Shown here piece by piece: positions 1-63,801 of a DNA stretch of 63,801 nucleotides. The notes under the pieces are model-generated. The model was not told the DNA's origin, ran no database searches, and was given only the letters and a program-made list of their open reading frames with translations. Numbering within the stretch: position 1 is the stretch's first letter; the number at the start of each line of letters is the position of its first letter. Source of the stretch: a virus (lineage: Duplodnaviria; Caudoviricetes); IMG/VR virus record IMGVR_UViG_3300012953_000028, positions 1 through 63,801 of that record. One strand, written 5' to 3'. Made by a program: the position numbers and the translations under genes.

Positions 1-71
1 AAGACGAAGGCATATGTAAGTGGAGATTTCGGATAAACCTAAATACGGTTACACACCCTATACAAAATGGC

Positions 72-79
72 TATAAGTA
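72..79 (+). promoter_or_regulatory. Putative gp55-dependent late promoter TATAAGTA
   Basis: One mismatch to the T4 late consensus TATAAATA; the TAA(A/G)TA core recurs upstream of many genes in this window. Confidence 0.55.
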
Positions 80-115
80 TCAGTGAGCAATTAGACTTTG
101 CTCACTGATTTTTTT
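79..115 (+). terminator. Intrinsic terminator-like hairpin
   Basis: 12-bp stem ATCAGTGAGCAA (79-90) / TTGCTCACTGAT (98-109) with a 7-nt loop, followed by a T-run. Confidence 0.75.
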
Positions 116-131
116 ATGGAGAATATTCAAA

Positions 132-449
132 ATGACAGAAGAAGCAAATCAAACCGCTGAAGCACCTGCTGAAGCACCTGCTGGGAGTGCAGTACCAAAA
201 ACAGGTCTTAATTTAGAAGACTTAAAAGTTGTTTGTGGTGCTATTGAGATTGGTGCTAACAGAGGAGCTTACAGACCAAACGAATTTAAGGTAATTGGAG
301 AAGTATGGGAAAGAGTTACTGCTTTTATTAAGGCAACAGAACCAAAAGTTGCAGAAGCAGAAGCTAAAGCACAGGAAGGTGAAGTAAATGTTGAGCCTGT
401 AAATGCTGAGCCTGTAGCGGAAGTTACCGAAGATAATACAGGAAGCTAG
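132..449 (+). CDS. Hypothetical acidic protein
   Basis: 105-aa ORF with GGAG SD; Ala/Glu/Pro-rich termini; 12-bp tandem repeat GCTGAAGCACCT near the start. Confidence 0.8.
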   Translation: MTEEANQTAEAPAEAPAGSAVPKTGLNLEDLKVVCGAIEIGANRGAYRPNEFKVIGEVWERVTAFIKATEPKVAEAEAKAQEGEVNVEPVNAEPVAEVTEDNTGS

Positions 450-457
450 GAGATATT

Positions 458-1123
458 ATGGCTAAATTTATGAAGCACGTTGGACAGGACGGAAAAGGAG
501 GACCAGTAGTAGTGGTATTCCGTGAAGTACCAAATGATCCAGCAAGTGCTTTGGTAGTTAGGACATCTGAATTACCAGAGCTACATCATCAAGATCTTAT
601 GAAAGCAGTTGAAAGCCAACAAGGCCAAGATGCTAATGATATTGGTGACTTTTTGCATAGGCAAAAATTTAACGACGGGACTGATATGTTAGCAACAATT
701 CATGCTAAAGGTTGGTTAACTAAAATTCCTTGTAAGCAAGTTTTAATGATTCCAATGCCTGGACAATCAATTAATTTAGAAGACTTGAATAAAGAACTAA
801 AGCAAATTGAAAGAAACAAACTTCCAGGAATTCCTGGAAAACCAGGTGTTGCTACTCGTTCAGGTGATATTGCAAATGATGCAAATCAAGGCGGAAGCCC
901 TGGTGTATTAGATGATACTGCTATTGCCGCTAAACTTCGCAATCAAGCAACAACGTTTGAAGCAGAAGCTAAACGTCTAAGAGCAGAAGCAGAGGAATTA
1001 ATTCCATCGGGCAGTACTCCAAGTTTATCAACTGTTGATATTGTGAATGAGGTTGCAGAAGCTACTGTAACACCAAAGAAAAGAGGAAGGCCAAAGAAGG
1101 CTTCAGTCGAAGTAAACAATTAA
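458..1123 (+). CDS. Hypothetical protein with C-terminal AT-hook-like motif
   Basis: 221-aa ORF with AGGAG SD; coiled-coil segment and KKRGRPKK near the C-terminus. Confidence 0.8.
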   Translation: MAKFMKHVGQDGKGGPVVVVFREVPNDPASALVVRTSELPELHHQDLMKAVESQQGQDANDIGDFLHRQKFNDGTDMLATIHAKGWLTKIPCKQVLMIPMPGQSINLEDLNKELKQIERNKLPGIPGKPGVATRSGDIANDANQGGSPGVLDDTAIAAKLRNQATTFEAEAKRLRAEAEELIPSGSTPSLSTVDIVNEVAEATVTPKKRGRPKKASVEVNN

Positions 1124-1139
1124 GTTAAAGAAGAATATT

Positions 1140-1442
1140 ATGAGTATTCGTAAAAAGGATCGTAGCTTTGAAGAAATGCTACGAGAGATACAGGTAAACG
1201 AAGTACCTGTGGAATATATAGATTACATTCGTGTTTTTCTAGATGACGGGTCTCAAATTGTTTTTCGACAAAATGAACTAAGCGGTATTAATGATAGCGG
1301 TGATATTTTAGAGAGTAAACAGCTAGAGCAATATTTAGACCGTATTGTTGATTTTGAAGTTATGATGAATTCAGATCTAGTTAAAACAAAAGTAACAAGG
1401 TTTGTAGGAGCCTTACTAGCTACACATTTTTCGGAGAAATAA
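1140..1442 (+). CDS. Hypothetical protein
   Basis: 100-aa ORF tightly packed in the + operon. Confidence 0.75.
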   Translation: MSIRKKDRSFEEMLREIQVNEVPVEYIDYIRVFLDDGSQIVFRQNELSGINDSGDILESKQLEQYLDRIVDFEVMMNSDLVKTKVTRFVGALLATHFSEK

Positions 1443-1445
1443 TAT

Positions 1446-2078
1446 ATGGATTTTGTGTTTATTAATCCAAGTGAAATTGCAACAAGATTTTTTCAAGTGT
1501 TTGAAAGATCTCTTACGTTTGGTGTAAAAGTAACAGATGAATTTATTCCTCAATACGAGCCTTCTGAAGTTGGAGACCTTCCTTTGCTTGACTTTGGATT
1601 CCAAGGTGCCTTTGATACAATAGCCTGGGATAAGCCAGGAGTTGCATTACAAAAAATGCATAAGTTTAAAAATTTTAATTTAGAAGATTATCAAGATGAT
1701 GAAGTTCCTGACGGAGTTGTATTACTTGATATGATTTGTCATCAAAGAGTATATGCAGTAACCAGTCAGTGGTTAAGACAAGATGGTAAATGGACTTTAC
1801 AACGTAATGCTGACGTTAATGATGATAAGCACGGATATAAAGCTCTTGCTATTGAAGAAATAGAGAAAAGGAGATTATATGGCACGGTGCAAACATACAT
1901 TTATCCTGATAACTCTGTTAAATTTAAACTTCATCCAGTTGACATGGCTTACATCATTAGTAAAGAAATTGTTAACAGACATTGGATTACAATCTATCCA
2001 TCTTTAGTAGCCAACAGAAATAGGCCCGAAGTTAGTAGTTATTTGTTTAAGGCTTGGATAGATAAAACTTCTATTTAG
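1446..2078 (+). CDS. Hypothetical protein
   Basis: 210-aa ORF with GGAG SD, 3 nt after the previous stop. Confidence 0.75.
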   Translation: MDFVFINPSEIATRFFQVFERSLTFGVKVTDEFIPQYEPSEVGDLPLLDFGFQGAFDTIAWDKPGVALQKMHKFKNFNLEDYQDDEVPDGVVLLDMICHQRVYAVTSQWLRQDGKWTLQRNADVNDDKHGYKALAIEEIEKRRLYGTVQTYIYPDNSVKFKLHPVDMAYIISKEIVNRHWITIYPSLVANRNRPEVSSYLFKAWIDKTSI

Positions 2079-2532
2079 AGTACATTCTATAACTACCAAA
2101 TAATAAATCCCAAATAGGAATAAACAATCCATAGTTTTTAAATGGTTCTGCATGATGTACTAGATGCCATTTTCCAGATGTAATTGCTGGATACCAACTA
2201 AATTTAGGATTGTGCTCAATGACCTCTTGTAAGAAAGCCGCCCAAAAATAGTAAGCAATGCTAATCCACCATTCACCTGTTATGTAACTAAAAATTAAAG
2301 TAGGTATAACTTCTGTAATCCAAAGGTCTAAAGTTGATAACCAGGTGTCATTAAACAGAAAACAATTATTCCAATGCCATTGTGTTCCGCCTGTAGTGTT
2401 AATGTATTTGTGATGGTCGTTATGGGCTTTATAAGATACAGGAAACCATCTACGTCCGTGAACATGAATAGTACGATGTATAATATAAAGTAATAGAGTC
2501 CATAATAAAAATGTAAGTATCATATGCATCAT
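2071..2532 (-). CDS. Fatty acid hydroxylase / sterol desaturase family membrane protein
   Basis: His boxes HRTIH, HNDHH, EH and HLVHH plus NYGLF..WD.LFG tail; hydrophobic segments; start moved to the ATG at 2532, downstream of a late-promoter motif. Confidence 0.85.
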   Translation of the reverse strand: MMHMILTFLLWTLLLYIIHRTIHVHGRRWFPVSYKAHNDHHKYINTTGGTQWHWNNCFLFNDTWLSTLDLWITEVIPTLIFSYITGEWWISIAYYFWAAFLQEVIEHNPKFSWYPAITSGKWHLVHHAEPFKNYGLFIPIWDLLFGSYRMYSK

Positions 2533-2534
2533 TG

Positions 2535-2586
2535 TACTACTATTTATTTGGTTAGACGTTTTTAGCCTTTCCAATAAATAGTAGTA
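2535..2586. promoter_or_regulatory. Divergent pair of late promoters forming a 14-bp inverted repeat
   Basis: TACTACTATTTATT (2535-2548) is the exact reverse complement of AATAAATAGTAGTA (2573-2586); each copy contains ATAAATA pointing at a gene. Confidence 0.7.
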
Positions 2587-3167
2587 TGGACAGGCTTTGG
2601 CAAAAAATTGACGATATTCCTAATATACAAGACTTAGTGTTTAGAATTAATAAGTCTTTGTATTTGCATAAAATTAATAAAACAGTAACAATTCAATCAC
2701 CCGAGTATAAATTTTTTGGAATGATAAAAAAGTTTATAGAAGAAAATCCCCATCCAGTATGGAATGGTTTAACTTTAAAGTCTGGACTAATTTTTGTCTT
2801 ACCTAAGGATAAAGCACAAGGTCTGCATATTGATGGTTTTAGAGCAGACAGATCAGGAGCATCAGATTATGCATTAAATATTCCAATTCGTAACTGTGGT
2901 ATTGGTAGTATGGATTGGCATGGAGGAGCACCATATCATATGGAAGTTCAAAAAATAGCAGATGCAACTGTAATGGGAAGAAAAACAAACTCTAACAAAT
3001 ACTTAAAACTTATATGGGAAGGAGAACATAGAGTAATTGATTCTGTAACAATTACAACTCCTCATTTAGTTAGAATTGACGTTCCGCATCAAGCAATAAA
3101 CTTATGCAAAGAAAATCCTAGAATAATGCTTTCTATTAGGTTTAAACCAGACTTAAAATGGATATAA
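2586..3167 (+). CDS. 2OG/Fe(II)-dependent oxygenase-like (cupin/DSBH) protein
   Basis: HID motif, ALNIPI strand, distal PH and R-x-x-L-S-I-R-F ending. Confidence 0.7.
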   Translation: MDRLWQKIDDIPNIQDLVFRINKSLYLHKINKTVTIQSPEYKFFGMIKKFIEENPHPVWNGLTLKSGLIFVLPKDKAQGLHIDGFRADRSGASDYALNIPIRNCGIGSMDWHGGAPYHMEVQKIADATVMGRKTNSNKYLKLIWEGEHRVIDSVTITTPHLVRIDVPHQAINLCKENPRIMLSIRFKPDLKWI

Positions 3168-3193
3168 AATAATATAGTATAGAAGGAGTTAAC

Positions 3194-4177
3194 ATGACTA
3201 TATCTTTAAAACTATCAGATGCGCCAGAAGAAATACCTGTCGCTAACTCTTTACATAGAAGAGCCCCTTTTATGAAAAGTACATTACAACCCCGAGAACC
3301 TTACCCTAGTTTAATTAAACTAGAACTAACAGAAACTGATACCGATTTATTAATTAAAGATACCTTACAGGCTTTAGACAATGTAGGTATGTTTGGATAT
3401 AGACTAAGAGGTAAAAGACCAGATGGGTCATTAAAAAGTGATACTGGTTATTTAGGAATGGGACTAACATATAATCCATTACACATTGACGGAATTGAAA
3501 CAGATCCACATGAGCAAGTACAAGGAAATCACTTTAAACATATTAAGCAGGAATTTGGTGCAAAGTCAGGAGATGGTCGTGTTAGTCCTTATAGTAGAAT
3601 GGATCAATCAGAGGCTAGAAGAATTGCAGTAAGGAAAGATACACATTATGATACCTATAGTATGGCTTTCCGTACAGAAGGTAGCAGGTATGGATACTTA
3701 GGAACTTTTCTAGATGGATTAAAAAGAAGCATGGTTAGGTCAAGTCTTCGTATAATTTCTTCTCATGGTTCTACACAAGCAATGGGTCAAAAAGGAGCAG
3801 AACGTGCAACACAAAGGCCAGGAGTTGCCTGGCACACAGACGAGATGATGTTTAATAATCTAAGAATTAATATTGCTATTAAAACATCTAAAGAGTTTGT
3901 ACTAGAACAACAAACAAACGTAGGAAAACTAATTCATTTAGAAGCTCCGTATGCATATAGTTGGGACACAGGAATTCCACACCGTGCTTATTGCTCGGAG
4001 AAACCTGCAGAACCTTTTTTCCGTACACATATTATGTTAGGTGTTGCTCCTTGGTTTGACTTTAACGAAGAAACAGAGACCTGGACACAAAACGAATTCT
4101 ACGAGAAAAAGCATCCATGGGATATGTTATGTGACGGAGATATTATTCCTGGTGCAAAATTGGTTAGACAAGATTAA
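3194..4177 (+). CDS. 2OG/Fe(II) oxygenase, Asp/Asn beta-hydroxylase-like
   Basis: WHTD...LRINIAI...WDTGIPHRA...RTHIMLG pattern; AAGGAG SD. Confidence 0.7.
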   Translation: MTISLKLSDAPEEIPVANSLHRRAPFMKSTLQPREPYPSLIKLELTETDTDLLIKDTLQALDNVGMFGYRLRGKRPDGSLKSDTGYLGMGLTYNPLHIDGIETDPHEQVQGNHFKHIKQEFGAKSGDGRVSPYSRMDQSEARRIAVRKDTHYDTYSMAFRTEGSRYGYLGTFLDGLKRSMVRSSLRIISSHGSTQAMGQKGAERATQRPGVAWHTDEMMFNNLRINIAIKTSKEFVLEQQTNVGKLIHLEAPYAYSWDTGIPHRAYCSEKPAEPFFRTHIMLGVAPWFDFNEETETWTQNEFYEKKHPWDMLCDGDIIPGAKLVRQD

Positions 4178-4215
4178 ATTATTATATTAAGTAAAGTAAC
4201 AACGGAGTAACATTT

Positions 4216-4845
4216 ATGGAACAACATTGGGTTGCTTTAGCCACTACCGCTGAAAATAGTATCCTGGCTTGGTCTCAAGAGTTAAATATATTAGAGCAAG
4301 CCTGCTCTGGAGAATTTCGTGCTATATGTAGAGTATACGGTGTAACAGGAGAAGAACTTGCACTTCTCAGATCTAACAAACTTGACTATAAATTACAATA
4401 CATAGATGCTAGAACTACTAAGTTCATTGGCGAAGAAGATAGAGATAACGATACTATAGTTCTTAGCAAAAAACTTCTTGCTAGAGTAATGCTAACAACA
4501 GAGCTACATCAAAGATTAGAACACGGATATAAACGTTTCCAAAATCTTGTTCCTTGGCAACAAGAAGCATACTTAATAAAAGAAGAACAAGCCAGACGTG
4601 TACTTAAAGGAGATACATCTGATATAGGTTTTATAGAAGATGAAGCACAATTTAGAAATCTCCCTCTAGACTCTGTCGCTAAATTAATTGTAGCAAAAGC
4701 AGACAATTTGAAATTTCAAATAAGGAAGCTAGAAAGAATTCGTGTTAAAACCCAAATGGCAATTAATGCTATTTCAACTAAAGAGGATGTTCAAGAACTT
4801 CGACAACGGTTAGGCGAAGAAACTTTCTTGAGTATGTTAATGTAA
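4216..4845 (+). CDS. Helical protein resembling phage tail-fibre-associated/assembly proteins
   Basis: QEAYLIKEEQARRVL...EAQFRNL...AKLIVAKA pattern recalled from tail-fibre-adjacent phage proteins; TAATG overlap with the next gene. Confidence 0.5.
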   Translation: MEQHWVALATTAENSILAWSQELNILEQACSGEFRAICRVYGVTGEELALLRSNKLDYKLQYIDARTTKFIGEEDRDNDTIVLSKKLLARVMLTTELHQRLEHGYKRFQNLVPWQQEAYLIKEEQARRVLKGDTSDIGFIEDEAQFRNLPLDSVAKLIVAKADNLKFQIRKLERIRVKTQMAINAISTKEDVQELRQRLGEETFLSMLM

Positions 4846-5903
4846 TGAAAAATCTATTATACTATATTCCATATAGAATTTTAAATTCTGAAAAAAGTAC
4901 TAACCTAAGTAACGTACAAAAAGACTTTTTAGGTATGTTTAATACTTGGATTAGTTTAAGCGACAGAACAGGTACACTTGACTTAGGAATACCTGTTTTT
5001 AATAATAGTCCAATTCCAGAGAAACAATCACCAGAGAGTTTTGAAAGTTGTTCTGTTAGTAGGATGACTGAAATTATTAAGTCTTTTCAAAACAACAAAG
5101 ACAAAGAAAAGTTAGTTCTTATGTATTCTGGAGGTATTGATAGTACGTTAATTGCTTGTTTATTAATATCTAGTCCTTACTGGGACGATATCAAAGAACA
5201 TGTATTGTTGGCTTTTAATGAAGATAGTCAACTTGAAAATCCTAAATTTTTTCATAATGTAATATTAGATAAATTTGGACATTGTTTAATTTCTAGTAAT
5301 AACTTTTATGATATTGTTACTAATCCTAAATATAGTGTAATTACAGGCGAGTGTGCAGATAACTTATTTGGAAGTTTAACAGTTAAAAGCTATATGGATG
5401 CAACAGGAAAGTTTGATTGTTTACATGAAAGTTGGGAAACAGGTTGCTTAGATTGGTTACTAGATAAATCTAACAAAGAGACTAGAGACGAACGTGAGCA
5501 AATGTTATATGATTTGGTAAATGCTAGTCCTATTGATATTGCTACTAACCATGAATTCTTATGGTGGATTAACTTCAGTATGAAATGGCAGGCAGTTAAG
5601 TATCGTATGGGTATGCATTCTCCTAATAAAGAACAAGCAGAATATATGTGTGAGAATGTTATTAACTTTTTTGATACTATAGATTACCAAGTATGGGCAT
5701 TATACACAGAAGAACAGAAGTTAGGAGATACTTGGTCTAGTTATAAACTTCCTGCAAAGAAATTAATCAACGAAGTATTTGAAGACGAGAAGTATCTTGT
5801 TCATAAAACAAAATGGCCTAGTCTACCAACTATTACACGTTACAATAATGCTTGGGGTTATCTATATGAAGAAGACGGAAAACTAAGTGTTTCCAAATAT
5901 TGA
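4845..5903 (+). CDS. Asparagine-synthetase-like ATP pyrophosphatase / amide ligase (no GATase domain)
   Basis: PP-loop YSGGIDS, TGECADNLFG, late K-x-x-x-K and K motifs. Confidence 0.8.
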   Translation: MKNLLYYIPYRILNSEKSTNLSNVQKDFLGMFNTWISLSDRTGTLDLGIPVFNNSPIPEKQSPESFESCSVSRMTEIIKSFQNNKDKEKLVLMYSGGIDSTLIACLLISSPYWDDIKEHVLLAFNEDSQLENPKFFHNVILDKFGHCLISSNNFYDIVTNPKYSVITGECADNLFGSLTVKSYMDATGKFDCLHESWETGCLDWLLDKSNKETRDEREQMLYDLVNASPIDIATNHEFLWWINFSMKWQAVKYRMGMHSPNKEQAEYMCENVINFFDTIDYQVWALYTEEQKLGDTWSSYKLPAKKLINEVFEDEKYLVHKTKWPSLPTITRYNNAWGYLYEEDGKLSVSKY

Positions 5904-6689
5904 TTTTTTGCTTTTTAATTTATAGTTAATTTTTTTCTTAAACTCTTCTTTAAAAACTCCATCAACTCTAATACTAAAAGCAGAGTATGGACTTGCATCA
6001 CTTCCATGATAGTTAGCAGTATCAAACCATGCTACTTGGCTTTTAATATAGTGCTTTGTGTTAGTATCTTTATCTTCTACAAAAAATGCTTTCCGGTCCA
6101 TAAACATATTAATCCAAATAAATTCGTCTGGATCAGTAACTCTATTTAAAGGATTATGATCTCTATGTGTTATACATTGTTGATCTTGATCGTTGTAAAA
6201 TATTAGAGTTCTGCCAATTTCACTAAAAATATTTTGTTCGTCTACCCAATCCATAAAAAACTTAAAGTTTTCATAAAAGGGTCCTTCTTTGTTATTTTTT
6301 GCTAAATGTTTATCTGCATAGTCTTTTGTAATAGGTTGTTTAATAAACATATTATAACCAATACCTTGTGCTTCAGTTATTAGCTTTATAAATGTCAATG
6401 CATAACTAGGTTTGCCTGTAGCAAGGTATTCATGTACTTGTTCGTGTCCTGGTGCAGTATTATCTTCTGCAATTCTTTTTAAGGCTGTAGATAACTCCTC
6501 TCCTGGGTTTTCTTCTGGCCAGTTTAGTCCGGCGCCTGCTACAGCCGGAAGTACTTGACAGCCTACTTTTAATCCTAACCAAGAGTCAGCAAATGCTTTG
6601 CATAGTTTTATTTTTAAATTATTAAGCCCTTCAATATCAATATGTTTGTCTAAGTTAACATAAGGCTTTCCATTAATTTTGTATATCAT
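5883..6689 (-). CDS. 2OG/Fe(II) oxygenase-like protein
   Basis: HRD...FIWI...WFD..NYHG...FSIRVDG. Confidence 0.65.
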   Translation of the reverse strand: MIYKINGKPYVNLDKHIDIEGLNNLKIKLCKAFADSWLGLKVGCQVLPAVAGAGLNWPEENPGEELSTALKRIAEDNTAPGHEQVHEYLATGKPSYALTFIKLITEAQGIGYNMFIKQPITKDYADKHLAKNNKEGPFYENFKFFMDWVDEQNIFSEIGRTLIFYNDQDQQCITHRDHNPLNRVTDPDEFIWINMFMDRKAFFVEDKDTNTKHYIKSQVAWFDTANYHGSDASPYSAFSIRVDGVFKEEFKKKINYKLKSKKSIFGNT

Positions 6690-7545
6690 ACAGTTCGAAC
6701 TTCTCTACAATCTCTTTCATTTCTCTGTTACTAATTCCACCAAACCTATTACCTAATTCGTCTAAGTTCTTCATATCTACTTCTCTGAACATAAGATACT
6801 TAACTAAGTCAAGTTCTTGCCTGCTTAATTTTACTCCCTGCTCTTGATAGTCTTCAAATGCTTCACTTGCAATAGGAAACTTTTCTTTTACCATAGAATA
6901 CATTACTCTGGCATATTCTTGTATTTCCCATTGTGCATGACTATCCATTCTAAGTCTTGCATAATGAAAAAAGTTTTTAAGATCAATTTTCCAATAACAT
7001 TCTGTATATCCTCCTACTGGAAGAACTTGCCTCGCAGTCTCTCTAGCCAAGTCAAGGTTGTTGGAATGCTCTGCGTAGATTGTATATGCACTAGACCACG
7101 ACTCGTTAAGATCGTTGCAGATTCTTTGTTTTGTGTTATCGTCGAGTTCTCCTTCTCTACCTTGCTTATTGGTTGAACTTTGAGGTTTGATGTTTTCTGA
7201 CTCGGGTATATAGACTTCGTCTGTAAGAACCGAGTACCTGGCCGAATATTCATTTAGTGATGCCGTCCTATGTCTAACTAATTGTCTCATTACAAAGATA
7301 GGCAATTTGATATGAAACTTTACCTCGCACATTTCGAATGGCGTAGTATGTTCGTGACGCATTAGATAACGTATTAAGTTTTTATCAGTACTTGCTTTCT
7401 TAGTACCTTCGCCATAACTTACTCTAGCGGCTTGTACTATTGAGTTGTCTGTGCCCATACAGTCTACTAAACCAACAAATCCTTTATCTAATACTTCAAC
7501 GTAATTCGGGTCATTCTTAAAATCTATCTCCGAACGTAATGTCAT
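6673..7545 (-). CDS. thyX: FAD-dependent thymidylate synthase
   Basis: IVQAARVSY, H.TPFE, signature RHRTASLNEYSARY, E.AR..LP, HAQWEI. Confidence 0.97.
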   Translation of the reverse strand: MTLRSEIDFKNDPNYVEVLDKGFVGLVDCMGTDNSIVQAARVSYGEGTKKASTDKNLIRYLMRHEHTTPFEMCEVKFHIKLPIFVMRQLVRHRTASLNEYSARYSVLTDEVYIPESENIKPQSSTNKQGREGELDDNTKQRICNDLNESWSSAYTIYAEHSNNLDLARETARQVLPVGGYTECYWKIDLKNFFHYARLRMDSHAQWEIQEYARVMYSMVKEKFPIASEAFEDYQEQGVKLSRQELDLVKYLMFREVDMKNLDELGNRFGGISNREMKEIVEKFELYDIQN

Positions 7546-8453
7546 GTTGTTTCCTTTACTTCTAACTGTCTTTCTATTATAGCATTTTTTCTGTTACCCC
7601 ACAACCTTTTTATTTCCGACCAAGGCGCAAATGGTAACATTATAATTAAACATGGATCAAATTCGTGCCATCTTCCGCTTACACTTGCTCCAAAGTCAAA
7701 ACTACTTGCTTCTCTGTGATGATTGTTATGCCAGCCACTTCCCCAATGGAAGTATCCTATAGGCCAACAGTTTGTACTACAATCTTTATTATTAAAATTC
7801 TGATATCCAGCGGCTGGAACATGCCCAAATGTATTAACCATGCCATCCATATGTAAACTAGACAATGAGCCTACAATCCAAAACCAAAATGTAAACTGCC
7901 AACCAAATAACAATAAGCTGGCAAGTAATGTTCCGTAGATAATCTTATTGTAGTGATTATGTAACCATACAATTTTCTTATCTCTTAACAAATCAACAGC
8001 ATAGCGAAAACTTACACTATCTTGTTTAATTTCAAATTGCCAACCCATGTAACTATGCCACCATCCGTTTTCAACTGGAGTATGTATATCCTTACCTGGC
8101 TGATCACTAACTTTATGATGGTGTCCTCTATGTAAAGATGCCCACCATAACGGACTGCCTTCACCTACCATAACTGCTAACCAATACAAGAATGGTTTCA
8201 TCCACTCACGTGGCTTCCAAGACTTATGGCTTAACAGCCTGTGTAGTGTTAGGTTATTCCCAATACCATCTAATGTAATCCATCCGCATACTGCGGCACC
8301 TAAGTACCACCATTGCCAATCTGTTACTGCAAGATACGGAATCAATATTAAAGCAAGTAAATGGTATGGTAACCAAATTGCTAAAATAAATGGTATCTGA
8401 TTTGTCTTTTTATATAGGTCTATTTGCCCTTGTATCCAAGCTCTAACTGTCAT
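7542..8453 (-). CDS. Delta-9-type acyl-lipid/acyl-CoA desaturase
   Basis: Three His boxes HRLLSH, HRGHH and WHNNHH; D.HTP; transmembrane segments; DP near the C-terminus. Confidence 0.92.
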   Translation of the reverse strand: MTVRAWIQGQIDLYKKTNQIPFILAIWLPYHLLALILIPYLAVTDWQWWYLGAAVCGWITLDGIGNNLTLHRLLSHKSWKPREWMKPFLYWLAVMVGEGSPLWWASLHRGHHHKVSDQPGKDIHTPVENGWWHSYMGWQFEIKQDSVSFRYAVDLLRDKKIVWLHNHYNKIIYGTLLASLLLFGWQFTFWFWIVGSLSSLHMDGMVNTFGHVPAAGYQNFNNKDCSTNCWPIGYFHWGSGWHNNHHREASSFDFGASVSGRWHEFDPCLIIMLPFAPWSEIKRLWGNRKNAIIERQLEVKETT

Positions 8454-9096
8454 TAATTCTCCTATTTCTTCTAATTGCTTTTCCGCCTTTTGATGGGGCT
8501 TCTGTGTCTGATCTTCGTAGTATATATCTTCTAAAGTTCATATTATGAGGATGTAGTGTTCTTCCTAGCAATTCGTTAACTAAGCTATAGTGTGTTAATG
8601 TTTTTGCTGGAATTGTCATTTCAACAAATGTATAATATCTTTCTCTTAAAAATAACATAATACGGCTATACGGATCTTCTCTGTCTTCTGGGTAAGTTAA
8701 AAAGAATTCATTTAATCCTATTGCTTCATGTATATTACATAGTTCTGTTACAATTTCTCTAAACATTGGAACAAATTTTATTCCCATAGAAGGAGATAAA
8801 ATCCAAGCAAAACACCAACTAGGAGAATGAGGTAAGCGTCTTACTCCTACTGCTGAAATTAGTTCATCATTTTTATATACTCCCCAACAAGCTCGCTGAC
8901 TAAAGTTTTTAAACTTCTCAGGATCTAACATAAACATTCTAAAAAACTTTTCTCTTTCTTTAACCTGATCAATATCAAATCCTACTCTAAAGTCTGGATA
9001 TTTACTAGGATCTACTCCGTCATAGATGCTATCAGCAAGTTCTAAAACTTGTTGTAAGTCATTGTGATTAAACTGTTTTAATTGATATGCTGACAT
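8443..9096 (-). CDS. Putative GNAT-fold acyltransferase
   Basis: WGVYKNDELISAVG beta-hairpin and overall GNAT-like pattern; weak. Confidence 0.45.
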   Translation of the reverse strand: MSAYQLKQFNHNDLQQVLELADSIYDGVDPSKYPDFRVGFDIDQVKEREKFFRMFMLDPEKFKNFSQRACWGVYKNDELISAVGVRRLPHSPSWCFAWILSPSMGIKFVPMFREIVTELCNIHEAIGLNEFFLTYPEDREDPYSRIMLFLRERYYTFVEMTIPAKTLTHYSLVNELLGRTLHPHNMNFRRYILRRSDTEAPSKGGKAIRRNRRINDS

Positions 9097-10028
9097 ACTG
9101 TTTCAATTCCTTGTTCTAGATTGTGCTTTAATAGTTTTGTTGGTATAGTATACTCTACTGGATTATAACTATCTAAAGAAGGATGTCTGTTTTCTTCTAC
9201 ATAATCCCATAAATGCATATAATTTTCCATGCCATGAAACTTAGGTCTCATTCTAAATTTAAATCCTGCTTCTGAATAAATCCTCATTTTACTACTAGTC
9301 CAACCATACTTGTATTCAAAATTATCATTTATTAATAAACTTGCTGTTGGTATATTTAAAAAGGCTAGCATTGCTTCTGGTGTGTATGTGTAGAAGTTAT
9401 TTAATGCTACCTGGCCTGTCTTATCTGAAAATCTTCTCCATACACCGTCCTGATCTTCTTTCTTTAAAAATACCCAGTTCCACGTTGTCTCCCCTGTGTC
9501 ATAGTTTACTGTTGGTTTCTTTTCTAATTCTACTTCATCTACTGACAGCATTGGATCTTTAAAATCTTCTACTACCTTCATTAATATTTGCTGATAAAAA
9601 GTATAAGATTGATATTTTTCTGCAATATCTAAATACTCTCCACTTAAACAAAACTCCTCCGGATCAAACTCAATGACATGGACTTTTTCATTAAACTCAG
9701 ATTTCATCATTTCCATCATTGGACCTATATCATACATATTTGATTCATCTTTAAACTTGATGGTTGCTAGTTTTGGCTTAATACCTGCAGAACGAAAACT
9801 ACGAAAAGCAATCTCACTATCTAGACCACCACTCATAAAAAGTGTTAAGTCTGGATACTTGTCAATTATCATTTGAGCAATTCTACGCCATTCAATTTTT
9901 GCACTAAATGTAGATCTACTACAACCTCCAATAGACATACTTGTTATATCAGACTCGCTGGTTCTCCAGAGAGATTCTCTGTCGTCATTATACCAGTATG
10001 CCAAATGGTTATTATGTGTATTCATCAA
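9078..10028 (-). CDS. Adenine nucleotide alpha-hydrolase (asparagine-synthetase-like) protein
   Basis: PP-loop FMSGGLDSE; C-terminal K...R.K.HG.E. Confidence 0.75.
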   Translation of the reverse strand: MMNTHNNHLAYWYNDDRESLWRTSESDITSMSIGGCSRSTFSAKIEWRRIAQMIIDKYPDLTLFMSGGLDSEIAFRSFRSAGIKPKLATIKFKDESNMYDIGPMMEMMKSEFNEKVHVIEFDPEEFCLSGEYLDIAEKYQSYTFYQQILMKVVEDFKDPMLSVDEVELEKKPTVNYDTGETTWNWVFLKKEDQDGVWRRFSDKTGQVALNNFYTYTPEAMLAFLNIPTASLLINDNFEYKYGWTSSKMRIYSEAGFKFRMRPKFHGMENYMHLWDYVEENRHPSLDSYNPVEYTIPTKLLKHNLEQGIETVCQHIN

Positions 10029-10242
10029 AATTTAATTCCATTTGCTTGCCAATACCTTCAAAGTCTTCTCCGTTTACAATATAATCTAAAGAATTAATTT
10101 CTTGGTCTTGTTTTGCAACTCTATACTCAAGTGCTTTTATTCTTGTCCATAATTCATTAATAAGATCTGAAGATACATATGTAAATCCATTTGAATGATT
10201 TATAAAGTGACTCCAATCCCTCTCACTGGTACTCATTTTCAA
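10012..10242 (-). CDS. Small coiled-coil hypothetical protein
   Basis: 76-aa ORF overlapping both neighbours in the operon. Confidence 0.65.
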   Translation of the reverse strand: MKMSTSERDWSHFINHSNGFTYVSSDLINELWTRIKALEYRVAKQDQEINSLDYIVNGEDFEGIGKQMELNFDEYT

Positions 10243-10867
10243 TTCTCCCTATATCCTGTTTAATTTCTTTTAACTCTGCTTTTGCAGGTTTAATAACAGC
10301 CCATTGTTTAGTTGAATGGACAGTTATTGGATTCTCAATAGGAATACAATCAGTCCACCAGTCGCTCCATACACCGCTAAAACTAGAAGGTTTTTCACCT
10401 TTTGCATATGCTTGAGAAATAACTTCCCATATCAATTTATTATATTCATTAAAGGTTAATATCATTCCTTTTTTATTATTTTCTTTGGCCCATTCTAAAT
10501 TTGTAGCTAATAGATACTTTGTTATATTATGATTAGCTCTATAGTCTTTATCCATCCATAAACGATTTCCTCCACTAGCATAACTTGTATCTAAACTAGA
10601 GTCTTCTACTGCACTAATGCCTACAATTGATCCGGAAACTAAATCATATAGAAGATCAATTTGTCCATTATCCTTAGTCCATCGTCTATGCTCGTTTCTC
10701 TCTTTTTCTATTAGATATAAAAGCCCAGAAGGTTCTGAGTCATCCATATTAGATATAACATGAGATTTTGTTTCATCTTTAGTCATTCTTTGTAGAAATG
10801 TATTATATGCAGATTTATGTTTTAAAAAGTTTTCTGCATTTGTAGACTGTATCTCTAAGTTTTGCAT
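10223..10867 (-). CDS. Putative GNAT-family N-acyltransferase
   Basis: IVGISAV...RLWMDKDYRANH (motif A-like)...WAKENNKKGMILTFNEYN. Confidence 0.65.
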   Translation of the reverse strand: MQNLEIQSTNAENFLKHKSAYNTFLQRMTKDETKSHVISNMDDSEPSGLLYLIEKERNEHRRWTKDNGQIDLLYDLVSGSIVGISAVEDSSLDTSYASGGNRLWMDKDYRANHNITKYLLATNLEWAKENNKKGMILTFNEYNKLIWEVISQAYAKGEKPSSFSGVWSDWWTDCIPIENPITVHSTKQWAVIKPAKAELKEIKQDIGRIENEYQ

Positions 10868-10882
10868 ACTAGTATGTACCTG

Positions 10883-11410
10883 TTAATCTATGTCGTTGCT
10901 ATCCAAGCTCATTAGTAAGTGCCAACGTTTCTCGTTACCACAGTTTATTGCGGTATGTAATTCTCTTGTATCTACTTTAAATACTCCCCCATTAGCAGGT
11001 ATCTCTACTAATTCTGGAGGATCAACAAATAAAAATCTAGCCTGTTTATTTGTATATGTTGCTATATGTAATCTTTGGTGAGGGTCTCTGTGCATACTAT
11101 AACAAGTGCGAGGTTCCATAATCATTATTCTTGTACGATATACTTTCCACGGAAATTCATCAAAAAACTTTTCCCAATATGTTCCAATTAAATCTGGACG
11201 TAGCTTATCCCATTGATGTTCGTTATCCCCTAAGTATGTTCCTGTTCCTTCAGCAAAATCTCCAACTCCACCTGACTGTAATGCTGTTTGTGATCTAAAA
11301 TCACCAAGCTCTTTATCCCATGCTAACTTCTTGCATTCCTCATGTAAACGTTCTACATCATCAATAACATAAGGCCTGTTATTATGTCGCATACGATATT
11401 TCTTACTCAT
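10883..11410 (-). CDS. Asp/Asn beta-hydroxylase-like 2OG/Fe(II) oxygenase
   Basis: R.RIM.M.P..CYSMHRD...RLHI...DT...HTA.N.G...R.HL. Confidence 0.82.
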   Translation of the reverse strand: MSKKYRMRHNNRPYVIDDVERLHEECKKLAWDKELGDFRSQTALQSGGVGDFAEGTGTYLGDNEHQWDKLRPDLIGTYWEKFFDEFPWKVYRTRIMIMEPRTCYSMHRDPHQRLHIATYTNKQARFLFVDPPELVEIPANGGVFKVDTRELHTAINCGNEKRWHLLMSLDSNDID

Positions 11411-12688
11411 TTATACCTCCCCTATAACCATAAATCTATTACACTTCTCTAAATTTAATTCTCCTTGATAATATATCTTGGATACTCCGCACTCCTCAAC
11501 AAACTCGTCTAAATGAGAAAAACAATTAACATGGTCAGGAACATCAAACATATTGTTTCCTTGTAATACAACTCTAGTTCCTTTAGGAAGGGTCTCAACC
11601 CAACCTCCGTGGTCATGAAAGTGTTCTGTTATTGTATCAATTATAATAAAATCTTTCATTTCAGTAAAGTCCATAGATCTAATATCTTTGTTTGAAACTT
11701 GATAACGTTCTGTTGATACTCCTGCCATTGACATCTCATTACCGTCAACATCTGTTATATCTGGTGCCTGTACATTTAATATACAGGACGGATCATTAAC
11801 AGTTTTATCAATATCTACATTAAGAACTTTTCCAAATTCTTGTTTACGACAACCTGCTAAGAAAGGTAGTATTCCAAGCCAACCTCCAACAATAATTGTA
11901 GTAGTTTCTTCTGTAATCCAATTCATTTTTTCTAGTTCATCTAGCAACCAAACTTTACTTTTAATTTGATTTCTGCTTAGTGCATCATGCCAGTTTAATT
12001 TTGGACTATGTGTTATTGCTTTAGCCATACGTTTAAGTTCTGGTTGCAACTCAGGAAAATAATTTATACTTGCATTATCCGCAAGTACTTCAATGTTATC
12101 GTCAACTAAGTTTTCTAATAGAGTTGTTCTGCCTACTAGTAATCTTGCAAAGTAACATACCTCATAGATATTTCCTTCTTTTGCTTCTGCTAGTTTGTTC
12201 GCTCCCCATGCTATATTTTCTAATGCATCAGTTCCGTTTTCTTTTATCCAACCTGCTGTAGCCCATACTGGCTGAGCAATATCTTCTACTACTTGGCATC
12301 CTTTCCAAATTGTATTAATTACTTCATTAGGTGCAGATGCAAACTTAATATTAGTATCTTCTCTATGATACATTCCAAGTGCTAGTGCTAGTCTTAACTG
12401 GTTCCATCTTGTTTTTTCTTTAGCAGGCTCAACACATGCTACTAAATCCTGAAAGTTTAAAAAGTTTTCAATTCCAACATTGTAAAATAAATGTTCTAGA
12501 TCGTCATCTGATCCTGTTTCTAAATTTCTTCTGAGCCAATGTAAGCTACTACGAAACCCAATAAACTCTTCCATAAAATATAAAAAGGCTATTCTATTTT
12601 TTCTAATAGTATCTTCTTTACTTCCTGGTACTAGTCTAGCATTTTTCTTTTGTTTTTCTTCTTGTAGCCTTGCCATTATTTCCACCAT
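11411..12688 (-). CDS. Class I SAM-dependent methyltransferase (C-terminal) with helical N-terminal domain
   Basis: Q..SK.WL, IIVGGWLG motif I, VDID motif II, T.TEH, VLQGNN. Confidence 0.75.
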   Translation of the reverse strand: MVEIMARLQEEKQKKNARLVPGSKEDTIRKNRIAFLYFMEEFIGFRSSLHWLRRNLETGSDDDLEHLFYNVGIENFLNFQDLVACVEPAKEKTRWNQLRLALALGMYHREDTNIKFASAPNEVINTIWKGCQVVEDIAQPVWATAGWIKENGTDALENIAWGANKLAEAKEGNIYEVCYFARLLVGRTTLLENLVDDNIEVLADNASINYFPELQPELKRMAKAITHSPKLNWHDALSRNQIKSKVWLLDELEKMNWITEETTTIIVGGWLGILPFLAGCRKQEFGKVLNVDIDKTVNDPSCILNVQAPDITDVDGNEMSMAGVSTERYQVSNKDIRSMDFTEMKDFIIIDTITEHFHDHGGWVETLPKGTRVVLQGNNMFDVPDHVNCFSHLDEFVEECGVSKIYYQGELNLEKCNRFMVIGEV

Positions 12689-13671
12689 CCAAATAGTTTT
12701 AAGTTAGTTCTCCAATGTACGTCATCATACGTTAAAGGTTTTTCAGGATGTAGTTGTAGCTGTTTAAAAAGAAAACTAGAACTTTCATCTAGTACTGGTA
12801 TGTTAAATCCATAAACTTCGTTTACTGCATCTTGTAGTTCTTTCATACCTCTTTCTGTTATTGTTTCAAAGCTCTTAAAGTATTCGTTGAACCATTCGTA
12901 ATCTCTAATTAATGTATAGTCAAAATTGTTAAAGTATAACTGTCTGATAGCAGTACGAGCACCTATAATACTCCAGATGCCGTTTTTAACATCAGATCCA
13001 ACTGTTAGCCATGTTAGTAGTCTTTGATAGTTTGCGGCATGCATTATTTCTTTAATATTATCTTTATCAATTACTTTTCCAGCTTCGGTTGAAAGTTTAA
13101 CTCCTTCTCTAAAACCTACACGGAAAGCCTGATACGGAGATGCATTAGTATAAACAGTTGAATAGCAACCAGGAAGTTCTTTATATTGAGATTCGTCCCA
13201 ACAAAAATCAACTTCATCTCTTTCAGTATTTGATGCTTCGTGACTCTTCATTGACATCAAATGCTCTGTGTTCCAAAGTTTTAGGCCACCATTTCCGTAC
13301 ATTAAGCCGTTTGTATATTGCCGTCCACCCCAAGTATAAGACATAAATCCTATACCTTTAGGAAGGCGTAGTTCAAAGAAAGAAGAATCAACTATACTAT
13401 CTGCATCAACAGTAATTACATAACCAGCATTAGGAAAAGCCTTTGCGGCGGCTTTATGACAAGCATCAAATCCTTTAACTCCGTGTACACGTTGTATTTC
13501 TTGATGAGGTGTTGTTAATTGTAATGTCTTCCAATTTTCATCAGCATTTGGTTCGTCAAAACTTAAAAACACAATAGGAATATCTCTAACAGTCCTAGCA
13601 CTATGTTTTACATTTCCAGCAAGTATTTTTGCTTTGTCGTCTTTTGATAATTTAAACATTGACATTATCAA
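12676..13671 (-). CDS. GT-A fold glycosyltransferase, paralog 3
   Basis: FLSFDEPNADENW, HKAAA, VDAD (DxD), NGLMYGNGGLKLW, AFRVGFREGVKL. Confidence 0.75.
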   Translation of the reverse strand: MIMSMFKLSKDDKAKILAGNVKHSARTVRDIPIVFLSFDEPNADENWKTLQLTTPHQEIQRVHGVKGFDACHKAAAKAFPNAGYVITVDADSIVDSSFFELRLPKGIGFMSYTWGGRQYTNGLMYGNGGLKLWNTEHLMSMKSHEASNTERDEVDFCWDESQYKELPGCYSTVYTNASPYQAFRVGFREGVKLSTEAGKVIDKDNIKEIMHAANYQRLLTWLTVGSDVKNGIWSIIGARTAIRQLYFNNFDYTLIRDYEWFNEYFKSFETITERGMKELQDAVNEVYGFNIPVLDESSSFLFKQLQLHPEKPLTYDDVHWRTNLKLFGWWK

Positions 13672-14518
13672 ATTCCTTTTCTAACCATTCCCAATTATTA
13701 ATTAGATTCATCTTCTCACTATTAGCATATTTCAAACCATGTTTGATTCCAGCTTTTGCTCCTTTAATAACCCACTCTGCATTTAGTCCTTCTGATACAG
13801 TTGACCATACATGATATCTTACAGATGCTTCAAAAATCTCATCAAAGTAGTTATGTGTTAGTAAACTTTCTCTATATTTCTCAATTATAATACTTCTTTT
13901 TCCTCCTCTATATGATGACTTAGATTTTCTATCCCAATCTTGTTTTTGTATATGCTCTTCTAACTTAATAAATTCTTGTTCTCTTTGTTCTTCTCTTCTT
14001 TTAATTGCTCCAAAAACTGAGCCTAATGATGCTAACTTTGCACACTCTCTAAATGCTCCTATAAACGCACTATCAGGAGTTGCGTTAAATCTTGTTTCGC
14101 AACTTACTTTAGTTTTAGCAATAGTAGATGCTCCTATCGTTGTAGATAAATCAATATGCCAAGGACGGCCTTCTAAGAATGGCTTCTTAGGAAACAACTT
14201 AACTCCGCCATAACCATACTCTAGTCCGTTAACTGGGTTAACACTATTCCATACAATTACACATTCGTTTTCTGGATGATCCCAATACATTTCATCTGGA
14301 TCTGGAACAAAGTCAAAATCAAAATCATCAACAATCCAAGCATCAGCATCAACTACATAAAAATTATCTGTTGTTGATTGCTCTGCACAAGTTTTGTGGA
14401 CTTCATAAATTCCTTTAACATCTCTTACTTCTTTAATATTTGGAACAAACTGTGTTAGTCTTTGATAGTTTTCTTCTGCATTCCATTCACCTTGAGAAAT
14501 AAAAAATACGTCTAACAT
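13652..14518 (-). CDS. GT-A fold glycosyltransferase, paralog 2
   Basis: FFISQGE.NAEENY, VVDAD, NGLEYGYGGVKLF, AFRECAKL. Confidence 0.75.
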   Translation of the reverse strand: MLDVFFISQGEWNAEENYQRLTQFVPNIKEVRDVKGIYEVHKTCAEQSTTDNFYVVDADAWIVDDFDFDFVPDPDEMYWDHPENECVIVWNSVNPVNGLEYGYGGVKLFPKKPFLEGRPWHIDLSTTIGASTIAKTKVSCETRFNATPDSAFIGAFRECAKLASLGSVFGAIKRREEQREQEFIKLEEHIQKQDWDRKSKSSYRGGKRSIIIEKYRESLLTHNYFDEIFEASVRYHVWSTVSEGLNAEWVIKGAKAGIKHGLKYANSEKMNLINNWEWLEKEFDNVNV

Positions 14519-14522
14519 TCTA

Positions 14523-15497
14523 TTACCCTACTATTAACTGATCGACATCAGCTTCTCTAACTAATGGTGCTAGTCTAATAGGATTAAAGTAACTGGCTTT
14601 GTAGAACTTACTTGCTTCTTCATTTAATGTAGATATCTCTAAACCCATATCTTGTTTTAATACTCTTCCTAATTTTTCTATTTCATTGTATAACTTTTTT
14701 GTATTCCAAGAGTAGTCACTTGTTATACAATGCTCATCTGTTCCGTAAAACTTTGGAGCAACTTCCTCATGCCAATATTTATTGTGCCATTCAAAGTCAC
14801 GTACAAGTGTAAAATCAAACTCGTTCCTTTTTATATTTGTCATATAGCAACCTAAACGAGCACCGTATATTGCCCACATACCATTGTCTATATCAGAGCC
14901 TACACTCATCCATATTAATAGTCTTCTATGATTTTTATAATTATTTTTTTCTGCTACTTGACGCCAATCCATAGGCTGGCCGTTGTGTAATGCTAACTTA
15001 ACTCCTTCTCTAAATCCTGCTCTGTATGCTTGGTAAGGAGTCTTGTTATTATATACATCACTATAAATGTTGTTTAATTGATGGTAATGTATATCCCAAC
15101 AGAAGTCAACAGCGCCTGCTCCGCTATCTACTTCTTCGTGTGTTCTCATTTGTTCTACTACTTTTACTGGCCAGAGTTTAATTCCGCCATTACCATATAC
15201 TAGCCCATTAATCACATTTTTACCAGACCAGCTTAATACATCAGCCTCGTGGAATTTCTCTATATCTAATTCAAGTTCAAAGAAGTCTTCTCTTACTTTA
15301 TTATCTGCATCAATACCAATAAAACGTTCTGTTTCTGATAGTTTGGCGGCGGCTTTATGGCAAGCATCTGATCCAAATACTCCATGACTTCTTTTTGCCC
15401 AAGGACATATTGACTGTAGGTGAGCCCAATTTTCATCAGCATTTGGTTCATCGTAACTAATAAAAACTACATCATATTCACTTATAGGTACGGTCAT
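14523..15497 (-). CDS. GT-A fold glycosyltransferase, paralog 1
   Basis: FISYDEPNADENW, IDAD, NGLVYGNGGIKLW, AYRAGFREGVKL. Confidence 0.75.
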   Translation of the reverse strand: MTVPISEYDVVFISYDEPNADENWAHLQSICPWAKRSHGVFGSDACHKAAAKLSETERFIGIDADNKVREDFFELELDIEKFHEADVLSWSGKNVINGLVYGNGGIKLWPVKVVEQMRTHEEVDSGAGAVDFCWDIHYHQLNNIYSDVYNNKTPYQAYRAGFREGVKLALHNGQPMDWRQVAEKNNYKNHRRLLIWMSVGSDIDNGMWAIYGARLGCYMTNIKRNEFDFTLVRDFEWHNKYWHEEVAPKFYGTDEHCITSDYSWNTKKLYNEIEKLGRVLKQDMGLEISTLNEEASKFYKASYFNPIRLAPLVREADVDQLIVG

Positions 15498-16462
15498 GCT
15501 TCAACTCCAACATCTAGATTGTTTGCTTTATATAACAGGTTTACTGGAGTATTGTCTGGCCAATTAGCAATCTCAAAAGGAGTATTTTGCCTTAACATTA
15601 ATGCTGGAAGTTCTACCCAAGCAACAAAATAATCAGGGTCATCACCTTTAATAAGAGCACCTTTTATGTTTCCTGGTATATCGTCTATAGGACACCCAGG
15701 GGTATAATGGCTTTGTGCCCATAAAGTATTGTCTTTTGTATATAATGTAATATGCGTTCCTGGGCCTGAATGAGAGATTATTGTCTGCATCTCAGATGTT
15801 CCATTAAAAGTGTAATACTTTTCTGCTCTTACAAATGTTACTCCTTTAGATATTTTTGAAAAGTTTAAACGTATATTTTTGTCTTTATGAATTATATCAT
15901 CAATTACTAATGGATCAATTAAATCCCACAAAGAGAACTCTGAGTATCCTTTTTCTAATAAAGGCTGTAGTTTGATGTCAATGTTTCCTAATAGTATATG
16001 AGGATCTGTACTATCTGTTATATAAATTTTAAGAGGCTCTAGTTGTTTGTTTTCTATTGCACGGGTTGTCCAAACTCTATTTGGCTCTAATCTTATAATG
16101 CCCTTGTTAGGAAATAATACAAATTTTAATTCAGGGTTTTCACTTTTTTCGTATAATGATGTACTATGCCATTCATTATAATTTTCATTAACTTTATATT
16201 CAGATATAGTACGCCTGTCTACTAAATCTAATACTCCAATTTTTTCGTTTATTGTAACAATATAGTTACTTTGGCTGTCTGTTCCAGACAATATATTTTG
16301 TATTTTAGAATACGATACACTTAAACTACTAGGATTATCAGTTTGCACTCCCGGAGATATTTTAGTAATATTACCTTTATCGTTGTATTCAACTGACCAA
16401 AATTCTTGTTTAGCTTTTTTTCTTTTTCTAATTGAAAATTTAATATCAGCCATTGTATACAT
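15494..16462 (-). CDS. Hypothetical protein
   Basis: 322-aa ORF with ATGA coupling to the downstream GT. Confidence 0.75.
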   Translation of the reverse strand: MYTMADIKFSIRKRKKAKQEFWSVEYNDKGNITKISPGVQTDNPSSLSVSYSKIQNILSGTDSQSNYIVTINEKIGVLDLVDRRTISEYKVNENYNEWHSTSLYEKSENPELKFVLFPNKGIIRLEPNRVWTTRAIENKQLEPLKIYITDSTDPHILLGNIDIKLQPLLEKGYSEFSLWDLIDPLVIDDIIHKDKNIRLNFSKISKGVTFVRAEKYYTFNGTSEMQTIISHSGPGTHITLYTKDNTLWAQSHYTPGCPIDDIPGNIKGALIKGDDPDYFVAWVELPALMLRQNTPFEIANWPDNTPVNLLYKANNLDVGVEA

Positions 16463-17156
16463 ACTCTAATGTTTTTTTAGAATTGTCTAACCATACAGGA
16501 AATAACTGTATATGGTTTTCTAGTTTAAAATTTCCGTTTGACGGATAATAAGAGATCCAGTCATGCCATGTGTTTGTTGCATACATTACTGGATCTGTTT
16601 CTAAATCTCTAATACTTAAATCAACTAAAGGAAAACTGTTTAAAGACTTCCAAGAAGGAAACAGAGAAGCCATTGCACTTAACCAATGTTGGAGTCCTGA
16701 TTTTTCTGGCAAGTAATCTACCCATAGTTCTTCTTCTTTAAAATTTGCTACTAGCATAAAAGATTCAACGGCGCTCATTGAGTCTCCTATTAGCATAATA
16801 TAAGGAACACTTGTTTGATTGTTTTCCTCTTGCACTTTTCTTTTTAAAAGTTTCTTCTTAGGAATTTCTAGTAGTCTGTGATCTACAATTTTTCCTGGAA
16901 CAATATTTTCTTTCTTTTCTTTAGCAAGTTCCAATACTTTAAACGATAATGGTCGAGGAGCAAGTCCTGCTTCGCATAATATATCTCCATCTTCTAAAGG
17001 AACTCTAGACAACTCTAGCAACTGTCCAATTGGGCCATCTTCTAATAGCTCTACATATACTGTTTCAATATCACTATTAATTGTAAGTATATCTTCTTTA
17101 GTTACATTATAAAGTTCTATGTCTTTTCCAAATACATAACACCTCATGTCATACAC
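16446..17156 (-). CDS. Hypothetical protein (possibly a degenerate GT partner)
   Basis: 236-aa ORF overlapping both neighbours; no clear catalytic motif. Confidence 0.65.
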   Translation of the reverse strand: MYDMRCYVFGKDIELYNVTKEDILTINSDIETVYVELLEDGPIGQLLELSRVPLEDGDILCEAGLAPRPLSFKVLELAKEKKENIVPGKIVDHRLLEIPKKKLLKRKVQEENNQTSVPYIMLIGDSMSAVESFMLVANFKEEELWVDYLPEKSGLQHWLSAMASLFPSWKSLNSFPLVDLSIRDLETDPVMYATNTWHDWISYYPSNGNFKLENHIQLFPVWLDNSKKTLEYVYNG

Positions 17157-18022
17157 CTCATAATACTTCTATAGTTTCGTAATATGCTTAACTTGTTCAT
17201 CATATGTATATCTTCTCCAGTAATTCTTACTGCAATATTTTTATATTCCTCGGGCAAGTTACTAAGCATAATCCAATCGTTTGCCCCTTTAACTTCTATA
17301 ATATCATCACGTTGATCTTGATAACGCATGTGTAAAGGTATACGTCCTACAAACCCTCCGTCTTGCATTCCGTCACACAAATGAGATGCAATAGAAGCGG
17401 CGTAATCAGTACGATATAGACTTCCAGGAAACTTATATAAAAATCTATAATACTCCCAGTGATCCTTTACATGAGCCCATACATTGAAAAAATGTTCTGC
17501 TTCTTCTGATTTTCTCCAATAAACTACTGTTGACCACCACATTCTAATACCTGCATAATGTAACCATCTTTCAGTAGTATAAGGTTCTTCGCAACGTAAA
17601 TTCATTGCGTCTCTGTGCATTGCAACATTACTTTGCCCGCCAAAAAGCATTTCTAGGTTATTACTACCAACTAGATAATCTGTATCAATTAATATAGTCT
17701 CGTCAAAAGGAGTTAGGTTATAAATGTCGTGTTTATTTGTATTTGTAAATTGGGCATTAAAACTTTTATATGCACCGTCCTGATGTATTCTAATATTAGT
17801 TTCATATTCAGGATCAGTCATAATAACTTCGTCCCAAGTTTTTTCTATTAGCTTTCTTTGAGATTGCTTTTTACTAAATTCTTTAATACTACGTTCATTA
17901 GTTACTAAAACTACAGGTATGTCTGGCATATACTTTTTTAAAGCAGAACTTGCAACTGTGGCTAGTTTCATGTAGTCTATTTGCTCGTTATTATAAGCAA
18001 ACATCATAAAGCCTTTTGTCAT
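17144..18022 (-). CDS. GT8-like (GT-A) glycosyltransferase
   Basis: KGF..FA.N, K...Y..TPFDETILIDTD, YRTDYA, HMMNK. Confidence 0.75.
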   Translation of the reverse strand: MTKGFMMFAYNNEQIDYMKLATVASSALKKYMPDIPVVLVTNERSIKEFSKKQSQRKLIEKTWDEVIMTDPEYETNIRIHQDGAYKSFNAQFTNTNKHDIYNLTPFDETILIDTDYLVGSNNLEMLFGGQSNVAMHRDAMNLRCEEPYTTERWLHYAGIRMWWSTVVYWRKSEEAEHFFNVWAHVKDHWEYYRFLYKFPGSLYRTDYAASIASHLCDGMQDGGFVGRIPLHMRYQDQRDDIIEVKGANDWIMLSNLPEEYKNIAVRITGEDIHMMNKLSILRNYRSIMRCMT

Positions 18023-18372
18023 TTTGCTCCTACAACTGTTTTTGTAGCCCTAGCTTTTTTTAATTTTTGTTGTTCGTTATATTTTAGTTCTAATGCTTTA
18101 TTATAGGTTTCTAACAGATTTTTTAAAAAATCTTTACTTTTTTCAATAGAACTAACATTACCAATAGAATCTTCAATGTATAGTACTTGCTTTGGATTTG
18201 CACTTACTTGAGAAGATACATAGCCAATTAGACTTTGAGTGACTTTAAAAATACTATTGTTATAGTTTAACAGTAACATTGTTTCAACACGAGCGTCAAT
18301 ATTTTTTCTTTGTGTTTGTAATGTTAGTCTATAGTTGGCAAACGCCAAAGCGTCAGTTAACCTATTATCCAT
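18019..18372 (-). CDS. Small helical protein, DUF4376/tail-fibre-chaperone-like
   Basis: 117 aa; pattern recalled from DUF4376-type proteins; first gene of the GT operon, with ATGA coupling. Confidence 0.45.
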   Translation of the reverse strand: MDNRLTDALAFANYRLTLQTQRKNIDARVETMLLLNYNNSIFKVTQSLIGYVSSQVSANPKQVLYIEDSIGNVSSIEKSKDFLKNLLETYNKALELKYNEQQKLKKARATKTVVGAK

Positions 18373-18398
18373 GGCAATATCCTAGTTATATATGCAGT

Positions 18399-18408
18399 TA
18401 TTTATTTA
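18399..18408 (-). promoter_or_regulatory. Putative late promoter ATAAATA
   Basis: Minus strand reads TAAATAAATAACTGC, the same ATAAATAACTGC context as at 63773. Confidence 0.6.
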
Positions 18409-18431
18409 AGGAATATGTGGTGGTTAAACCG

Positions 18432-19433
18432 TTAAATTTGTGTCCAAGGACTTGGATTTGATACTACTGGTTGTGGAATATCCAATGTTACAGTATTTTC
18501 TGTAACACTACTAGGGTGAACCATACTAGCTGTTAGAGATAAATCTCCGCTAGTTGTTAATGTTGTAGCAGAGCCATCTAATACAACTCTTAAATTAAGA
18601 TATCTATTATTATCTCCGTATACTCTTCCGTAGACTTTAACTCTTATATTAGAGTATCCGCCATAGCCTCCATAACCGCCATAGCCTCCATAACCGCCAT
18701 AGCCTCCGCCACCGCCGCCTGCTGGACTAGTATAAAGTAGTTTGTCTGTTATATTAAGTTCGCTAAATCCAATATCTTGTGTAACTCCAACATTGTTTAA
18801 ACTTTGAGTTGTTTCTACATTAAGTTTAATAGTACCCATAGCTATAAACAGATCTCTCCAAGCAGAGTATCCTGTACCGGTTCCATTACTATATGCTAGT
18901 TCTAATCGTAAGTCTCCACCAGCATTAAAGAAGTGCCTAGCACTCTCATAGTATTCTGGATCAGTACCAAATAGATAATCTAATTGTATTTCAAATTGGT
19001 TGGTCCAACTTGTAGAAGAATTATAAGTGTTTAATGTTGATAATTGTGTAAGATTTGGATCTACGTCATTGCGTTTAATTCTTGCTAGTTCTAGTAAATC
19101 ATGAGCAGTATTAAAGAAATCTGCTGTAATCTTTCCGCCTCTAGAGGTTACAACTAGCTCGTCATCTGAAGCATCTGTTCTATATGTACTAATATTAATT
19201 CTGTTAACAAGCTCGTTTGCATATGAAGATGTAACCTTATCTCCTCTTGCTACAGTTGGTACTTCTGTTCCACCCCAACCCCAACGAATGTCGTCTTGAA
19301 CTGTGGCATCGTCTGTATTTGACGGTCCTTCGTTTGCATGTGTATCTGCAAATAGCTCATTTACCTGACCCGAAAGATTATTAAAATAATCTTTTGTAAT
19401 CTTATCGCCGCGGCTCTTTGGGTGTGCAGACAT
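18432..19433 (-). CDS. Virion structural (tail/baseplate) protein with Gly-Tyr repeat
   Basis: Three RG(D/G)K(I/V)T repeats; ARHFFNAGG; GGGGGGYGGYGGYGGYGGYGGY. Confidence 0.65.
   Translation of the reverse strand: MSAHPKSRGDKITKDYFNNLSGQVNELFADTHANEGPSNTDDATVQDDIRWGWGGTEVPTVARGDKVTSSYANELVNRINISTYRTDASDDELVVTSRGGKITADFFNTAHDLLELARIKRNDVDPNLTQLSTLNTYNSSTSWTNQFEIQLDYLFGTDPEYYESARHFFNAGGDLRLELAYSNGTGTGYSAWRDLFIAMGTIKLNVETTQSLNNVGVTQDIGFSELNITDKLLYTSPAGGGGGGYGGYGGYGGYGGYGGYSNIRVKVYGRVYGDNNRYLNLRVVLDGSATTLTTSGDLSLTASMVHPSSVTENTVTLDIPQPVVSNPSPWTQI
18658..18707. repeat. 18-bp tandem repeat CCGCCATAGCCTCCATAA encoding (GGY)n
   Basis: Two full copies and one partial copy read directly. Confidence 0.9.
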
Positions 19434-20545
19434 TATCTGACTCCTACTGTTGCCTCAATTAATCCAATACCTTCGCCATTGTAGTCTTGTAAACTACGAC
19501 CTATGATACTAAAAAGAGGATCATTCTCGGTTGCTTTCCTTGCAACACCTGGTGTTTCACTTGCTACTAATCTATCGCCTTTTCCAATAGGTCCTGAAAC
19601 TTTAGTAGGAATACGTCCTGCTACTGCGATAGGCATTGCATGTTTCTCTCTTTGTTTTCTTGCATTTAACAAGTATGCTGGCCTTGTTGATACTACACCA
19701 AATATGCTTGGATCTCCGTCAAACATAGTACTAGTTACTTCGTTAACACCACCTAGTGCAACCAATGTACCTGGCTCGTATGTTGCATCACCAACATAAA
19801 TTTCTGCAACGTCAGCAAATTCTGCTTCAACTGCTACGCCTCTAATTTTAAAATCGCTACTTGAATTTAAGTTTAATCCTTTTCCAATTATACCAGTTTG
19901 GTTATAATCACCAGTTCCTAAATTCTGGTCTGTGCCTGTTGAATCACCGCCACAAAATGATTGTAAATTTTCACTTGAGTGCGGAACATAATCTGCGTCA
20001 CTACTTAAGATAGCAACAAGTATGCCATTAACTTTAAGTTTGATTGCCGGATGTATATTTAAGTTTGGAGTTGCGGAGTTAAAGTTTGAATCTTTAATTG
20101 TCTCATTTATAATTACACCTGTTTCTAATCCAGGTACACCAAAAACATTGTTTAGTTGTATAAATGCAGATCCGTCCCACATAAACACGCCTTGATTAGC
20201 AGTATCAAACCACATATCGCCTTTAGCTCTTTTAACTAAAGAAGGCTGGTCTCCAACAAATAAATGCCCTACTGGCTTCCAAACACCTCCGCCTTGGTAT
20301 ACGTTTATTTGTTTTGGTTCCCCTACTACATCGGTATTTCTATACCAAATTTGACCAACAATAGGGTTGGTTGGTTCGTCATTATTATTGAAATTTTCTA
20401 ATAATTTGACAAAGTTTTCAGCAATTAATTCGCCGTATCCTAGATAGTTTTTTCCTAAAAGATTTAGTCCATAGGTTGTATCGATTTCACCTTCCTGGAT
20501 ATTTAGGAGAATTGTGCCATCTGTTTTGTTTACTTCATATGCCAT
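19433..20545 (-). CDS. Short tail fibre/baseplate protein with C-terminal intramolecular chaperone (peptidase G2-like) domain
   Basis: N-terminal GKNY.GYGE...ENF..LLENF...P.NP..GQ.WY; C-terminal ADVAE.Y...PG.LV...GVVST.P...GR.P.KV.G.I.KGD.L. Confidence 0.7.
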   Translation of the reverse strand: MAYEVNKTDGTILLNIQEGEIDTTYGLNLLGKNYLGYGELIAENFVKLLENFNNNDEPTNPIVGQIWYRNTDVVGEPKQINVYQGGGVWKPVGHLFVGDQPSLVKRAKGDMWFDTANQGVFMWDGSAFIQLNNVFGVPGLETGVIINETIKDSNFNSATPNLNIHPAIKLKVNGILVAILSSDADYVPHSSENLQSFCGGDSTGTDQNLGTGDYNQTGIIGKGLNLNSSSDFKIRGVAVEAEFADVAEIYVGDATYEPGTLVALGGVNEVTSTMFDGDPSIFGVVSTRPAYLLNARKQREKHAMPIAVAGRIPTKVSGPIGKGDRLVASETPGVARKATENDPLFSIIGRSLQDYNGEGIGLIEATVGVR

Positions 20546-20577
20546 AGTTTATATCCTTTACCTATTATTTAGTACAA

Positions 20578-21201
20578 TTAAGCTCTTATTCTAAGTGTGT
20601 AAATAATTTGTATTCTTTGTTCTGCGGTTTTCGTAACCGGATGAAACCTATAATGCGTTAATAATCTTCCACTATCTAAGCCTGTTATTCCTCTGCTTTT
20701 CAAGCCAATCTCGTCAAAAATCATTTCTCCTCCACTTGCTAATCCTGCATCATATGTTGCATCAGTTAGATTGGTTATATATCCGCCTGTTTGCGATGAA
20801 GCATCTGGATCTGCATAGTCAAGTGTAGTTGTAACAACTAAATCAGTAAATTGTGATCCTTTAATATGACTAGTTTCAACTTTATTATCGCTTGGTAAAA
20901 CGTTACCAAAATCTAAAGAGTCTACTAATCTATAATATAAAGGATGATATAGTCCTGCATTTTCACCAAGTATATTTGCTGGCTTATAGGTAATTACACC
21001 TGTGTTAATAGTAGTAGCACCATCACCAAAATGTATTTCGCTAACAATACTGTTACCACTGCTCATTACTTCTGCTAAGGTTTGACTCATGTTTTCTTTG
21101 TGAACTGAGTTTTTACCTTCACGGATTACACGATTTGTATCTAAATCTACAATTTTTACAAATCCTTCTATGCCTGCATTTATATCTTGAATATGTGTCA
21201 T
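20578..21201 (-). CDS. Baseplate/tail structural protein
   Basis: FDEIGL...LLTH..FHPV.K...I.I.YTLRI; located in the baseplate operon. Confidence 0.6.
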   Translation of the reverse strand: MTHIQDINAGIEGFVKIVDLDTNRVIREGKNSVHKENMSQTLAEVMSSGNSIVSEIHFGDGATTINTGVITYKPANILGENAGLYHPLYYRLVDSLDFGNVLPSDNKVETSHIKGSQFTDLVVTTTLDYADPDASSQTGGYITNLTDATYDAGLASGGEMIFDEIGLKSRGITGLDSGRLLTHYRFHPVTKTAEQRIQIIYTLRIRA

Positions 21202-21237
21202 TATTAATATTTAGCCTGTTTATTATAACCCGTTATA

Positions 21238-24200
21238 TCAGCCACCGCCAATGCCTGGGAGGATCTCTGATTCTCCGTCTGGGTTAGCATCTGTTAATGT
21301 TTGCTGAGATATATCTGGGTTTAAGAAATTAATTATATTTCCGTCTTCGTCAGTAAGTGTAGCAAATGTTCCTGGACCATCTCCTTCGGAGTCTACACTA
21401 AGCTGAAACTCTTCTGATTCAATAGTCATTGATATGGTTTCTGTAATACCAACATCTATTGTATCAAAGTTTGATAATTTATTGTTAAAGTTAGCAACTT
21501 TAGTATGGTAAGGTTTTACTTCTTCAACATATGTTGCTACTTGTTCTGCAAGTTTATCATAAAATAAAGAGACACCTCTTAGGTCATCTGATGATGTTTT
21601 AGAAATATCTAAGTAGGTTGTTTTAATTGCCCAGTTTGAATTTGGAATTTGATTCAACGATTCTTTTAACATATCAAAAAAGAACAAGTTAAAAAATCCA
21701 ACATCTTCAGTAATTAATAAATCTTCTCTTAGTGCGATTAATAAACTTTCTAATACTTCACTACCATCTTCATCCCACGGAAACTTATCCCACCTTGCGG
21801 TATCCCATGCGTCTCCTAAAGAACCGTCCCATACTGTATCTAGAAACTGTATAGTTCCATCACGTTGGAAAACCAACTCAATATCTAATCCATTTTTATT
21901 AAAGGATCTTTCTAACTCACCGTTGCTATCTAGTAGTCCAAATATAGTAATATCATCGGCTAATGTTGTTATTTCAGATAGATCGCTTACAAGTGCTTGT
22001 TCACTTCCTGTTACATATCCTGTTCCTAAATAATCAACAAACTCCCAGTAAGGAGTAAGGTCTTTTATATAAGGACCAAATAAAGGTTGGTATGTTAATA
22101 GGTGTGCATCATAAGTTGGCTTTGCTACAGCATTTACTTGTAACAAATATTTATTTGCTGAGTAGACTAAATTACGTCTTGCTTCTTTTATATCCTTATA
22201 CCAAGTTTGTGGTAAAGGAACATATTGGTTTCCATATCTGCGTAGAGGATGAAGTCTAGTATCCGGAACACGCCTTCTTGCTGGAATTACTGCCGAGTAT
22301 TCTCCGTTTAGCCCGCCGGCATCTTGTACGGCTGTTGCTCCACTAACTACCATATTCCAATCTTGAAGTGCATCTGTTACAAAGTCATTAGTTGATGTAT
22401 AACCATTTTGATTTGTAATAAGCATAGGTCTATGTAGTTTTCTTTTTGTTTCAATTCTAGGATCTGTTGATAACGCAAACACATTTCCTAAAGAGTCTAC
22501 TAGATTTCCTGTTGTGTCATCAGTTTGATAAATTGGTCTTAGTACTGACTCAACTTCTTCTCTCATCTCATTTAGGTATTTTACAATAGGTAGATCATTA
22601 TCATTGTAATTGTTAACTACTACCATTTGAGAATATGCATAGTTTATAACAATATCACCTTCGTTATAAGTTGTATTTGGTTCCCATGATTTTAATGAAG
22701 AAGTTTTTCTGTATTGGTCTCTGCCAGATATACTTGTCTTAAGTCTACGGAACAGATACTCAGGAATAATACTACCCGAACGTCCTTCGCTTACCAACAA
22801 ACTATTAACATGTTGTTGTAAACCATCTGTTCTTTCAACTATTCTAATTATTACACTTCTTCTAGATGATAAAAATCCGTTGATATTTGAAACTACTAAT
22901 GCATTATTAGCAATAGGACTAGCCCAAGTAATACCTGCAATATCTGGATTATTTAATGCTGATTGTATTGCAAGAGCAGAATAACTTCTTTTTACATTTT
23001 GTGGGATATCTGATGGATTCTTATTCCAAAAATAATACTTTGTTATTAGTGCTCCGTTCTTATTATATTCTTGATTTTCAGTAAATCTAATTACTCCGTC
23101 CCCATCAGAATAATCAACTCTAGCATTAGGATGAGTGTCTATAGCCGGTTCTTCGTCTGACGAGCTCCACTCGTAAATTTCTACCTCACTATCTGCAAAT
23201 TGCTCTCCCCAGTGGTTTGCTCTATACTCAATATTATTTCTTTGTTCATATTCTGCATAACGTAGTTTGCTGGTATCCCACCATAGTTTACCAATTTGTG
23301 TAGTTTCCCAATAAGTTGTTGCATCTAATTCTTCATTGCCAAATTCATCAATATTATAAACTGCTGGATCAACACCTTGTCTATAGTCTAGGTATTGCAC
23401 AACTTCATCAATAGTAAATCCTTTATAAGGATCAAAAAGTTCAATGTTAGTAATTTTATTTCCTGTATCGCCGTCTAATAGTGTAATACTATCAATAGAA
23501 CTTGAGTCTACCATATTACCTTGTAACGTTGTTGCTTCTTCGTTGATTACCCAAGCAGTCCCATTAAATTCATATACTGTATATTCTCCCTGTGCAGTAC
23601 TATCTGGTTCTAAATAAAATTTAGTTCCAACAGCAATATTTGTTAAATTTGTTGGTAAGTCTGCTGTTGTTTTTCCTTTAGTATTCATCATTGTTATAGA
23701 AACTAAATTTTCTGTTTTGGTTGAGACTCTAGTAGGAATTAATAAATTATAATCATCAATAACTCTTGTAACCTTATGGAATGTTCTAATAGTTTCCTCG
23801 TTAGTTCCTAATATTAATAGCATATCATCAATAGCTAAGTTATGTGCATTAGAAAATGTAACTTTACTTTCTTCCAATGCAGGATCAGCATTAGGACAAA
23901 TTTCAGTTATTGGTGCTGGTACAGTACCTTGCAAAATATTCCAACTAACTTCTGTTTCCCCAGTTTCTGTTGTTGTAAAATCTTTAAAGTCAAAATCGCT
24001 TAACCATACAGTAGGAGGAAGAGATATAGCATCTTCAGTAACAACTGTCCATTGAGTTGAATCAAAAGCAGTAGTTGCACCACCAGTTACATTTACTAGT
24101 GCCTGGTATAATACTCCGTTGTTCCATACTCTGTCTCCTTCTTTGTATAAACTAAATTTACTAAAAGATCTTAATTCATCTAAACGATTAAACTTATCGT

Positions 24201-27200
24201 CATTAAATGACCCAATGTCTGCTCCAAATAATTCGTTAATACTTCTTTTTTGTACGTTAGTTTCAACTAAGTTTCCAACACCTGCACTTGGCAACCAGTT
24301 ATTATTTTTCACATAATCTGATGTTAATTCAGAACGTTGTATAGTAGGGAAATTAATATTTTCTTCTCTTGATACCCATCTACTATCGCTTTTGGTTATA
24401 TCAATAATGTTATCACTTCTTAAATCAACATCATTGTCTCCTTCTTTAAAACGTATAATTTGCCTAGAGCTAGTTGTATCTTCTGATCTAATTTCTATTT
24501 CCCAAACTTTTCTATTTCCTAGTTTTCCAAATTCGCCGTCAGTAAATAGCCATTGCTCGTTAATTTCTAAGTCTTGTATAACCCCGGGAATATCAATTGA
24601 GGAATTTCTAAATAATGCATCAATTGCTAGGTTAGTTCCTGATGCAGAATTTAAACCTTGTTTATATCCAAACTCAACAGATTCGTCTGCAATTATCTCA
24701 TCAATAATTGATTTTTTAGTTGGTATAATATCTTTCTTACTTACATCACTTAGGAAGGTATTAAACTGACTTTTCTCTGAATCTTTTGATTTAATAATGT
24801 CTGTTGCTAAACTTTCAAAACCTGGAAATAGTCCTGTGTTTGTTATAACAACTCCTTGTGCAAAAGGCTTACCGTCCCATCCTCTTGTTCTTCTAGCAAC
24901 CATTTTTAAGTTTGGTAGTCTAAACTGTAATTGACTGTTATTAATTACATCGCCAAATCTTGTAGAATTGTTAAAGAAGAATACATGATCATAACTTCTT
25001 AAAGAAAAGTCAATAAATGTAACTTGCTTTCCTGAAGTAATTTCAACTAAGTCTTGCTTTTCGTTATAGTTTCTAGATATTAATAAGTCGTTTGGTTGTG
25101 CTAATGTTTTATCTGAAAATATAATTTTCCCTCGTCTAGTCAAATCATTATCTAACTTATCAAGGTGTCCTAGTTGGTGCTCAAATAAGAATCCTTTAGA
25201 GTCAATTGGGCCACCTAACCAGAATGTATCTGTTCCCCAATTCTCACCAATCCAAGTCATTGCATCTAATGCTACTTGTTCCCAGTTACCAACTGTTCCT
25301 CTTGAATTTAAGGTATCAAATACTAGTCCGTTGCGTTCTTGTAATGCTTGTAAGCCTATAAAAAATTCGTATAATTCTTGCTTTGTTTCAAACTTATGAC
25401 CATAAGATATTCTTGTAACTGTGTCTACATGCTGTTTATATAAGATAAATGTATCTGTGTCTGTTTGTACTGTTCTTTGAAATGTTCCGCTAGAACCATC
25501 TTTAATTGGTTGAACTATATTAAAGTATCTTTCCTCTGGATCAAACCCAGACACCCTAAAGCCGTCGTCTTCTCTTTCTAATCTTACTGCACTATATCTT
25601 AAATCATTAGTAGCAATTCCTGCGTCTAATGTTAAATTAAAATCTTCGTCTGGAACAAATGTTCCGTCAGATACTTTTGCATGTGACATTTTAAATCTAG
25701 CTTCTTGGTTACTAAATCCTCCCATACCAAACATTAAAACAACGCCTAATCTTTCTAACTCGTTAATTACTTCTGAACCAGGAAAGTTTAATTCTTTATT
25801 GTTTTCAAAAAGTAATGCTCCAACTCCAACTGTTGGCCTTAGCTGTACCCAAGGAACATCCGGAAAGATACTATATTCTCCTAATGCTTCTGTTGAATTA
25901 TTTTGATTTGGAACAACATAAGGATTAATACCTTTTTCAAAAAACTCGTTTACAGTTTCGTCATTTCCAATTTTATCAAGAATTTGATGATATGCACCTG
26001 CTGAACTTCTTGCCCATAAGTCTTCCCATACCCCATAGCTTCCTATCTCCCAAGGAGCACCTGCGGCTTCTTCTGACGGGCTTAAACTTAACCATTCATT
26101 AGGACTTATAAGTTTAACATCAGTGGTTACAGGAAATCCATCTAGGTACTCGTTCTTACAAGAGTAATCATAAACTACCGGAGTGCCTGGCTCACTTATA
26201 AGGCCAGTTCTTAACGCTTCTTCTAATGCAATACGCTGAGTAGCATCTCCCCACTGGTAATGATTATCCCACCAATCTGGCTTATTACTAAATTTTAGTA
26301 TTTCCCAAGGACGACTATCAGGCTGATATGTTCCAAAGATTCTAACATACATACCTCTCCAGCTTTCGCCATCATAATTCCATGTCCAAGGATCTGTAAA
26401 ATCAAAGTCTTGTGAACGATCTCTAAAATCAATATCGTTTGATTCAAACCATCTAACTTCTGCTAACGAACGCAAAGATGTTACGTTAGGGTTACAGTAT
26501 AACCCTGCGTTCTCTCTGGCTGTATCACCTGTTAGTTCGGTACAACTAACATAAATTCTTTTTTCTAATTCTAATATTAAATAATCTCTAGGATCAGGTG
26601 CTGAGAAAATGTTATCCTGATGTGCCATTACTTTACTTCCGTCGTGTCTTAAAATTAAGAAGCGATCAAAAAATCCCCAACGTTCTCTAATAAGTTCTGG
26701 CTTAGTTAATCCTTTAAGTCCAAGTTTAGTTGGACTAGCTGGAACTCCACTAAGTAAAGGAGTTGCTAATCCTCTATAGTAAATTGAAACTACACTTCCT
26801 ACATTTACTGGACTATCAAATATAACATTAGGAGTTGTATCGACACTATATCCTTCAATTTGTATTATATTATCAATATAAACATATACATGATCAGGAT
26901 CGTATTCATCTTGGACTAATGTACTACTACCGATATTAACTGCAAAAGTTGTCTCGTTTGTTCCTTGAACAGTATGACTAACTTTAAGCATATTTGTAGT
27001 AGAAAAAACCATACCGCTTTCTGCGTCAGGCGTATTTGTGTTTACCTCTAGGTTCAATTCATCTAGTAGTAAATCTAATATTTCTCTAGAATTTGAAGTT
27101 GTTACTTCGTAAGCATTATTATATGTTTCAACTAGTTTTACAAAACGTCTATGCCAACGCCAAGAGTTCATGCTTCTATTAATAACTGCTTCTCCTAAAC

Positions 27201-30183
27201 TAGGATTAAGTCGTTGTGTAGCCCACATACCTCTCATTGCAGAAATATCAGTAGTATAAGATCCATTTAGTGCAGGAATTTGAAAACTATTTTCCCAGTT
27301 TTCTTGTCCTCTTGAGTTAGATAGAATATTCTTTTCAAAAGACGGAACTAATGTTGCCGGAGTAAAGCCATCAACAAAAGAGATGTTCTGTGTTGGATTA
27401 TATGCTAGTCCTGGAATAGCAGTACAATGTTGGTTTTGTATAGTACTAGTATTTAAAAATTCTCCTTGGTGCCTTACTTCAACAGATTTATTATCTTCAT
27501 GGTTTGTTAATGTAATAGAAAATTCTGTAACTACATTATATGCATCTCTTGTCGTAGTAGGCGTCCAGTCTTGTATGAACCCATCAACATTTACTTCAGG
27601 TGCTCTTGGATCATTCTTTACATCAATTACCATTAAAGGAACACTATAATAATTTGGTCCAAAATTAGCAGTATAAAATCCTCTATCTAGGTTTAGATCT
27701 ATTTTTATAATTCCTTGAGAGTCTGCAGTTCCTACTAATACACTAGTGTTAGTATCGTCGTATATTACTATATCTGTTAATGCTGTAGTTTTTAAAACTA
27801 TTGGTTCGTTTGTTGCTCCTACTATTGTATTATGCACAACGTTTTTAAAATTATCACAATGCTGTACAAGAAGTTCATTTCCGTTTGGAACCACTATCCA
27901 TTCATATGTTGGCCAAGCAGTTTGCGAAAGCACTAATCCATCTACCATATCTGAACTATTAATTCTCATACTTGCCCAACTTTTTAGCCTAAACCATGCT
28001 TTAAGTACACCGGTACTTAAACCACTATTAGTATCTTGAGGTAACCCTGTTATTACAGAATTTAAACGCCTAAAGTTAATAGGTCCTGGAACATCTGCAT
28101 CTCTATCATCTGACGTTAAGAACTTTGTTGGCTCTTGTAAAGTATAATTAAACAATATATCTGCTGGTTTACTACTTGAATTATTTGACAGTTCAGTTGA
28201 AAAATTACTATTATCAAACTTTAGTTGAAAGCCACTTTCTTTATCAGCTGATCCTGTTCCTTCTGCAAATTCAATAATAGTTGAGCTTTGTCTAGTCGGA
28301 ACATCATTAAACTGTTCTACCCATTTATCCAAAGGAACTTGGTTACGATCATATAGTCTCCATAAAGGAACATGCGTTCTTCTTAATCTTGTTTGTGCAG
28401 GATATACTATTCCGTTGTCAACTCTATACTCAAAGTATGCTTTTAATCCAGCTTTAATATACATAGACTGTCCATCTTTAGGCGTATCAACTATAAAACG
28501 TGTACATATTCCTTGCTGGTTAGATCTAAAAATAACAATCTTGTTTTTATATGAGCCATCTCTTAACCATAATACACTCTCTCCAAGTACTGATATACCT
28601 TGTCTTTGTCTTACCGCAATTAAGTTTAGATCAGCTATTGCAGTACGAGCTCGTTGATCTGTACTAAAAGTTTGGGTTAGAAAATTTTCTATTGCTATCT
28701 CGTCTCCGTTGATCAATGCTTGATAAATTAATTCATTTCGAGCTTGTTCAGCAGACCCTAAATAAAGATCTACTAATATTCTTATAATATCTAATCCAAC
28801 ATAATCTTCTGGTTGCTGTGCAACTCCGTCCTCGTTTTCAACTAATGCTCCTATTCTTCCTTTGAAAGTGGTACCATGATTAAAAGTTTCTATACTGTTT
28901 TCAAATTCAATAATAGGCCGTAAAGCAACATCTTTTTTAGAAGAAATATCTGACTGTTTAATATTTAAAAAATTGCAAATCTCATTAACAGTATCTTTAT
29001 GAACCCAAACATTTGTTCTAGAAAATGCACTTCTATTTTCAGCGCCACTTTCTTGTGTAACATAGTGCTTCTCGTTTATTCCTAATATATCGCCTTCCCA
29101 AGATAGTTCATCCCATGATACGTTAGTTTGATCCCATAGCGATGTTAACTCTGTACTATAAACAGTTCTCCTATCTTGATGTGATGCAGATAATAATTTT
29201 ATTCCAGAAGGAGACCCAACGCCCGAAACTTGGAAAACTCTTTGCGTATTGGTTATTCCTTCTTGTAGTACTGCATCAGCATTAACGTAGTAATCGTTTA
29301 ATGTAATAGTAACTTGAGAGCCTGCTGGTGGAATACTTCCGGCATTCCATATAATGCTTTCTGCTACAAAATCAAAGTCGTTATTAAACCCTACAGTTTT
29401 AACAACTCCGTCTACCTCAACTACTGCTTTAAGAAATTTGCTAAATCCATACTCCCCATCAACTTCGTTATAAAAATCTAATTGGTTGGTTCCATCAGCA
29501 ATATGAGATTCTGTAATTGTTCCGTTTATTGATTCTCTACCATTAACATCTTTTTTAAAAGAAACTCTCATTCCGTTTTTCAAAGATAAAGTTCTTCCGT
29601 TTGCTTGTAACGGTGTTGTATAGTATTGCTTTCCTAAAATATCATTAAGAATATTAATTGGACTACTTGTATCTGAAATAACTGGACCGGTTAAGTGTAT
29701 AATTGGTACTTGCGGAGCAATCCACATATAGTTGCTCCAGTTGATAAACTTGTCTGGGTTAATTGGAAAATCGTTTACACTAATAGGAACAGTTGGCTCC
29801 TTATCATGTTCGTCTATAAAGCCTTGAGACAATGCAATATTATCTGATGTTAAGGTATAAACTTTATTGTCATTTCTTCTAACTACAATACCTTCTTCTA
29901 ACTGTCTTTTCTTGTTATCTGCTGTTGGCAAGAAATCGTCGTTTGGTGAAGTTAGTTGACTAGAAGCCGCTGTGGGTCTACCAATATTATAGTTAACGTT
30001 TTCAATAACATTAGGTTGAAACATATCTTCAACCGTTGCTGTAAATAACTTTTTATTAATATCAGTTTTAAAGATATCAGGTAAAAGATTTATTGCAAGA
30101 GGTTCTACGTTCTCTACATTTCTTTCATTGGTATATGTATTGTTTTCAATAGTTTTACCGTTAAACTTTTTAGCATTTGCCAT
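21238..30183 (-). CDS. Giant baseplate wedge subunit (gp7-like position)
   Basis: 2981 aa, directly after gp6; LLP.IF.T..N.K start, IN.DKF.N...Y.W, C-terminal Y.EEVKPYHTK; Trp-Asp repeats. Confidence 0.65.
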   Translation of the reverse strand: MANAKKFNGKTIENNTYTNERNVENVEPLAINLLPDIFKTDINKKLFTATVEDMFQPNVIENVNYNIGRPTAASSQLTSPNDDFLPTADNKKRQLEEGIVVRRNDNKVYTLTSDNIALSQGFIDEHDKEPTVPISVNDFPINPDKFINWSNYMWIAPQVPIIHLTGPVISDTSSPINILNDILGKQYYTTPLQANGRTLSLKNGMRVSFKKDVNGRESINGTITESHIADGTNQLDFYNEVDGEYGFSKFLKAVVEVDGVVKTVGFNNDFDFVAESIIWNAGSIPPAGSQVTITLNDYYVNADAVLQEGITNTQRVFQVSGVGSPSGIKLLSASHQDRRTVYSTELTSLWDQTNVSWDELSWEGDILGINEKHYVTQESGAENRSAFSRTNVWVHKDTVNEICNFLNIKQSDISSKKDVALRPIIEFENSIETFNHGTTFKGRIGALVENEDGVAQQPEDYVGLDIIRILVDLYLGSAEQARNELIYQALINGDEIAIENFLTQTFSTDQRARTAIADLNLIAVRQRQGISVLGESVLWLRDGSYKNKIVIFRSNQQGICTRFIVDTPKDGQSMYIKAGLKAYFEYRVDNGIVYPAQTRLRRTHVPLWRLYDRNQVPLDKWVEQFNDVPTRQSSTIIEFAEGTGSADKESGFQLKFDNSNFSTELSNNSSSKPADILFNYTLQEPTKFLTSDDRDADVPGPINFRRLNSVITGLPQDTNSGLSTGVLKAWFRLKSWASMRINSSDMVDGLVLSQTAWPTYEWIVVPNGNELLVQHCDNFKNVVHNTIVGATNEPIVLKTTALTDIVIYDDTNTSVLVGTADSQGIIKIDLNLDRGFYTANFGPNYYSVPLMVIDVKNDPRAPEVNVDGFIQDWTPTTTRDAYNVVTEFSITLTNHEDNKSVEVRHQGEFLNTSTIQNQHCTAIPGLAYNPTQNISFVDGFTPATLVPSFEKNILSNSRGQENWENSFQIPALNGSYTTDISAMRGMWATQRLNPSLGEAVINRSMNSWRWHRRFVKLVETYNNAYEVTTSNSREILDLLLDELNLEVNTNTPDAESGMVFSTTNMLKVSHTVQGTNETTFAVNIGSSTLVQDEYDPDHVYVYIDNIIQIEGYSVDTTPNVIFDSPVNVGSVVSIYYRGLATPLLSGVPASPTKLGLKGLTKPELIRERWGFFDRFLILRHDGSKVMAHQDNIFSAPDPRDYLILELEKRIYVSCTELTGDTARENAGLYCNPNVTSLRSLAEVRWFESNDIDFRDRSQDFDFTDPWTWNYDGESWRGMYVRIFGTYQPDSRPWEILKFSNKPDWWDNHYQWGDATQRIALEEALRTGLISEPGTPVVYDYSCKNEYLDGFPVTTDVKLISPNEWLSLSPSEEAAGAPWEIGSYGVWEDLWARSSAGAYHQILDKIGNDETVNEFFEKGINPYVVPNQNNSTEALGEYSIFPDVPWVQLRPTVGVGALLFENNKELNFPGSEVINELERLGVVLMFGMGGFSNQEARFKMSHAKVSDGTFVPDEDFNLTLDAGIATNDLRYSAVRLEREDDGFRVSGFDPEERYFNIVQPIKDGSSGTFQRTVQTDTDTFILYKQHVDTVTRISYGHKFETKQELYEFFIGLQALQERNGLVFDTLNSRGTVGNWEQVALDAMTWIGENWGTDTFWLGGPIDSKGFLFEHQLGHLDKLDNDLTRRGKIIFSDKTLAQPNDLLISRNYNEKQDLVEITSGKQVTFIDFSLRSYDHVFFFNNSTRFGDVINNSQLQFRLPNLKMVARRTRGWDGKPFAQGVVITNTGLFPGFESLATDIIKSKDSEKSQFNTFLSDVSKKDIIPTKKSIIDEIIADESVEFGYKQGLNSASGTNLAIDALFRNSSIDIPGVIQDLEINEQWLFTDGEFGKLGNRKVWEIEIRSEDTTSSRQIIRFKEGDNDVDLRSDNIIDITKSDSRWVSREENINFPTIQRSELTSDYVKNNNWLPSAGVGNLVETNVQKRSINELFGADIGSFNDDKFNRLDELRSFSKFSLYKEGDRVWNNGVLYQALVNVTGGATTAFDSTQWTVVTEDAISLPPTVWLSDFDFKDFTTTETGETEVSWNILQGTVPAPITEICPNADPALEESKVTFSNAHNLAIDDMLLILGTNEETIRTFHKVTRVIDDYNLLIPTRVSTKTENLVSITMMNTKGKTTADLPTNLTNIAVGTKFYLEPDSTAQGEYTVYEFNGTAWVINEEATTLQGNMVDSSSIDSITLLDGDTGNKITNIELFDPYKGFTIDEVVQYLDYRQGVDPAVYNIDEFGNEELDATTYWETTQIGKLWWDTSKLRYAEYEQRNNIEYRANHWGEQFADSEVEIYEWSSSDEEPAIDTHPNARVDYSDGDGVIRFTENQEYNKNGALITKYYFWNKNPSDIPQNVKRSYSALAIQSALNNPDIAGITWASPIANNALVVSNINGFLSSRRSVIIRIVERTDGLQQHVNSLLVSEGRSGSIIPEYLFRRLKTSISGRDQYRKTSSLKSWEPNTTYNEGDIVINYAYSQMVVVNNYNDNDLPIVKYLNEMREEVESVLRPIYQTDDTTGNLVDSLGNVFALSTDPRIETKRKLHRPMLITNQNGYTSTNDFVTDALQDWNMVVSGATAVQDAGGLNGEYSAVIPARRRVPDTRLHPLRRYGNQYVPLPQTWYKDIKEARRNLVYSANKYLLQVNAVAKPTYDAHLLTYQPLFGPYIKDLTPYWEFVDYLGTGYVTGSEQALVSDLSEITTLADDITIFGLLDSNGELERSFNKNGLDIELVFQRDGTIQFLDTVWDGSLGDAWDTARWDKFPWDEDGSEVLESLLIALREDLLITEDVGFFNLFFFDMLKESLNQIPNSNWAIKTTYLDISKTSSDDLRGVSLFYDKLAEQVATYVEEVKPYHTKVANFNNKLSNFDTIDVGITETISMTIESEEFQLSVDSEGDGPGTFATLTDEDGNIINFLNPDISQQTLTDANPDGESEILPGIGGG

Positions 30184-30188
30184 TTATA

Positions 30189-33100
30189 TTAAATCCTTCT
30201 TGGTAGAGGAACTTGCTCTGTTGTAATAATTTCAATATTGTCTGCTGTTGCACTACTGATAAACAATTCGTTTTCTTCACATTTGATTTGGAAAACTTCG
30301 CTAACAGAAACACTTGATTGTATAGGTACTAGTGCTACACTTGAAACTACTCCTGCTAACTGCTGGTGTATCCAAGAAGCCATATCAGTAAAATAAAATG
30401 TTTCTCCAAAATCCCAGTTCTCTACGGCAAAGTACTCATTGATTGATGCAATTACTCTACTTCTAACTTCTGCATTACTTACTTTTGTTCCGTCGCTTCT
30501 TGTTACTCTAATAGTTACTTGATCTTTAATGTTTGCTTTTTCTCCAAATATTATTTTATATTTTATAGGATGAAAAATTATTGTATCACTTACACTTTTA
30601 TAAGGAGTAATACTAGACATAAACTCTCCAAGCTCTGTTGACGTCATTGGAATTGGTTTATCGCTAAACTCTGTTCCTGTTGCTAACCAGTTTCTGAAAT
30701 TTGAATCGTATTCTTCAGTTAACACAAACATATCAATAATATTAGTAGTCGTTGCGTCTACTCTGTTCTCCCTTAAAGGAACATGATTATGTTGTACTGT
30801 TAGACTTTGCCTTCCTGTAACAGTTTTAGAAGGAGTTGTAATATCGTTAGTAGGTCTAGGTGCCAAAGTAAACTGTCCTTGTGCGTCATCAAATTCTTTT
30901 TCTATTAGTTCAATAGTCTGCGATACTCCTTGTATTGTAAATATTAAACTAAACAAATTAGGATTCTCTGGAATTAAATCATCACTAATTCCGGGCATTT
31001 GTACAATAACTCTTTTAGGATCATATCTGCCATCATCTAATATAAAATATTCTGATACTTCAAGTTCTGCTTTCCTAGTAACACCAGGATTGTTTGCATC
31101 ACTATTTGAAAGTACTTGTACAGTATCTTGTATAACCCTTCTTGTAACAGTATCTAATGCTTGTCCAAATTTTTGATTATGAAATACTATTTGAGATTCA
31201 CTACCAAGTACAACAATATCTCTTCTTGTAGTTGATGTCCATGTGTTACTATCAGTGCTATGAGTAAAACGAACTAACCAACTTGTTCCAACAGCACTTT
31301 GATCAAAATTTCCATCAACAATTAAATCATCTGCATTAACAATTTTCCAATCATCCAATACATGATCGTAACGTAAACCAAAATTTCTTTGTGCTTGTAA
31401 CTCGTCTAGTATATTTCTTTTTTCTCCGTCTGTAAAAACAATACGAAGATTAGGCATCCAAGACATTACATCTTGGTTTCCAGTTATTCCTTGAATAAAG
31501 ACTGCACCTTCGCCGTTTGCACGTCTACCAGTGTTTACTCCATCTGATGTTGTTAATCCAAATCCATCTCTAAAAACATCTTGTACCTTATACCAAGTTA
31601 AGTCAGCAAGTTTAACTAATGAGTTTTTCTTCAAAGTTCTTATATCATTTTCTACTGCACTTCGACCAATTCTTTTTGGTGCTGTATCATTTGTAAAGTA
31701 ACCATGTGTTGAACCAATTGTTGTATCTACTGTTTTCCAGTATACTGGATTTACAGGAGTAATTGGTAAAAATCTACGGTAGTATAACTGGTGTAAAGGA
31801 CGGTATTGTAATCCGTCTAGCATCCATTTATAAATTTTATTTGTTCCAGCTGAATCACTTATTTTTGTATCAACAGTTGACTCGTCTGTGTATAAAAATG
31901 CATCATCTGCTAAAGTAATAACTGGTCTATATGATGCAGTTGGATCAGCTAAATCTGCATATAAACTTTGTCCTGTATGAATTCTGTTTATAGATTTTAT
32001 TCTTGATATACCAGATACTTTACCTTGAGGATAGTTATTGTAGTCATCTGCTGTAATCATTCTATTTTGGCTAGCGGCTGTTCTACTTGCATTGTTTTTA
32101 ATTTCTTCGATTGATTCGCTTTCAATTCCTGCCATATTATTTTTAGGACTAATATTACATATTAGCTCTTGAGGTTGCCCTAATGAATCTACATAAACTA
32201 GATTTAAATCTACATCAGTAGTTTCACCTTTTTGTATAATAAAGTCTTCGTTTGCACTAACTCTAAACCAAATTCTTATGTTGCCAAACGGAACGTTTCC
32301 AAATGACCCATTGCCAAACTTAACTGATATTTGATCATCTGTTCTTGTAATTACTTCGAAGATATTTCTATCTTCTTTATCAACACTATTGAAAGATATA
32401 TTGTTTCCAATAACACTTTCAACTTTAGTCCAGTATGTTAATATTGTGCCAGTAGCATCTACTGTCTGCACCCATACATCAGTATCATTAATGTTATCTG
32501 CATTAATATCAATTACTCTGTTTTCTACAACATTATCAATAATAATATCTTGGAACTGAAGTGTTCCTTGTTTACAACTAAAGAACCAACCGTTTGACTC
32601 TCCTGCAAATCCTGTTCCGTCATTATTAAAACTAAGGCTCTTTGTATTCAACGGAGACGGAGGTCTTTCAATTAATTTACCGTTGTCTAATGCTACAGGG
32701 ATAATATCAAATGTATATGATTCTCCTGCTCTACTAGTTAATGAAACATTTTCTATTAGGCTAGAGTCATCTGTTTCTTCAAATTCATAAATTTCTCTTG
32801 TCATAGCACCTGATTGGAATGTACTAATTGGTCTGCCAACAGGGTTACTTTTATTAAATGCTTCATTTAATATTAAATTAAATTGTTCTCGGAAGTCGCT
32901 GTTAAGAGGATCTGCCCAAACAATATTTTGCCCTGCTAAGTTTACTCCTCTACTATCAAATATTTCTTGTGAACTAGAGATACTATTAATTCTTAAAAAT
33001 CCTTCAGCAGTTTGGTTCCTGTGTGTTTTATATCCAATTTGTCTAGCAATAGACAAAACATTTTCTCTTACTTCTGCAGTTTCTAAGAAAGTTTCTCTTA

Positions 33101-33347
33101 AATTTAAATCTGATCTAAATGCTATATTTTGCCCAAGGAATGAAATTAAATCAACTAGTGCAACATATTCACTGCTATTAATAAAGTCGTTAAAGTCTTC
33201 CCCGTAGTTAACCTGTATATGATCTAATAATGCTTCTCTTAACGATTCAAAGTCATATGCTTTAAAGTCTGCATTAACTAAATCTCTATAGTTATTAAGC
33301 CAGCTCTCTGCGGCGTTTAACTGACTTAGACGCTTTGTCTGGCTCAT
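30189..33347 (-). CDS. Baseplate wedge subunit gp6-like
   Basis: DFESLR..L, DF.D...SS, E.FLETA..R..V..IA..IGY, FG.G.FG..P, ES.EEIK..A....QNRM.TA.DY. Confidence 0.9.
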   Translation of the reverse strand: MSQTKRLSQLNAAESWLNNYRDLVNADFKAYDFESLREALLDHIQVNYGEDFNDFINSSEYVALVDLISFLGQNIAFRSDLNLRETFLETAEVRENVLSIARQIGYKTHRNQTAEGFLRINSISSSQEIFDSRGVNLAGQNIVWADPLNSDFREQFNLILNEAFNKSNPVGRPISTFQSGAMTREIYEFEETDDSSLIENVSLTSRAGESYTFDIIPVALDNGKLIERPPSPLNTKSLSFNNDGTGFAGESNGWFFSCKQGTLQFQDIIIDNVVENRVIDINADNINDTDVWVQTVDATGTILTYWTKVESVIGNNISFNSVDKEDRNIFEVITRTDDQISVKFGNGSFGNVPFGNIRIWFRVSANEDFIIQKGETTDVDLNLVYVDSLGQPQELICNISPKNNMAGIESESIEEIKNNASRTAASQNRMITADDYNNYPQGKVSGISRIKSINRIHTGQSLYADLADPTASYRPVITLADDAFLYTDESTVDTKISDSAGTNKIYKWMLDGLQYRPLHQLYYRRFLPITPVNPVYWKTVDTTIGSTHGYFTNDTAPKRIGRSAVENDIRTLKKNSLVKLADLTWYKVQDVFRDGFGLTTSDGVNTGRRANGEGAVFIQGITGNQDVMSWMPNLRIVFTDGEKRNILDELQAQRNFGLRYDHVLDDWKIVNADDLIVDGNFDQSAVGTSWLVRFTHSTDSNTWTSTTRRDIVVLGSESQIVFHNQKFGQALDTVTRRVIQDTVQVLSNSDANNPGVTRKAELEVSEYFILDDGRYDPKRVIVQMPGISDDLIPENPNLFSLIFTIQGVSQTIELIEKEFDDAQGQFTLAPRPTNDITTPSKTVTGRQSLTVQHNHVPLRENRVDATTTNIIDMFVLTEEYDSNFRNWLATGTEFSDKPIPMTSTELGEFMSSITPYKSVSDTIIFHPIKYKIIFGEKANIKDQVTIRVTRSDGTKVSNAEVRSRVIASINEYFAVENWDFGETFYFTDMASWIHQQLAGVVSSVALVPIQSSVSVSEVFQIKCEENELFISSATADNIEIITTEQVPLPRRI

Positions 33348-33721
33348 TAAAATTCTCCTTTATTAAATTCCAAAGGAAGTGTAGTTACTTCATTCTCTGG
33401 ACGATAAATTAGTGTTACATCAACAGTAATTGAATGTTCATTTTCTAACGTTTGAACTTCAACGAATTCCCATCTAGGATCTTCTGAAATAATTCTAACA
33501 ACATCTTCTCTTATTAATTCTTTTACATTGTCGTCTAAAGGATCAAATAGCAATTCCCATATAATGGTTCCGTGTGTTGGTAACATAATACGTTCACCTA
33601 GTTTTGTACCAAACTGATTTAATAAATCTCGTTTTGCCAGATCAAAGTCAGTTAACACTGGTTTTGTAAAACTAGTGCCTATTGTGCTATATCCTTTGTA
33701 TTTTGTTGTCAATGTAGCCAT
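33347..33721 (-). CDS. Baseplate wedge subunit gp25-like
   Basis: DLLN...T..GER.M.P..G..I..LLFDP...DPR. Confidence 0.9.
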   Translation of the reverse strand: MATLTTKYKGYSTIGTSFTKPVLTDFDLAKRDLLNQFGTKLGERIMLPTHGTIIWELLFDPLDDNVKELIREDVVRIISEDPRWEFVEVQTLENEHSITVDVTLIYRPENEVTTLPLEFNKGEF

Positions 33722-33760
33722 AACTATATTTAGCTACCTTATTAAGCAGGGTTATTACTC

Positions 33761-35944
33761 TTATGCCCTTGTAGGTGCATTTGGTGGGTTATTCTCGCCT
33801 GTATGCGGATTTCCGTGCTTATTTTGTAATGATGCAACCTGTGTTATAGCAGAACCGGGAGGTATTTTTCCTGTATTTAAAAAGTAACTTCTTTCATATT
33901 GTGCTCTTTGCATTTTATTAGGTGGAAGATACTTTGCCTGTAATCTTTTTCCAGTAGATGGACCGTTTCCAAGTTCTGTTTTCCATTGATCATTCTGTGG
34001 TTGTCTTGCTCTTTTCTTTTGTACACTCTTAAAATCAGCAGTAACTCCTTCGTCCATTAAGTCTGTTGCACTTTTTTGAGCTCCTTGTACTTCGCCAGTT
34101 ATTGCATATTTTGCTTCTGCATTGCGTTGATTAGCAGATGGTGTATAATGAGAATTAGCCCAAATAGTAGCAATATCTTTAGGTTGAGGTCTTCCGTCTC
34201 CACTTGCTTTTCCGCTATCTACTAGACCGTCTGCCATGCGATATGCTTTACTTGGGTTTCCAAATGCCGCCATACATAACGAATCAAACATTGTTTGTGT
34301 AATACAAACAGTATCGTTTCCAATACGTTTAATAAGTCTTTTTCTTATAGGAGGCACTATATGCCTGTCAATAATTTGTCTACTTGCAATCCTTGCTTCT
34401 GCTTCACTTGGCCCACTAACCAATGCTTGTTTTATACTTGCATCTAGTTTACTTGCAGGATTTTGTGGTCCCCAGATATCAATTCTAGTTCCGTATCCAA
34501 TACTGTATCCTTGAAAATCTGCATACATCATTCCTCTATATGCTTCTCTACTTTTCATCATATTAAATGCTTTTTCACTCATTGTTGCTCCTTTTAAACT
34601 TAAAGGAGGTATACAAGAAAGAGCATCAGCAGTTATTGGAATACCTGTTTGTTGAGAAACTTTTTCTCCGTCAGAATTTTCCTCAAATATTAAACTCACC
34701 CAACTTGCTGGCGCTGGAGTAACTTTCGGACTTCCAGGAATACTTGCTAAAACAGCTTCGGGTGAGTCTGGACTTAGTGTGCCTACTGGCAATGTAATTT
34801 TTTCTCCACCTTCAAACTTTCCATGTCCAGCCCAAGGCTCATGCTCTGGTACTCTGCCAGAAACACTCTCGCCTACTAATTCGTTTACAATATGGTTATG
34901 TACTTCAGGCTTAGTTGCCTTTGCCGCAACAGGTCCGTTCATGTCAATTCTACTTGCTGTTTCTTTATAAATTGCCGCTACATTAACATCCATTCCTGTC
35001 AGTGATGTTTGAAATAAACCTTGTCCTGCTGTAACATTGTAACTTTGTCCTGTTTCAATTTTAGTATTTTCTTTTGATTTTACATTTATGTCTTTGACTG
35101 CTTCTACGTTGATATTTTTGCCGGCATGCATATTGATATTTTCTTCTGCATGAAAAGATATATCTTTCTGTGAGTATACATCAATGTTTCCTTCTTCGTC
35201 TAGTTCTACCCAAGCAGTACCTTTTGCATTAATAATATTAATGTATCCGCCTTCTTCATGCATTTGTATCTGATGTCCGCTGGCAGTACGGAAACGTATT
35301 TGTCCGTCAAGTCCTTTTTCTCCATCATCTAACATAAGGCTATGTTGGTTAGGAGTTAGTATACCGTATGCTAATCCTGGGTGACTTAAATTATCTCTAA
35401 ACGGGCCAGCATTAGTTTGGCCTCTTCTTAAGTCTTTATCAATCCCTTGTTCGCTTAATCTAAAACTAGCAGGGTGTTCAGGCCTACGCATAATATTTTT
35501 ATCAGAAACATTCCATCTATTTCTGTCACCAATTGGTCTTACCAAACCTTCGTGTGTAGCTCCAGATGCTACGCCTGGCAATGCATGTGTTTTGTCGTCA
35601 TGTGGTACACAAGCCCACCAGACGCCTAAGTTTTTATCTCCATTAATGAAAGAGCATATTACAAACACATTTAAGTCTGGCGGAACATGCCAGATACCAT
35701 ATGCCCTATCTGTTTCTTCGTAATCAACTGAAGCTTTAATTGGCTTTTCTTCTTGATGGTTTGATGATCCGGCAAAAGGAGGACAATACTTTACTTTTCT
35801 CCAATGCTTTGGATTGTCTTCGTCTCCGAGAAATTCTTTGATATAAACCTCAAGCACACCCATACCATATGGGTCTGCATTGTTTTTAATTTTACCAAGA
35901 TATACTCCTGTAAAACTTTCTAAATCATATGGTCCTGTTGACAT
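33761..35944 (-). CDS. gp5/VgrG-like baseplate spike with C-terminal lysozyme domain
   Basis: N-terminal OB fold (DP...G.L.V.I, PP......F.NGD...G.W); RTASGHQI and beta-helix repeats; GH24-like REAYRGMMYADFQGYSIGYG and TQ.MFD.L. Confidence 0.85.
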   Translation of the reverse strand: MSTGPYDLESFTGVYLGKIKNNADPYGMGVLEVYIKEFLGDEDNPKHWRKVKYCPPFAGSSNHQEEKPIKASVDYEETDRAYGIWHVPPDLNVFVICSFINGDKNLGVWWACVPHDDKTHALPGVASGATHEGLVRPIGDRNRWNVSDKNIMRRPEHPASFRLSEQGIDKDLRRGQTNAGPFRDNLSHPGLAYGILTPNQHSLMLDDGEKGLDGQIRFRTASGHQIQMHEEGGYINIINAKGTAWVELDEEGNIDVYSQKDISFHAEENINMHAGKNINVEAVKDINVKSKENTKIETGQSYNVTAGQGLFQTSLTGMDVNVAAIYKETASRIDMNGPVAAKATKPEVHNHIVNELVGESVSGRVPEHEPWAGHGKFEGGEKITLPVGTLSPDSPEAVLASIPGSPKVTPAPASWVSLIFEENSDGEKVSQQTGIPITADALSCIPPLSLKGATMSEKAFNMMKSREAYRGMMYADFQGYSIGYGTRIDIWGPQNPASKLDASIKQALVSGPSEAEARIASRQIIDRHIVPPIRKRLIKRIGNDTVCITQTMFDSLCMAAFGNPSKAYRMADGLVDSGKASGDGRPQPKDIATIWANSHYTPSANQRNAEAKYAITGEVQGAQKSATDLMDEGVTADFKSVQKKRARQPQNDQWKTELGNGPSTGKRLQAKYLPPNKMQRAQYERSYFLNTGKIPPGSAITQVASLQNKHGNPHTGENNPPNAPTRA

Positions 35945-35947
35945 ATT

Positions 35948-38071
35948 CTAAAGTACTCCTCCAGCATTACTATTTTCTCCAAACTCTTTTATCATTTTTG
36001 ATTCTTCTGCTTTTCTAAATGTAGCATCTCTTTCTATTCTTATCTTCTTTTGCATTGCTTCTTTTGCTTTTTGCCCCATAAGAGGATCTTTTGTTCCTTT
36101 TAACTTTGATGTAAACTTCCCACCTGTAAATGTATGTACAGTTGAAAAGATTCTATATACACCCGTAATCAAATCTTCTTTATCTAGATCCATAAGGTCT
36201 TTGTCGTTTCTATCTGCACTTGGTACACCAACTTCTAAGTATACTGAGTTATCTACATTTTGTCCAGCTGTTTTTGCTAAATGTTCTTTTAATGCTTTCT
36301 TATAGTTTCCCATATTATCAATATAAAAATTTATGTCATCTTGTACTGGTGCTTTACCTTCTACTCCTGCTGGTGTTTGGTGTAACCAAAACGGATCTCC
36401 AAGTACATCAAACTCTAATGTTATTAAATCACCACTACCTGCACTTGCGCCAGCATGTAATTGTTTAAATAAATGCTTTGAAACAAACTCTGCTCTCTTG
36501 CCTTCTGATTGTGTATCTTTTGTTTTTCCTTGTGTGTTAGTTGGTGTAAACATAGTTGGATAGATATTTGCTTGTTTTTTTTGAGCTTCGTCTACGTCAG
36601 ACTCTGCTAAATCTTCTGCAAATCTAAAAGGGGCAAGTTTATCGTCTTGTATTCTTTTTAATGTTGCTTCATCTCTTTTTTTATTTTGTGCGTTTTGTTT
36701 TCTTCTCTGTTCGTATAACTCTTTTTTACTTGGTTTTTTCTCTTTCGTCTTTGCTTGAGGAGCAGAAAGATCATTAATCATTGATAAAGGAATCCTCCAA
36801 AGATTATTAAATTTAATATCTAAGTTTAATATTTCAGTATTCTCTCCTGAGTAAATCCACTTATATGCTTTTCTGATTAGTCCATTTTCAATATAGTCGT
36901 CGATCCTAGCAGACACATCATCTATAGATGATGTATTCTCTAATTCATCAGGGTCCATAAGATCCTTTGCTAAAGCCCTTGCACCTACAAATACTTCTAC
37001 ATCTACTGCTTCTTTCTGTCTTGCGGCATCAAAAGAATCATTGCTTTGTACAGTAACCCCTGTAACAATTAGTACTGATTTTTTTAATTTTTTAAGAGAA
37101 TCTGGTTTTGGTTTTGCACTTTTTTCATCAAACGCATCATTTGTTAAGTATTTTACAAGCTCTGGAGATGTGCCAAACATTTGGTGTATAAACCCTTGTA
37201 TTGTTTCACCAGGTGCTAAAGCAATATTACCATCAGTAAATATACTCATAAAAAAGCCTTCGCTTTTTGTTGGAATTAGTTTTGAGTCAAAGTTAAATTT
37301 TAATTTCTTTAGTGTATCACAAACATAAAATTTATATGTATCTGCTTTTTCTTGTGTTCCTTCTTTAACTAATTCTTTTTGATATTCGTTTAATCCTTTT
37401 TCTAGTCTTGTAATAAGTCCTTGTATATTATTCTGTTTACTATTGTCATCATCTTTGTCAACTGAAACACCTTTTTCTATTTTCAATACTTCTGTATTAC
37501 TTGAAGAACCTAAATTTGTAACTAGCTGTAGGCTATATGCCGCTCCTTTTAAATCAAGACTCATTTCTAGATCAGTAATTGTAACATACCATTTATACAC
37601 CATCTCATTATTATTGTAATCTACACAAGTTACTGGCAAGTCATTTTCGTAACCTTTAAAGTTTACTTCTAACAGAAATAGTGCTTCTTGAGAATTAGGA
37701 AGATTAAATGATCTTGCAGACTTTGCAATCATCTCTGGTAGTTTACCGCCTAATGGTTCAACAATTCCCATTTTAAAAGTATGGTCTATTGCAGACATAT
37801 AAAACGGCTGTGAATGTCCTGGATTGGCTGTTGTTATTTCAAGTGATTCTACTACAACCGACCCTACTGAAGATGTGTCTACTATTTTAATTCCTCTACC
37901 ATGATTATATGAACGTTCTTTTACCTTTAGTGTTCTTTCATCAGGTGGCATCATTGTTAATACTATATTATAGGTATAACTAGGATATCTTAGTAAAGGG
38001 TTATCTCCTACTTCACTAGCAAGTTTAGGAGGGGCTTGTATTGATTCCGGAGGAAGTTTCGCTATAGCCAT
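35948..38071 (-). CDS. Baseplate hub protein (gp27/GPD-like)
   Basis: Between gp53 and gp5; C-terminal LGDPFWL...G.Y.I....H.F.GG.F...L. Confidence 0.55.
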   Translation of the reverse strand: MAIAKLPPESIQAPPKLASEVGDNPLLRYPSYTYNIVLTMMPPDERTLKVKERSYNHGRGIKIVDTSSVGSVVVESLEITTANPGHSQPFYMSAIDHTFKMGIVEPLGGKLPEMIAKSARSFNLPNSQEALFLLEVNFKGYENDLPVTCVDYNNNEMVYKWYVTITDLEMSLDLKGAAYSLQLVTNLGSSSNTEVLKIEKGVSVDKDDDNSKQNNIQGLITRLEKGLNEYQKELVKEGTQEKADTYKFYVCDTLKKLKFNFDSKLIPTKSEGFFMSIFTDGNIALAPGETIQGFIHQMFGTSPELVKYLTNDAFDEKSAKPKPDSLKKLKKSVLIVTGVTVQSNDSFDAARQKEAVDVEVFVGARALAKDLMDPDELENTSSIDDVSARIDDYIENGLIRKAYKWIYSGENTEILNLDIKFNNLWRIPLSMINDLSAPQAKTKEKKPSKKELYEQRRKQNAQNKKRDEATLKRIQDDKLAPFRFAEDLAESDVDEAQKKQANIYPTMFTPTNTQGKTKDTQSEGKRAEFVSKHLFKQLHAGASAGSGDLITLEFDVLGDPFWLHQTPAGVEGKAPVQDDINFYIDNMGNYKKALKEHLAKTAGQNVDNSVYLEVGVPSADRNDKDLMDLDKEDLITGVYRIFSTVHTFTGGKFTSKLKGTKDPLMGQKAKEAMQKKIRIERDATFRKAEESKMIKEFGENSNAGGVL

Positions 38072-38072
38072 T

Positions 38073-38363
38073 TTAAATTCCGTCTGTGCTAGTAAGTACC
38101 TCTAGTACTGTTCCAGCCTTTAAATCTTTAATAGGATCAGGTAGTGCATTCCTATTAAGCATTGCAATAGTCCACCAAAACTTACTGTTACCATATAAAT
38201 CATAACTTAGTTTGTCTGGCCTATGTGCTTGAGCTGGCGTAACTATATGTCGCTGGGTTTCGATCCCAGGTGATACTAAATCGTCAACTGTTTGTGCATT
38301 GTAAATGTCTAGGAAAAAATCTTTAATCTTTGTATTTCCGTAATGTGCTTTTCCTGTTGCCAT
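38073..38363 (-). CDS. Baseplate wedge gp53-like (LysM-like)
   Basis: RPDKLSYDLYGNSKFWWTIAMLN...DPI.DL..G..L. Confidence 0.85.
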   Translation of the reverse strand: MATGKAHYGNTKIKDFFLDIYNAQTVDDLVSPGIETQRHIVTPAQAHRPDKLSYDLYGNSKFWWTIAMLNRNALPDPIKDLKAGTVLEVLTSTDGI

Positions 38364-38962
38364 TAAATATATCCTTTACTTAAAAGTTTACCTGACGCAA
38401 AATCTTCCAGCTTAAAGTCTTTGACCACCTCAAGCGGAGTAAGTTGAACAAGTAGTGTTACAGAGATATCAAATAATACAGGTACTGTTTGAAATCCATC
38501 TGCCATACTTACTGTAATATAATCTACATCTTGTGGATAGTCAAAAGAGAACGATTGTACTACCACAGGAGTATTATTATAAAGTCCATAAGCATTTAAT
38601 CTTCCAATAGGAGGAGGCGTTCCTCTTGTTTTCTTTTCCTGTTTTCTACCATAAAACATCATTGTAGATGTTCTTAATAAGTGTATTGCATTTAATGCTT
38701 TACGTCCTTCTTTTTCGTCTCTACTAACAAAAGGACCACTAATTGAAATAGAAGGAACCTTTCTATTACCAAATGCACTTGGTTGATAGTTTGTATGCTG
38801 TAGTTCAATAGTACTATAGTTGACTTCAATAGATTGTGTTATTCTTGGTGTATATTCCCATTCAACAATGTTAGTATTAAAGGCCGCGTTATCCGAAGTT
38901 GGCGTAATCTCTGGCTTTAATGCTTTGAATGACAATCTTACTTTATCTGCAACTTGAGCCAT
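38363..38962 (-). CDS. Tail tube initiator / baseplate tube-cap (gp48/gp54-like)
   Basis: YTP.I, G.PPP...L..YG...N.PVV..SF...YP..VDY; next to gp53. Confidence 0.55.
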   Translation of the reverse strand: MAQVADKVRLSFKALKPEITPTSDNAAFNTNIVEWEYTPRITQSIEVNYSTIELQHTNYQPSAFGNRKVPSISISGPFVSRDEKEGRKALNAIHLLRTSTMMFYGRKQEKKTRGTPPPIGRLNAYGLYNNTPVVVQSFSFDYPQDVDYITVSMADGFQTVPVLFDISVTLLVQLTPLEVVKDFKLEDFASGKLLSKGYI

Positions 38963-38963
38963 A

Positions 38964-39614
38964 TTACACTAGTCTCCTGCTAAAAATATTAAAAATCTTT
39001 TTTTGTAAACCTTCGTCAGCATTTGGGTACAGGTCTTTTACAATTTGTTCTTGCTCTTCTTTTGTTCCACTTGCAAACATACTTCTAATTTCTGATGCAC
39101 TTCCTGCTGTTTTACCTGCAACTGTAAACTTATAATCCTTAACCGGATATATGTACCCATGCCCTGGACGTTCTGTTCCTTCTCCTTTTTCATTCGTAAA
39201 AGGTTTCATTTTATCTCCTGTGTACTTCTGAAAATAAGAAGGTGAGCCATTTTTTAATGGTGTAAACTGAAATCTAGGATCTTCTTGCATATCCTTTGAT
39301 CCTACTCCAAATACCATAACATCTGAATTAGGATCAAGACCTAATGCTGTTGGCAATACTTTTGGATTATAAGGAACCGGTTCTTCAATAACCTGGCTTG
39401 GATTAATACCCGATGCTTGTATCATTACTTTTTTCTCATCAAAAGAAAAAGGGCTCTTATTCGGCTCTACTTTGCCGCTAGAAGCGATATAAGTATTATT
39501 AATGCCAAACTTAGACGCTAGTTCTTTATATGCAGAAGCATGTCCATGATGGAACGGATGAAACCTTCCACCATAAATGGCAATAACTTGGGGTTGCAGA
39601 TCACTAATTTTCAT
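38964..39614 (-). CDS. HIGH-family nucleotidyltransferase (cytidyltransferase-like)
   Basis: GGRFHPFHHGH, SPFSF.EK and SASEIR. Confidence 0.85.
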   Translation of the reverse strand: MKISDLQPQVIAIYGGRFHPFHHGHASAYKELASKFGINNTYIASSGKVEPNKSPFSFDEKKVMIQASGINPSQVIEEPVPYNPKVLPTALGLDPNSDVMVFGVGSKDMQEDPRFQFTPLKNGSPSYFQKYTGDKMKPFTNEKGEGTERPGHGYIYPVKDYKFTVAGKTAGSASEIRSMFASGTKEEQEQIVKDLYPNADEGLQKKIFNIFSRRLV

Positions 39615-39633
39615 GTTATAATTTCTCCAACTA

Positions 39634-39641
39634 TATTTACC
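39634..39641 (-). promoter_or_regulatory. Putative late promoter GGTAAATA at the head of the baseplate operon
   Basis: TAAATA core upstream of GGAG SD and ATG 39614. Confidence 0.6.
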
Positions 39642-39668
39642 GTTTTTATAAAGTGGGTAGATAACCTA

Positions 39669-39697
39669 TTGACATTAACCTAGACTTTTGTTATACT
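39669..39697 (+). promoter_or_regulatory. Host sigma70-type promoter driving gp55
   Basis: TTGACA-17 nt-TATACT with extended -10 TG. Confidence 0.85.
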
Positions 39698-39717
39698 AGT
39701 TAAAATAAGGAAATAAT

Positions 39718-40680
39718 ATGACAACTAATTTAAAAAACGTATATTTAAAGAATAAAGACTTACTTGTTCAGATTCATAGAAGCAAATTACAGTTTTGCTG
39801 GAAAGAAGATAGGAAGTATGGAGATTACGATATTATCTTACATAACCTTACACATTTCCATAATAGGAAAACAAAAGCATTTCCTGAAGGAGCTCTTAAT
39901 ATTGCAAAGGCTACAAGAGCTAAAAGATTTGCTGAAGCAGATCATAAGCAGGCTTTGGTAGAATGGGAAGAAGCAGGTAGACGGCCAAGCAAAAAGCCTA
40001 AGTTGGATCAGTTTATGGTTCCTACAAAATCTATTCCAAATGATGAGATTGTTGTTAGGCTCATGACATGGGATCATATTCCAGAGGAGCCAGGAAGAAA
40101 AACAAATCCAAAAACTCCTGCAGATTATAGGAGTAAAGTTAACTTTCCTCCCTTTAAGCATTTTGTTAAAGAAGGAGGAGAATGGAGAGAAGTTGTTCGT
40201 AGTCATTGGAAAGGTGATTTAGAAAGTGGTAAGTTTAGTATTGACCACGGAAAAATTACTAATAGACTAGGTGCAATGTTCTTAAAACTATGTGAACGTT
40301 ATAGTTTAAGAAGTAATTGGAGAGGGTACAGTTATATTGATGAGATGCGAGGACAAGCCCTCATTCAGTTAACTCAGATTGCTCTACAGTTTGACGAAAG
40401 CAAGAGCCAAAATCCATTTGCATATTATACTGCCGCCGTGACAAATAGCTTTACTAGAGTATTAAATGTTGAAAAGAGGCAACGAGATATACGAGACGAC
40501 TTGTTACAAGAAGCAGGACAAACTCCTAGTTGGACTAGACAGGCAGAGCATATTGAGAAAGTTAAAGCAGAAGTTGAACGGGCACTTGCTTTAAAAGAAG
40601 CAGAAAAGTTAGAGAAAGAAAAAGAAGAACAAGAGCCGTTATCAACTATGATAGGGCATAACAATCCGCCACCGGATTAA
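39718..40680 (+). CDS. gp55-like late-transcription sigma factor (enlarged)
   Basis: YLKNKDLL start; LG.MFLKLCERYS...NWRGYSY.DEM; FD..KS.NPFAYYT...NSF.R.L..EK.Q. Confidence 0.9.
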   Translation: MTTNLKNVYLKNKDLLVQIHRSKLQFCWKEDRKYGDYDIILHNLTHFHNRKTKAFPEGALNIAKATRAKRFAEADHKQALVEWEEAGRRPSKKPKLDQFMVPTKSIPNDEIVVRLMTWDHIPEEPGRKTNPKTPADYRSKVNFPPFKHFVKEGGEWREVVRSHWKGDLESGKFSIDHGKITNRLGAMFLKLCERYSLRSNWRGYSYIDEMRGQALIQLTQIALQFDESKSQNPFAYYTAAVTNSFTRVLNVEKRQRDIRDDLLQEAGQTPSWTRQAEHIEKVKAEVERALALKEAEKLEKEKEEQEPLSTMIGHNNPPPD

Positions 40681-40693
40681 CAAGGAGAAATTA

Positions 40694-41080
40694 ATGACAA
40701 ATCCATTTGAAGACCAGGAAAGGTTTATGCTGGCATGTGATCAAACTGTCGCAGAAGAGAATATTCAACAGTACCGGCTATACCTTAGTCTAATCAATGA
40801 GGAAACTAAAGAGCTTGTTGATGCAATTAAAGCCAATGATAAGAAAGAACAATTAGATGCTTTAATTGATATTCTTGTTGTTACTATCGGTGCAATACAT
40901 TCGCTTGGTGCTGATGCAGAAGGAGCATGGACAGAAGTAATGTTTACAAATTTTGCTAAGATTGATGATATAACTGGTAAAGTTAATAAAAGGTCCGACG
41001 GAAAGATCCTTAAACCAAAAGACTGGGAAGGACCAAAATTAGAAAAGTTTTTGGAGAGAAAGAATGACAAAGATGAATAA
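40694..41080 (+). CDS. MazG-like/PRA-PH nucleotide pyrophosphohydrolase
   Basis: LI.EE..EL...DALID...V..G; W.EV...N.AK; R.DGKILKP..W..P. Confidence 0.85.
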   Translation: MTNPFEDQERFMLACDQTVAEENIQQYRLYLSLINEETKELVDAIKANDKKEQLDALIDILVVTIGAIHSLGADAEGAWTEVMFTNFAKIDDITGKVNKRSDGKILKPKDWEGPKLEKFLERKNDKDE

Positions 41081-41231
41081 AAAGCTAGAATACCTTATTA
41101 TGAGACATAAGAAACTAAAAGAACAGGTACTTACTGCAACCGGTGATCTTCTCAGAGAACTTAAAAAAGAAAAACTTTTTGTAAAAGATCAAATAGAAAG
41201 AACTAGACATCAGACAGATAGTGTGTTATAA
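41073..41231 (+). CDS. DUF465/YdcH-like small protein (missing from the ORF track)
   Basis: Hand translation MNKKLEYLIMRHKKLKEQV...LRELKKEKLFVKDQI...; 52 aa; fills the gap in the operon. Confidence 0.75.
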   Translation: MNKKLEYLIMRHKKLKEQVLTATGDLLRELKKEKLFVKDQIERTRHQTDSVL

Positions 41232-41232
41232 T
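41204..41232 (+). promoter_or_regulatory. sigma70-type promoter upstream of gp47
   Basis: TAGACA-17 nt-TATAAT with extended TG; ATG follows 5 nt later. Confidence 0.7.
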
Positions 41233-41237
41233 AAACC

Positions 41238-42260
41238 ATGACACAACCTTTTAAGAGAGCCGCATATTTTACGGATATTCATTTTGGATTAAGAAATAAC
41301 AGTCGGGCACATAACGACGACTGTGAAAACTTTATTAAATGGTTTGTAGAAGAAGCTCATAAAGAAAATTGCGAAACTTGTATTTTTGGAGGCGACTGGC
41401 ATAACAGCCGCAGTCAAATTAATGTTAGTACATTAAACTATACTACTTCAAATTTAGAGTATCTAAGCAAAAACTTTGAAAATGTTTATGTTATTATGGG
41501 TAACCATGATTTAGCATATAGAGAAAAACGTGAAATTAATTCACTTCCGTTTGGCAAATATTTGCCAAACCTACACATTATAAACGAGATTACTACAATC
41601 GGAGACATGACTATTGTTCCTTGGTTAGTTGGCGAAGAATGGACTGATATGAGAAATATTGGTTCTCGTTATATATTTGGACACTTTGAACTTCCTCGTT
41701 TTAAAATGAATGCTATGGTAGAAATGCCGGACCACGGAGGATTAAACGGAGATCATTTTCCTAATCAAGAGCTTGTGTTTAGTGGACATTTTCATAAACG
41801 TCAACGACGAGGAAATGTAGTTTATACTGGCAATGCCTTCCCACATAATTTTGCTGATGCTGGAGACGACGAAAGAGGAATGATGATACTTCCTTATGGG
41901 GAAGAGTATCAGTTTAGGGCTTGGCCCGATGCACCAAAGTTTAAGACAATGTCTTTAACTCATGCTATAGATAACCATGCACATATATTTGATCATACAA
42001 CATTTGCTCGTGTTACAATTGATGTTGATATTAGTTTTGAAGAGGCTTCGTATATCAAAGAAAAGTGGTATGAAGAATATGGTATGCGAGAATTATCGTT
42101 AATTCCTACTGCAAAAGAAGAACATTCTAAAGAATGGGACGGTGGAGAAATTAAATTTGAAAGTGTTGATGCTATTGTTTTAAATCAGATACAATCTATT
42201 GACTCTGATGTAATAGATAAAAAACTATTAACTGAAATTTATCAAGGGTTGAATAAATGA
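41238..42260 (+). CDS. gp47/Mre11/SbcD recombination nuclease
   Basis: Metallophosphoesterase motifs D.HFG, GGD, GNHD, GHF and SGHFH. Confidence 0.95.
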   Translation: MTQPFKRAAYFTDIHFGLRNNSRAHNDDCENFIKWFVEEAHKENCETCIFGGDWHNSRSQINVSTLNYTTSNLEYLSKNFENVYVIMGNHDLAYREKREINSLPFGKYLPNLHIINEITTIGDMTIVPWLVGEEWTDMRNIGSRYIFGHFELPRFKMNAMVEMPDHGGLNGDHFPNQELVFSGHFHKRQRRGNVVYTGNAFPHNFADAGDDERGMMILPYGEEYQFRAWPDAPKFKTMSLTHAIDNHAHIFDHTTFARVTIDVDISFEEASYIKEKWYEEYGMRELSLIPTAKEEHSKEWDGGEIKFESVDAIVLNQIQSIDSDVIDKKLLTEIYQGLNK

Positions 42261-44026
42261 TTGTATTTAAAAACATAACCATAAAAAACTTTATGAGTGT
42301 AGGAAATGTTACACAGGCATTAAATTTAAGTAACGATGGCCTTACTCTTGTATTAGGAAATAACTTAGATTTAGGTGGCGACGGAGCAAGAAATGGTGTT
42401 GGTAAAACAACTATTGTTAATGCACTAAGTTTTGCTTTATACGGAGATGCTTTAACTACAATTCGTAAACAAAACCTAATCAACAAAACTAATGGCAAGA
42501 ATATGCTTGTTACATTAGAGTTTGAAAAGAACGGCGAAACTTTTAAAATTGAACGTGGCCGTAGTCCTAATGTTTTACATTTTTACATTAATAATAACCA
42601 AGTAGAAGAAAAAACAGATGAAGGGCAAGGAGAGAATAGAGTTACACAGAAAGAAATAGATAGGCTCATTGGTATGGGAAAAGAGATGTTTAAGCATCTT
42701 GTAGCCTTAAACACTTACACTCAGCCTTTCTTAGCATTAAGAGCAAACGATCAAAGAGAAATTATTGAAGAACTACTTGGCATTACTCAACTTAGTGAGA
42801 AAGCAGATATTTTAAAAGAAGGCATTAGAAACACTAAAGAATTAATTAAAGATGAGGAATCTAGACATAGGGCTTTAGAAGAAAGTAATGCTAGGGTTAA
42901 ATCAACTATTGACGATTTAAAACGTCGAAGCAGAACTTGGAATAAAAAGAAAGACGAAGATTTAACTAATATTTTAGCTGGTATAACAGAACTAGAGTCT
43001 ACAGATATTGATGCAGAGTTACAATCTCATAGAGATTTAGAAGTCTTTAAAGAAAACGATAATCGCCTAAAGTTAGCCAATAAAGAACTAGCTACAAGAC
43101 AAGGTAATATCAATAAACTTAAAGAATCTCTTACATTATCTGAGTCTAATCTAGTGTCGTTAGAAGAAAATAAGTGTCATACATGCGGACAAGATATACA
43201 AGACGAAAAACAACAAACTTTATTAACAGATGCTAATAAATTATTAGTCCAAATTAAAGATGCGTTAAAAGAAGAACACGGGCTTCTTGCCCAATCAGAT
43301 ATTGCTGTTCGAGACATTGGAGATATGGGTACTCGTCCTATAACAAAATATCCTAGTATTGAAGAAGCAATTAAACACCAAAGCAACTTAGAAAATTTAA
43401 AAGGTACTTTGGTTACTAAAGAGGAAGAAGAAGATCCTTATCAAGAGCAAATTGAAACTCTTGAAACAACTGCTCTTGCAGAAATTTCATGGGAGAACAT
43501 GAACGAGTATACAAAACTACAAGAGCACCAAGAATTCTTGCTTAAATTACTAACAAATAAAGACTCATTTGTCCGTAAACGCATTATCGAGCAGAATTTA
43601 GCATACTTAAACCATAGGTTAGGGTATTACTTAGATAAATTACAACTACCACATGAAGTGGAGTTTAAGAGCGACTTAGAGGTTGATATTACTCAATTAG
43701 GTCAAACATTTGACTTTGATAATTTGAGTAGAGGAGAACGTAACAGGTTAATCCTAGCACTAAGTTGGAGTTTTAGAGACGTTTATGAAAGTTTCACTGA
43801 ACCAATGAATTTACTGTTTATTGACGAACTTGTAGATTCAGGCATGGACCAAGTTGGTATTGAGTTATCAATGTCAGTCTTAAAGAAAATGGGCCGTGAA
43901 ATGAAACGTAACGTCTTTTTAATCAGCCATCGAGACGAACTCGCTGGTCGTGTAAACAACGTACTGATGGTTGTTAAGCAAAACGGTTTTACTATGCTTG
44001 ATAACTCTACAGAAATTATTTTATAA
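42257..44026 (+). CDS. gp46/Rad50/SbcC recombination ATPase
   Basis: Walker A NGVGKTT, zinc hook CHTC, signature LSRGE, Walker B LFIDE, ISH. Confidence 0.96.
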   Translation: MIVFKNITIKNFMSVGNVTQALNLSNDGLTLVLGNNLDLGGDGARNGVGKTTIVNALSFALYGDALTTIRKQNLINKTNGKNMLVTLEFEKNGETFKIERGRSPNVLHFYINNNQVEEKTDEGQGENRVTQKEIDRLIGMGKEMFKHLVALNTYTQPFLALRANDQREIIEELLGITQLSEKADILKEGIRNTKELIKDEESRHRALEESNARVKSTIDDLKRRSRTWNKKKDEDLTNILAGITELESTDIDAELQSHRDLEVFKENDNRLKLANKELATRQGNINKLKESLTLSESNLVSLEENKCHTCGQDIQDEKQQTLLTDANKLLVQIKDALKEEHGLLAQSDIAVRDIGDMGTRPITKYPSIEEAIKHQSNLENLKGTLVTKEEEEDPYQEQIETLETTALAEISWENMNEYTKLQEHQEFLLKLLTNKDSFVRKRIIEQNLAYLNHRLGYYLDKLQLPHEVEFKSDLEVDITQLGQTFDFDNLSRGERNRLILALSWSFRDVYESFTEPMNLLFIDELVDSGMDQVGIELSMSVLKKMGREMKRNVFLISHRDELAGRVNNVLMVVKQNGFTMLDNSTEIIL

Positions 44027-44036
44027 GGAGAATAAA

Positions 44037-44240
44037 ATGGCAGATCCAAGAGATCCAAGAGATTCAGCTCATCATTTAGCATTAATGGAAAACATGGATG
44101 CATATATTGCTGAGAATAGAAAGTTCGTGGAAAAAGGTGTAAAGGCTAGTGCAACTAGAGCTCGTAAAGCTCTACAAAATATTGCCGTTGCTGTAAAAGA
44201 AAGACGTAAAGAAATTACAGAAGAGAAAAATGCACTTTAA
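44037..44240 (+). CDS. Histone H1-like (Hc1-type) small DNA-binding protein
   Basis: KF..KG.KASATRARKALQ.I....KE.RKEI; AAGGAG SD places the start at 44037. Confidence 0.7.
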   Translation: MADPRDPRDSAHHLALMENMDAYIAENRKFVEKGVKASATRARKALQNIAVAVKERRKEITEEKNAL

Positions 44241-44752
44241 TGCCAAGTAAAAGTAAAACTAAAGGATCAGGGTTTGAAAGAGAGGTTGCTACACATCTCT
44301 CTGAAATCTACAACGAAAGTTTTGTTCGAGTTCCAAACTCAGGAGCATTTGTTGGTGGAATGAATCAAACCCGTAAAAGCTATCTAAGTGAAGAACAAAT
44401 TAGAGGTTTTAAAGGAGATATTATTCCTGGTCCTAGTTTTCCTTTACTAGTATTTGAATGCAAATTCTACGCAGATTTTCCTTTTCATCAATTACTACAA
44501 AATACGGACGTACTAATACTTGATGATTGGATAAATCAAACTATAGACTGTATGGATGAAGGTGACTTAGGACTTCTATGTATGAAGTTTAATAGAAAAG
44601 GTCGCTATATTGCATACGAAGATAAGTTTAAATTTGAAACAACTAGATTTATAAACTACAAAAACTGGCTCATTACTGACTACGATTCTTTTTGGGAATT
44701 GAATGTCGACAAAGTAAAAACATACTCAAAACTCACAGAGACCATCTCTTAG
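44240..44752 (+). CDS. Holliday junction resolvase (PD-(D/E)xK)
   Basis: SK.KG..FEREVA..L, R.P.SGA, GDI, ECK. Confidence 0.85.
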   Translation: MPSKSKTKGSGFEREVATHLSEIYNESFVRVPNSGAFVGGMNQTRKSYLSEEQIRGFKGDIIPGPSFPLLVFECKFYADFPFHQLLQNTDVLILDDWINQTIDCMDEGDLGLLCMKFNRKGRYIAYEDKFKFETTRFINYKNWLITDYDSFWELNVDKVKTYSKLTETIS

Positions 44753-44779
44753 AAACATTGGCAAACTATCTACTGACAG

Positions 44780-45165
44780 GTTAGTGCAAGCCGGTTATAT
44801 TGCACCCATAAAATCTGGACCAGCGAGGGTTGCAGAGGACGGAATTTCTGAGCAGTAGCAGAGACATAACATCACTATCCTTAACAGGACGTAGGTCAAA
44901 CAGCATGAAACTGGCCTGATGTATGTATAGTATTGCTAAAATGAGTAGGCTCTGGTGAACCATTACAACCTACATAACAATAGAATTGGTTTGGTTCGGT
45001 TCTATATGTTTGCGTTATTACAGTCTAGTGTAAAAGGGTACCGCGTAACCGCCCTAACAGAAATGTTGCTTTAACCAAAGTGTGGTAGAGGTCTGTGTCA
45101 AGACAACCATTTATCTTAGCCCCTAAACGGGGCTAAGTGTGGATAGTTAATCTATGTCAAGCTGA
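44780..45165 (+). ncRNA. Candidate large structured non-coding RNA (family not recognised)
   Basis: ORF-free; about 42% GC by hand count over 44761-45120 versus about 22% just downstream; at least 10 helices, G-U pairs and a GAAA loop favouring the + strand; a possible pseudoknot. Confidence 0.65.
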
Positions 45166-45263
45166 AGTTAAAAATATTAAAGTTATTACTTACATTATGT
45201 AAACCATTTGTTATCGTTTGAAATATAAAAATGAATGAGTAGAGCAAAGCGATACGATATTCA

Positions 45264-45282
45264 AGGACGAAGTATTCGTCCT
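45264..45282. terminator. Hairpin between convergent transcription units
   Basis: AGGACGAA-GTA-TTCGTCCT, 8-bp stem; no strong U-tract. Confidence 0.4.
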
Positions 45283-45319
45283 ATAGCTGATTCTTAACAA
45301 TGTTAATGAGTACTTCTGA

Positions 45320-45547
45320 CTAACGCATCTGATTAGCAATACCCTTTTTACCGTACATTGTGTCTAACTTTTCTTTGACAACTTCTGCCATGATTTTTCT
45401 ATCAGTATACGGCATATCCCAAACAACTTGTATTGGGTTACTACTCCACACACTTAAATTGCATATGTCTTGGGTTAGGGCTCTTGCGTCAGTTTCAAAA
45501 CTTTCGATATACTTTGTAATCTTATTTGAATCAGTTCCTAGACTCAA
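45320..45547 (-). CDS. Tail assembly chaperone C-terminal (lambda T-like / gp51-like) frame, probably reached by -1 frameshift
   Basis: TTG start with no SD; W.MP..DR motif; open in the -1 frame back through the T8 run. Confidence 0.65.
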   Translation of the reverse strand: MSLGTDSNKITKYIESFETDARALTQDICNLSVWSSNPIQVVWDMPYTDRKIMAEVVKEKLDTMYGKKGIANQMR

Positions 45548-46437
45548 GAGCCTACGGAAAAAAAACTTGTTGGATCGAATAGCATATCTGTTTTATAAGT
45601 TTCTCCGCAATAATCACATTTTGCAGATACTTCTCTAATAATTCCAAATTCTTGGAATTGTTTTAGTTCTTCTTCTAGTCTATCAACAGAACTTCTATCT
45701 AAATTTCCTAGCCAGTCTGCAATAAATTTTACTTCTGTTATCTCTTGTGGTTCACCGTCACCGGAACCAGGAATAACAACTTTTTGAATTGCACCAATCA
45801 TTAAATCATGACTTAGGTCAACTAATTGTGCAAAACCTGTATTTGCAATTTCTGTTTGTTTTTCTACTGGCTCTTCACGTTGTTCACTTGCTTGTAATGC
45901 TCTCATTGAATCAAATTGCATTCTTAGTAAACGTGATTGATCTTTTAGATTGTATGGTCTTAAATGTACTTCTAAGTTATTTGCAAGTTTTACAACTCCT
46001 AATTTATCTGGAATTGGCTTTAATGTGCCAATTATCTGCCCTAAACTTACATTTATTGTTTGAGACTTACCATCTGACTCGTTACAGCCGTGGCTAATAT
46101 CCATTGGCATGTCATCTCCATAACTTGCCATTTTAATAGCAACTAAAATCATATCAACATCTGCGGACGGAATTTCGTCAACATCTACAATGTCTGGACA
46201 AGAACTTTTGATTACACCCCTCATAGCTTCACCATTAAATAAAGCATCAGGATTTTTAAGGCGTAATTCGTCTTTTGCAGTCATTGGATATATTGCAAGT
46301 TCCCCGCTATCAGTTAATTTTGGTGGCTGTTTATAGTATCTTCCACTAGAAGGAAGAGTAATATACGTTCCGGGTTGCCTGAAATAATCCGATAAAGGGT
46401 TAGCAGTTTGTCCGGAAAGTGGGTTTTTATTATCCAT
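45544..46437 (-). CDS. gp26-like baseplate hub/tail assembly chaperone
   Basis: FRQP..YI.LPS.G, MTAKDE..LK, D.D.IL.AI..ASYG, CDYCG, ends in SFF. Confidence 0.8.
   Translation of the reverse strand: MDNKNPLSGQTANPLSDYFRQPGTYITLPSSGRYYKQPPKLTDSGELAIYPMTAKDELRLKNPDALFNGEAMRGVIKSSCPDIVDVDEIPSADVDMILVAIKMASYGDDMPMDISHGCNESDGKSQTINVSLGQIIGTLKPIPDKLGVVKLANNLEVHLRPYNLKDQSRLLRMQFDSMRALQASEQREEPVEKQTEIANTGFAQLVDLSHDLMIGAIQKVVIPGSGDGEPQEITEVKFIADWLGNLDRSSVDRLEEELKQFQEFGIIREVSAKCDYCGETYKTDMLFDPTSFFSVGS
45558..45565 (-). other. Predicted -1 ribosomal frameshift slippery site T TTT TTT
   Basis: Minus strand ACA AGT TTT TTT TCC GTA GGC TCT TGA; the -1 frame reads TTC CGT AGG CTC TTG AGT CTA into the 45320-45547 ORF. 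Confidence 0.7.
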
Positions 46438-46453
46438 GTAGTTAATCCTATCA

Positions 46454-46497
46454 GGTAAATAGGCTTATAGAAACCTATATTTGTAATTATACTTATA
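46454..46497. promoter_or_regulatory. Crossed late promoters for tape measure (+, GGTAAATA 46454-46461) and chaperone (-, TATAAGTA 46490-46497)
   Basis: Both motifs read directly in the 94-nt divergent intergenic gap. Confidence 0.55.
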
Positions 46498-46531
46498 TTC
46501 GGTTATAAAGTACAAAGGTCCAAAAGGTAAT

Positions 46532-49500
46532 ATGGAAGAAGAATTAAGAGAAGCAATTGGTAAACTAACCGATCAAATTTCTAATATGAATAGACAAACA
46601 GGCTCAAGACCTGGTGGAAGTAGTCGTGGATCTACAGCGCCTAGAGCTGATGCTACTGCTTCAGCAATGGATAAACTAAAAGAAGGGGTCCAAGGAACAA
46701 CTTCTAGTTTAAAGAAAACTGCTGAATCAAACGAAAAACTTATACAAACATCTAAAAAACTTACTTGGGAGCAAAAAGCACAAGTAAGAGGATTACAAAA
46801 CTTTGGTAAAGGATTACTTGACGGAAGTAAAAAAGGACAAGATTCTTTAAATCAGTTATCCGGAGCTCTATCAAATAGCACAGGAAAAGTTACTAAAGTA
46901 CTTGGCGCCTTTGCCGCTGGTTTAGGTTTTGCATGGGGAACATTAGAAAATTTTGCAGATGCCGCTAGATCTGCAAGTGGAGCATTAAACTTAGGAGCAG
47001 TTAGTGTTGGCTTAATGCAATCACAAAGTATGATGTCAGGACTTGGTAAAGAGTTTGCAACTGTTATCAATGAAAGTGGCGGTGGTTTTAAACTACTAGG
47101 AGAAACAACAGAAGACGCAGTTAAAAACTTATCTCAAATGTCAAGAGCAGTTAGAAACGGTTCTTCTATGATGGGCAACCTTACAAAAGAATTTGGTGTG
47201 TCAGCAAAGGCAGTTGACGAAACTGCAAAGCTAACCGCACAATTAGGACTTACAGAAAAAGATAGTGCCCAATTAATGGCTCAGAGTTTAGATGTTGCAA
47301 GAAGGTCTGGTGCTACACAAGAAACAGCAATGCAAGTAGCAATTAAAAGTTATGCTCAGACAGCTAAAACAGCAAGAGGATTAAGTGATCAATTTGGTGT
47401 TAGTGCCAAACAAATTATGCAGGCTTCAATGGCTTTTCAAAAGTCTATTGCAGGACAAAGAGCCGCTATGCTTGGAGTAGGAACAGATGCTACTGAAATA
47501 CAAGGTGTAATGGGTCAAATGCTTGGTAACCTAAGCCAAGACCAAAGAGATAGAGCATCAGCCGCAATGGCCGCAGGAGAAATTGGACAAGCCATTGCTA
47601 TTGCAACTGAAGGCAAATCTGGAGCAGAAGCCGCCGCAACTGCTGACATGGTAAGAATGATATCTGAAGCAAACACTGGAAAAGGTGACGGTACAGTTTT
47701 ACAAGCTCTTAAAGGTATGGAAAATGCTTCCATGACACAATTTGCAAGTAGTAGAAACTTTAGAGATCAAAATATGAATGCCGCGGCTGGTATCGGACAA
47801 GCATTTAAACGATTAACTGATGATGCAAATAAGTCCGGCGAAGATGCTAAGACAAATGCAGAAGAAGGTCAAACTACAGAAGCAAAAAACATCAAGTCTC
47901 TTACACAAATGTCAACTGCCGTTGATTATGCTAAAGGTACATTTTGGAGTATAGTAGCAGGAGGAGTTGGATTATTAGGATCATTTGTATCATTAGCGGC
48001 CGCAGGTAGTGCCGCCGCAATAGCAATGGGAGGCGGAGGCTTATCAGGAGTACTTGGTGGATTTAGCAAAGCCCTTAACAAAGTAACATCTGGTGCAATG
48101 GGATCAGTTGGTAAAGTAGGCGGAGCAGTAGCAAGTGCCGGCGGAGGAATGCTTAGTAAAGCAAAAGGATTTTTAGGAATCGGAGCTGGAGGAGTTTCTG
48201 CTACTCAATCTGCTCCTGGTATTCCTAGTACTAAAGGAATGCAAAATGCTCTTGGTGAAGTTAAAAGTTTAGGAAAAATGATACAAGATACTTTATCAGG
48301 TATAGGAAATGGAATTGCAAAATTAGCAAGAGGTATAGGTAGCTCATTATCATCTATTGGAACAGGAATTGCAAAGTTAGCAAAAGGAATTGGTAGATCT
48401 TTATCATCACTTGGTAAAGGTATTGGAGACTTAGGAGAAGGACTTGGTAGAGGAATTGGAAAACTAGTTGAAAGTTCTTTAAAAGGAATTGGCAAAGGAC
48501 TTGCCGCAGTATCTAATCCAAAATACTTAATTGGAGCCGCAGTATTAGCCGCAACAGGTGGTGCAATGTGGGTTGCTGGAAAAGCATTCCAACAGTTTGC
48601 AAATATTAATTGGGGCGGAGTAGTAGCTGGAGGTATTGCATTAGCAGTAGTAACAGCAGGAGCCGCGGCCATTGGAGCATCTGGTATGGTTGCACCTATT
48701 TTACTTGGAGCCGTAGCAATTGGAGCTCTTGGAGCCGCACTAATACCATTTAGCTATGCCGCTAAACTTGCAGGCGAAGGAATGGTAGACTTAGGTAGAG
48801 GGTTAAGAATAATTGGAGATGTTCCAATTCCAACGTTACTTGCTATAGGTCCTGCATTAGCATTAATGGGAGTAGGTTTAGCCGCACTTTCAGCCGCTGG
48901 TGCAATGAGTTCTCTTTTAGGAGCATTCCAAGATGAAGGACCAATTGATAAAATTGTAAAAATTGCTAAAGCCGCTCCTGGTGTTAACTTGATGGCTAAG
49001 TCTTTAAGAACATTTGGAATGAACATAATGGTCTTTAATAAAGGACTTGAAGGTTTAAGTGAAACAGCATTAGATGGATTAGAAGATTTCAACGATGCCG
49101 CAAGTAATATATCACAGTCTTCTGTAACTGCAATGGCAGATTTAGCAGTAGCAACATCTTTACTTGGATTTAATATACAAGATATAGATTGGAATAAGTT
49201 AGTTTTACCAGTAGACATTGGTGAAAGATACCATAATTTAGCAGAAGGAATGTTAGCAACCGCTGTAGCAATGGAACAAATGCCTAAACCAGGTATGTGG
49301 GACACTCTTGTTGCAGGTGTAGGTAATTTATTTGGGGTTAACGGAGGTAATCAAGGTAGTTTAACAGAATCAGTACAATCAGAAAAAACTACAACTACAA
49401 CATATAGTGATGGGTCAGTTGATACGCAATCAGAAATTGTTACAGTTCTTAAATCAATTGACGGGCAAATGGGCAAAGTTACACAGAATACAAAGAAAGA

Positions 49501-49534
49501 AGTTTCGGTTGTTGCTCCTCGCTTTGGTAGTTAA
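46532..49534 (+). CDS. Tail tape measure protein
   Basis: 1000 aa, Ala/Gly-rich and helical; 11/18-residue amphipathic repeats; hydrophobic stretches; next to the chaperone locus. Confidence 0.85.
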   Translation: MEEELREAIGKLTDQISNMNRQTGSRPGGSSRGSTAPRADATASAMDKLKEGVQGTTSSLKKTAESNEKLIQTSKKLTWEQKAQVRGLQNFGKGLLDGSKKGQDSLNQLSGALSNSTGKVTKVLGAFAAGLGFAWGTLENFADAARSASGALNLGAVSVGLMQSQSMMSGLGKEFATVINESGGGFKLLGETTEDAVKNLSQMSRAVRNGSSMMGNLTKEFGVSAKAVDETAKLTAQLGLTEKDSAQLMAQSLDVARRSGATQETAMQVAIKSYAQTAKTARGLSDQFGVSAKQIMQASMAFQKSIAGQRAAMLGVGTDATEIQGVMGQMLGNLSQDQRDRASAAMAAGEIGQAIAIATEGKSGAEAAATADMVRMISEANTGKGDGTVLQALKGMENASMTQFASSRNFRDQNMNAAAGIGQAFKRLTDDANKSGEDAKTNAEEGQTTEAKNIKSLTQMSTAVDYAKGTFWSIVAGGVGLLGSFVSLAAAGSAAAIAMGGGGLSGVLGGFSKALNKVTSGAMGSVGKVGGAVASAGGGMLSKAKGFLGIGAGGVSATQSAPGIPSTKGMQNALGEVKSLGKMIQDTLSGIGNGIAKLARGIGSSLSSIGTGIAKLAKGIGRSLSSLGKGIGDLGEGLGRGIGKLVESSLKGIGKGLAAVSNPKYLIGAAVLAATGGAMWVAGKAFQQFANINWGGVVAGGIALAVVTAGAAAIGASGMVAPILLGAVAIGALGAALIPFSYAAKLAGEGMVDLGRGLRIIGDVPIPTLLAIGPALALMGVGLAALSAAGAMSSLLGAFQDEGPIDKIVKIAKAAPGVNLMAKSLRTFGMNIMVFNKGLEGLSETALDGLEDFNDAASNISQSSVTAMADLAVATSLLGFNIQDIDWNKLVLPVDIGERYHNLAEGMLATAVAMEQMPKPGMWDTLVAGVGNLFGVNGGNQGSLTESVQSEKTTTTTYSDGSVDTQSEIVTVLKSIDGQMGKVTQNTKKEVSVVAPRFGS

Positions 49535-49562
49535 GTATTAATATAAAAAGGTAAGTAATAGT

Positions 49563-51224
49563 ATGGCATCATGGAAAAAACATTTTAAGATATGGGATCC
49601 GCAGGCAGAACAAACCAATAATGGTCCTAGACAGCAAGGAGGAAGTACCTCTAAGTTTGCTAGTTGGCTACAAGACGTATACACTGGACAACCAAACAGA
49701 GTAGAACGTTATAGCCAATACGATCAAATGGACCAAGATTCGGAAGTTAATGCCGCATTAGATACAATATCAGAGTTTTGTACACAAGAAGATCCAATAA
49801 CACATCTTCCTTTTGCTTTAAGATGGTCTTCAGATCCAACACCAAGTGAAAGTCAAGCTATTAGTGAAACACTTAAGAAATGGTGTAGCATTAATGGATT
49901 TGATCAGAAGCTATTTAGAACTTTTAGAAGTGCTATTAAGTTTGGAGATCACTTCTTTTTGCGTGATCCAGAAACATTTGAATTATATTGGGTAAACCCA
50001 GGTGATGTTAAAAGAGCAGTAATTAACGAAGCTGAAGGACGTAAGGTTGAGCAGTATGTTATTAGTAATTTGCATCCTAACTTAGGAGCAAAGGTAGCAA
50101 CCAAACCAATCGAAAGTGTACAATCAATGGCCAATGCTGTACAAGCAGGACCAAACAATCAGTATAATGTTTCAAATAGTGCTTATAAAAGTGGTAATAC
50201 AGGAACTGAAGTTACAATTGATGCAAAAGATATAATGCATATTAGTTTAAGCGAAGGGTTAGATGCAAACTGGCCTTTTGGAGCAAGTATACTCGATAGT
50301 GTTTTTAAAATTTATAAACAAAAAGAGTTATTAGAAGACGCAATTATCATTTATCGTGTACAAAGAGCACCAGAACGTAGAGTGTTTTACATTGATACAG
50401 GTAATTTACCTAGTCACCAAGCAATGGGATTTCTTGAAAGAGTTAAAAATGAAATACACCAAAGACGTATTCCAACTAGATCAGGTGGTGGTACTGCCCT
50501 AGATGCAAGTTACAATCCTTTAAGTATTATGGAAGACTTTTTCTTTGCTCAATCAGCTGATGGTAGAGGTAGTAAAGTTGAAGTATTACCAGGAGGAACT
50601 AACTTAGGTGAGATAGATGATTTAAAATTCTTTTCAAATAAATTGATGAGAGGCTTAAGAATTCCAAGTAGTTATATGCCTACTGGACCAGATGATAGTG
50701 CTATACAATTAACTGACGGTCGTGTAGGAACAGCATTAATCCAAGAGTATCGTTTTAACAGATATTGTCAAAGACTTCAAGGATTAATTATGCCTATGCT
50801 ATCCAAAGAGTTTAAGACGTTTGTAAAACATAGAGGTATTAACGTAGATACATCATCATTTGAAATTGATATGTTGGAACCTCAGAACTTTAGTGATTAT
50901 AGACAAATTGAAGTTAATAATGCTAGAGCTTCTGTGTTCACGCAATTAGCAGAAGTACCTTATATGAGTCATAGATTTAAATTACAAAAATTCTTAGGAC
51001 TAACTGATGCAGAATTACTTGAAAATGAGAAACTTTGGTTAGAAGAAAATAAAGCACCAACACCTACAGAAGCTGACGAACAAGCTGGGTTTGGTGATAT
51101 TGGTGGAGGAGCCGGTGGAGGCGGATTAAGTGACGGCGATATGGACTTTGCCGACGATTTAGAGACTGCAGAACCAGCACCAGACGAGGGTGGCGAATCT
51201 GCACCCACAGAACCAGAAGCATAA
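49563..51224 (+). CDS. Portal vertex protein gp20-like
   Basis: LEDAIIIYRVQRAPERRVFYIDTGNLP, EDFFF, GRGSKVE.LPGG.NLGEIDD. Confidence 0.97.
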   Translation: MASWKKHFKIWDPQAEQTNNGPRQQGGSTSKFASWLQDVYTGQPNRVERYSQYDQMDQDSEVNAALDTISEFCTQEDPITHLPFALRWSSDPTPSESQAISETLKKWCSINGFDQKLFRTFRSAIKFGDHFFLRDPETFELYWVNPGDVKRAVINEAEGRKVEQYVISNLHPNLGAKVATKPIESVQSMANAVQAGPNNQYNVSNSAYKSGNTGTEVTIDAKDIMHISLSEGLDANWPFGASILDSVFKIYKQKELLEDAIIIYRVQRAPERRVFYIDTGNLPSHQAMGFLERVKNEIHQRRIPTRSGGGTALDASYNPLSIMEDFFFAQSADGRGSKVEVLPGGTNLGEIDDLKFFSNKLMRGLRIPSSYMPTGPDDSAIQLTDGRVGTALIQEYRFNRYCQRLQGLIMPMLSKEFKTFVKHRGINVDTSSFEIDMLEPQNFSDYRQIEVNNARASVFTQLAEVPYMSHRFKLQKFLGLTDAELLENEKLWLEENKAPTPTEADEQAGFGDIGGGAGGGGLSDGDMDFADDLETAEPAPDEGGESAPTEPEA

Positions 51225-51241
51225 AAGGAATAAGTAAAGTT

Positions 51242-51448
51242 ATGAGATTTAATGACTTAACAAGAATACAAGACGAAATTGAAGAAGAAATCGATCCTGA
51301 TGTAGCATTCTATTCCGATATGCGTAGACACCGTATGACTTTAGAGCATGTTAATAGATTGCGTAAACTTCGTGAATTAAGAAAATACGAGCAAAAAACT
51401 AGGTTAGAAGCAATTACCAAAATGTATGCTCGACCCCCTGCTGTTTAA
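51242..51448 (+). CDS. Small prohead core-associated protein
   Basis: 68 aa between portal and core genes; R..R.TL...N.LRK. Confidence 0.65.
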   Translation: MRFNDLTRIQDEIEEEIDPDVAFYSDMRRHRMTLEHVNRLRKLRELRKYEQKTRLEAITKMYARPPAV

Positions 51449-51609
51449 CAGTATTCTTTTAAAATATTAAATTTTTATTAAATTTTACCCGTTTTGCGGA
51501 AATTGTGCCAAAAAGTACAGTTTTTACCGCATAACTCCTGTTTTTCCGTGCGTCATTAGTAAGTAGTTATTGGTGAATACCCGCCTTTCGCGATAAGGAG
51601 AAAAAGAAT

Positions 51610-52359
51610 ATGACAACAGTACTTGAACAGGCACTTGAGCACCTCTTAAATAAAGAAGAGGAAAAAGCAAGTAGTCTTTTACATGATTACTATGTTGGTA
51701 TTGGACGTAAAGTCTATGAAGATATTATGTCCGACGATACTAATTTAGAAGAAGAAATCGAAGATATTGATGCCGCAGTTGAAGAAGTTGAGTCTGACTT
51801 GACTGAAGAGGGTGACGATATTGAGGCAGAGATGGATGCTATTGATGCAGACGCAGATGCCGAAGAAATTGCAACAGATATGGATGCTGAAGAAGCTCCT
51901 GTATCATCTGATGCCGCTGACGTTGCAGATGCAATGGTTGATGTTGAATCAGCATTAGCTAACCTAAAAGCAGAATTTGAAGAAATGCTTACAGGTGGTG
52001 ATGCAGAAGCACCAGCAGAAGAAGAAATGGAAGAAATGCCAGCAGAGGCAGTCCAATTAGAAGGTGAAAAGTCTGATGCAGAAGCAGTTGAAGAAGCTGA
52101 AGAAGTTGAAGAAAGCGCCGACGAACAGATTGACGAAGCCGCAGAACTCAAGTTAGCACAGAAGCCAGATTTGGCAGATCATGCAGATAATAAAAAGAGC
52201 CCAGTCGCAGGTAAAAACGACATGGGTGGTAAAGCAGTTAACATGGCAGGTGGATCTGCAGAAGGTGTAGCATCTGGTACAAAGCCAGAAAAAGCTCCAG
52301 CTTCACAGGAACTACCACATGGAACTACTGAGCCAAACATGAGCCAAGTAAAGGGTTAA
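51610..52359 (+). CDS. Acidic prohead core protein (gp67-like)
   Basis: Very Glu/Asp-rich; AAGGAG SD; upstream of the protease. Confidence 0.65.
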   Translation: MTTVLEQALEHLLNKEEEKASSLLHDYYVGIGRKVYEDIMSDDTNLEEEIEDIDAAVEEVESDLTEEGDDIEAEMDAIDADADAEEIATDMDAEEAPVSSDAADVADAMVDVESALANLKAEFEEMLTGGDAEAPAEEEMEEMPAEAVQLEGEKSDAEAVEEAEEVEESADEQIDEAAELKLAQKPDLADHADNKKSPVAGKNDMGGKAVNMAGGSAEGVASGTKPEKAPASQELPHGTTEPNMSQVKG

Positions 52360-52363
52360 TAAG

Positions 52364-53002
52364 ATGAACTTACAGCCATTAACAGAAAGATTGTCATTCG
52401 ACCAAGCGAATCTCGTTGTCGAAATGGCAGAGAATCAGGATGGTGGTAAGGATCTCTACATGAAAGGGATTTTCATTCAAGGTGATAAAAAGAATCATAA
52501 CGAGAGAGTTTATCCAGCAGATGAAATTGCCCGGGCAGTAGAGAGCATTAGTCAACGACTAGCAGATGGCTTTTCAGTATTAGGCGAAGCAGATCATCCA
52601 GATGACTTACAGGTTAACATCGACCGAGTTAGTCATATGGTTACTGAAATGTGGATGCAAGGTTCCGATGGATATGGAAAACTAAGAATTATTCCAACTC
52701 CAATGGGGAACATTATTAAAACATTACTAGAAAGCAAAGTAAAATTAGGAGTAAGTTCAAGAGGATCAGGAAATGTAGGCGGAGGCGGAAATGTTTCAGA
52801 TTTTGAAATTGTTACTGTTGATGTAGTAGCACAACCTAGTGCCCCTGATGCTTATCCAACTCCAATTTATGAAAGAGTTATGCTAGACAAAAGACGAGCC
52901 GCTCTTATGGATGTAGCCCAAGCGATGACTTACGATAAGTCCGCACAAAAGCACCTTGAATATGAGGTACTTAGATTCCTTGAGAATCTTAAAAAAGTCT
53001 GA
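52364..53002 (+). CDS. Prohead protease gp21-like
   Basis: GIFIQ...N.N.RVYP, GE.DHP, VSH, TP.G, LGVSSRG.G, D.V..PSAP.A. Confidence 0.96.
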   Translation: MNLQPLTERLSFDQANLVVEMAENQDGGKDLYMKGIFIQGDKKNHNERVYPADEIARAVESISQRLADGFSVLGEADHPDDLQVNIDRVSHMVTEMWMQGSDGYGKLRIIPTPMGNIIKTLLESKVKLGVSSRGSGNVGGGGNVSDFEIVTVDVVAQPSAPDAYPTPIYERVMLDKRRAALMDVAQAMTYDKSAQKHLEYEVLRFLENLKKV

Positions 53003-53013
53003 GGAGACAAATT

Positions 53014-54123
53014 ATGAGTAATGAAAACTTTACAGATTTGCTCGGCTCTGTAGTATTATCTGAAGAGGTGCGTGAGAATATCAACGCCGCTTGGGATCAA
53101 AAACAGATTGAAACTCGTGAAGAAGTAACAGCAGAACTCCGTGAGGAATTTGCTACACGATATGAGCATGATAAAGGTCAACTCGTTGAAGCAATGGATA
53201 AATTGATTCAAGATACCATTTCTGGTGCTAGTAACGAGTTCAAAAAACTACACGAAGATACAGAGAACACTCGTGTAAAATATGCTACTAAGATGAGTGA
53301 AGACGCAAAACTTCTACAAAAATTTGTTATGGAAACATTAGCAAAAGAAGTTGGCGAATTAAAAGCTGATCGAGCCGCACAAAAAGAAAATTTTAAAGGC
53401 TTAGAAGAATTTGCCCTACGCAAATTAACTAATGAGCTTTCAGAGTTACACGAAGATCATAAAAAATTAGTTGAAGCCCGTGTTAAACTAATTTCAGAAG
53501 GTCGTATTGCTATCGAAGAAGCAAGATCACAATTTATTAAGAAAGCAAGTGAAAAGGTTAATAGCCTTGTTGTTGAGTCTTTCAAGAGTGAATTGTCCTC
53601 GCTTAAAACAGATATCCGTGAAGCAAAAGAAAACAACTTTGGACGTAAAATTATGGAGGCTTTTGCCGCTGAATTTATGTCAAGTAAGTTTGCAGACGGA
53701 ACAGCAGTAAGTGAACTTAATACAAAAATTACTGAGATGGAAGTAAAATTAGCAGAAGCAAATAAAGCTATTGCTGACAAAGAACATCTCATCACCGAAT
53801 CCAGTCGTTTACAGCGCCTAGCGGAAGACAAAATGACTAGAAGTCGGATTATGCAAGAACTAAATGCTCCGTTGTCAAAAGACAAAAGAGTTATTATGGA
53901 TGAATTATTAGAGACAACTCCAACAAGTAAACTCAATGAAGCATTCCAGAAGTACTTGCCATCAGTTCTTAACGAAGAGGTCCGTAGAGACAAGAAAGTT
54001 ATCGTTGAGGGTCAGCAATCACAGAAGACTGTGGTTACGGGTAATAAACCAGCAATTAAAGAAGAAGAGCCGGCTGAAGTTGATTCAACCATCTCTGAAC
54101 TTCGTAAGTTAGCTGGTCTTTAA
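53014..54123 (+). CDS. Prohead scaffolding protein gp22-like
   Basis: Long coiled coil between protease and capsid; FGRKI.EAF..E. Confidence 0.88.
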   Translation: MSNENFTDLLGSVVLSEEVRENINAAWDQKQIETREEVTAELREEFATRYEHDKGQLVEAMDKLIQDTISGASNEFKKLHEDTENTRVKYATKMSEDAKLLQKFVMETLAKEVGELKADRAAQKENFKGLEEFALRKLTNELSELHEDHKKLVEARVKLISEGRIAIEEARSQFIKKASEKVNSLVVESFKSELSSLKTDIREAKENNFGRKIMEAFAAEFMSSKFADGTAVSELNTKITEMEVKLAEANKAIADKEHLITESSRLQRLAEDKMTRSRIMQELNAPLSKDKRVIMDELLETTPTSKLNEAFQKYLPSVLNEEVRRDKKVIVEGQQSQKTVVTGNKPAIKEEEPAEVDSTISELRKLAGL

Positions 54124-54140
54124 AGAAGGAGACATTTAAA

Positions 54141-55340
54141 ATGTCAGAAGCTCTTTTTGAAGCTAAAAATTGGTCCGCAACTAAAGACGCCCTAACGGAA
54201 GGTCTTAACGGACAACGTAAATCTACTATGGAAGTTTGCTTAGAAAATACTAAAAAGTATTTGGCTGAGACAGCTACCACTGGTGCAACAGCATCTGGAA
54301 ACGTAGCAGTACTTAACAAAGTAATTCTACCAGTTATCAGACGTGTTATGCCAACAACCATCGCTAACGAATTAGTCGGTGTTCAGCCTATGCAAGGCCC
54401 TGTTTCTCAGATTCATACACTTCGTGTACGTTATGCTGAGGCCGCCGCCGCTTCTTCAAACGAAGACGGTGTAGTTGGTGCAGAGGTTGTTGCTGGTGAT
54501 GAAGCATTATCACCATTTGCTATTGCTAACCAGTACTCAGGTGGTTCTGACGGTAAAGCAGATGCAACTGCTACTTTAGAAGGTACCGGTGGAAACAAAA
54601 TGTCCATCCAGATCCTCAAAGAAACTGTAGAAGCTAAATCCAGAAAGCTATCAGCTCGTTGGACATTTGAAGCCGCACAAGACGCACAAGCCATTCATGG
54701 TGTTGACGTTGAAGCGGAAATTATGGCCGCACTTGCTCAAGAAATTACTGCTGAAATTGACCAGGAAGTTATCCAGTCTCTTACAGCACTTTCCGGAACT
54801 GCATTTGGTACATATGACCAAGCCGCAGTTAGTGGTACAGCCAACTTCGTAGGTGACGAGCATGCCGCATTAGCAGTTCTTATTAATAGAGCCGCTAACG
54901 ATATCGCTTCTCGTACAAGACGTGGTGCAGGTAACTATATTGTTGTAAGCCCAACAGCTTTAACAATTCTACAATCTGCTACAACTTCAGCATTCGCAAG
55001 AACAACTGAAGGAACATTTGAAGCACCAACAAATACTAAGTTTGTTGGAACACTTAACAGCTCAGTAAGAGTATACGTTAACCACTACAGTGGTGACGCC
55101 GCTCCTGTATTGATCGGTTATAAAGGTGCAAATGAAATGGATGCTCCGGCATTCTATTGCCCATACATTCCGTTGATGAGCTCAGGTGTTGTATTAGATC
55201 CTAACACATTCGAGCCAACTGTCAGCTTTATGACACGTTACGGATATGTTGAGTTATCTAACTCCGCTTCATCTCTTGGTAACGCGGCTGATTACGTTAA
55301 TAATATCGCAATCACAAGCGGAAACCTTTCTTTCATCTAA
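54141..55340 (+). CDS. Major capsid protein gp23-like
   Basis: P.IRRVMP..IA.E.VGVQPM.GP, KSRKL.A.WT.E.AQD, EI.AEID.E, FYCPYIPL, P...F.TRYG. Confidence 0.98.
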   Translation: MSEALFEAKNWSATKDALTEGLNGQRKSTMEVCLENTKKYLAETATTGATASGNVAVLNKVILPVIRRVMPTTIANELVGVQPMQGPVSQIHTLRVRYAEAAAASSNEDGVVGAEVVAGDEALSPFAIANQYSGGSDGKADATATLEGTGGNKMSIQILKETVEAKSRKLSARWTFEAAQDAQAIHGVDVEAEIMAALAQEITAEIDQEVIQSLTALSGTAFGTYDQAAVSGTANFVGDEHAALAVLINRAANDIASRTRRGAGNYIVVSPTALTILQSATTSAFARTTEGTFEAPTNTKFVGTLNSSVRVYVNHYSGDAAPVLIGYKGANEMDAPAFYCPYIPLMSSGVVLDPNTFEPTVSFMTRYGYVELSNSASSLGNAADYVNNIAITSGNLSFI

Positions 55341-55370
55341 GTCTTGTAGACTAAGCGAAGAAAAAATTTT

Positions 55371-55406
55371 AAGCAGGGCTAGTTTTACTAGCTCTGCTTT
55401 TTCTTT
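55371..55406 (+). terminator. Intrinsic terminator after the major capsid gene
   Basis: AAGCAGGGCTAG / CTAGCTCTGCTT stem followed by a T-run. Confidence 0.85.
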
Positions 55407-55419
55407 GATAAGTACTCGT

Positions 55420-55626
55420 ATGTTAGCATCTATGAAAGACAGACTGTCCAGAGCAAAAATTTGTCATGAATGTGAGTACTATACAAGATTTACAAAGCAA
55501 TGTAAAGAATGTGGATGCCTAATTAATTTAAAAATATCATTCTCACAAACATCTTGTCCGATTGGCAAATGGAAATCCGTTGAAAGTAATAGTCATAAAA
55601 ATATAATTAGAAATTTTATCTCTTAA
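55420..55626 (+). CDS. Small Cys-rich (DUF6171-like) zinc-binding protein
   Basis: R..IC..C...CKECGC....K......CPIGKW; start at 55420, 5 nt after TAAGTA. Confidence 0.75.
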   Translation: MLASMKDRLSRAKICHECEYYTRFTKQCKECGCLINLKISFSQTSCPIGKWKSVESNSHKNIIRNFIS

Positions 55627-55675
55627 AAAATTTACTTAAACGGTAAATAGCATGAAGAACTATAGGAGATTTATT

Positions 55676-56164
55676 ATGCCTAAATTAAGCACATATGACG
55701 ATAGTGGATACGATACATCTATTAGCATTAAAAGTAAAAGTAAGTTAGCAAAAAGTGATAGCCTAGCAATGGTTGCAGGTGATAACAGAAACGTTGTAAT
55801 AGATGTTGGTGCAAGTCGTGCGGCTACAGACAACGCCGCCGCAGTTACTACCGCTGGAGGTGCAGAAACAACTATGAAAAATACCAATGAAAATTGGGTA
55901 AACAGTAAATGGCGACCTATGATGGGTTGGGTTTACATGGGAACATGTATTTTTGATTTTATATTAGCACCAATTGGATGGGGAATATTACAGACATTAG
56001 GATCAGGTTCCGGAGGACAAGTAGCGGTACAATGGTCTCCACTAACATTACAAGGAGCCGGCCTTTACCATGTTGCAATGGGCGCCGTGATTGGTGTAAC
56101 AGCCTTTGGTAGAACCAAAGAAAAAACACAAAAGAACGAATCAGCCTTAGGAAAACTAAAGTAA
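55676..56164 (+). CDS. Holin, GTA 3TM-type
   Basis: WRPMMGW.Y......DF...P, W.PLTL...GL.H..MGAV.G..A.GRT.EK; AGGAG SD favours ATG 55676. Confidence 0.75.
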   Translation: MPKLSTYDDSGYDTSISIKSKSKLAKSDSLAMVAGDNRNVVIDVGASRAATDNAAAVTTAGGAETTMKNTNENWVNSKWRPMMGWVYMGTCIFDFILAPIGWGILQTLGSGSGGQVAVQWSPLTLQGAGLYHVAMGAVIGVTAFGRTKEKTQKNESALGKLK

Positions 56165-56165
56165 G

Positions 56166-58199
56166 ATGGCAATCAAAACTAATCAAACCACGGACACACT
56201 AACTCCGAGTACAGGTACTATAATAGTAAACTCTACCGGAGCATTAGAAGTACCTACAGGTAATACACTACAAAGACCAGTAACACCTGGAGCTGGTGCC
56301 TTACGTTTTGATTCTAATTCATCAACATTAGATATATTTGACGGAGCGGCCTGGAGTGCATTGGTTTCTTTATCATATGTTGATACTACTGCTACAAACC
56401 TACAGTCACAAATTGATAATATTGTTAGTAATCTTGATCCAGCAACATTAGATTCTTTAACAGAAATTGTTGCCGCCTTTCAAAGTGAAGATAACACATT
56501 ACTTTCTTTAATTAATACTGCTAATACAAATATTACTCAATTACAATCAGACTTAACACAAGAAATTAGTAATAGACAGTTTGCAGATACTTTAGCAACT
56601 AACGCAAGAGCCGCAGAAGTTACTAATAGGACCAATGCTGATACATTATTACAAACTAATATTACAGCAGAAGAAACTGCTCGTATAGCACAAGATAATG
56701 CAATAGCACTAGATATTCAACAAGAAACAGCAGACAGACAAACTGCTATATCAACTTTAGATACTGCAATTACTAATGAAGAGACTGCCCGTATAGCGTC
56801 CGATGCAACTCATACCGCTAACATTACGGCACTATCCGGAGATATAAATCAAGAAATACTAGATAGGCAAAATGCAATTACTACTGAAGCCAATGCTCGT
56901 ATTGCCGGCGATGCCGCAAACGGTGCTGACATTAGCACATTAACAACAAATTTAGCAACAGAAGTAACAGACAGGACAAATGCTGATACGGCTTTACAAA
57001 ATAGTATTAATAGTAATAGCCTAAGTATATTACAAGAAATACAAGACAGAGGCGCCGCCGATACATTATTACAAACTAATATTGATACAGAAATAATTGA
57101 TAGAACAAATGCCGATACAACCTTACAAACTAATATTGATACAGAAGAAACAGATAGAATAGCCGCTGATGCAGTATTACAAACAAATATTGATAGTAAC
57201 GGTTTAAGTATATTACAAGAAATACAAGATAGAGGTGCCGCTGATACTGTATTACAAACTAATATTGATACAGAAGAAACTGCTCGTATTGCAGGAGATG
57301 CAGGATTACAAACAACTATTGATAATCTAGCATTAGACGATCTAACTGATGTAACTAATACATCTCCAACTGATGGTCAGCTATTTGCTTATGACGGAAC
57401 ACTTGGCGATTATAGACCACAGACAGTAGCACTTGCTCCTGTTAATAAAAATTATGTTGGTGACGGAACAACTTTACAATTTGATTTAGGACAAGATGTT
57501 CCAAGTCCAAACAATCTTGTGGTTGTAGTTGACGGAATTGCACAGAAGCCTTTGTATAGTTATGTTGTTACTAATGGTGACAAACTAGTATTTGACGAAG
57601 CACCTGAAAGCGGATCTATAATTGAAGTAAGAATACTAGTTGGACAACTTACAACAGATAGACCAAGACCTAAAATTTCAAATATTGCATATTCAGAAAC
57701 TGCCGCACCAGTGTTTAACCTTATTACATTTAATGTAACTGAAATGACATACGGTATGGGTGCTAAGATAGGAGATGTTCCTATTGCACATATTGAATAT
57801 CCAACCGCTGGATCTATGCAATTAAAAACTGCTGAAACGTTTACAGGCAACCAATCTATAACGTTAATTGATAACAGCGGAAACGAATTTGTCTTTGAGG
57901 ATGCGTTTGCTGAACCTGACGGAACATCCAACCCTCTCTGGACAGATGCAACAAAATTTATTGGCACTTTTAGTAGTGGAGACACTATTAATTTTCCAAT
58001 AGGAGTAAATAGCACGTCAACATTGACACTGGGAGCAACATCGGCCCAGGAAACCACACCGACTTGGTTGTCGATTAGTGGTTTAACTCTTGTAGGAACT
58101 GCACCAACATTGAGCAGTCCTTGCAGATACGAGTTTCAGATAATTGCAACTATAGGCAGTAAGAGCATATCTCGTAACTACTGGCTTGTTGTAATTTAA
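56166..58199 (+). CDS. Fibre/whisker-like structural protein with coiled-coil repeats and C-terminal Ig-like domains
   Basis: P.G.T.QRP...G..RF start; LD.L.EI..A; about 13 E-x3-R-x2-AD-x2-LQ repeats; GDG....F...V.VDG..Q.P. Confidence 0.75.
   Translation: MAIKTNQTTDTLTPSTGTIIVNSTGALEVPTGNTLQRPVTPGAGALRFDSNSSTLDIFDGAAWSALVSLSYVDTTATNLQSQIDNIVSNLDPATLDSLTEIVAAFQSEDNTLLSLINTANTNITQLQSDLTQEISNRQFADTLATNARAAEVTNRTNADTLLQTNITAEETARIAQDNAIALDIQQETADRQTAISTLDTAITNEETARIASDATHTANITALSGDINQEILDRQNAITTEANARIAGDAANGADISTLTTNLATEVTDRTNADTALQNSINSNSLSILQEIQDRGAADTLLQTNIDTEIIDRTNADTTLQTNIDTEETDRIAADAVLQTNIDSNGLSILQEIQDRGAADTVLQTNIDTEETARIAGDAGLQTTIDNLALDDLTDVTNTSPTDGQLFAYDGTLGDYRPQTVALAPVNKNYVGDGTTLQFDLGQDVPSPNNLVVVVDGIAQKPLYSYVVTNGDKLVFDEAPESGSIIEVRILVGQLTTDRPRPKISNIAYSETAAPVFNLITFNVTEMTYGMGAKIGDVPIAHIEYPTAGSMQLKTAETFTGNQSITLIDNSGNEFVFEDAFAEPDGTSNPLWTDATKFIGTFSSGDTINFPIGVNSTSTLTLGATSAQETTPTWLSISGLTLVGTAPTLSSPCRYEFQIIATIGSKSISRNYWLVVI
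56560..57320 (+). repeat. Coding coiled-coil repeats (11/18-aa period)
   Basis: Recurrent TTACAAACTAATATTGATACAGAAGAAAC-like units. Confidence 0.8.
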
Positions 58200-58349
58200 A
58201 AACCCATCATATAACGGAAAAAATTTTCCTATACTTTCCTGGTTAAGGCCCTTTAAAACCTAAACATGATTTATTTTAAATAATTTAAATCTAAGCAATA
58301 ATATAATGGCACATGAGTGTCATTTCTTAACAATAAGGAAAAGAAAAAC

Positions 58350-61300
58350 ATGCCTTTAATTAAAGCACGTTCGAGTTCGTTGATTAACTCGATTGATTTA
58401 AGAGGTACTCCGACAGCCCCAACTGCCGCCGCTGGAACAGCTACTACTCAGCTCGCGTCAACTGGCTTCGTGACAACAGAGATTACAAACTTAATTGATT
58501 CCGCACCTGCTCTTCTAGATACATTAGACGAACTAGCCGCGGCGATTGGTGATGACGCTAGTTTCTCTACCACGATGACAACTGCCTTAGCGGAGAAGGT
58601 TGCATTAGCAGGTGGAACAATGACTGGAGCATTAGTACTTTCAGGTGCACCAGCCGCTGATCTTGAAGCCGCAACCAAAAAATATGTCGACGACGGCCTA
58701 TTAGCTCAGTTAATTTCTTCTACAGATGATGTTCCTGAAGGTACAAACAACCTTTATTACACAACTGCAAGAGTTAGAGGAGCAATTACATTAACAACAG
58801 ACAATACTTCAGTATTAGATTACGATAGTGCAACTGGTGTTATTACATATGCCCATCCTACAACAGACGGTATATTAGAAGGTTCTAACCTTTATTATAC
58901 TGATACTCGTGCTAGGAGTGCAGTTTCATTAACTTCAGACGATACTACTATTTTATCATATAGTGCTATCACTGGAGCATTTACTTATAATAAAGTAGAT
59001 ACAGACAATGTTGCAGAAGGTGCAGTAAACCTTTATTTTACTACAACAAGAGCAAGAGAAAGTATTAGTGCTGGTACTAATATTAGCTATAACTCAGGAA
59101 CTGGTGTTATTTCATCAGATGCCGCGGTTATTAGTGTTAATGGAGCCGATGGTGTTGTTGTTATAGGAACTGATGATGTAGATGAAGGTACAAGTAACCT
59201 CTATTACACAGATACTAGAGCAAGAAATGCTATTACCTTAACAAGTTCTGATACAAATACACTATCTTATAGTGCTGGAACTGGTGCATTTACATATACA
59301 AAACCAGATTCAGATGGTATTGCAGAAGGTACAGTTAATTTATACTTCACTGATGCTAGAGCAAGAGCCGCTATTAGTGCAACTGGTGATGTAGCTTATA
59401 ACTCTACAACTGGTGAAATTACATTTAATATGTCTGACCATGATACTGATGATTTAGCTGAAGGTGCAACTAACTTGTACTACACAGATGCTAGAGCAAG
59501 AAGTTCAATTTCTGCTGGTGGTGACTTAGCATATAACTCTACAACTGGTGTTATGTCCTACTCAACTCCAACAACAGATGGTATCACAGAAGGTGTATTA
59601 AATCTTTACTACACAGATGCTAGAGCAAGAGCTTCTATTAGTAAAAGTGGTGATTTAACATATGATGCCGGAACTGGTACTATGGGTTATGTAACTCCAG
59701 ATTCCGACGGAATTGTAGAAGGTGCAGTAAACCTTTACTACACAGATGCTAGAGCAAGAGCTTCTTTAGTTAAAAGTGGTGATATAACATATGATTCTGG
59801 AACTGGTACTATTGGTTTTGCATTAGCAGATCATTCAACTACTGATTTATCTGAAGGTTCTAACCTTTATTATACAGATGCAAGAGCAAGAGCCGCTATT
59901 TCAGTTTCTGGAACAGCATTAACATATAACGCCACAACTGGTGTTCTTGGTACTAACGCATTAGTTTCAAGTGTTAATACTAAGACAGGTGCTGTTACTC
60001 TTACTACTGATGATATTGGTGAAGGTACAACTAACCTTTATTACACAGATGGTAGAGCAAGATCTGCTGTTTCACTAACTTCAGACGATACTACTGTTAT
60101 GTCTTATGCTAGTGGGTCTGGTGTGTTTACATATGCCAAGCCTAACACAGATAAGATTGCAGAAGGTTCTGTTAACTTATACTTTACTGATGCTAGAGTA
60201 AGAGCCGCTATTTCTGAAGGAACAGGTGTAACAATTACAGCCGGAGAAATTGCTATTGGACAGGCTGTTGGTGTTACAGACAACGTAACTTTTGGTGACG
60301 TTGTTGTTAATGGTGACTTTACTGTTAACGGTACAACAACTACAGTTAATACAGCAACATTAGATGTTGAAGATATTAACATCACAGTAGCTTCGGGTGC
60401 CGCAACTGCCGCCGCCGCTGATGGCGCTGGTCTAACAGTAGCAGGTGCCGCGGCAACAATCTTGTATGCTTCGGGTACTGACACTTGGGACTTTAACAAA
60501 ACTGTTAAAGGAACATTTGAAGGTGGTTTAACTGGTGATGTTGTTGGTGACTTAACTGGTGATGTAACTGGTACAGTTTCAGACATTAGTAATCACGACA
60601 CAGATGCATTAGCTGAAGGTGCCGCTAACTTCTACTTTACAGATGCTAGAGCAAGAGCCGCTATTTCTGTAAACTCAACTGAACTAGCATATGATAGTGC
60701 AACTGGTATTATTACATATACACAAGGTAATACTGATGGTGTAGCTGAAGGTACAAATAACTTGTACTACACAGATACTAGAGTAAGAAGTGCTATTTCT
60801 GTATCAGGTAACATGACTTATAATTCTACAACAGGAGTTATTGGTTTTGCATTAGCAGATCATACAACAACTGACTTAGCTGAAGGGTCTAATCTTTACT
60901 ATACAGATGTTAGAGCAAGAGCCGCTATTAGTAAAGGTGGTGATTTAGCATATGATAGTGCAACTGGTCAAATGTCTTATACAACTCCAGATACTGACGG
61001 AATTGTAGAAGGTACAAATAACTTGTACTACACAGATGCTCGTGTTAGAGCCGCAATTAGCGGATCTGGCGACATTGTTTATGATAGTGCGACAGGTGAC
61101 TTTGCCTACTCAACTCCAACTACAGACGGAGTTACAGAAGGTACAACTAACTTGTATTTCACCAATGCAAGAGCAAGACTAGCAGTAAGTGCAACTGGTG
61201 ATTTAGCATATGATAGTGCAACTGGTATCATTAATTTTGCAATGTCAGATCACGATACAGATGATCTTGCTGAAGGTACAATTAATCAGTACTACACTGA

Positions 61301-62174
61301 TGCAAGAGTACACGCCGCAATTTCGTTAACATCAGACGATCAAGATATTATGTCTTATGATAATGCTGGAGGATTTACATTCTCTATCGGATCCATGGAT
61401 ACTGATGATGTTACAGAAGGTGTATCAAATCTATACTTTACTACAACAAGAGCAAGAGCTTCTGTAAGTGCTGGTTCTAACATTAACTATGATAGTGCAA
61501 CTGGTGTTATTTCAACAGATGCCGCAGTACATAGTGTTAATGGAGCAACCGGTGTTGTTGTTATCGGAACTGATGATGTAGACGAAGGCTCAAGTAATCT
61601 TTATTATACTGATGCAAGAGCTCAAGCCGCAATTACAATGGTTTCTGATGATACTTCAATTTTAAGTTATACAGCAGGTACAGGTACAATATCTTATACA
61701 ACTCCAGATACTGATGCTATTACTGAAGGTGCTGTAAACCAATACTTTACCAACGCAAGAGCTGATGCTCGTATTGCCGCGGCAAGTATTAATGACTTAT
61801 CTGATGTTGATACAACAGGTGCCGCTGATGGTTTTGCCCTTATTTGGGACGCCGCAAATCAGAAGTATGTAACTAACGACTTGTCAACAACAACAACTGC
61901 CGCTAACTTTACTGCTAACGGTACAGATACAGACTTTGTTTTAACTAGTGTTGTAGTTGAATCAATTGAAAATACTACAGTATTCATTAACGGTATTTTC
62001 CAAGCACCAACATATTCATATACTATTTCAAATGATGGTACAGATACAACTATCGCATTTGATGCCGCTCCAGAAGCTAACGACATTATTACTGTTCGTT
62101 ATATTACTGGTGGTACATTAAATAGTTCTGGATTGATTAACGAAGACTCAACAATTGATGGTGGTACTTATTAA
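58350..62174 (+). CDS. Long repeat-built tail fibre-like structural protein
   Basis: GTPTAPTA..G..TTQLAST.FV, AP..LDTL.ELAAA; 20 copies of TD.L.EG..NLY(Y/F)T..RAR; AAGGA SD favours ATG 58350. Confidence 0.8.
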   Translation: MPLIKARSSSLINSIDLRGTPTAPTAAAGTATTQLASTGFVTTEITNLIDSAPALLDTLDELAAAIGDDASFSTTMTTALAEKVALAGGTMTGALVLSGAPAADLEAATKKYVDDGLLAQLISSTDDVPEGTNNLYYTTARVRGAITLTTDNTSVLDYDSATGVITYAHPTTDGILEGSNLYYTDTRARSAVSLTSDDTTILSYSAITGAFTYNKVDTDNVAEGAVNLYFTTTRARESISAGTNISYNSGTGVISSDAAVISVNGADGVVVIGTDDVDEGTSNLYYTDTRARNAITLTSSDTNTLSYSAGTGAFTYTKPDSDGIAEGTVNLYFTDARARAAISATGDVAYNSTTGEITFNMSDHDTDDLAEGATNLYYTDARARSSISAGGDLAYNSTTGVMSYSTPTTDGITEGVLNLYYTDARARASISKSGDLTYDAGTGTMGYVTPDSDGIVEGAVNLYYTDARARASLVKSGDITYDSGTGTIGFALADHSTTDLSEGSNLYYTDARARAAISVSGTALTYNATTGVLGTNALVSSVNTKTGAVTLTTDDIGEGTTNLYYTDGRARSAVSLTSDDTTVMSYASGSGVFTYAKPNTDKIAEGSVNLYFTDARVRAAISEGTGVTITAGEIAIGQAVGVTDNVTFGDVVVNGDFTVNGTTTTVNTATLDVEDINITVASGAATAAAADGAGLTVAGAAATILYASGTDTWDFNKTVKGTFEGGLTGDVVGDLTGDVTGTVSDISNHDTDALAEGAANFYFTDARARAAISVNSTELAYDSATGIITYTQGNTDGVAEGTNNLYYTDTRVRSAISVSGNMTYNSTTGVIGFALADHTTTDLAEGSNLYYTDVRARAAISKGGDLAYDSATGQMSYTTPDTDGIVEGTNNLYYTDARVRAAISGSGDIVYDSATGDFAYSTPTTDGVTEGTTNLYFTNARARLAVSATGDLAYDSATGIINFAMSDHDTDDLAEGTINQYYTDARVHAAISLTSDDQDIMSYDNAGGFTFSIGSMDTDDVTEGVSNLYFTTTRARASVSAGSNINYDSATGVISTDAAVHSVNGATGVVVIGTDDVDEGSSNLYYTDARAQAAITMVSDDTSILSYTAGTGTISYTTPDTDAITEGAVNQYFTNARADARIAAASINDLSDVDTTGAADGFALIWDAANQKYVTNDLSTTTTAANFTANGTDTDFVLTSVVVESIENTTVFINGIFQAPTYSYTISNDGTDTTIAFDAAPEANDIITVRYITGGTLNSSGLINEDSTIDGGTY
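58720..61780 (+). repeat. 20 coding repeats of ~39-53 aa in two blocks (11 + 9)
   Basis: Hand count of EG-x1-2-N(L/Q/F)Y motifs; DNA core GAAGGT...TACAC(A/T)GATGC.AGAGCAAGA. Confidence 0.85.
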
Positions 62175-62198
62175 TCATTAATTAGAGTTAGATTTATT

Positions 62199-62228
62199 GA
62201 ATAAGGGGCTTTAAGCCCCTTATTCTTT
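62199..62228 (+). terminator. Intrinsic terminator
   Basis: GAATAAGGGGCT-TTA-AGCCCCTTATTC followed by TTT. Confidence 0.8.
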
Positions 62229-62295
62229 GACAAATTAATCGCCGAAAGACATAAATACCTTGTAAACTGATAAACATATCAAAAAGGATAAATGC

Positions 62296-63723
62296 ATGCC
62301 GCTTTTTAGAGGTCAACTAAAGCATATACGGGGTCTTACGGACTATAAAGATAGTGTTCTTGTAGCCTCTACAAATAATGTTGGAATAACTTCAACTATA
62401 TCTTCTGTTGATGGTGTTACCTTGTCGTCTGGCGATAGAATACTATTGACAGGGCAAACAGCAACAAGTGAAAATGGAATTTATACAAGCCAAACAGATG
62501 GAACAATAGCAAGGGCATTTGATGCAGATAGTACTGAAGAATTCTCATCTGGAATGACTGTTTATGTTGAGCAGGGAACAAGTAATAGTAAAAGTACTTG
62601 GCTCTTAACAACAACAGGAGAAATTGTTTTAGGTACACATTCTCTTCAGTTTCAAAAACAATCACAAATACATGATTCCCTTGAAGGAACATACGGAGGT
62701 GCTACTAAATCTCTAACATTAGGAGTACAAAAAAATGGTGTTATTACTACTGTAACTGAAAATACATTAGATTCAGACAATGTCAATGAAGGCTCGTCTA
62801 ATCTGTATCATACAACTGCCAGGGCTAGAGCTTCTATATCTGCCGCAGGAACTAATTTAAGTTATAATACTAATAATGGTGTTATGTCTTTTAGTTCTGC
62901 AAGTTTAACACCTGGTACTGGAATATCTGGAAGTAATTTTGATACATCAACAAACAGAACATTTGAGATTGATACTTCGGTAGTGCCAACGTTAAGTTCT
63001 GGTGTTTCTGTTTTTACAAATGATGCTGGTTATATTACAGATTATACAGTTACAGAGTCAGATGTAACAACTCACCAAGCGGCTTTAAGTATTACAGAAA
63101 GCCAAATTAGTGATTTATCAAGTTATATTACAGCTAGTTCAACTGACACGTTAACTAATAAATCAGGAAACGTATCTATGTTTACAAATGATGCTGGATA
63201 CTTAACATCAACTAGTACTGCCGCCCGTGCCAGCGAGGTGTATGTTGACGAAAGTGAAGATGATAATACCAATTATAATGTAGCATTTCTAGATGTAGCA
63301 GGAGCTGGTAATGGTCACAAAGTTATGCAAGTAGACAACGGAGGATTAACATTTAATCCTTATACTAATACATTAACAGTACAAAGAATATCTTCTAATA
63401 GTAATTCAACTATGTCAACTCTTGTAGTTAGTACTTCGCTTACTAGTAATAATAATACCTATCTTTATGGTTCCAATACTTATTTAGGTAGTGATTCATC
63501 AGATAATATACATATCGCCGGTAGTGTTCAAACAGACGTTCTGCCTGCATTAGATGGTTCTCGTAGCTTAGGAGAAAGTGCCCATCGTTGGGACACAGTT
63601 TATACTGAAAAGATTGCTACCTCTAGTGGAAGTGTTACAATACCAGCAGTTACAGGAACCTTGTCTGTAGTTGATGCAACAGAAACCTTAGATAACAAGA
63701 GCATAGACGGTGGTTCTTTCTAA
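62296..63723 (+). CDS. Tail fibre/structural protein
   Basis: DGVTL..GDRILL..QT..SENGIY...RA.D; one EG.SNLY repeat; two FTNDAGY motifs; ends in IDGG.F like the previous gene; ATAAATA at 62251. Confidence 0.75.
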   Translation: MPLFRGQLKHIRGLTDYKDSVLVASTNNVGITSTISSVDGVTLSSGDRILLTGQTATSENGIYTSQTDGTIARAFDADSTEEFSSGMTVYVEQGTSNSKSTWLLTTTGEIVLGTHSLQFQKQSQIHDSLEGTYGGATKSLTLGVQKNGVITTVTENTLDSDNVNEGSSNLYHTTARARASISAAGTNLSYNTNNGVMSFSSASLTPGTGISGSNFDTSTNRTFEIDTSVVPTLSSGVSVFTNDAGYITDYTVTESDVTTHQAALSITESQISDLSSYITASSTDTLTNKSGNVSMFTNDAGYLTSTSTAARASEVYVDESEDDNTNYNVAFLDVAGAGNGHKVMQVDNGGLTFNPYTNTLTVQRISSNSNSTMSTLVVSTSLTSNNNTYLYGSNTYLGSDSSDNIHIAGSVQTDVLPALDGSRSLGESAHRWDTVYTEKIATSSGSVTIPAVTGTLSVVDATETLDNKSIDGGSF

Positions 63724-63771
63724 AAAATTTTAATTATTGGCTCTTAAAAAACACTCAAATAAAACAAATTG

Positions 63772-63779
63772 TATAAATA
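63772..63779 (+). promoter_or_regulatory. Canonical T4-type late promoter TATAAATA
   Basis: Exact consensus upstream of an ATG at 63798 that is truncated by the window end. Confidence 0.75.
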
Positions 63780-63801
63780 ACTGCGGAACACAAAAGATGA
63801 G

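Follow-up and report, generated by a model that had tools for sequence, protein, structure and literature searches.

Islands comparable to the one described here have already been published. In the 'host recognition cluster' of pelagimyophages and cyanomyophages, GT8 is the most frequent family and the authors favoured modification of the host O-chain (PMC7029224). The 'cell wall synthesis and modification' genes of large cyanomyophages have likewise been read as host-envelope remodelling. Phage clusters for 5hmC glycosylation comprise sequential glycosyltransferases, epimerases and methyltransferases.

The locus analyzed here lies on a 64-kb fragment (63,801 nucleotides, hereafter the window) of an uncultured marine jumbo T4-core myovirus. 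The first-pass annotation had read about 16 kb of it as a single late tailoring pathway behind the tail and baseplate genes. What it observed was partly confirmed, and its interpretation is partly supported: the region is modular, with a core, U to N, and a separable accessory set (Table 1). Late glycosylation of a virion protein by the block is the explanation that we tentatively prefer, at less than even confidence.

Table 1. Position and assignment of the genes and other features of the locus.
Feature	Position	Strand	Description
tf1, tf2, tf3	18432..21201	-	fibre-type genes directly upstream of U; PHROG tail-fibre matches for tf2
tf1	18432..19433	-	last fibre gene
tf1-U intergenic region	18380..18434	-	ATAAATA (18399-18405); hairpin conserved in relatives
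Chain	18372..5883	-	16 ORFs (U, T, S, R, Q, P, O, N, M, L, K, J, I, H, G, F)
Core	18372..11411	-	U, T, S, R, Q, P, O, N
Accessory set	11410..2071		M to A
U	18019..18372	-	117 aa, no known family; first gene past the fibres
T	17144..18022	-	probable GT-A (GT8-like) glycosyltransferase
S	16446..17156	-	236 aa, no known family
R	15494..16462	-	322 aa, no known family
Q	14523..15497	-	predicted GT-A fold glycosyltransferase with helical C-terminal domain
P	13652..14518	-	paralogue of Q
O	12676..13671	-	paralogue of Q
N	11411..12688	-	helical N-domain and predicted class I SAM-dependent transferase domain
M	10883..11410	-	putative 2OG/Fe(II) beta-hydroxylase, Cpz10 homologue
L	10223..10867	-	214 aa, no known family
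K	10012..10242	-	76-aa ORF, poorly conserved
J	9078..10028	-	PP-loop ATP pyrophosphatase-type protein; SGGLDSE motif
I	8443..9096	-	217 aa, no known family
H	7542..8453	-	membrane fatty-acid-desaturase-family His-box enzyme (PF00487, E 3.9e-14)
G	6673..7545	-	ThyX flavin-dependent thymidylate synthase (PF02511, 9.9e-54; TIGR02170, 1.2e-57)
F	5883..6689	-	possible 2OG/Fe oxygenase (motif)
E	4845..5903	+	PP-loop protein; SGGIDST motif
D	4216..4845	+	209 aa, no known family
C	3194..4177	+	possible 2OG/Fe oxygenase (motif)
B	2586..3167	+	possible 2OG/Fe oxygenase (motif)
A	2071..2574	-	fatty-acid-hydroxylase-family His-box membrane enzyme (PF04116, E 2.5e-12)

The minus-strand chain begins 59 nt past tf1 and has the same orientation as tf2, tf3, a gene for a 2981-aa gp7-like protein, gp6, gp25 and the hub gene, so that the claimed co-orientation behind the baseplate genes is seen in the gene layout. 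The 15 junctions between its genes comprise 12 overlaps of 4-20 nt, the abutting pair N/M and two gaps of 4 and 15 nt. Some of the overlaps may be shorter, as four starts in the ORF listing are TTG or GTG. B, C, D and E (2586-5903) are on the plus strand and convergent with F, while A is again on the minus strand.

Late-promoter-like motifs had been proposed at 18399, 2541 and 2575, and all three proved to be exact copies of ATAAATA, at 18399-18405 (minus), 2541-2547 (minus) and 2574-2580 (plus). This heptamer is strongly avoided: the window has seven copies against 35.7 ± 5.4 expected, a five-fold depletion, and three of the seven head the transcription units of U, A and B. The copy before B is located 6 nt 5' of its ATG, and that at 2541 is upstream of an internal ATG of A near 2532, which is the likelier start of this gene. 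The full T4 late motif, TATAAATA, occurs once against 10.5 expected; ATAAATA is T4-late-like. Among the proteins encoded in the window is a gp55-like late sigma factor (phrog_12791, 3.9e-83). From these sequence features, we infer that the block is expressed late. The TACATA at about 10873 is conserved in relatives immediately 5' of the ATG of L. The hairpin between tf1 and U has a 9-bp stem paired in 83.6% of cases among 25 sequences (17-55% with the partner slid) and 19 compensatory cells, a number reached in none of 500 shuffles, while RNAalifold predicted no structure in this region.

Q is confirmed as a GT-A fold glycosyltransferase at the level of its predicted model (pLDDT 85.3), the fold spanning residues 1-156. 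Foldseek matched it at E 1.6e-4 to 2e-3 to hyaluronan synthase, TarP, TarS, RmlT, WrtF, SunS and PBCV-1 A64R, and VIA gave Z 11.0 to B4GALNT1 (rmsd 3.0, 141 aligned) and 9.8 to STIV A197. Its structural neighbours thus include viral capsid glycosyltransferases (A64R, A197) and a peptide S-glycosyltransferase (SunS). Its DxD (D63 and D65) does not vary among 26 sequences. P (hhalign probability 99.5; blastp identity 31-33%) and O (probability 100; 46% identity) are confirmed as paralogues of Q, making three GT-A glycosyltransferases of the four claimed. The fourth, T, is a probable GT-A enzyme with a GT8-like lead: its DxD (D113 and D115) is invariant in 16 sequences and ESM pointed to Glyco_transf_8/Mannosyl_trans3 (0.95), but the hhalign match to three GT8 proteins was weak (E 0.001 at probability 21.6; the alignment places the DxD region in register), and none of 38 scanned homologues, among 1375 representatives at E<=1e-3, matched a glycosyltransferase Pfam family. 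In some homologues of T there are insertions of CBM5/12-like repeats, a feature suggestive of glycan binding.

The claimed methyltransferase is N. In its model (pLDDT 88.7), the predicted class I SAM-methyltransferase fold of residues 226-425 is confirmed by VIA Z 14.9 to RebM (rmsd 2.9, 171 aligned) and 14.5 to NodS; nicotianamine synthase is also in the Foldseek list, and G268, G269, W270 and G272 are invariant. No family could be assigned to R, S, U, K and D. U had no match in Pfam, PHROG or NCBIfam, S none in family or profile searches, and R none in Pfam, PDB or ESM searches; D had no significant family in Pfam searches and is kept in 14 of 14 loci. S occupies the position of a second T-like paralogue of distant phages, in whose contigs the T HMM matches a second ORF past T, although S and T themselves are not significantly related (hhalign probability 0.1).

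Gene order in each of the 80 related IMG/VR loci agrees with that of the window. The 45 loci spanning U to N all contain T, S, R, Q and P, and 43 of them contain O. Of the 34 loci with at least 1.5 kb of flank, 33 have tf1 or tf2 upstream of U, and the (GGY)n loop of tf1 was found in 35 of 38 relatives. The order fibre, U, T (T') and, further on, Q (then P and N) recurs in 11 distant phage-like contigs, where Q is 38-54% identical, and in Ralstonia phage RsoM2USA; the U family HMM found 12 ORFs at the matching position between fibre genes and T in these contigs and RsoM2USA. The neighbourhood is therefore conserved, as the first-pass annotation had proposed to check. The loop itself is absent from the fibres of distant phages keeping the module (none of 10 contigs and RsoM2USA; L084 has (GY)n). 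The RsoM2USA block contains, in addition, an NDP-sugar 4,6-dehydratase-type SDR and a radical SAM gene.

In the explanation that we prefer, the core would be a late-type operon tied to the fibre genes, with soluble enzymes only: four GT-A-type glycosyltransferases, one SAM-dependent transferase and three proteins of unknown family. Host nucleotide-sugars would be converted in the cytoplasm to a short methylated glycan, and the acceptor would most likely be a phage structural protein co-produced with the core enzymes, the nearest candidate being the neighbouring fibre tf1, whose (GGY)n loop varies. The conserved linkage to fibre genes, the viral and SunS neighbours of Q, the clusters that contain its cellular homologues (see below) and the ATAAATA and sigma-factor signals speak for this explanation, and the missing loop in the fibres of the more distant phages speaks against it. 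No core protein has a predicted membrane segment, and no flippase, polymerase or priming transferase was found in the window; this fits cytoplasmic glycosylation of a soluble acceptor.

A rival explanation is host-envelope remodelling. The glycosyltransferases would act late in infection on the LPS O-chain, the capsule or another surface glycan of the host, and membrane lipids would be altered by the His-box and LpxO-family-like enzymes, blocking superinfection or keeping progeny from sticking to debris. Both published readings of comparable islands given above favour this possibility, as do the CBM5/12-like repeats and the integral-membrane lipid-type oxygenases A and H; cyanophage lipid desaturases are reportedly a known auxiliary gene class. 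However, the glycosyltransferases are all soluble, the window also lacks a ligase and a GtrA/B-type membrane component, and the model does not need the strict linkage of core and fibre across deep divergence. We consider it rather unlikely.

Alternatively, the substrate could be phage DNA, in which the GT-A enzymes would glycosylate a modified base step by step, with N and the oxygenases making or tailoring the base and ThyX acting on the nucleotide side. DNA modification had been set aside as normally early, but this exclusion does not stand: according to the published description, phage enzymes that glycosylate 5hmC in DNA share with Q both the GT-A fold and the top PDB neighbours TarP and A64R. 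ThyX within the chain, the uncharacterized HxD..H proteins B, C and F, and an SDR epimerase ca. 20 kb past the block in three of four large relatives would also suit such a pathway. On the other hand, a ThyA-type hydroxymethylase (PF00303) and TGT/DpdA (PF01702) occur in none of four relatives (38-86% complete), the best 50 structural neighbours of N comprise small-molecule, protein and RNA methyltransferases and no DNA methyltransferase, and the module is within the fibre operon, not beside replication genes. The acidic pI of the core enzymes (5.0-6.2) argues weakly in the same direction. Tet_JBP had no match in window proteins or the four relatives, and neither had the genome control for this family, so that this negative is uninformative. 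Close cellular homologues of Q (35-47% identity) are in glycosyltransferase clusters, not DNA-metabolism loci; the bacterial ones adjoin GT1, GT2 and GT28 genes, as in Photorhabdus (GT1-Q-GT2-GT2-ABC/HlyD) and in Bacteriovoracaceae, where C-Q-N is accompanied by radical SAM enzymes and GT2s. Overall, DNA hypermodification seems quite improbable.

Among the accessory genes, M is confirmed, by sequence comparison, as a close homologue of Cpz10, the caprazamycin beta-hydroxylase that tailors a nucleoside antibiotic (PMC9814697). All eight scanned members of its family match PF05118, seven at or above the cut-off (the window copy scores 17.2 against 22.6), its profile matches Cpz10 at E 1.1e-38, and H107, D109, H152 and R162 do not vary among 23 sequences. 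The other three of the four claimed 2OG/Fe oxygenases are possible on the HxD..H..R motif: H81, D83, H168 and R179 of B are invariant in eight sequences, H175, D177, H228 and R241 of F in 12, and H214, D216, H263 and R277 of C are conserved in 36. For B, C and F, Pfam, PDB-profile and hhalign support are all lacking; F has just 14 homologues, and these lack any Pfam family. The two PP-loop proteins, E and J, are confirmed and share the SGG[IL]DS motif (hhalign probability 30.7); all four E family members have weak Asn_synthase PP-loop matches, two above the cut-off, and the J profile matches NAD synthetase 3fiu (E 0.021). Likewise, the two His-box lipid enzymes were borne out, A and H each having three His boxes in translation (HRLLSH, HRGHH and HNNHH in H, which has two hydrophobic segments). 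No support was found for the claimed pair of GNAT-like proteins, which are presumably I and L: none of six scanned members of either matched Pfam, PDB profile searches were without match, the hhalign probability between the two was 0.4, and none of the 109 homologues of L has its own Pfam family. While the listed genes exist, ThyX had been missed.

Returning to glycosylation of a structural protein, the product of the core might be tailored further: E and J would adenylate a carboxylate for amide formation, M would hydroxylate the beta-carbon of an aminoacyl group, and B, C and F may supply up to three further oxygenases. We infer the sugar donors, the acceptor and the link of core to accessory set, and this link is weak, since M-H, F, C and K vary in presence. 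ThyX, A and H do not fit a protein-glycosylation pathway and would be ordinary auxiliary genes.

M and Q also suggest a soluble product, i.e., a glycosylated, methylated and hydroxylated peptide or nucleoside-like molecule of RiPP or natural-product style, aimed at the host or competitors. Besides M being a full-length Cpz10 homologue and Q resembling SunS, bacterial Q/N/C clusters include 3-5 radical SAM/SPASM enzymes, the Photorhabdus cluster has an ABC/HlyD exporter, and RsoM2USA has its radical SAM gene. Yet no precursor peptide or exporter could be recognized in the window, nor any NRPS/PKS or nucleoside-scaffold enzyme. M is among the dispensable genes (present in 29 of 31 loci), and the fibre linkage would be left unexplained, which makes this possibility very improbable.

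Finally, the claim that the 16 kb is a single pathway is not supported: M-H is absent as a unit from two of 31 loci, F occurs in 11 of 26, C in none of 14 and K in two of 31, ThyX is inside the chain, and A and H are membrane enzymes, in contrast to the soluble glycosyltransferases. There may be no system beyond the glycosyltransferase core, only a plastic region gathering unrelated auxiliary genes, with tight packing due to the compactness of phage genomes. ThyX, desaturases and hydroxylases are common stand-alone phage auxiliary genes. Moreover, B, C, F and M are unrelated to one another by hhalign, as are I and L, and sigma-70-like (81 against 86.3) and terminator-like sites (12 against 8.8) are at chance level. 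Still, M, L, J, I and H move together as one unit in fixed order in 29 of 31 loci, and C accompanies Q and N in bacteria. We regard this reading as unlikely.

Full-length homologues of C adjoin those of Q and N in Bacteriovoracaceae; this co-occurrence, seen in four bacterial loci, was counted as a tailoring link in favour of the preferred explanation.

At 63.8 kb, the window is an entire IMG/VR virus record, with a CheckV completeness of 19% and a GC content of ∼32–40%. It encodes a T4-type portal, a prohead protease, a gp23-type capsid protein, gp25, gp6, gp53, a hub protein, and a gp55-like late sigma factor. The capsid protein shares 63–66% identity with those of the jumbo phages PA5oct, Vibrio 2.275.O, Sinorhizobium Phosso, and Erwinia pEa_SNUABM, and DNA near-identical to the window is present in marine metagenomes from 13 studies. 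The ORF map bears out the claim of the first-pass annotation that a chain of co-oriented minus-strand genes lies behind the baseplate genes. The chain comprises 16 genes, lettered U to F, and its 15 junctions are 12 overlaps, one abutment, and two gaps (4 and 15 nt). Upstream of U there is a 59-nt spacer, followed by three fibre-type genes (tf1, tf2, and tf3) and a 2981-aa gp7-like gene. Of the remaining genes, B to E are encoded on the plus strand and A on the minus strand. Here, genes U to N are called the core, and M to A the accessory set. Pfam, PHROGs, and NCBIfam name families for only three genes of the region, A (FA_hydroxylase), H (FA_desaturase), and G (ThyX), the latter being located within the chain and absent from the first-pass annotation. 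Sub-threshold library matches were obtained for E (NAD synthase, PP-loop region) and M (Asp_Arg_Hydrox). The 16 kb region had no megablast match among 50,697 phage records, F and B had no tblastn match in phage genomes, and C had only partial matches there, to hypothetical proteins of Ralstonia phages.

Positions of the features discussed, in nucleotides of the window
Feature	Position	Strand
Gene chain, U to F	18372–5883	−
Core, U to N	18372–11411	−
Accessory set, M to A	11410–2071	
Fibre-type genes tf1, tf2, and tf3	18432–21201	−
(GGY)n loop of tf1, residues ∼236–257	18668–18728	−
3-nt deletion and loose contig ends at the tf1 loop, metagenome contigs	18661–18707	
Spacer between tf1 and U	18380–18434	−
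TACATA box of L	10868–10882	−
Probable start of A (ATG at ∼2532)	2532–2574	−
Cytidylyltransferase-like gene (PF01467)	38964–39614	−

A scan of IMG/VR with Q returned 186 relatives, and 80 loci were kept, with Q identity of 71–97%. Neighbourhood conservation across related phages had been proposed earlier as a check on the tailoring region, and it is indeed observed: the gene order of all 80 loci matches that of the window, each of the 45 loci spanning U–N has T, S, R, Q, and P, and 43 of these have O. In 33 of the 34 loci with sufficient flank, U is preceded by tf1 or tf2. As for the accessory genes, M, L, J, I, and H are jointly present in 29 of the 31 loci spanning N–G and jointly missing in the other two (L082 and L079), K is found in two of the same 31 loci, and F in 11 of the 26 loci spanning G–E. 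All 14 loci reaching A or B have E and D, and none of them has C or F. Among cultured phages, a Q homologue is found only in the Ralstonia phage RsoM2USA, where gp7-like and fibre genes are likewise followed by counterparts of U, T, Q, P, and N in unchanged order; the block of this phage also includes a GDP-mannose-dehydratase-type SDR and a radical SAM gene.

The structure of Q, predicted from a 26-sequence alignment (pLDDT 85.3), has an N-terminal alpha/beta/alpha nucleotide-sugar-binding domain that Foldseek and VIA-align place in the GT-A fold. The Foldseek neighbours (E 1.6e-4 to 2e-3) include hyaluronan synthase, TarP, TarS, RmlT, WrtF, SunS, and PBCV-1 A64R, with probabilities of 0.97–0.99 for TarP, TarS, and hyaluronan synthase. 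In VIA-align, 31 chains have Z≥8, among them B4GALNT1 (Z 11.0, rmsd 3.0, 141 aligned), STIV A197 (9.8), and SpsA (9.2); nucleotidyltransferases sharing the GT-A fold also reach Z 8–9. O and P are paralogues of Q, and D63 and D65 of the DxD motif do not vary among 26 sequences drawn from the three groups. None of the three matches a Pfam family, including GT2 (PF00535 and relatives), at E≤0.01, and the Q profile has no match among PDB sequences. Judging by the predicted model, Q is a GT-A fold glycosyltransferase, and so, by paralogy, are O and P. Hence, three of the four GT-A enzymes named in the first-pass annotation stand, Q by predicted fold and DxD motif and O and P by paralogy, and the fourth, T, is left with an invariant DxD motif and a weak GT8-like match. 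The N-terminal strand of T is GT8-like, an ESM search gave a lead to GT8/Mannosyl_trans3 (0.95, 162 shared features), and hhalign against three bacterial GT8 proteins produced a weak, in-register alignment (probability 21.6, E 0.001, 45 columns around DxD). PF01501 (GT8) matches none of 38 representatives and none of four close members of the T family. The block contains several large enzyme families lacking a Pfam model, such as the T family itself, with 1375 representatives at 50% identity, where none of the 38 scanned matches any glycosyltransferase Pfam model. Some T homologues (P0180, P0195, and P0220) carry from one to several CBM5/12-like repeats (W.PNLPY..GQHVWY..LYRC) inserted past the first 65 residues.

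The model of N (pLDDT 88.7) consists of a helical N-terminal domain and a class I SAM-transferase domain at residues 226–425. All 50 chains listed by VIA-align have Z between 14.9 and 12.9, led by RebM (14.9), NodS, and NTM1 (both 14.5), and the invariant residues include the glycine-rich motif I (G268, G269, W270, and G272) as well as D292 and D294. The methyltransferase proposed earlier is thus confirmed at the level of the fold, methyl and other alkyl transfer being indistinguishable; nicotianamine synthase is among the Foldseek matches. R, S, and U had no match in the family, PDB-profile, or ESM searches run; for R, the ESM Atlas contained no usable match, and the model had pLDDT of 0.31. 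Profiles of Q, T, N, I, L, R, S, and E yielded nothing usable among PDB sequences. An all-versus-all hhalign comparison of the families related O, P, and Q to each other and, weakly, E to J, and linked no other pair.

We tentatively favour a virion protein as the acceptor of the glycan, a reading that we consider quite possible while short of probable, because the linkage to fibre genes persists over deep divergence, because the core enzymes are all soluble and there is no lipid-carrier machinery, because precedents exist in other viruses, and because the cellular relatives of Q reside in glycan- or peptide-type clusters. One such precedent is that of actinobacteriophages, where phage glycosyltransferases glycosylate the phage's own structural proteins (Freeman et al., 2023, as cited in PMC12619734 and PMC12801897). 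According to the citing papers, these are mycobacterial siphoviruses with one or two glycosyltransferases, the acceptors being capsid and tail-tube C-termini; by contrast, the window has at least four glycosyltransferases, a methyltransferase, and tailoring enzymes, and is known from genes alone. In addition, Q has structural neighbours among viral GT-A enzymes with a link to capsid glycosylation, namely PBCV-1 A64R (PDB 2p6w; Z 8.3) and STIV A197 (PDB 2c0n; Z 9.8), although with sequence identity of only 8–11%. The GT-A fold is common to many unrelated GT-A enzymes and nucleotidyltransferases and therefore says nothing of the acceptor. If the fibres of the phage itself are what the core glycosylates, virion glycosylation would extend beyond mycobacteriophages and giant eukaryotic viruses: it would be widespread among abundant jumbo phages of marine and freshwater habitats and would bear on host range, adsorption, and grazing or immune recognition.

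A prokaryote profile scan with Q, taking one genome per species, gave 98 loci, 80 of which were kept. Eleven of these are phage-like contigs binned into MAGs, in which the fibre genes precede U, T, another T-like gene, and Q; P and N follow in some of them. The remaining kept loci are cellular, and such relatives of Q occur in Bdellovibrionales, Rhodobacterales, and Photorhabdus. In Rhodobacterales, Q is adjacent to GT1 and GT28-type genes and to caspase/Sel1/TPR proteins. Five of these loci (L133, L100, L127, L140, and L094) share the Q homologue, a GT1 gene, a 730–775-aa protein with a GT28 C-terminal domain, and two caspase-domain proteins, one with Sel1/TPR repeats and one with a peptidoglycan-binding domain. 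Photorhabdus has the arrangement GT1-Q-GT2-GT2 followed by an ABC/HlyD exporter, and in one Bdellovibrionales genome Q is fused to a GT2 domain. Four chromosomal loci of Bacteriovoracaceae (L104, L129, L130, and L136) combine a full-length homologue of C with Q and the methyltransferase part of N, and their neighbours are three to five radical SAM/SPASM genes, GT2s, an amine oxidase, and, in one locus, a QueC-like PP-loop protein, which is not found by the HMMs of E and J. This uncharacterised cluster is a cellular counterpart of a part of the phage block. The joint presence of C, Q, and N in it ties C to the core, being the sole evidence linking any accessory gene. These bacterial neighbourhoods assign the Q family to clusters of glycan or peptide type, not to DNA metabolism.

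Alternatively, the acceptor could be DNA, which we regard as improbable. 5hmC is glycosylated by phage GT-A enzymes with the same PDB neighbours, and the chain includes ThyX. Pyle et al. (bioRxiv 10.1101/2023.12.21.572611) described phage gene clusters for DNA glycan hypermodification in which GT-A enzymes acting in sequence occur together with epimerases and methyltransferases, and, similar to the window, TarP and A64R are the top PDB neighbours of the GT-A enzymes. However, as far as the published description goes, the GT-A motif of those clusters is R...DDD...EDY/F, compared to D-A-D in Q, and they adjoin a C5-methyltransferase with a TET-type dioxygenase or else a ThyA-type hydroxymethylase. 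Neither a 5-methylpyrimidine dioxygenase neighbouring a C5-methyltransferase nor a ThyA-type hydroxymethylase was found in the window or in four large relatives (38–86% complete), the relatives also yielding no TGT; B, C, and F have no family. A search for Tet_JBP in the window and the four relatives found nothing and is uninformative, as the control was silent. Moreover, N is unlike DNA methyltransferases in its structural neighbours, and the core enzymes are acidic.

Another candidate acceptor is the host envelope. This seems unlikely, albeit less so than DNA. In its favour, the region encodes membrane lipid-type enzymes, and the envelope is the published reading for comparable islands (PMC7029224). 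The two His-box lipid enzymes reported initially both exceed the cutoffs of their families: A matches PF04116 with 47.8 bits (cutoff 31), H matches PF00487 with 53.5 bits (cutoff 29.7), and both have three His boxes and hydrophobic segments. The score of H against NCBIfam DesA is 58 bits, far under the cutoff of 400 bits. The islands in question are the host recognition clusters (HRC) of pelagimyophages and cyanomyophages (Zaragoza-Solas et al., 2020; PMC7029224), in which tail fibres are accompanied by glycosyltransferases, most commonly GT8, as well as by sugar genes and cassettes of radical SAM enzymes. The core genes of these phages include an Asp/Asn beta-hydroxylase, and the function of the island is putative. 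Like the HRC, the island of the window is inside the structural module of an aquatic T4-like myophage and combines fibres with glycosyltransferases. Unlike the HRC phages, the window belongs to a jumbo lineage of the PA5oct/RsoM2USA type, and, unlike the hypervariable HRC, its glycosyltransferase core is strictly syntenic (45/45 loci), with only the accessory part varying. By the published description, the window is further set apart from the HRC by enzymes with no Pfam glycosyltransferase match and by an island situated after the gp7-fibre genes.

Among the accessory proteins, M is firmly assigned by sequence to the Asp/Asn beta-hydroxylase family as a 2OG/Fe beta-hydroxylase. PF05118 matches all eight members, seven of them at or above the 22.6-bit cutoff (17.2 bits for the copy in the window), and H107, D109, H152, and R162, forming the HxD...H iron triad plus R, are invariant. 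The M profile matches Cpz10 with E 1.1e-38 over 159 of 171 profile positions. In the biosynthesis of caprazamycin in Streptomyces, Cpz10 hydroxylates the beta-carbon of the aminobutanoyl group on glycyluridine (PMC9814697; PDB 7V4F and related). Both proteins are small (∼175–182 aa) stand-alone cupins of the Asp/Asn beta-hydroxylase family, and M keeps the aligned H-x-D, H, and R. No other caprazamycin enzyme is recognisable in the window, and thus only the chemistry, beta-hydroxylation of an aminoacyl-type group, is transferable. Of the four 2OG/Fe oxygenases claimed initially, M is upheld by PF05118 and Cpz10, and the other three, B, C, and F, retain only an invariant HxD, a distal H, and an R 10–14 residues further on (8, 36, and 12 sequences, respectively). 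They have no Pfam match and align to M with hhalign probabilities of 1.5, 5.0, and 2.8, and beyond these residues nothing links them to the oxygenase superfamily or to one another. The identification of E and J as PP-loop proteins holds: the motif, which in PP-loop ATP pyrophosphatases stands at the start of a Rossmann-like domain, reads SGGIDST in E and SGGLDSE in J and is invariant in both family alignments, and their Asn_synthase/NAD_synthase matches are weak and confined to SGGxDS. For I and L, presumably the proteins first described as GNAT-like, Pfam matches were found in none of six members each, there was no PDB profile match, and none of 109 L homologues has a Pfam family of its own.

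The fibre protein tf1 itself carries a (GGY)n loop, present in 35 of 38 relatives with three to 16 repeats. The loop differs between strains, as metagenome contigs show a 3-nt deletion and loose ends there. Within the preferred reading of a virion acceptor, the phage might glycosylate the tyrosines of this loop. T, being glycogenin-like (GT8-like), would prime a glycan on the loop, the chain would be extended by the three Q-type enzymes and then methylated by N, and in most lineages it would be capped by a beta-hydroxylated amino-acid substituent in amide linkage, for which the PP-loop enzymes and the Cpz10-like hydroxylase would be responsible. With all these roles taken jointly, we consider the scheme highly doubtful. 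If it is true, the receptor-binding end of this Gram-negative marine jumbo phage would bear a glycan coat specific to the lineage. A complex prediction for tf1 residues 190–333 with T scored 0.00, which is no verdict and not evidence either way, and five large structural proteins checked for collagen-like G-X-Y runs, as targets of hydroxylation or glycosylation, had none.

Fibre-linked islands comparable to that of the window have been published (PMC7029224), and hence the window is a further example of a known island type of putative function and in itself adds little new. Perez-Hernandez et al. (2025; PMC12619734) described moraphages, aquatic jumbo phages that have a T4-type core and reach 307 kb. 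Their core genome includes four putative glycosyltransferase orthogroups, with DNA, the host serotype, or the virion as possible targets. That paper gives no account of the operon, the fibre linkage, or the accessory enzymes. HSP70 is absent from the four large relatives, which is uninformative on moraphage membership, as only some moraphages have it. A NAD-dependent epimerase/dehydratase (E 1e-43 to 1e-47) is encoded in three of these relatives (G002, G003, and G004), ∼20–24 kb past the A end of the block, and is missing from the closest relative (G001).

The window contains seven copies of ATAAATA compared to 35.7±5.4 expected, a five-fold depletion. Five of the seven are intergenic, facing the downstream gene or the end of the window, and three of these precede U, B, and what is likely the true start of A. 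In T4, the late promoter sequence is TATAAATA, which the window contains in a single copy at its end compared to 10.5 expected (ten-fold depleted), so that ATAAATA, not TATAAATA, is the informative form here. The depletion of both sequences suggests selection against stray late-promoter-like sites. TAAATA occurs within 60 nt upstream of starts ten times versus 1.3 expected, a figure inflated by AT-rich spacers. A probably does not begin at the listed TTG, as an ATG is preceded by ATAAATAGTAGTA; this mirrors the sequence before B, making A and B a divergent pair with the same upstream box.

In relatives (L024, L072, L046, and others), the spacer between tf1 and U holds, ∼60 nt before U, a 9-bp hairpin with GTAAATAA in its 8-nt loop and CATAATA following it, supported by compensatory changes. 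It was scored as a user-named structure, and RNAalifold predicted none in the spacer. The window's own subgroup differs: there, the motif and the likely ribosome-binding site of U are both enclosed by an outer stem, TCCT...AGGA. The hairpin could be a terminator/attenuator, an RNA-stability element, or a translational switch. The window and nearly all relatives (∼40 loci) have an invariant TACATA box 6–8 nt before the ATG of L, at the place where a Shine-Dalgarno sequence is expected. Scans for sigma-70 promoters and terminators remained at chance level. Four runs labelled "METAGENOMIC RNA-Seq", for which RNA is no more than a guess, yielded short contigs only. These cover tf1–tf3 and patches of O/P, Q, and T and can show neither timing nor level. 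Finally, the first gene of the baseplate operon is cytidylyltransferase-like (PF01467, 1.7e-6) and lies 26 nt downstream of a GGTAAATAT motif; it possibly encodes an activated-sugar or polyol donor enzyme, or else an NMN adenylyltransferase.

What the first reader, a model, noticed from the sequence alone, without database searches (positions are those of the whole stretch)
44780..45165. Candidate undescribed large ornate ncRNA between the Holliday resolvase and the tail chaperone locus
Seen: this 567-nt gap is by far the largest in an otherwise packed window. Its first part is about 42% GC (hand count, 44761-45120) versus about 22% at 45181-45240. Local hairpins: GTGCAA/TTGCAC (44784-44805); CAGAG/TTCTG (44833-44850); GTAGG..TGG-TGAA-CCA..CCTAC (44945-44973); ATAGAATTG/CGGTTCTAT with two U-G pairs; TTACA/TGTAA; AGGG/CCCT; AACA-GAAA-TGTT (GNRA loop); TGGT..GTCT/AGAC..ACCA; and a perfect CTTAGCCCC/GGGGCTAAG (45115-45137). 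A multibranch domain is closed by TAGCA/TGCTA and ACATCA/TGATGT and contains TCCT-TAAC-AGGA and AGGTCA/TGGCCT. The loop TTTGGTT (44990-44996) is complementary to AACCAAA (45073-45079), suggesting a pseudoknot. GGTTGC (44828-44833) can pair with GTAACC (45045-45050). Wobble pairs indicate the + strand. Inference: a ribozyme-sized or scaffold RNA comparable in complexity to phage GOLLD/ROOL RNAs, but I do not recognise it as a tRNA, tmRNA, RNase P or group I/II intron.
Basis: partly seen in the sequence, partly recalled or inferred. Interest (0 to 1): 0.88.

Follow-up and report, generated by a model that had tools for sequence, protein, structure and literature searches.

The report
Large two-domain phage RNA, half known
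The gap holds a real, roughly 390-base folded RNA of a T4-like jumbo phage: its first third is a catalogued orphan RNA motif, and the rest is a conserved, double-pseudoknotted domain that no catalogue I could search describes.

Summary
The ORF-free gap at 44753-45319 is the largest in the window. About 44770-45163 (+ strand) is a conserved, non-coding, strongly covarying RNA.

- **Known part.** 44779-44926 is a full-length match to Rfam RF01718, the Polynucleobacter-1 RNA (87.6 bits against a cut-off of 37).
- **Undescribed part.** 44927-45163 lies outside that 141-position model and matches no Rfam family. It follows the 5' motif in all 53 unique viral sequences and in the 12 bacterial loci that are not chimeric.
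- **Independent occurrence.** The 3' part also occurs in about 20 further T4-like phage contigs whose 5' parts RF01718 does not detect.
- **Structure.** Covariation supports helices P5, P6, P8, P9 and P11 and two pseudoknots.
- **Setting.** The RNA always follows a small endonuclease gene in the gp47-gp46 recombination module. In this clade the next gene is convergent, so it is not a 5' leader here.
- **Function.** Unknown. My best reading is a stable, trans-acting folded RNA.
- **Verdict.** New variant of a known kind, moderately high interest.

The parts
44770..44776 (+). Conserved 5' edge motif CTACTGA. It starts 18 nt after the stop codon of the upstream endonuclease gene (stop at 44750-44752).
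   Evidence: ACTGA is invariant in 50 of 50 unique sequences. Conservation rises at 44762-44781. The motif is also present in the bacterial copies.
44779..44926 (+). 5' domain, the Polynucleobacter-1 RNA motif (RF01718). Helices: P1 44784-88:44801-05; P2 44815-21:44828-35; P3 44847-50:44859-62; P4 44864-67+44870-73:44918-21+44923-26; P4a 44878-81:44886-89; P4b 44893-97:44913-17.
   Evidence: cmscan 87.6 bits, cut-off 37, model positions 1-141 of 141. Compensatory changes in P1, P3, P4, P4a and P4b in the RNAalifold fold of 50 sequences.
44927..44944 (+). Conserved A-rich joiner between the two domains (ends in AAAATGA).
   Evidence: Mean identity to the window 0.77-0.81 at 44922-44961; alignment A2.
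44945..44973 (+). P5. Outer helix GTAGG/CCTAC (44945-49:44969-73); inner helix 44953-55:44965-67.
   Evidence: Outer helix paired in 80 of 80 sequences, 4 of 5 pairs compensatory. Inner helix 88.8% of cells paired, 3 of 3 pairs compensatory.
44976..45010 (+). P6, a long hairpin whose apical loop (44990-44996) forms pseudoknot PK2.
   Evidence: Forms a hairpin in 80 of 80 sequences. In the model-based alignment all 8 pairs have compensatory changes, with up to 6 pair types.
45014..45018 (+). PK1 5' strand GTTAT, which pairs with GTAAC (45045-45049) inside the P8 loop. This is an H-type pseudoknot.
   Evidence: 97.7% of cells paired. Pair types UA 58 / CG 21 and AU 64 / UA 9 / GU 5.
45035..45055 (+). 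P8 hairpin AGGGT/GCCCT. Its near-invariant loop ACNGCRTRACC holds the PK1 3' strand.
   Evidence: 95.5% of cells paired; GC 52 / AU 27 at the second pair. ACCGCC is invariant in 80 of 80 sequences.
45056..45067 (+). P9, a short hairpin with a GAAA loop (AACA-GAAA-TGTT).
   Evidence: The segment folds as a hairpin in 76 of 80 sequences, across 46 distinct segment sequences with many different stems. GNRA loops are common in the clades with the Rfam 5' domain.
45073..45079 (+). PK2 3' strand AACCAAA, which pairs with the P6 loop TTTGGTT.
   Evidence: Each sequence's own loop-joiner duplex: minimum 6, mean 8.16 nt, in 80 of 80 sequences, as 39 distinct duplexes. Cross-sequence control mean 5.06; shuffled control 5.24. 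On alignment A2 the 4 PK2 pairs are 89-91% paired, all with compensatory changes.
45083..45109 (+). P10, a variable two-tier hairpin (TGGT..GTCT / AGAC..ACCA).
   Evidence: A two-tier hairpin is predicted in nearly all 80 sequences, with different stem sequences. I did not score it on an alignment.
45115..45137 (+). P11, a perfect 9-bp hairpin CTTAGCCCC/GGGGCTAAG. No T-run follows it, so it is not a typical intrinsic terminator.
   Evidence: 97.3% of cells paired, 3 pairs with compensatory changes. The terminator scan lists nothing here.
45138..45163 (+). Conserved 3' tail (TGTGG ... ATC..GTCAAG). Conservation ends at about 45163.
   Evidence: Alignments A2. Identity to the window falls to about 0.30 at 45162-45201.
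44240..44752 (+). Upstream gene: a 170-aa PDDEXK_15 / 'RusA-like resolvase' endonuclease, the last gene of the gp55-gp47-gp46 module.
   Evidence: Pfam PF24608, E 3.5e-23; PHROG 244.
45265..45281 (.). Conserved hairpin GGACGAA-GTA-TTCGTCC about 100 nt beyond the RNA. Probably a terminator for the convergent genes, for the RNA, or for both.
   Evidence: Conserved with compensatory stem changes across clades; identity to the window 0.71 at 45242-45261.

Best explanation
The gap encodes one + strand non-coding RNA of about 390 nt (about 44770-45163) with two domains.

- Domain 1 (44779-44926) is the catalogued Polynucleobacter-1 motif.
- Domain 2 (44927-45163) is an uncatalogued, equally conserved module. 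It is built from helices P5, P6, P8, P9, P10 and P11 and locked by two pseudoknots: PK1 (GTTAT with GTAAC in the P8 loop) and PK2 (P6 loop with the joiner after P9).

Shown here: sequence conservation, constant length, absence of a conserved reading frame, covariation, the strand, and the synteny.

Inferred:
- In this clade the RNA is transcribed together with, or just behind, the small endonuclease gene that ends 18 nt upstream, and is then trimmed. In a sister clade it has its own sigma-70-type promoter.
- It acts in trans as a compact folded RNA. Most likely it is a protein-binding scaffold or decoy made early or mid infection.
- It is not a leader that controls a downstream gene.
For: - Rfam: full-length RF01718 match at 87.6 bits.
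- The 3' part accompanies the 5' motif:
  - It is present at the same offset in 53 of 53 unique viral sequences that carry the 5' core pattern.
  - It is present in 12 of 13 loci from the genome collection. The 13th, L184, is an assembly chimera.
- Constant size: the element is 374-386 nt in 50 unique sequences, with all three lengths modulo 3 represented.
- Conservation block: 44762-45160 stands against identity of about 0.3 in the flanks.
- Covariation:
  - 3' domain on 80 sequences: 94.7% of cells paired against 77.9% in shuffles; score 0.482 against 0.179 (0 of 500 shuffles reach it); slid controls 0.06-0.13; 22 of 34 pairs compensatory.
  - Model-based alignment: 92.7% against 70.0%; score 0.610 against 0.197; 17 of 21 pairs compensatory.
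  - PK2: 39 distinct duplexes in 80 of 80 sequences.
- Strand: about 238 of 2703 cells are G-U wobble pairs (my sum from the table). On the - strand these would be A-C mismatches.
- Independence from the 5' domain: the 3' domain alone occurs in about 20 further unique phage loci where RF01718 is not found. That is 0 hits in 15 loci at the gathering score and 0 in 6 loci at E up to 5. In 11 of these 17 aligned sequences a TTGACA-N17-TATnaT promoter lies upstream.
- Not a 5' leader here: the next genes are convergent in the window and in all 8 other loci with the Rfam 5' domain that I listed.
- Transcription: contigs of two RNA libraries from two studies cover 44976-45160 and 44962-45183.
Against: - Folding energy of the single sequence is no better than shuffles: z = -0.95 for the whole, -1.85 for the 3' half, and -2.02 for the - strand.
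- No transcript ends, strand or abundance are shown. The RNA-library evidence is contig-level only and may include DNA.
- No promoter is recognisable upstream in this clade. The scan found 4 promoter-like sites against 4.1 expected.
- Whether the two domains are one molecule after processing is not shown.
- Trans action and protein binding are inference only.
- Weinberg et al. classed the 5' motif as probably cis-regulatory.
- A same-strand gene does follow the RNA in bacteria and in the sister phage clade.
Confidence: 0.6

Rival explanations
1. Cis-regulatory leader or riboswitch-like element, the original classification of Polynucleobacter-1. The RNA would sense a signal and control the gene downstream on the same strand.
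For: - The Weinberg 2010 table marks the motif cis-regulatory 'y' and switch '?'.
- In bacteria a 188-aa tyrosine recombinase gene follows on the same strand in 9 of 13 loci and in 3 of 4 further loci.
- In the sister phage clade a 146-162-aa gene follows on the same strand.
- Unpaired nucleotides are highly conserved.
Against: - In this window and in the 8 other loci with the Rfam 5' domain that I listed, the next gene is convergent.
- In bacteria the gene starts about 450 nt after the RNA.
- No terminator or ribosome-binding-site sequestering hairpin stands at the 3' end.
- No downstream gene family is shared between the settings.
Confidence: 0.12
2. 3' UTR element of the endonuclease / recombination operon. 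It would be a processing, stability or autoregulatory structure acting on the upstream mRNA, for example as a binding site for the endonuclease or another module protein.
For: - The RNA starts 16-60 nt after a small endonuclease gene in every phage clade with the Rfam 5' domain that I listed.
- There is no promoter or terminator between the gene and the RNA in the window.
Against: - The upstream gene belongs to two unrelated families: PDDEXK_15 in 3 and SegE GIY-YIG in 7 of the 10 loci examined.
- The sister clade has its own promoter between the gene and the RNA.
- The bacterial copies have a divergent gene upstream instead.
- About 390 nt with two pseudoknots is far more than known stabilisers need (my own knowledge).
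Confidence: 0.15
3. A ribozyme or a self-assembling RNA. The conserved unpaired nucleotides would form an active site. Alternatively, PK2 would be an intermolecular contact that builds homo-oligomers, as reported for ROOL, GOLLD and OLE.
For: - The complexity is typical of ribozymes: two pseudoknots, GNRA and UUCG loops, invariant joiners.
- A 6-11-nt loop-joiner complementarity that covaries would fit an intermolecular contact as well as an intramolecular one.
- Homo-oligomers of large phage-associated RNAs are reported in PMC12286853 (I saw only the abstract listing).
Against: - No similarity to any Rfam ribozyme.
- No conserved processing junction has been identified.
- Nothing here tells intermolecular from intramolecular pairing.
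Confidence: 0.1
4. A DNA-level element (replication origin, packaging signal or recombination hot spot), or a small protein gene on the - strand.
For: - The - strand carries a stop-free stretch of about 60-70 codons in 44 of 50 sequences.
- The locus sits in a recombination module.
- Folding z-scores are similar on the two strands.
Against: - The open stretches lie in different frames relative to invariant anchors, in 6 combinations, and give unrelated peptides.
- Indels of 1, 2 and 5 nt occur between clades.
- Persistent G-U pairs on the + strand and pseudoknot covariation argue for RNA.
Confidence: 0.03

Closest known systems
Polynucleobacter-1 RNA motif (Rfam RF01718; Weinberg et al. 2010, PMC2864571)
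   Same: - 44779-44926 matches the whole 141-position model at 87.6 bits.
- The model's helices covary in my 50-sequence set.
- The same RNA, including the 3' part, is present in Polynucleobacter genomes.
   Different: - The conserved unit is about 2.7 times longer than the model.
- It carries an uncatalogued, double-pseudoknotted 3' domain that also occurs without a detectable RF01718 part.
- Here it lies in a marine T4-like jumbo phage rather than in fresh-water Burkholderiales.
- It is not upstream of a gene.
GOLLD and ROOL large phage/prophage RNAs
   Same: Large, multi-helix, pseudoknotted, phage-borne RNAs of unknown function. This is from my own knowledge; from PMC12286853 I saw only the abstract listing.
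   Different: - No covariance-model match.
- About 390 nt against roughly 580 and 800 nt (recalled).
- No tRNA genes anywhere in the window.
- Different phage type.
tmRNA and RNase P RNA
   Same: Similar length, and several pseudoknots (their architecture is recalled). In bacteria a tyrosine recombinase gene lies just downstream, as with integrases beside tmRNA or tRNA genes.
   Different: - ARAGORN finds no tmRNA in the window or in 12 related loci.
- No Rfam RNase P or tmRNA hit even at E up to 10.
- Found in only 29 of 151 genomes of the genus, so it is not a housekeeping RNA.
phi29 pRNA (packaging RNA)
   Same: A phage RNA with a covarying loop-loop complementarity, which in pRNA is intermolecular (recalled, not tested here).
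   Different: More than twice as long, different phage group, not beside packaging genes; no comparison was possible with these tools.
Guide or scaffold RNAs of small DNA-cutting enzymes (IscB/HEARO omega RNA, IS110 bridge RNA)
   Same: A large structured RNA sits directly beside a minimal DNA-cutting or recombining enzyme: PDDEXK, GIY-YIG, or a tyrosine recombinase consisting of the catalytic domain only.
   Different: - Three unrelated enzyme families.
- The RNA lies downstream of the enzyme gene in phages and upstream in bacteria.
- No obviously programmable variable segment: the variable segments pair with each other.
- No HEARO hit in Rfam.

Membership tests
Polynucleobacter-1 RNA (RF01718) | Covariance-model score at or above the curated gathering score over the full model | tested here: met
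   87.6 bits against 37, model positions 1-141 of 141, E 2.9e-17.
Polynucleobacter-1 RNA (RF01718) | The model's helices are kept by compensatory changes | tested here: met
   The RNAalifold fold of 50 sequences shows compensatory changes in P1, P3, P4, P4a and P4b. P2 was not recovered from the MAFFT alignment.
Polynucleobacter-1 RNA (RF01718) | Location in a presumed 5' UTR (marked cis-regulatory 'y' in Weinberg 2010) | tested here: not met
   The next genes on this side are on the opposite strand. This is a property of the setting, not of the Rfam model.
Polynucleobacter-1 RNA (RF01718) | Taxon and habitat: Burkholderiales, fresh water or estuary | tested here: not met
   The window is a virus record with T4-like genes. 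The runs that hold it are labelled marine metagenome. The bacterial copies do lie in Polynucleobacter.
GOLLD / ROOL | Match to the Rfam covariance model | tested here: not met
   No match at the gathering score in the window, nor at E up to 10 in 44600-45400.
tmRNA | tRNA-like domain and tag reading frame | tested here: not met
   ARAGORN found 0 genes in the window and in 12 related loci; no Rfam tmRNA hit.
RNase P RNA, group I and group II introns | Match to the Rfam covariance models | tested here: not met
   No such match at E up to 10.
Intrinsic terminator (for the P11 hairpin) | GC-rich hairpin followed by a T-run | tested here: not met
   The terminator scan lists nothing at 45115-45145. 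The only site it found is on the - strand at 44961-44948.
RNA guide of a nuclease or recombinase (omega RNA or bridge RNA type) | A variable, target-matching guide segment, and a fixed protein partner family | tested here: inconclusive
   The neighbouring enzymes belong to three unrelated families. The most variable RNA segments pair with each other. I did not attempt a target search.

The most novel reading that the evidence does not exclude
The RNA is the shared RNA subunit of a new kind of RNA-protein machine for DNA transactions. It would work with whichever minimal DNA-cutting or recombining enzyme is encoded beside it:
- PDDEXK or GIY-YIG endonucleases of only 142-181 aa in jumbo phages;
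- a 188-aa tyrosine recombinase with only the catalytic domain, plus DUF6641, in a Polynucleobacter cassette.

The RNA would supply the substrate recognition or assembly that these enzymes lack. A variant of this reading is that PK2 is intermolecular and the RNA self-assembles as ROOL and GOLLD do.
Probability: 0.1. Interest if true: 0.9.

Novelty: new variant of a known kind. Interest (0 to 1): 0.62.

Why it matters
- **Rarity.** By my own knowledge, bacterial and phage RNAs longer than about 300 nt with intricate, covariation-proven tertiary folds are few, and each has pointed to unusual biochemistry: RNase P, tmRNA, group I/II introns, the HEARO omega RNA, OLE, ROOL, GOLLD.
- **A re-reading of a known orphan.** Polynucleobacter-1 has stood since 2010 as a 141-nt orphan motif thought to be cis-regulatory. 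It now appears to be only the front third of a two-domain, double-pseudoknotted RNA of about 390 nt or more.
- **Distribution.** The RNA is a syntenic fixture of the recombination module of uncultured aquatic T4-like jumbo phages. It recurs in about a fifth of the sampled Polynucleobacter species, in a cassette with a tyrosine recombinase.
- **What this enables.** A better covariance model could be built, and there is a cultivable host (Polynucleobacter) in which to test function.
- **Caveat.** If the function proves mundane, the result is still a correction to the catalogued family.

Tried and rejected
- **Single-sequence folding.** z-scores are weak on both strands, so they do not help for or against.
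- **blastn of the RNA, or of the whole locus, against 50,697 phage records.** No match.
- **Cultured relatives.**
  - The closest cultured relatives by gp46 are Phosso, PA5oct and Atu_ph07, at 44-47% identity.
  - PA5oct and Phosso have poorly coding gaps of 1-1.5 kb beside their resolvase genes.
  - nhmmer, Rfam and model R1 find nothing significant there; the best R1 hit has E 0.58, inside a gene.
  - A 10-nt identity to the core motif in PA5oct may be chance.
  - The four published PA5oct ncRNAs lie elsewhere in that genome (PMC7318152, passages read).
- **5'-3' closing helix.** The best duplex between each sequence's own 5' leader and 3' tail averages 5.86 nt, against 5.36 in the cross-sequence control. 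No signal.
- **- strand ORF.** Rejected.
- **DUF6641 and Phage_integrase in the window.** None found. The DUF6641 control rang nowhere, so that blank is weak.
- **Defence and naming libraries.** PADLOC and NCBIfam on the neighbours gave nothing informative beyond the tyrosine recombinase hit.
- **RNA libraries.**
  - X16 and X18 show no contig over the flanking genes, and X15 and X17 show none over most of the RNA.
  - Contig cover cannot show absence, so I make nothing of these blanks.
  - mafft-qinsi failed because MXSCARNA is missing.
- **Literature.**
  - The term 'Polynucleobacter-1' is held by one paper only in the library.
  - Three further searches found no description of the longer RNA.
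  - Supplements were closed for Weinberg 2010 and for the IMG/VR candidate-RNA catalogue (PMC10690425, candidates of 29-151 nt, passages read). They may hold notes on the motif or fragments of the 3' domain.
Full report
**The observation.** The stretch 44753-45319 (567 nt) is the largest part of the window free of ORFs of 75 aa or more. The next largest is 385 nt.

**What the catalogues say.**
- A scan of the whole window against Rfam 15 gave one match at the gathering score: RF01718, the Polynucleobacter-1 RNA, at 44779-44926 on the + strand. It scores 87.6 bits against a cut-off of 37, with E 2.9e-17, over model positions 1-141 of 141.
- A permissive scan of 44600-45400 (E up to 10) added only two chance-level hits outside the element, and nothing on 44927-45165.
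- ARAGORN found no tRNA or tmRNA in the window.
- The motif comes from Weinberg et al. 2010 (PMC2864571). I saw only the table passage. It lists the motif as a probable RNA, probably cis-regulatory, switch unknown, from Burkholderiales and fresh water or estuary. It is the only paper in the library that holds the motif's name.

**Folding energy.** Taken alone it is uninformative. The z-score is -0.95 for 44775-45150, -1.85 for the 3' half on the + strand and -2.02 on the - strand.

**Relatives.**
- A core pattern from the 5' motif found 76 stretches in viral contigs and 13 in the genome collection.
- Of the viral stretches plus the window, 69 had 410 nt available, which gave 53 unique sequences. 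The 224 nt that lie 3' of the Rfam match (44927-45150) matched 53 of 53 at the same offset.
- A conservation profile shows one block from about 44762 to 45160. The part beyond the Rfam model is at least as conserved as the part inside it. Identity falls to about 0.3 on both sides.
- The element is 374-386 nt long in 50 unique sequences, with all three lengths modulo 3 represented.
- A stop-free stretch on the - strand in 44 of 50 sequences lies in different frames relative to invariant anchors and gives unrelated peptides. It is not a gene.

**Structure of the 5' domain.** RNAalifold on the 50 sequences gave 51 pairs, 30 of them with compensatory changes. They include the Rfam helices P1, P3, P4, P4a and P4b.

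**Structure of the 3' domain.**
- I aligned 80 unique sequences (alignment A2) and counted a hand-drawn structure of 34 pairs:

| Measure | Observed | Shuffled | Slid by 1-3 columns |
|---|---|---|---|
| Cells forming a standard pair | 94.7% | 77.9% | 34-51% |
| Covariation score | 0.482 | 0.179 (0 of 500 shuffles reach it) | 0.06-0.13 |
| Pairs with compensatory changes | 22 of 34 | | |

- A covariance model of 44938-45057 (R1) found all 80 loci at 66-126 bits. The model-fitted alignment gave 92.7% paired against 70.0%, a score of 0.610 against 0.197, and 17 of 21 pairs compensatory. Such an alignment leans towards the model.
- The helices are P5 (44945-73), P6 (44976-45010), P8 (45035-55), P9 (45056-67), P10 (45083-45109, variable) and P11 (45115-37).
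- Pseudoknot PK1 pairs 45014-18 with 45045-49 inside the P8 loop.
  - In 80 of 80 sequences the loop has a 6-11-nt complement in its own joiner (mean 8.16 nt).
  - These make 39 different duplex sequences.
  - Loops tested against other sequences' joiners average 5.06 nt, and against shuffled joiners 5.24 nt.
- About 238 of 2703 cells are G-U pairs (my sum), which fixes the + strand.

**The 3' domain is a module of its own.**
- A profile of the whole element found about 20 further unique phage loci that match only its 3' half.
- Rfam finds no RF01718 in them: 0 hits in 15 loci at the gathering score and 0 in 6 loci at E up to 5.
- Their 5' parts are conserved among themselves. In 11 of 17 aligned sequences a TTGACA-N17-TATnaT promoter stands about 300 nt before the 3' domain. 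This argues for a separate RNA gene. By eye, parts of that 5' region resemble the P4 junction of the Rfam motif. I did not test this.

**Setting.**
- The window is a fragment of a virus record, with a CheckV completeness estimate of 19%.
- It carries T4-type genes:
  - gp55 late sigma factor, MazG, gp47 and gp46;
  - an Hc1-like protein and a 170-aa PDDEXK_15 / 'RusA-like' endonuclease, followed by the RNA;
  - then convergent genes including a gp26-like baseplate hub, and further on a tape-measure-like protein and the gp20 portal.
- The closest cultured phages by gp46 are the jumbo myoviruses Phosso, PA5oct and Atu_ph07, at 44-47% identity. None of 50,697 phage records matches the RNA by blastn, and model R1 finds nothing in the syntenic gaps of PA5oct and Phosso.
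- Every phage clade shows gp47, gp46, a small endonuclease, then the RNA.
- The endonuclease is PDDEXK_15 in the window and 2 other loci, and a SegE-type GIY-YIG domain in 7 loci.
- In this window's clade the next genes are convergent, so the RNA cannot be a 5' leader here.

**Bacterial copies.**
- All 10 scanned loci from the genome collection have RF01718 at 89-104 bits, and they also carry the 3' domain. The one apparent exception, L184, is an assembly chimera.
- They share a cassette:
  - a DUF6641 gene, divergent from the RNA;
  - the RNA;
  - about 450 nt further on, a 188-aa tyrosine recombinase that consists of the catalytic domain only.
- Model R1 finds the RNA in 29 of 151 sampled genomes of that genus, with up to 3 copies in one genome. 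It finds it in 5 of 151 sampled genomes of the order, two of which are from the genus. The RNA is therefore accessory, not housekeeping.

**Expression.** Among the public runs that hold the stretch, a contig of an rRNA-depleted RNA library covers 44976-45160. A contig of an oligo-dT RNA library from another study covers 44962-45183, with 5 differences. This shows presence in RNA libraries only. It does not show ends, strand or level.

**Reading.**
- Shown: a conserved, non-coding, + strand RNA of about 390 nt with two domains and two pseudoknots, fixed in a recombination-gene module.
- Inferred: it is one transcript, made with or behind the endonuclease gene in this clade, and it acts in trans as a compact folded RNA, most likely bound by protein.
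- Rivals:
  - a cis-acting leader, which fits the bacterial and sister-clade settings but not this one;
  - a 3' UTR element of the upstream operon;
  - a ribozyme or self-assembling RNA;
  - a DNA element or small ORF, which I consider rejected.
- Its placement beside three unrelated minimal DNA-cutting enzymes may mean partnership. More soberly, it may mean that mobile or interchangeable nuclease and recombinase genes settle beside a highly conserved RNA gene, as integrases do beside tRNA and tmRNA genes (my own knowledge).

**Verdict.**
- The claim of an undescribed RNA holds only for the 3' two-thirds and for the unit as a whole.
- I rate it a new variant of a known kind.
- I could not see the supplements of Weinberg 2010 or of the IMG/VR candidate-RNA catalogue (PMC10690425, candidates of 29-151 nt). 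They may bear on how new the 3' domain is.

Noticed in passing
window 51225-51609: Second-largest ORF-free gap (385 nt), between the gp20 portal gene and the next gene. No Rfam match at the gathering score.
   Followed up: no
window 43971-44240: An 89-aa ORF with a chlamydial-type histone H1-like Hc1 domain (PF07432, E 2.9e-11) and a weak PADLOC PD-T7-4 hit. It overlaps the end of gp46 and sits just before the endonuclease gene.
   Followed up: no
window 44240-44752; L010:7601-8029, L093:10280-10705 and others: The small endonuclease gene directly upstream of the RNA is PDDEXK_15 in some clades and a SegE-type GIY-YIG domain in others, at the same position. This looks like non-orthologous replacement.
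   Followed up: partly
L194:2287-4299 and L182-L200: A conserved bacterial cassette: a divergent DUF6641 gene, the RNA, then a 188-aa tyrosine recombinase with only the catalytic domain. There are up to 3 RNA copies in one Polynucleobacter genome, two of them 18 kb apart.
   Followed up: partly
L195:8017-9531 (PA5oct) and L196:8410-9425 (Phosso): Cultured jumbo relatives have gaps of 1-1.5 kb beside their resolvase genes, holding only tiny annotated ORFs or none. No detectable homologue of this RNA is there. PA5oct has a 10-nt identity to the core motif that may be chance.
   Followed up: partly
window 45265-45281: A hairpin (GGACGAA-GTA-TTCGTCC) about 100 nt past the RNA, conserved with compensatory stem changes across clades. 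Probably a terminator between the convergent transcription units.
   Followed up: partly
L093, L130, L150 and relatives, about 300 nt upstream of the 3' domain: A near-consensus sigma-70 promoter (TTGACA, 17 nt, TATnaT) in 11 of 17 aligned sequences of the sister clade. It is followed by an A-rich 5' region that RF01718 does not detect.
   Followed up: partly
L184 (1320-nt contig of a MAG): Assembly chimera: AT-rich phage sequence carrying the 5' motif is joined abruptly to GC-rich sequence. Several MAG labels among the hits (Nitrospira, Erythrobacter, Cryomorphaceae) may be binning errors.
   Followed up: partly
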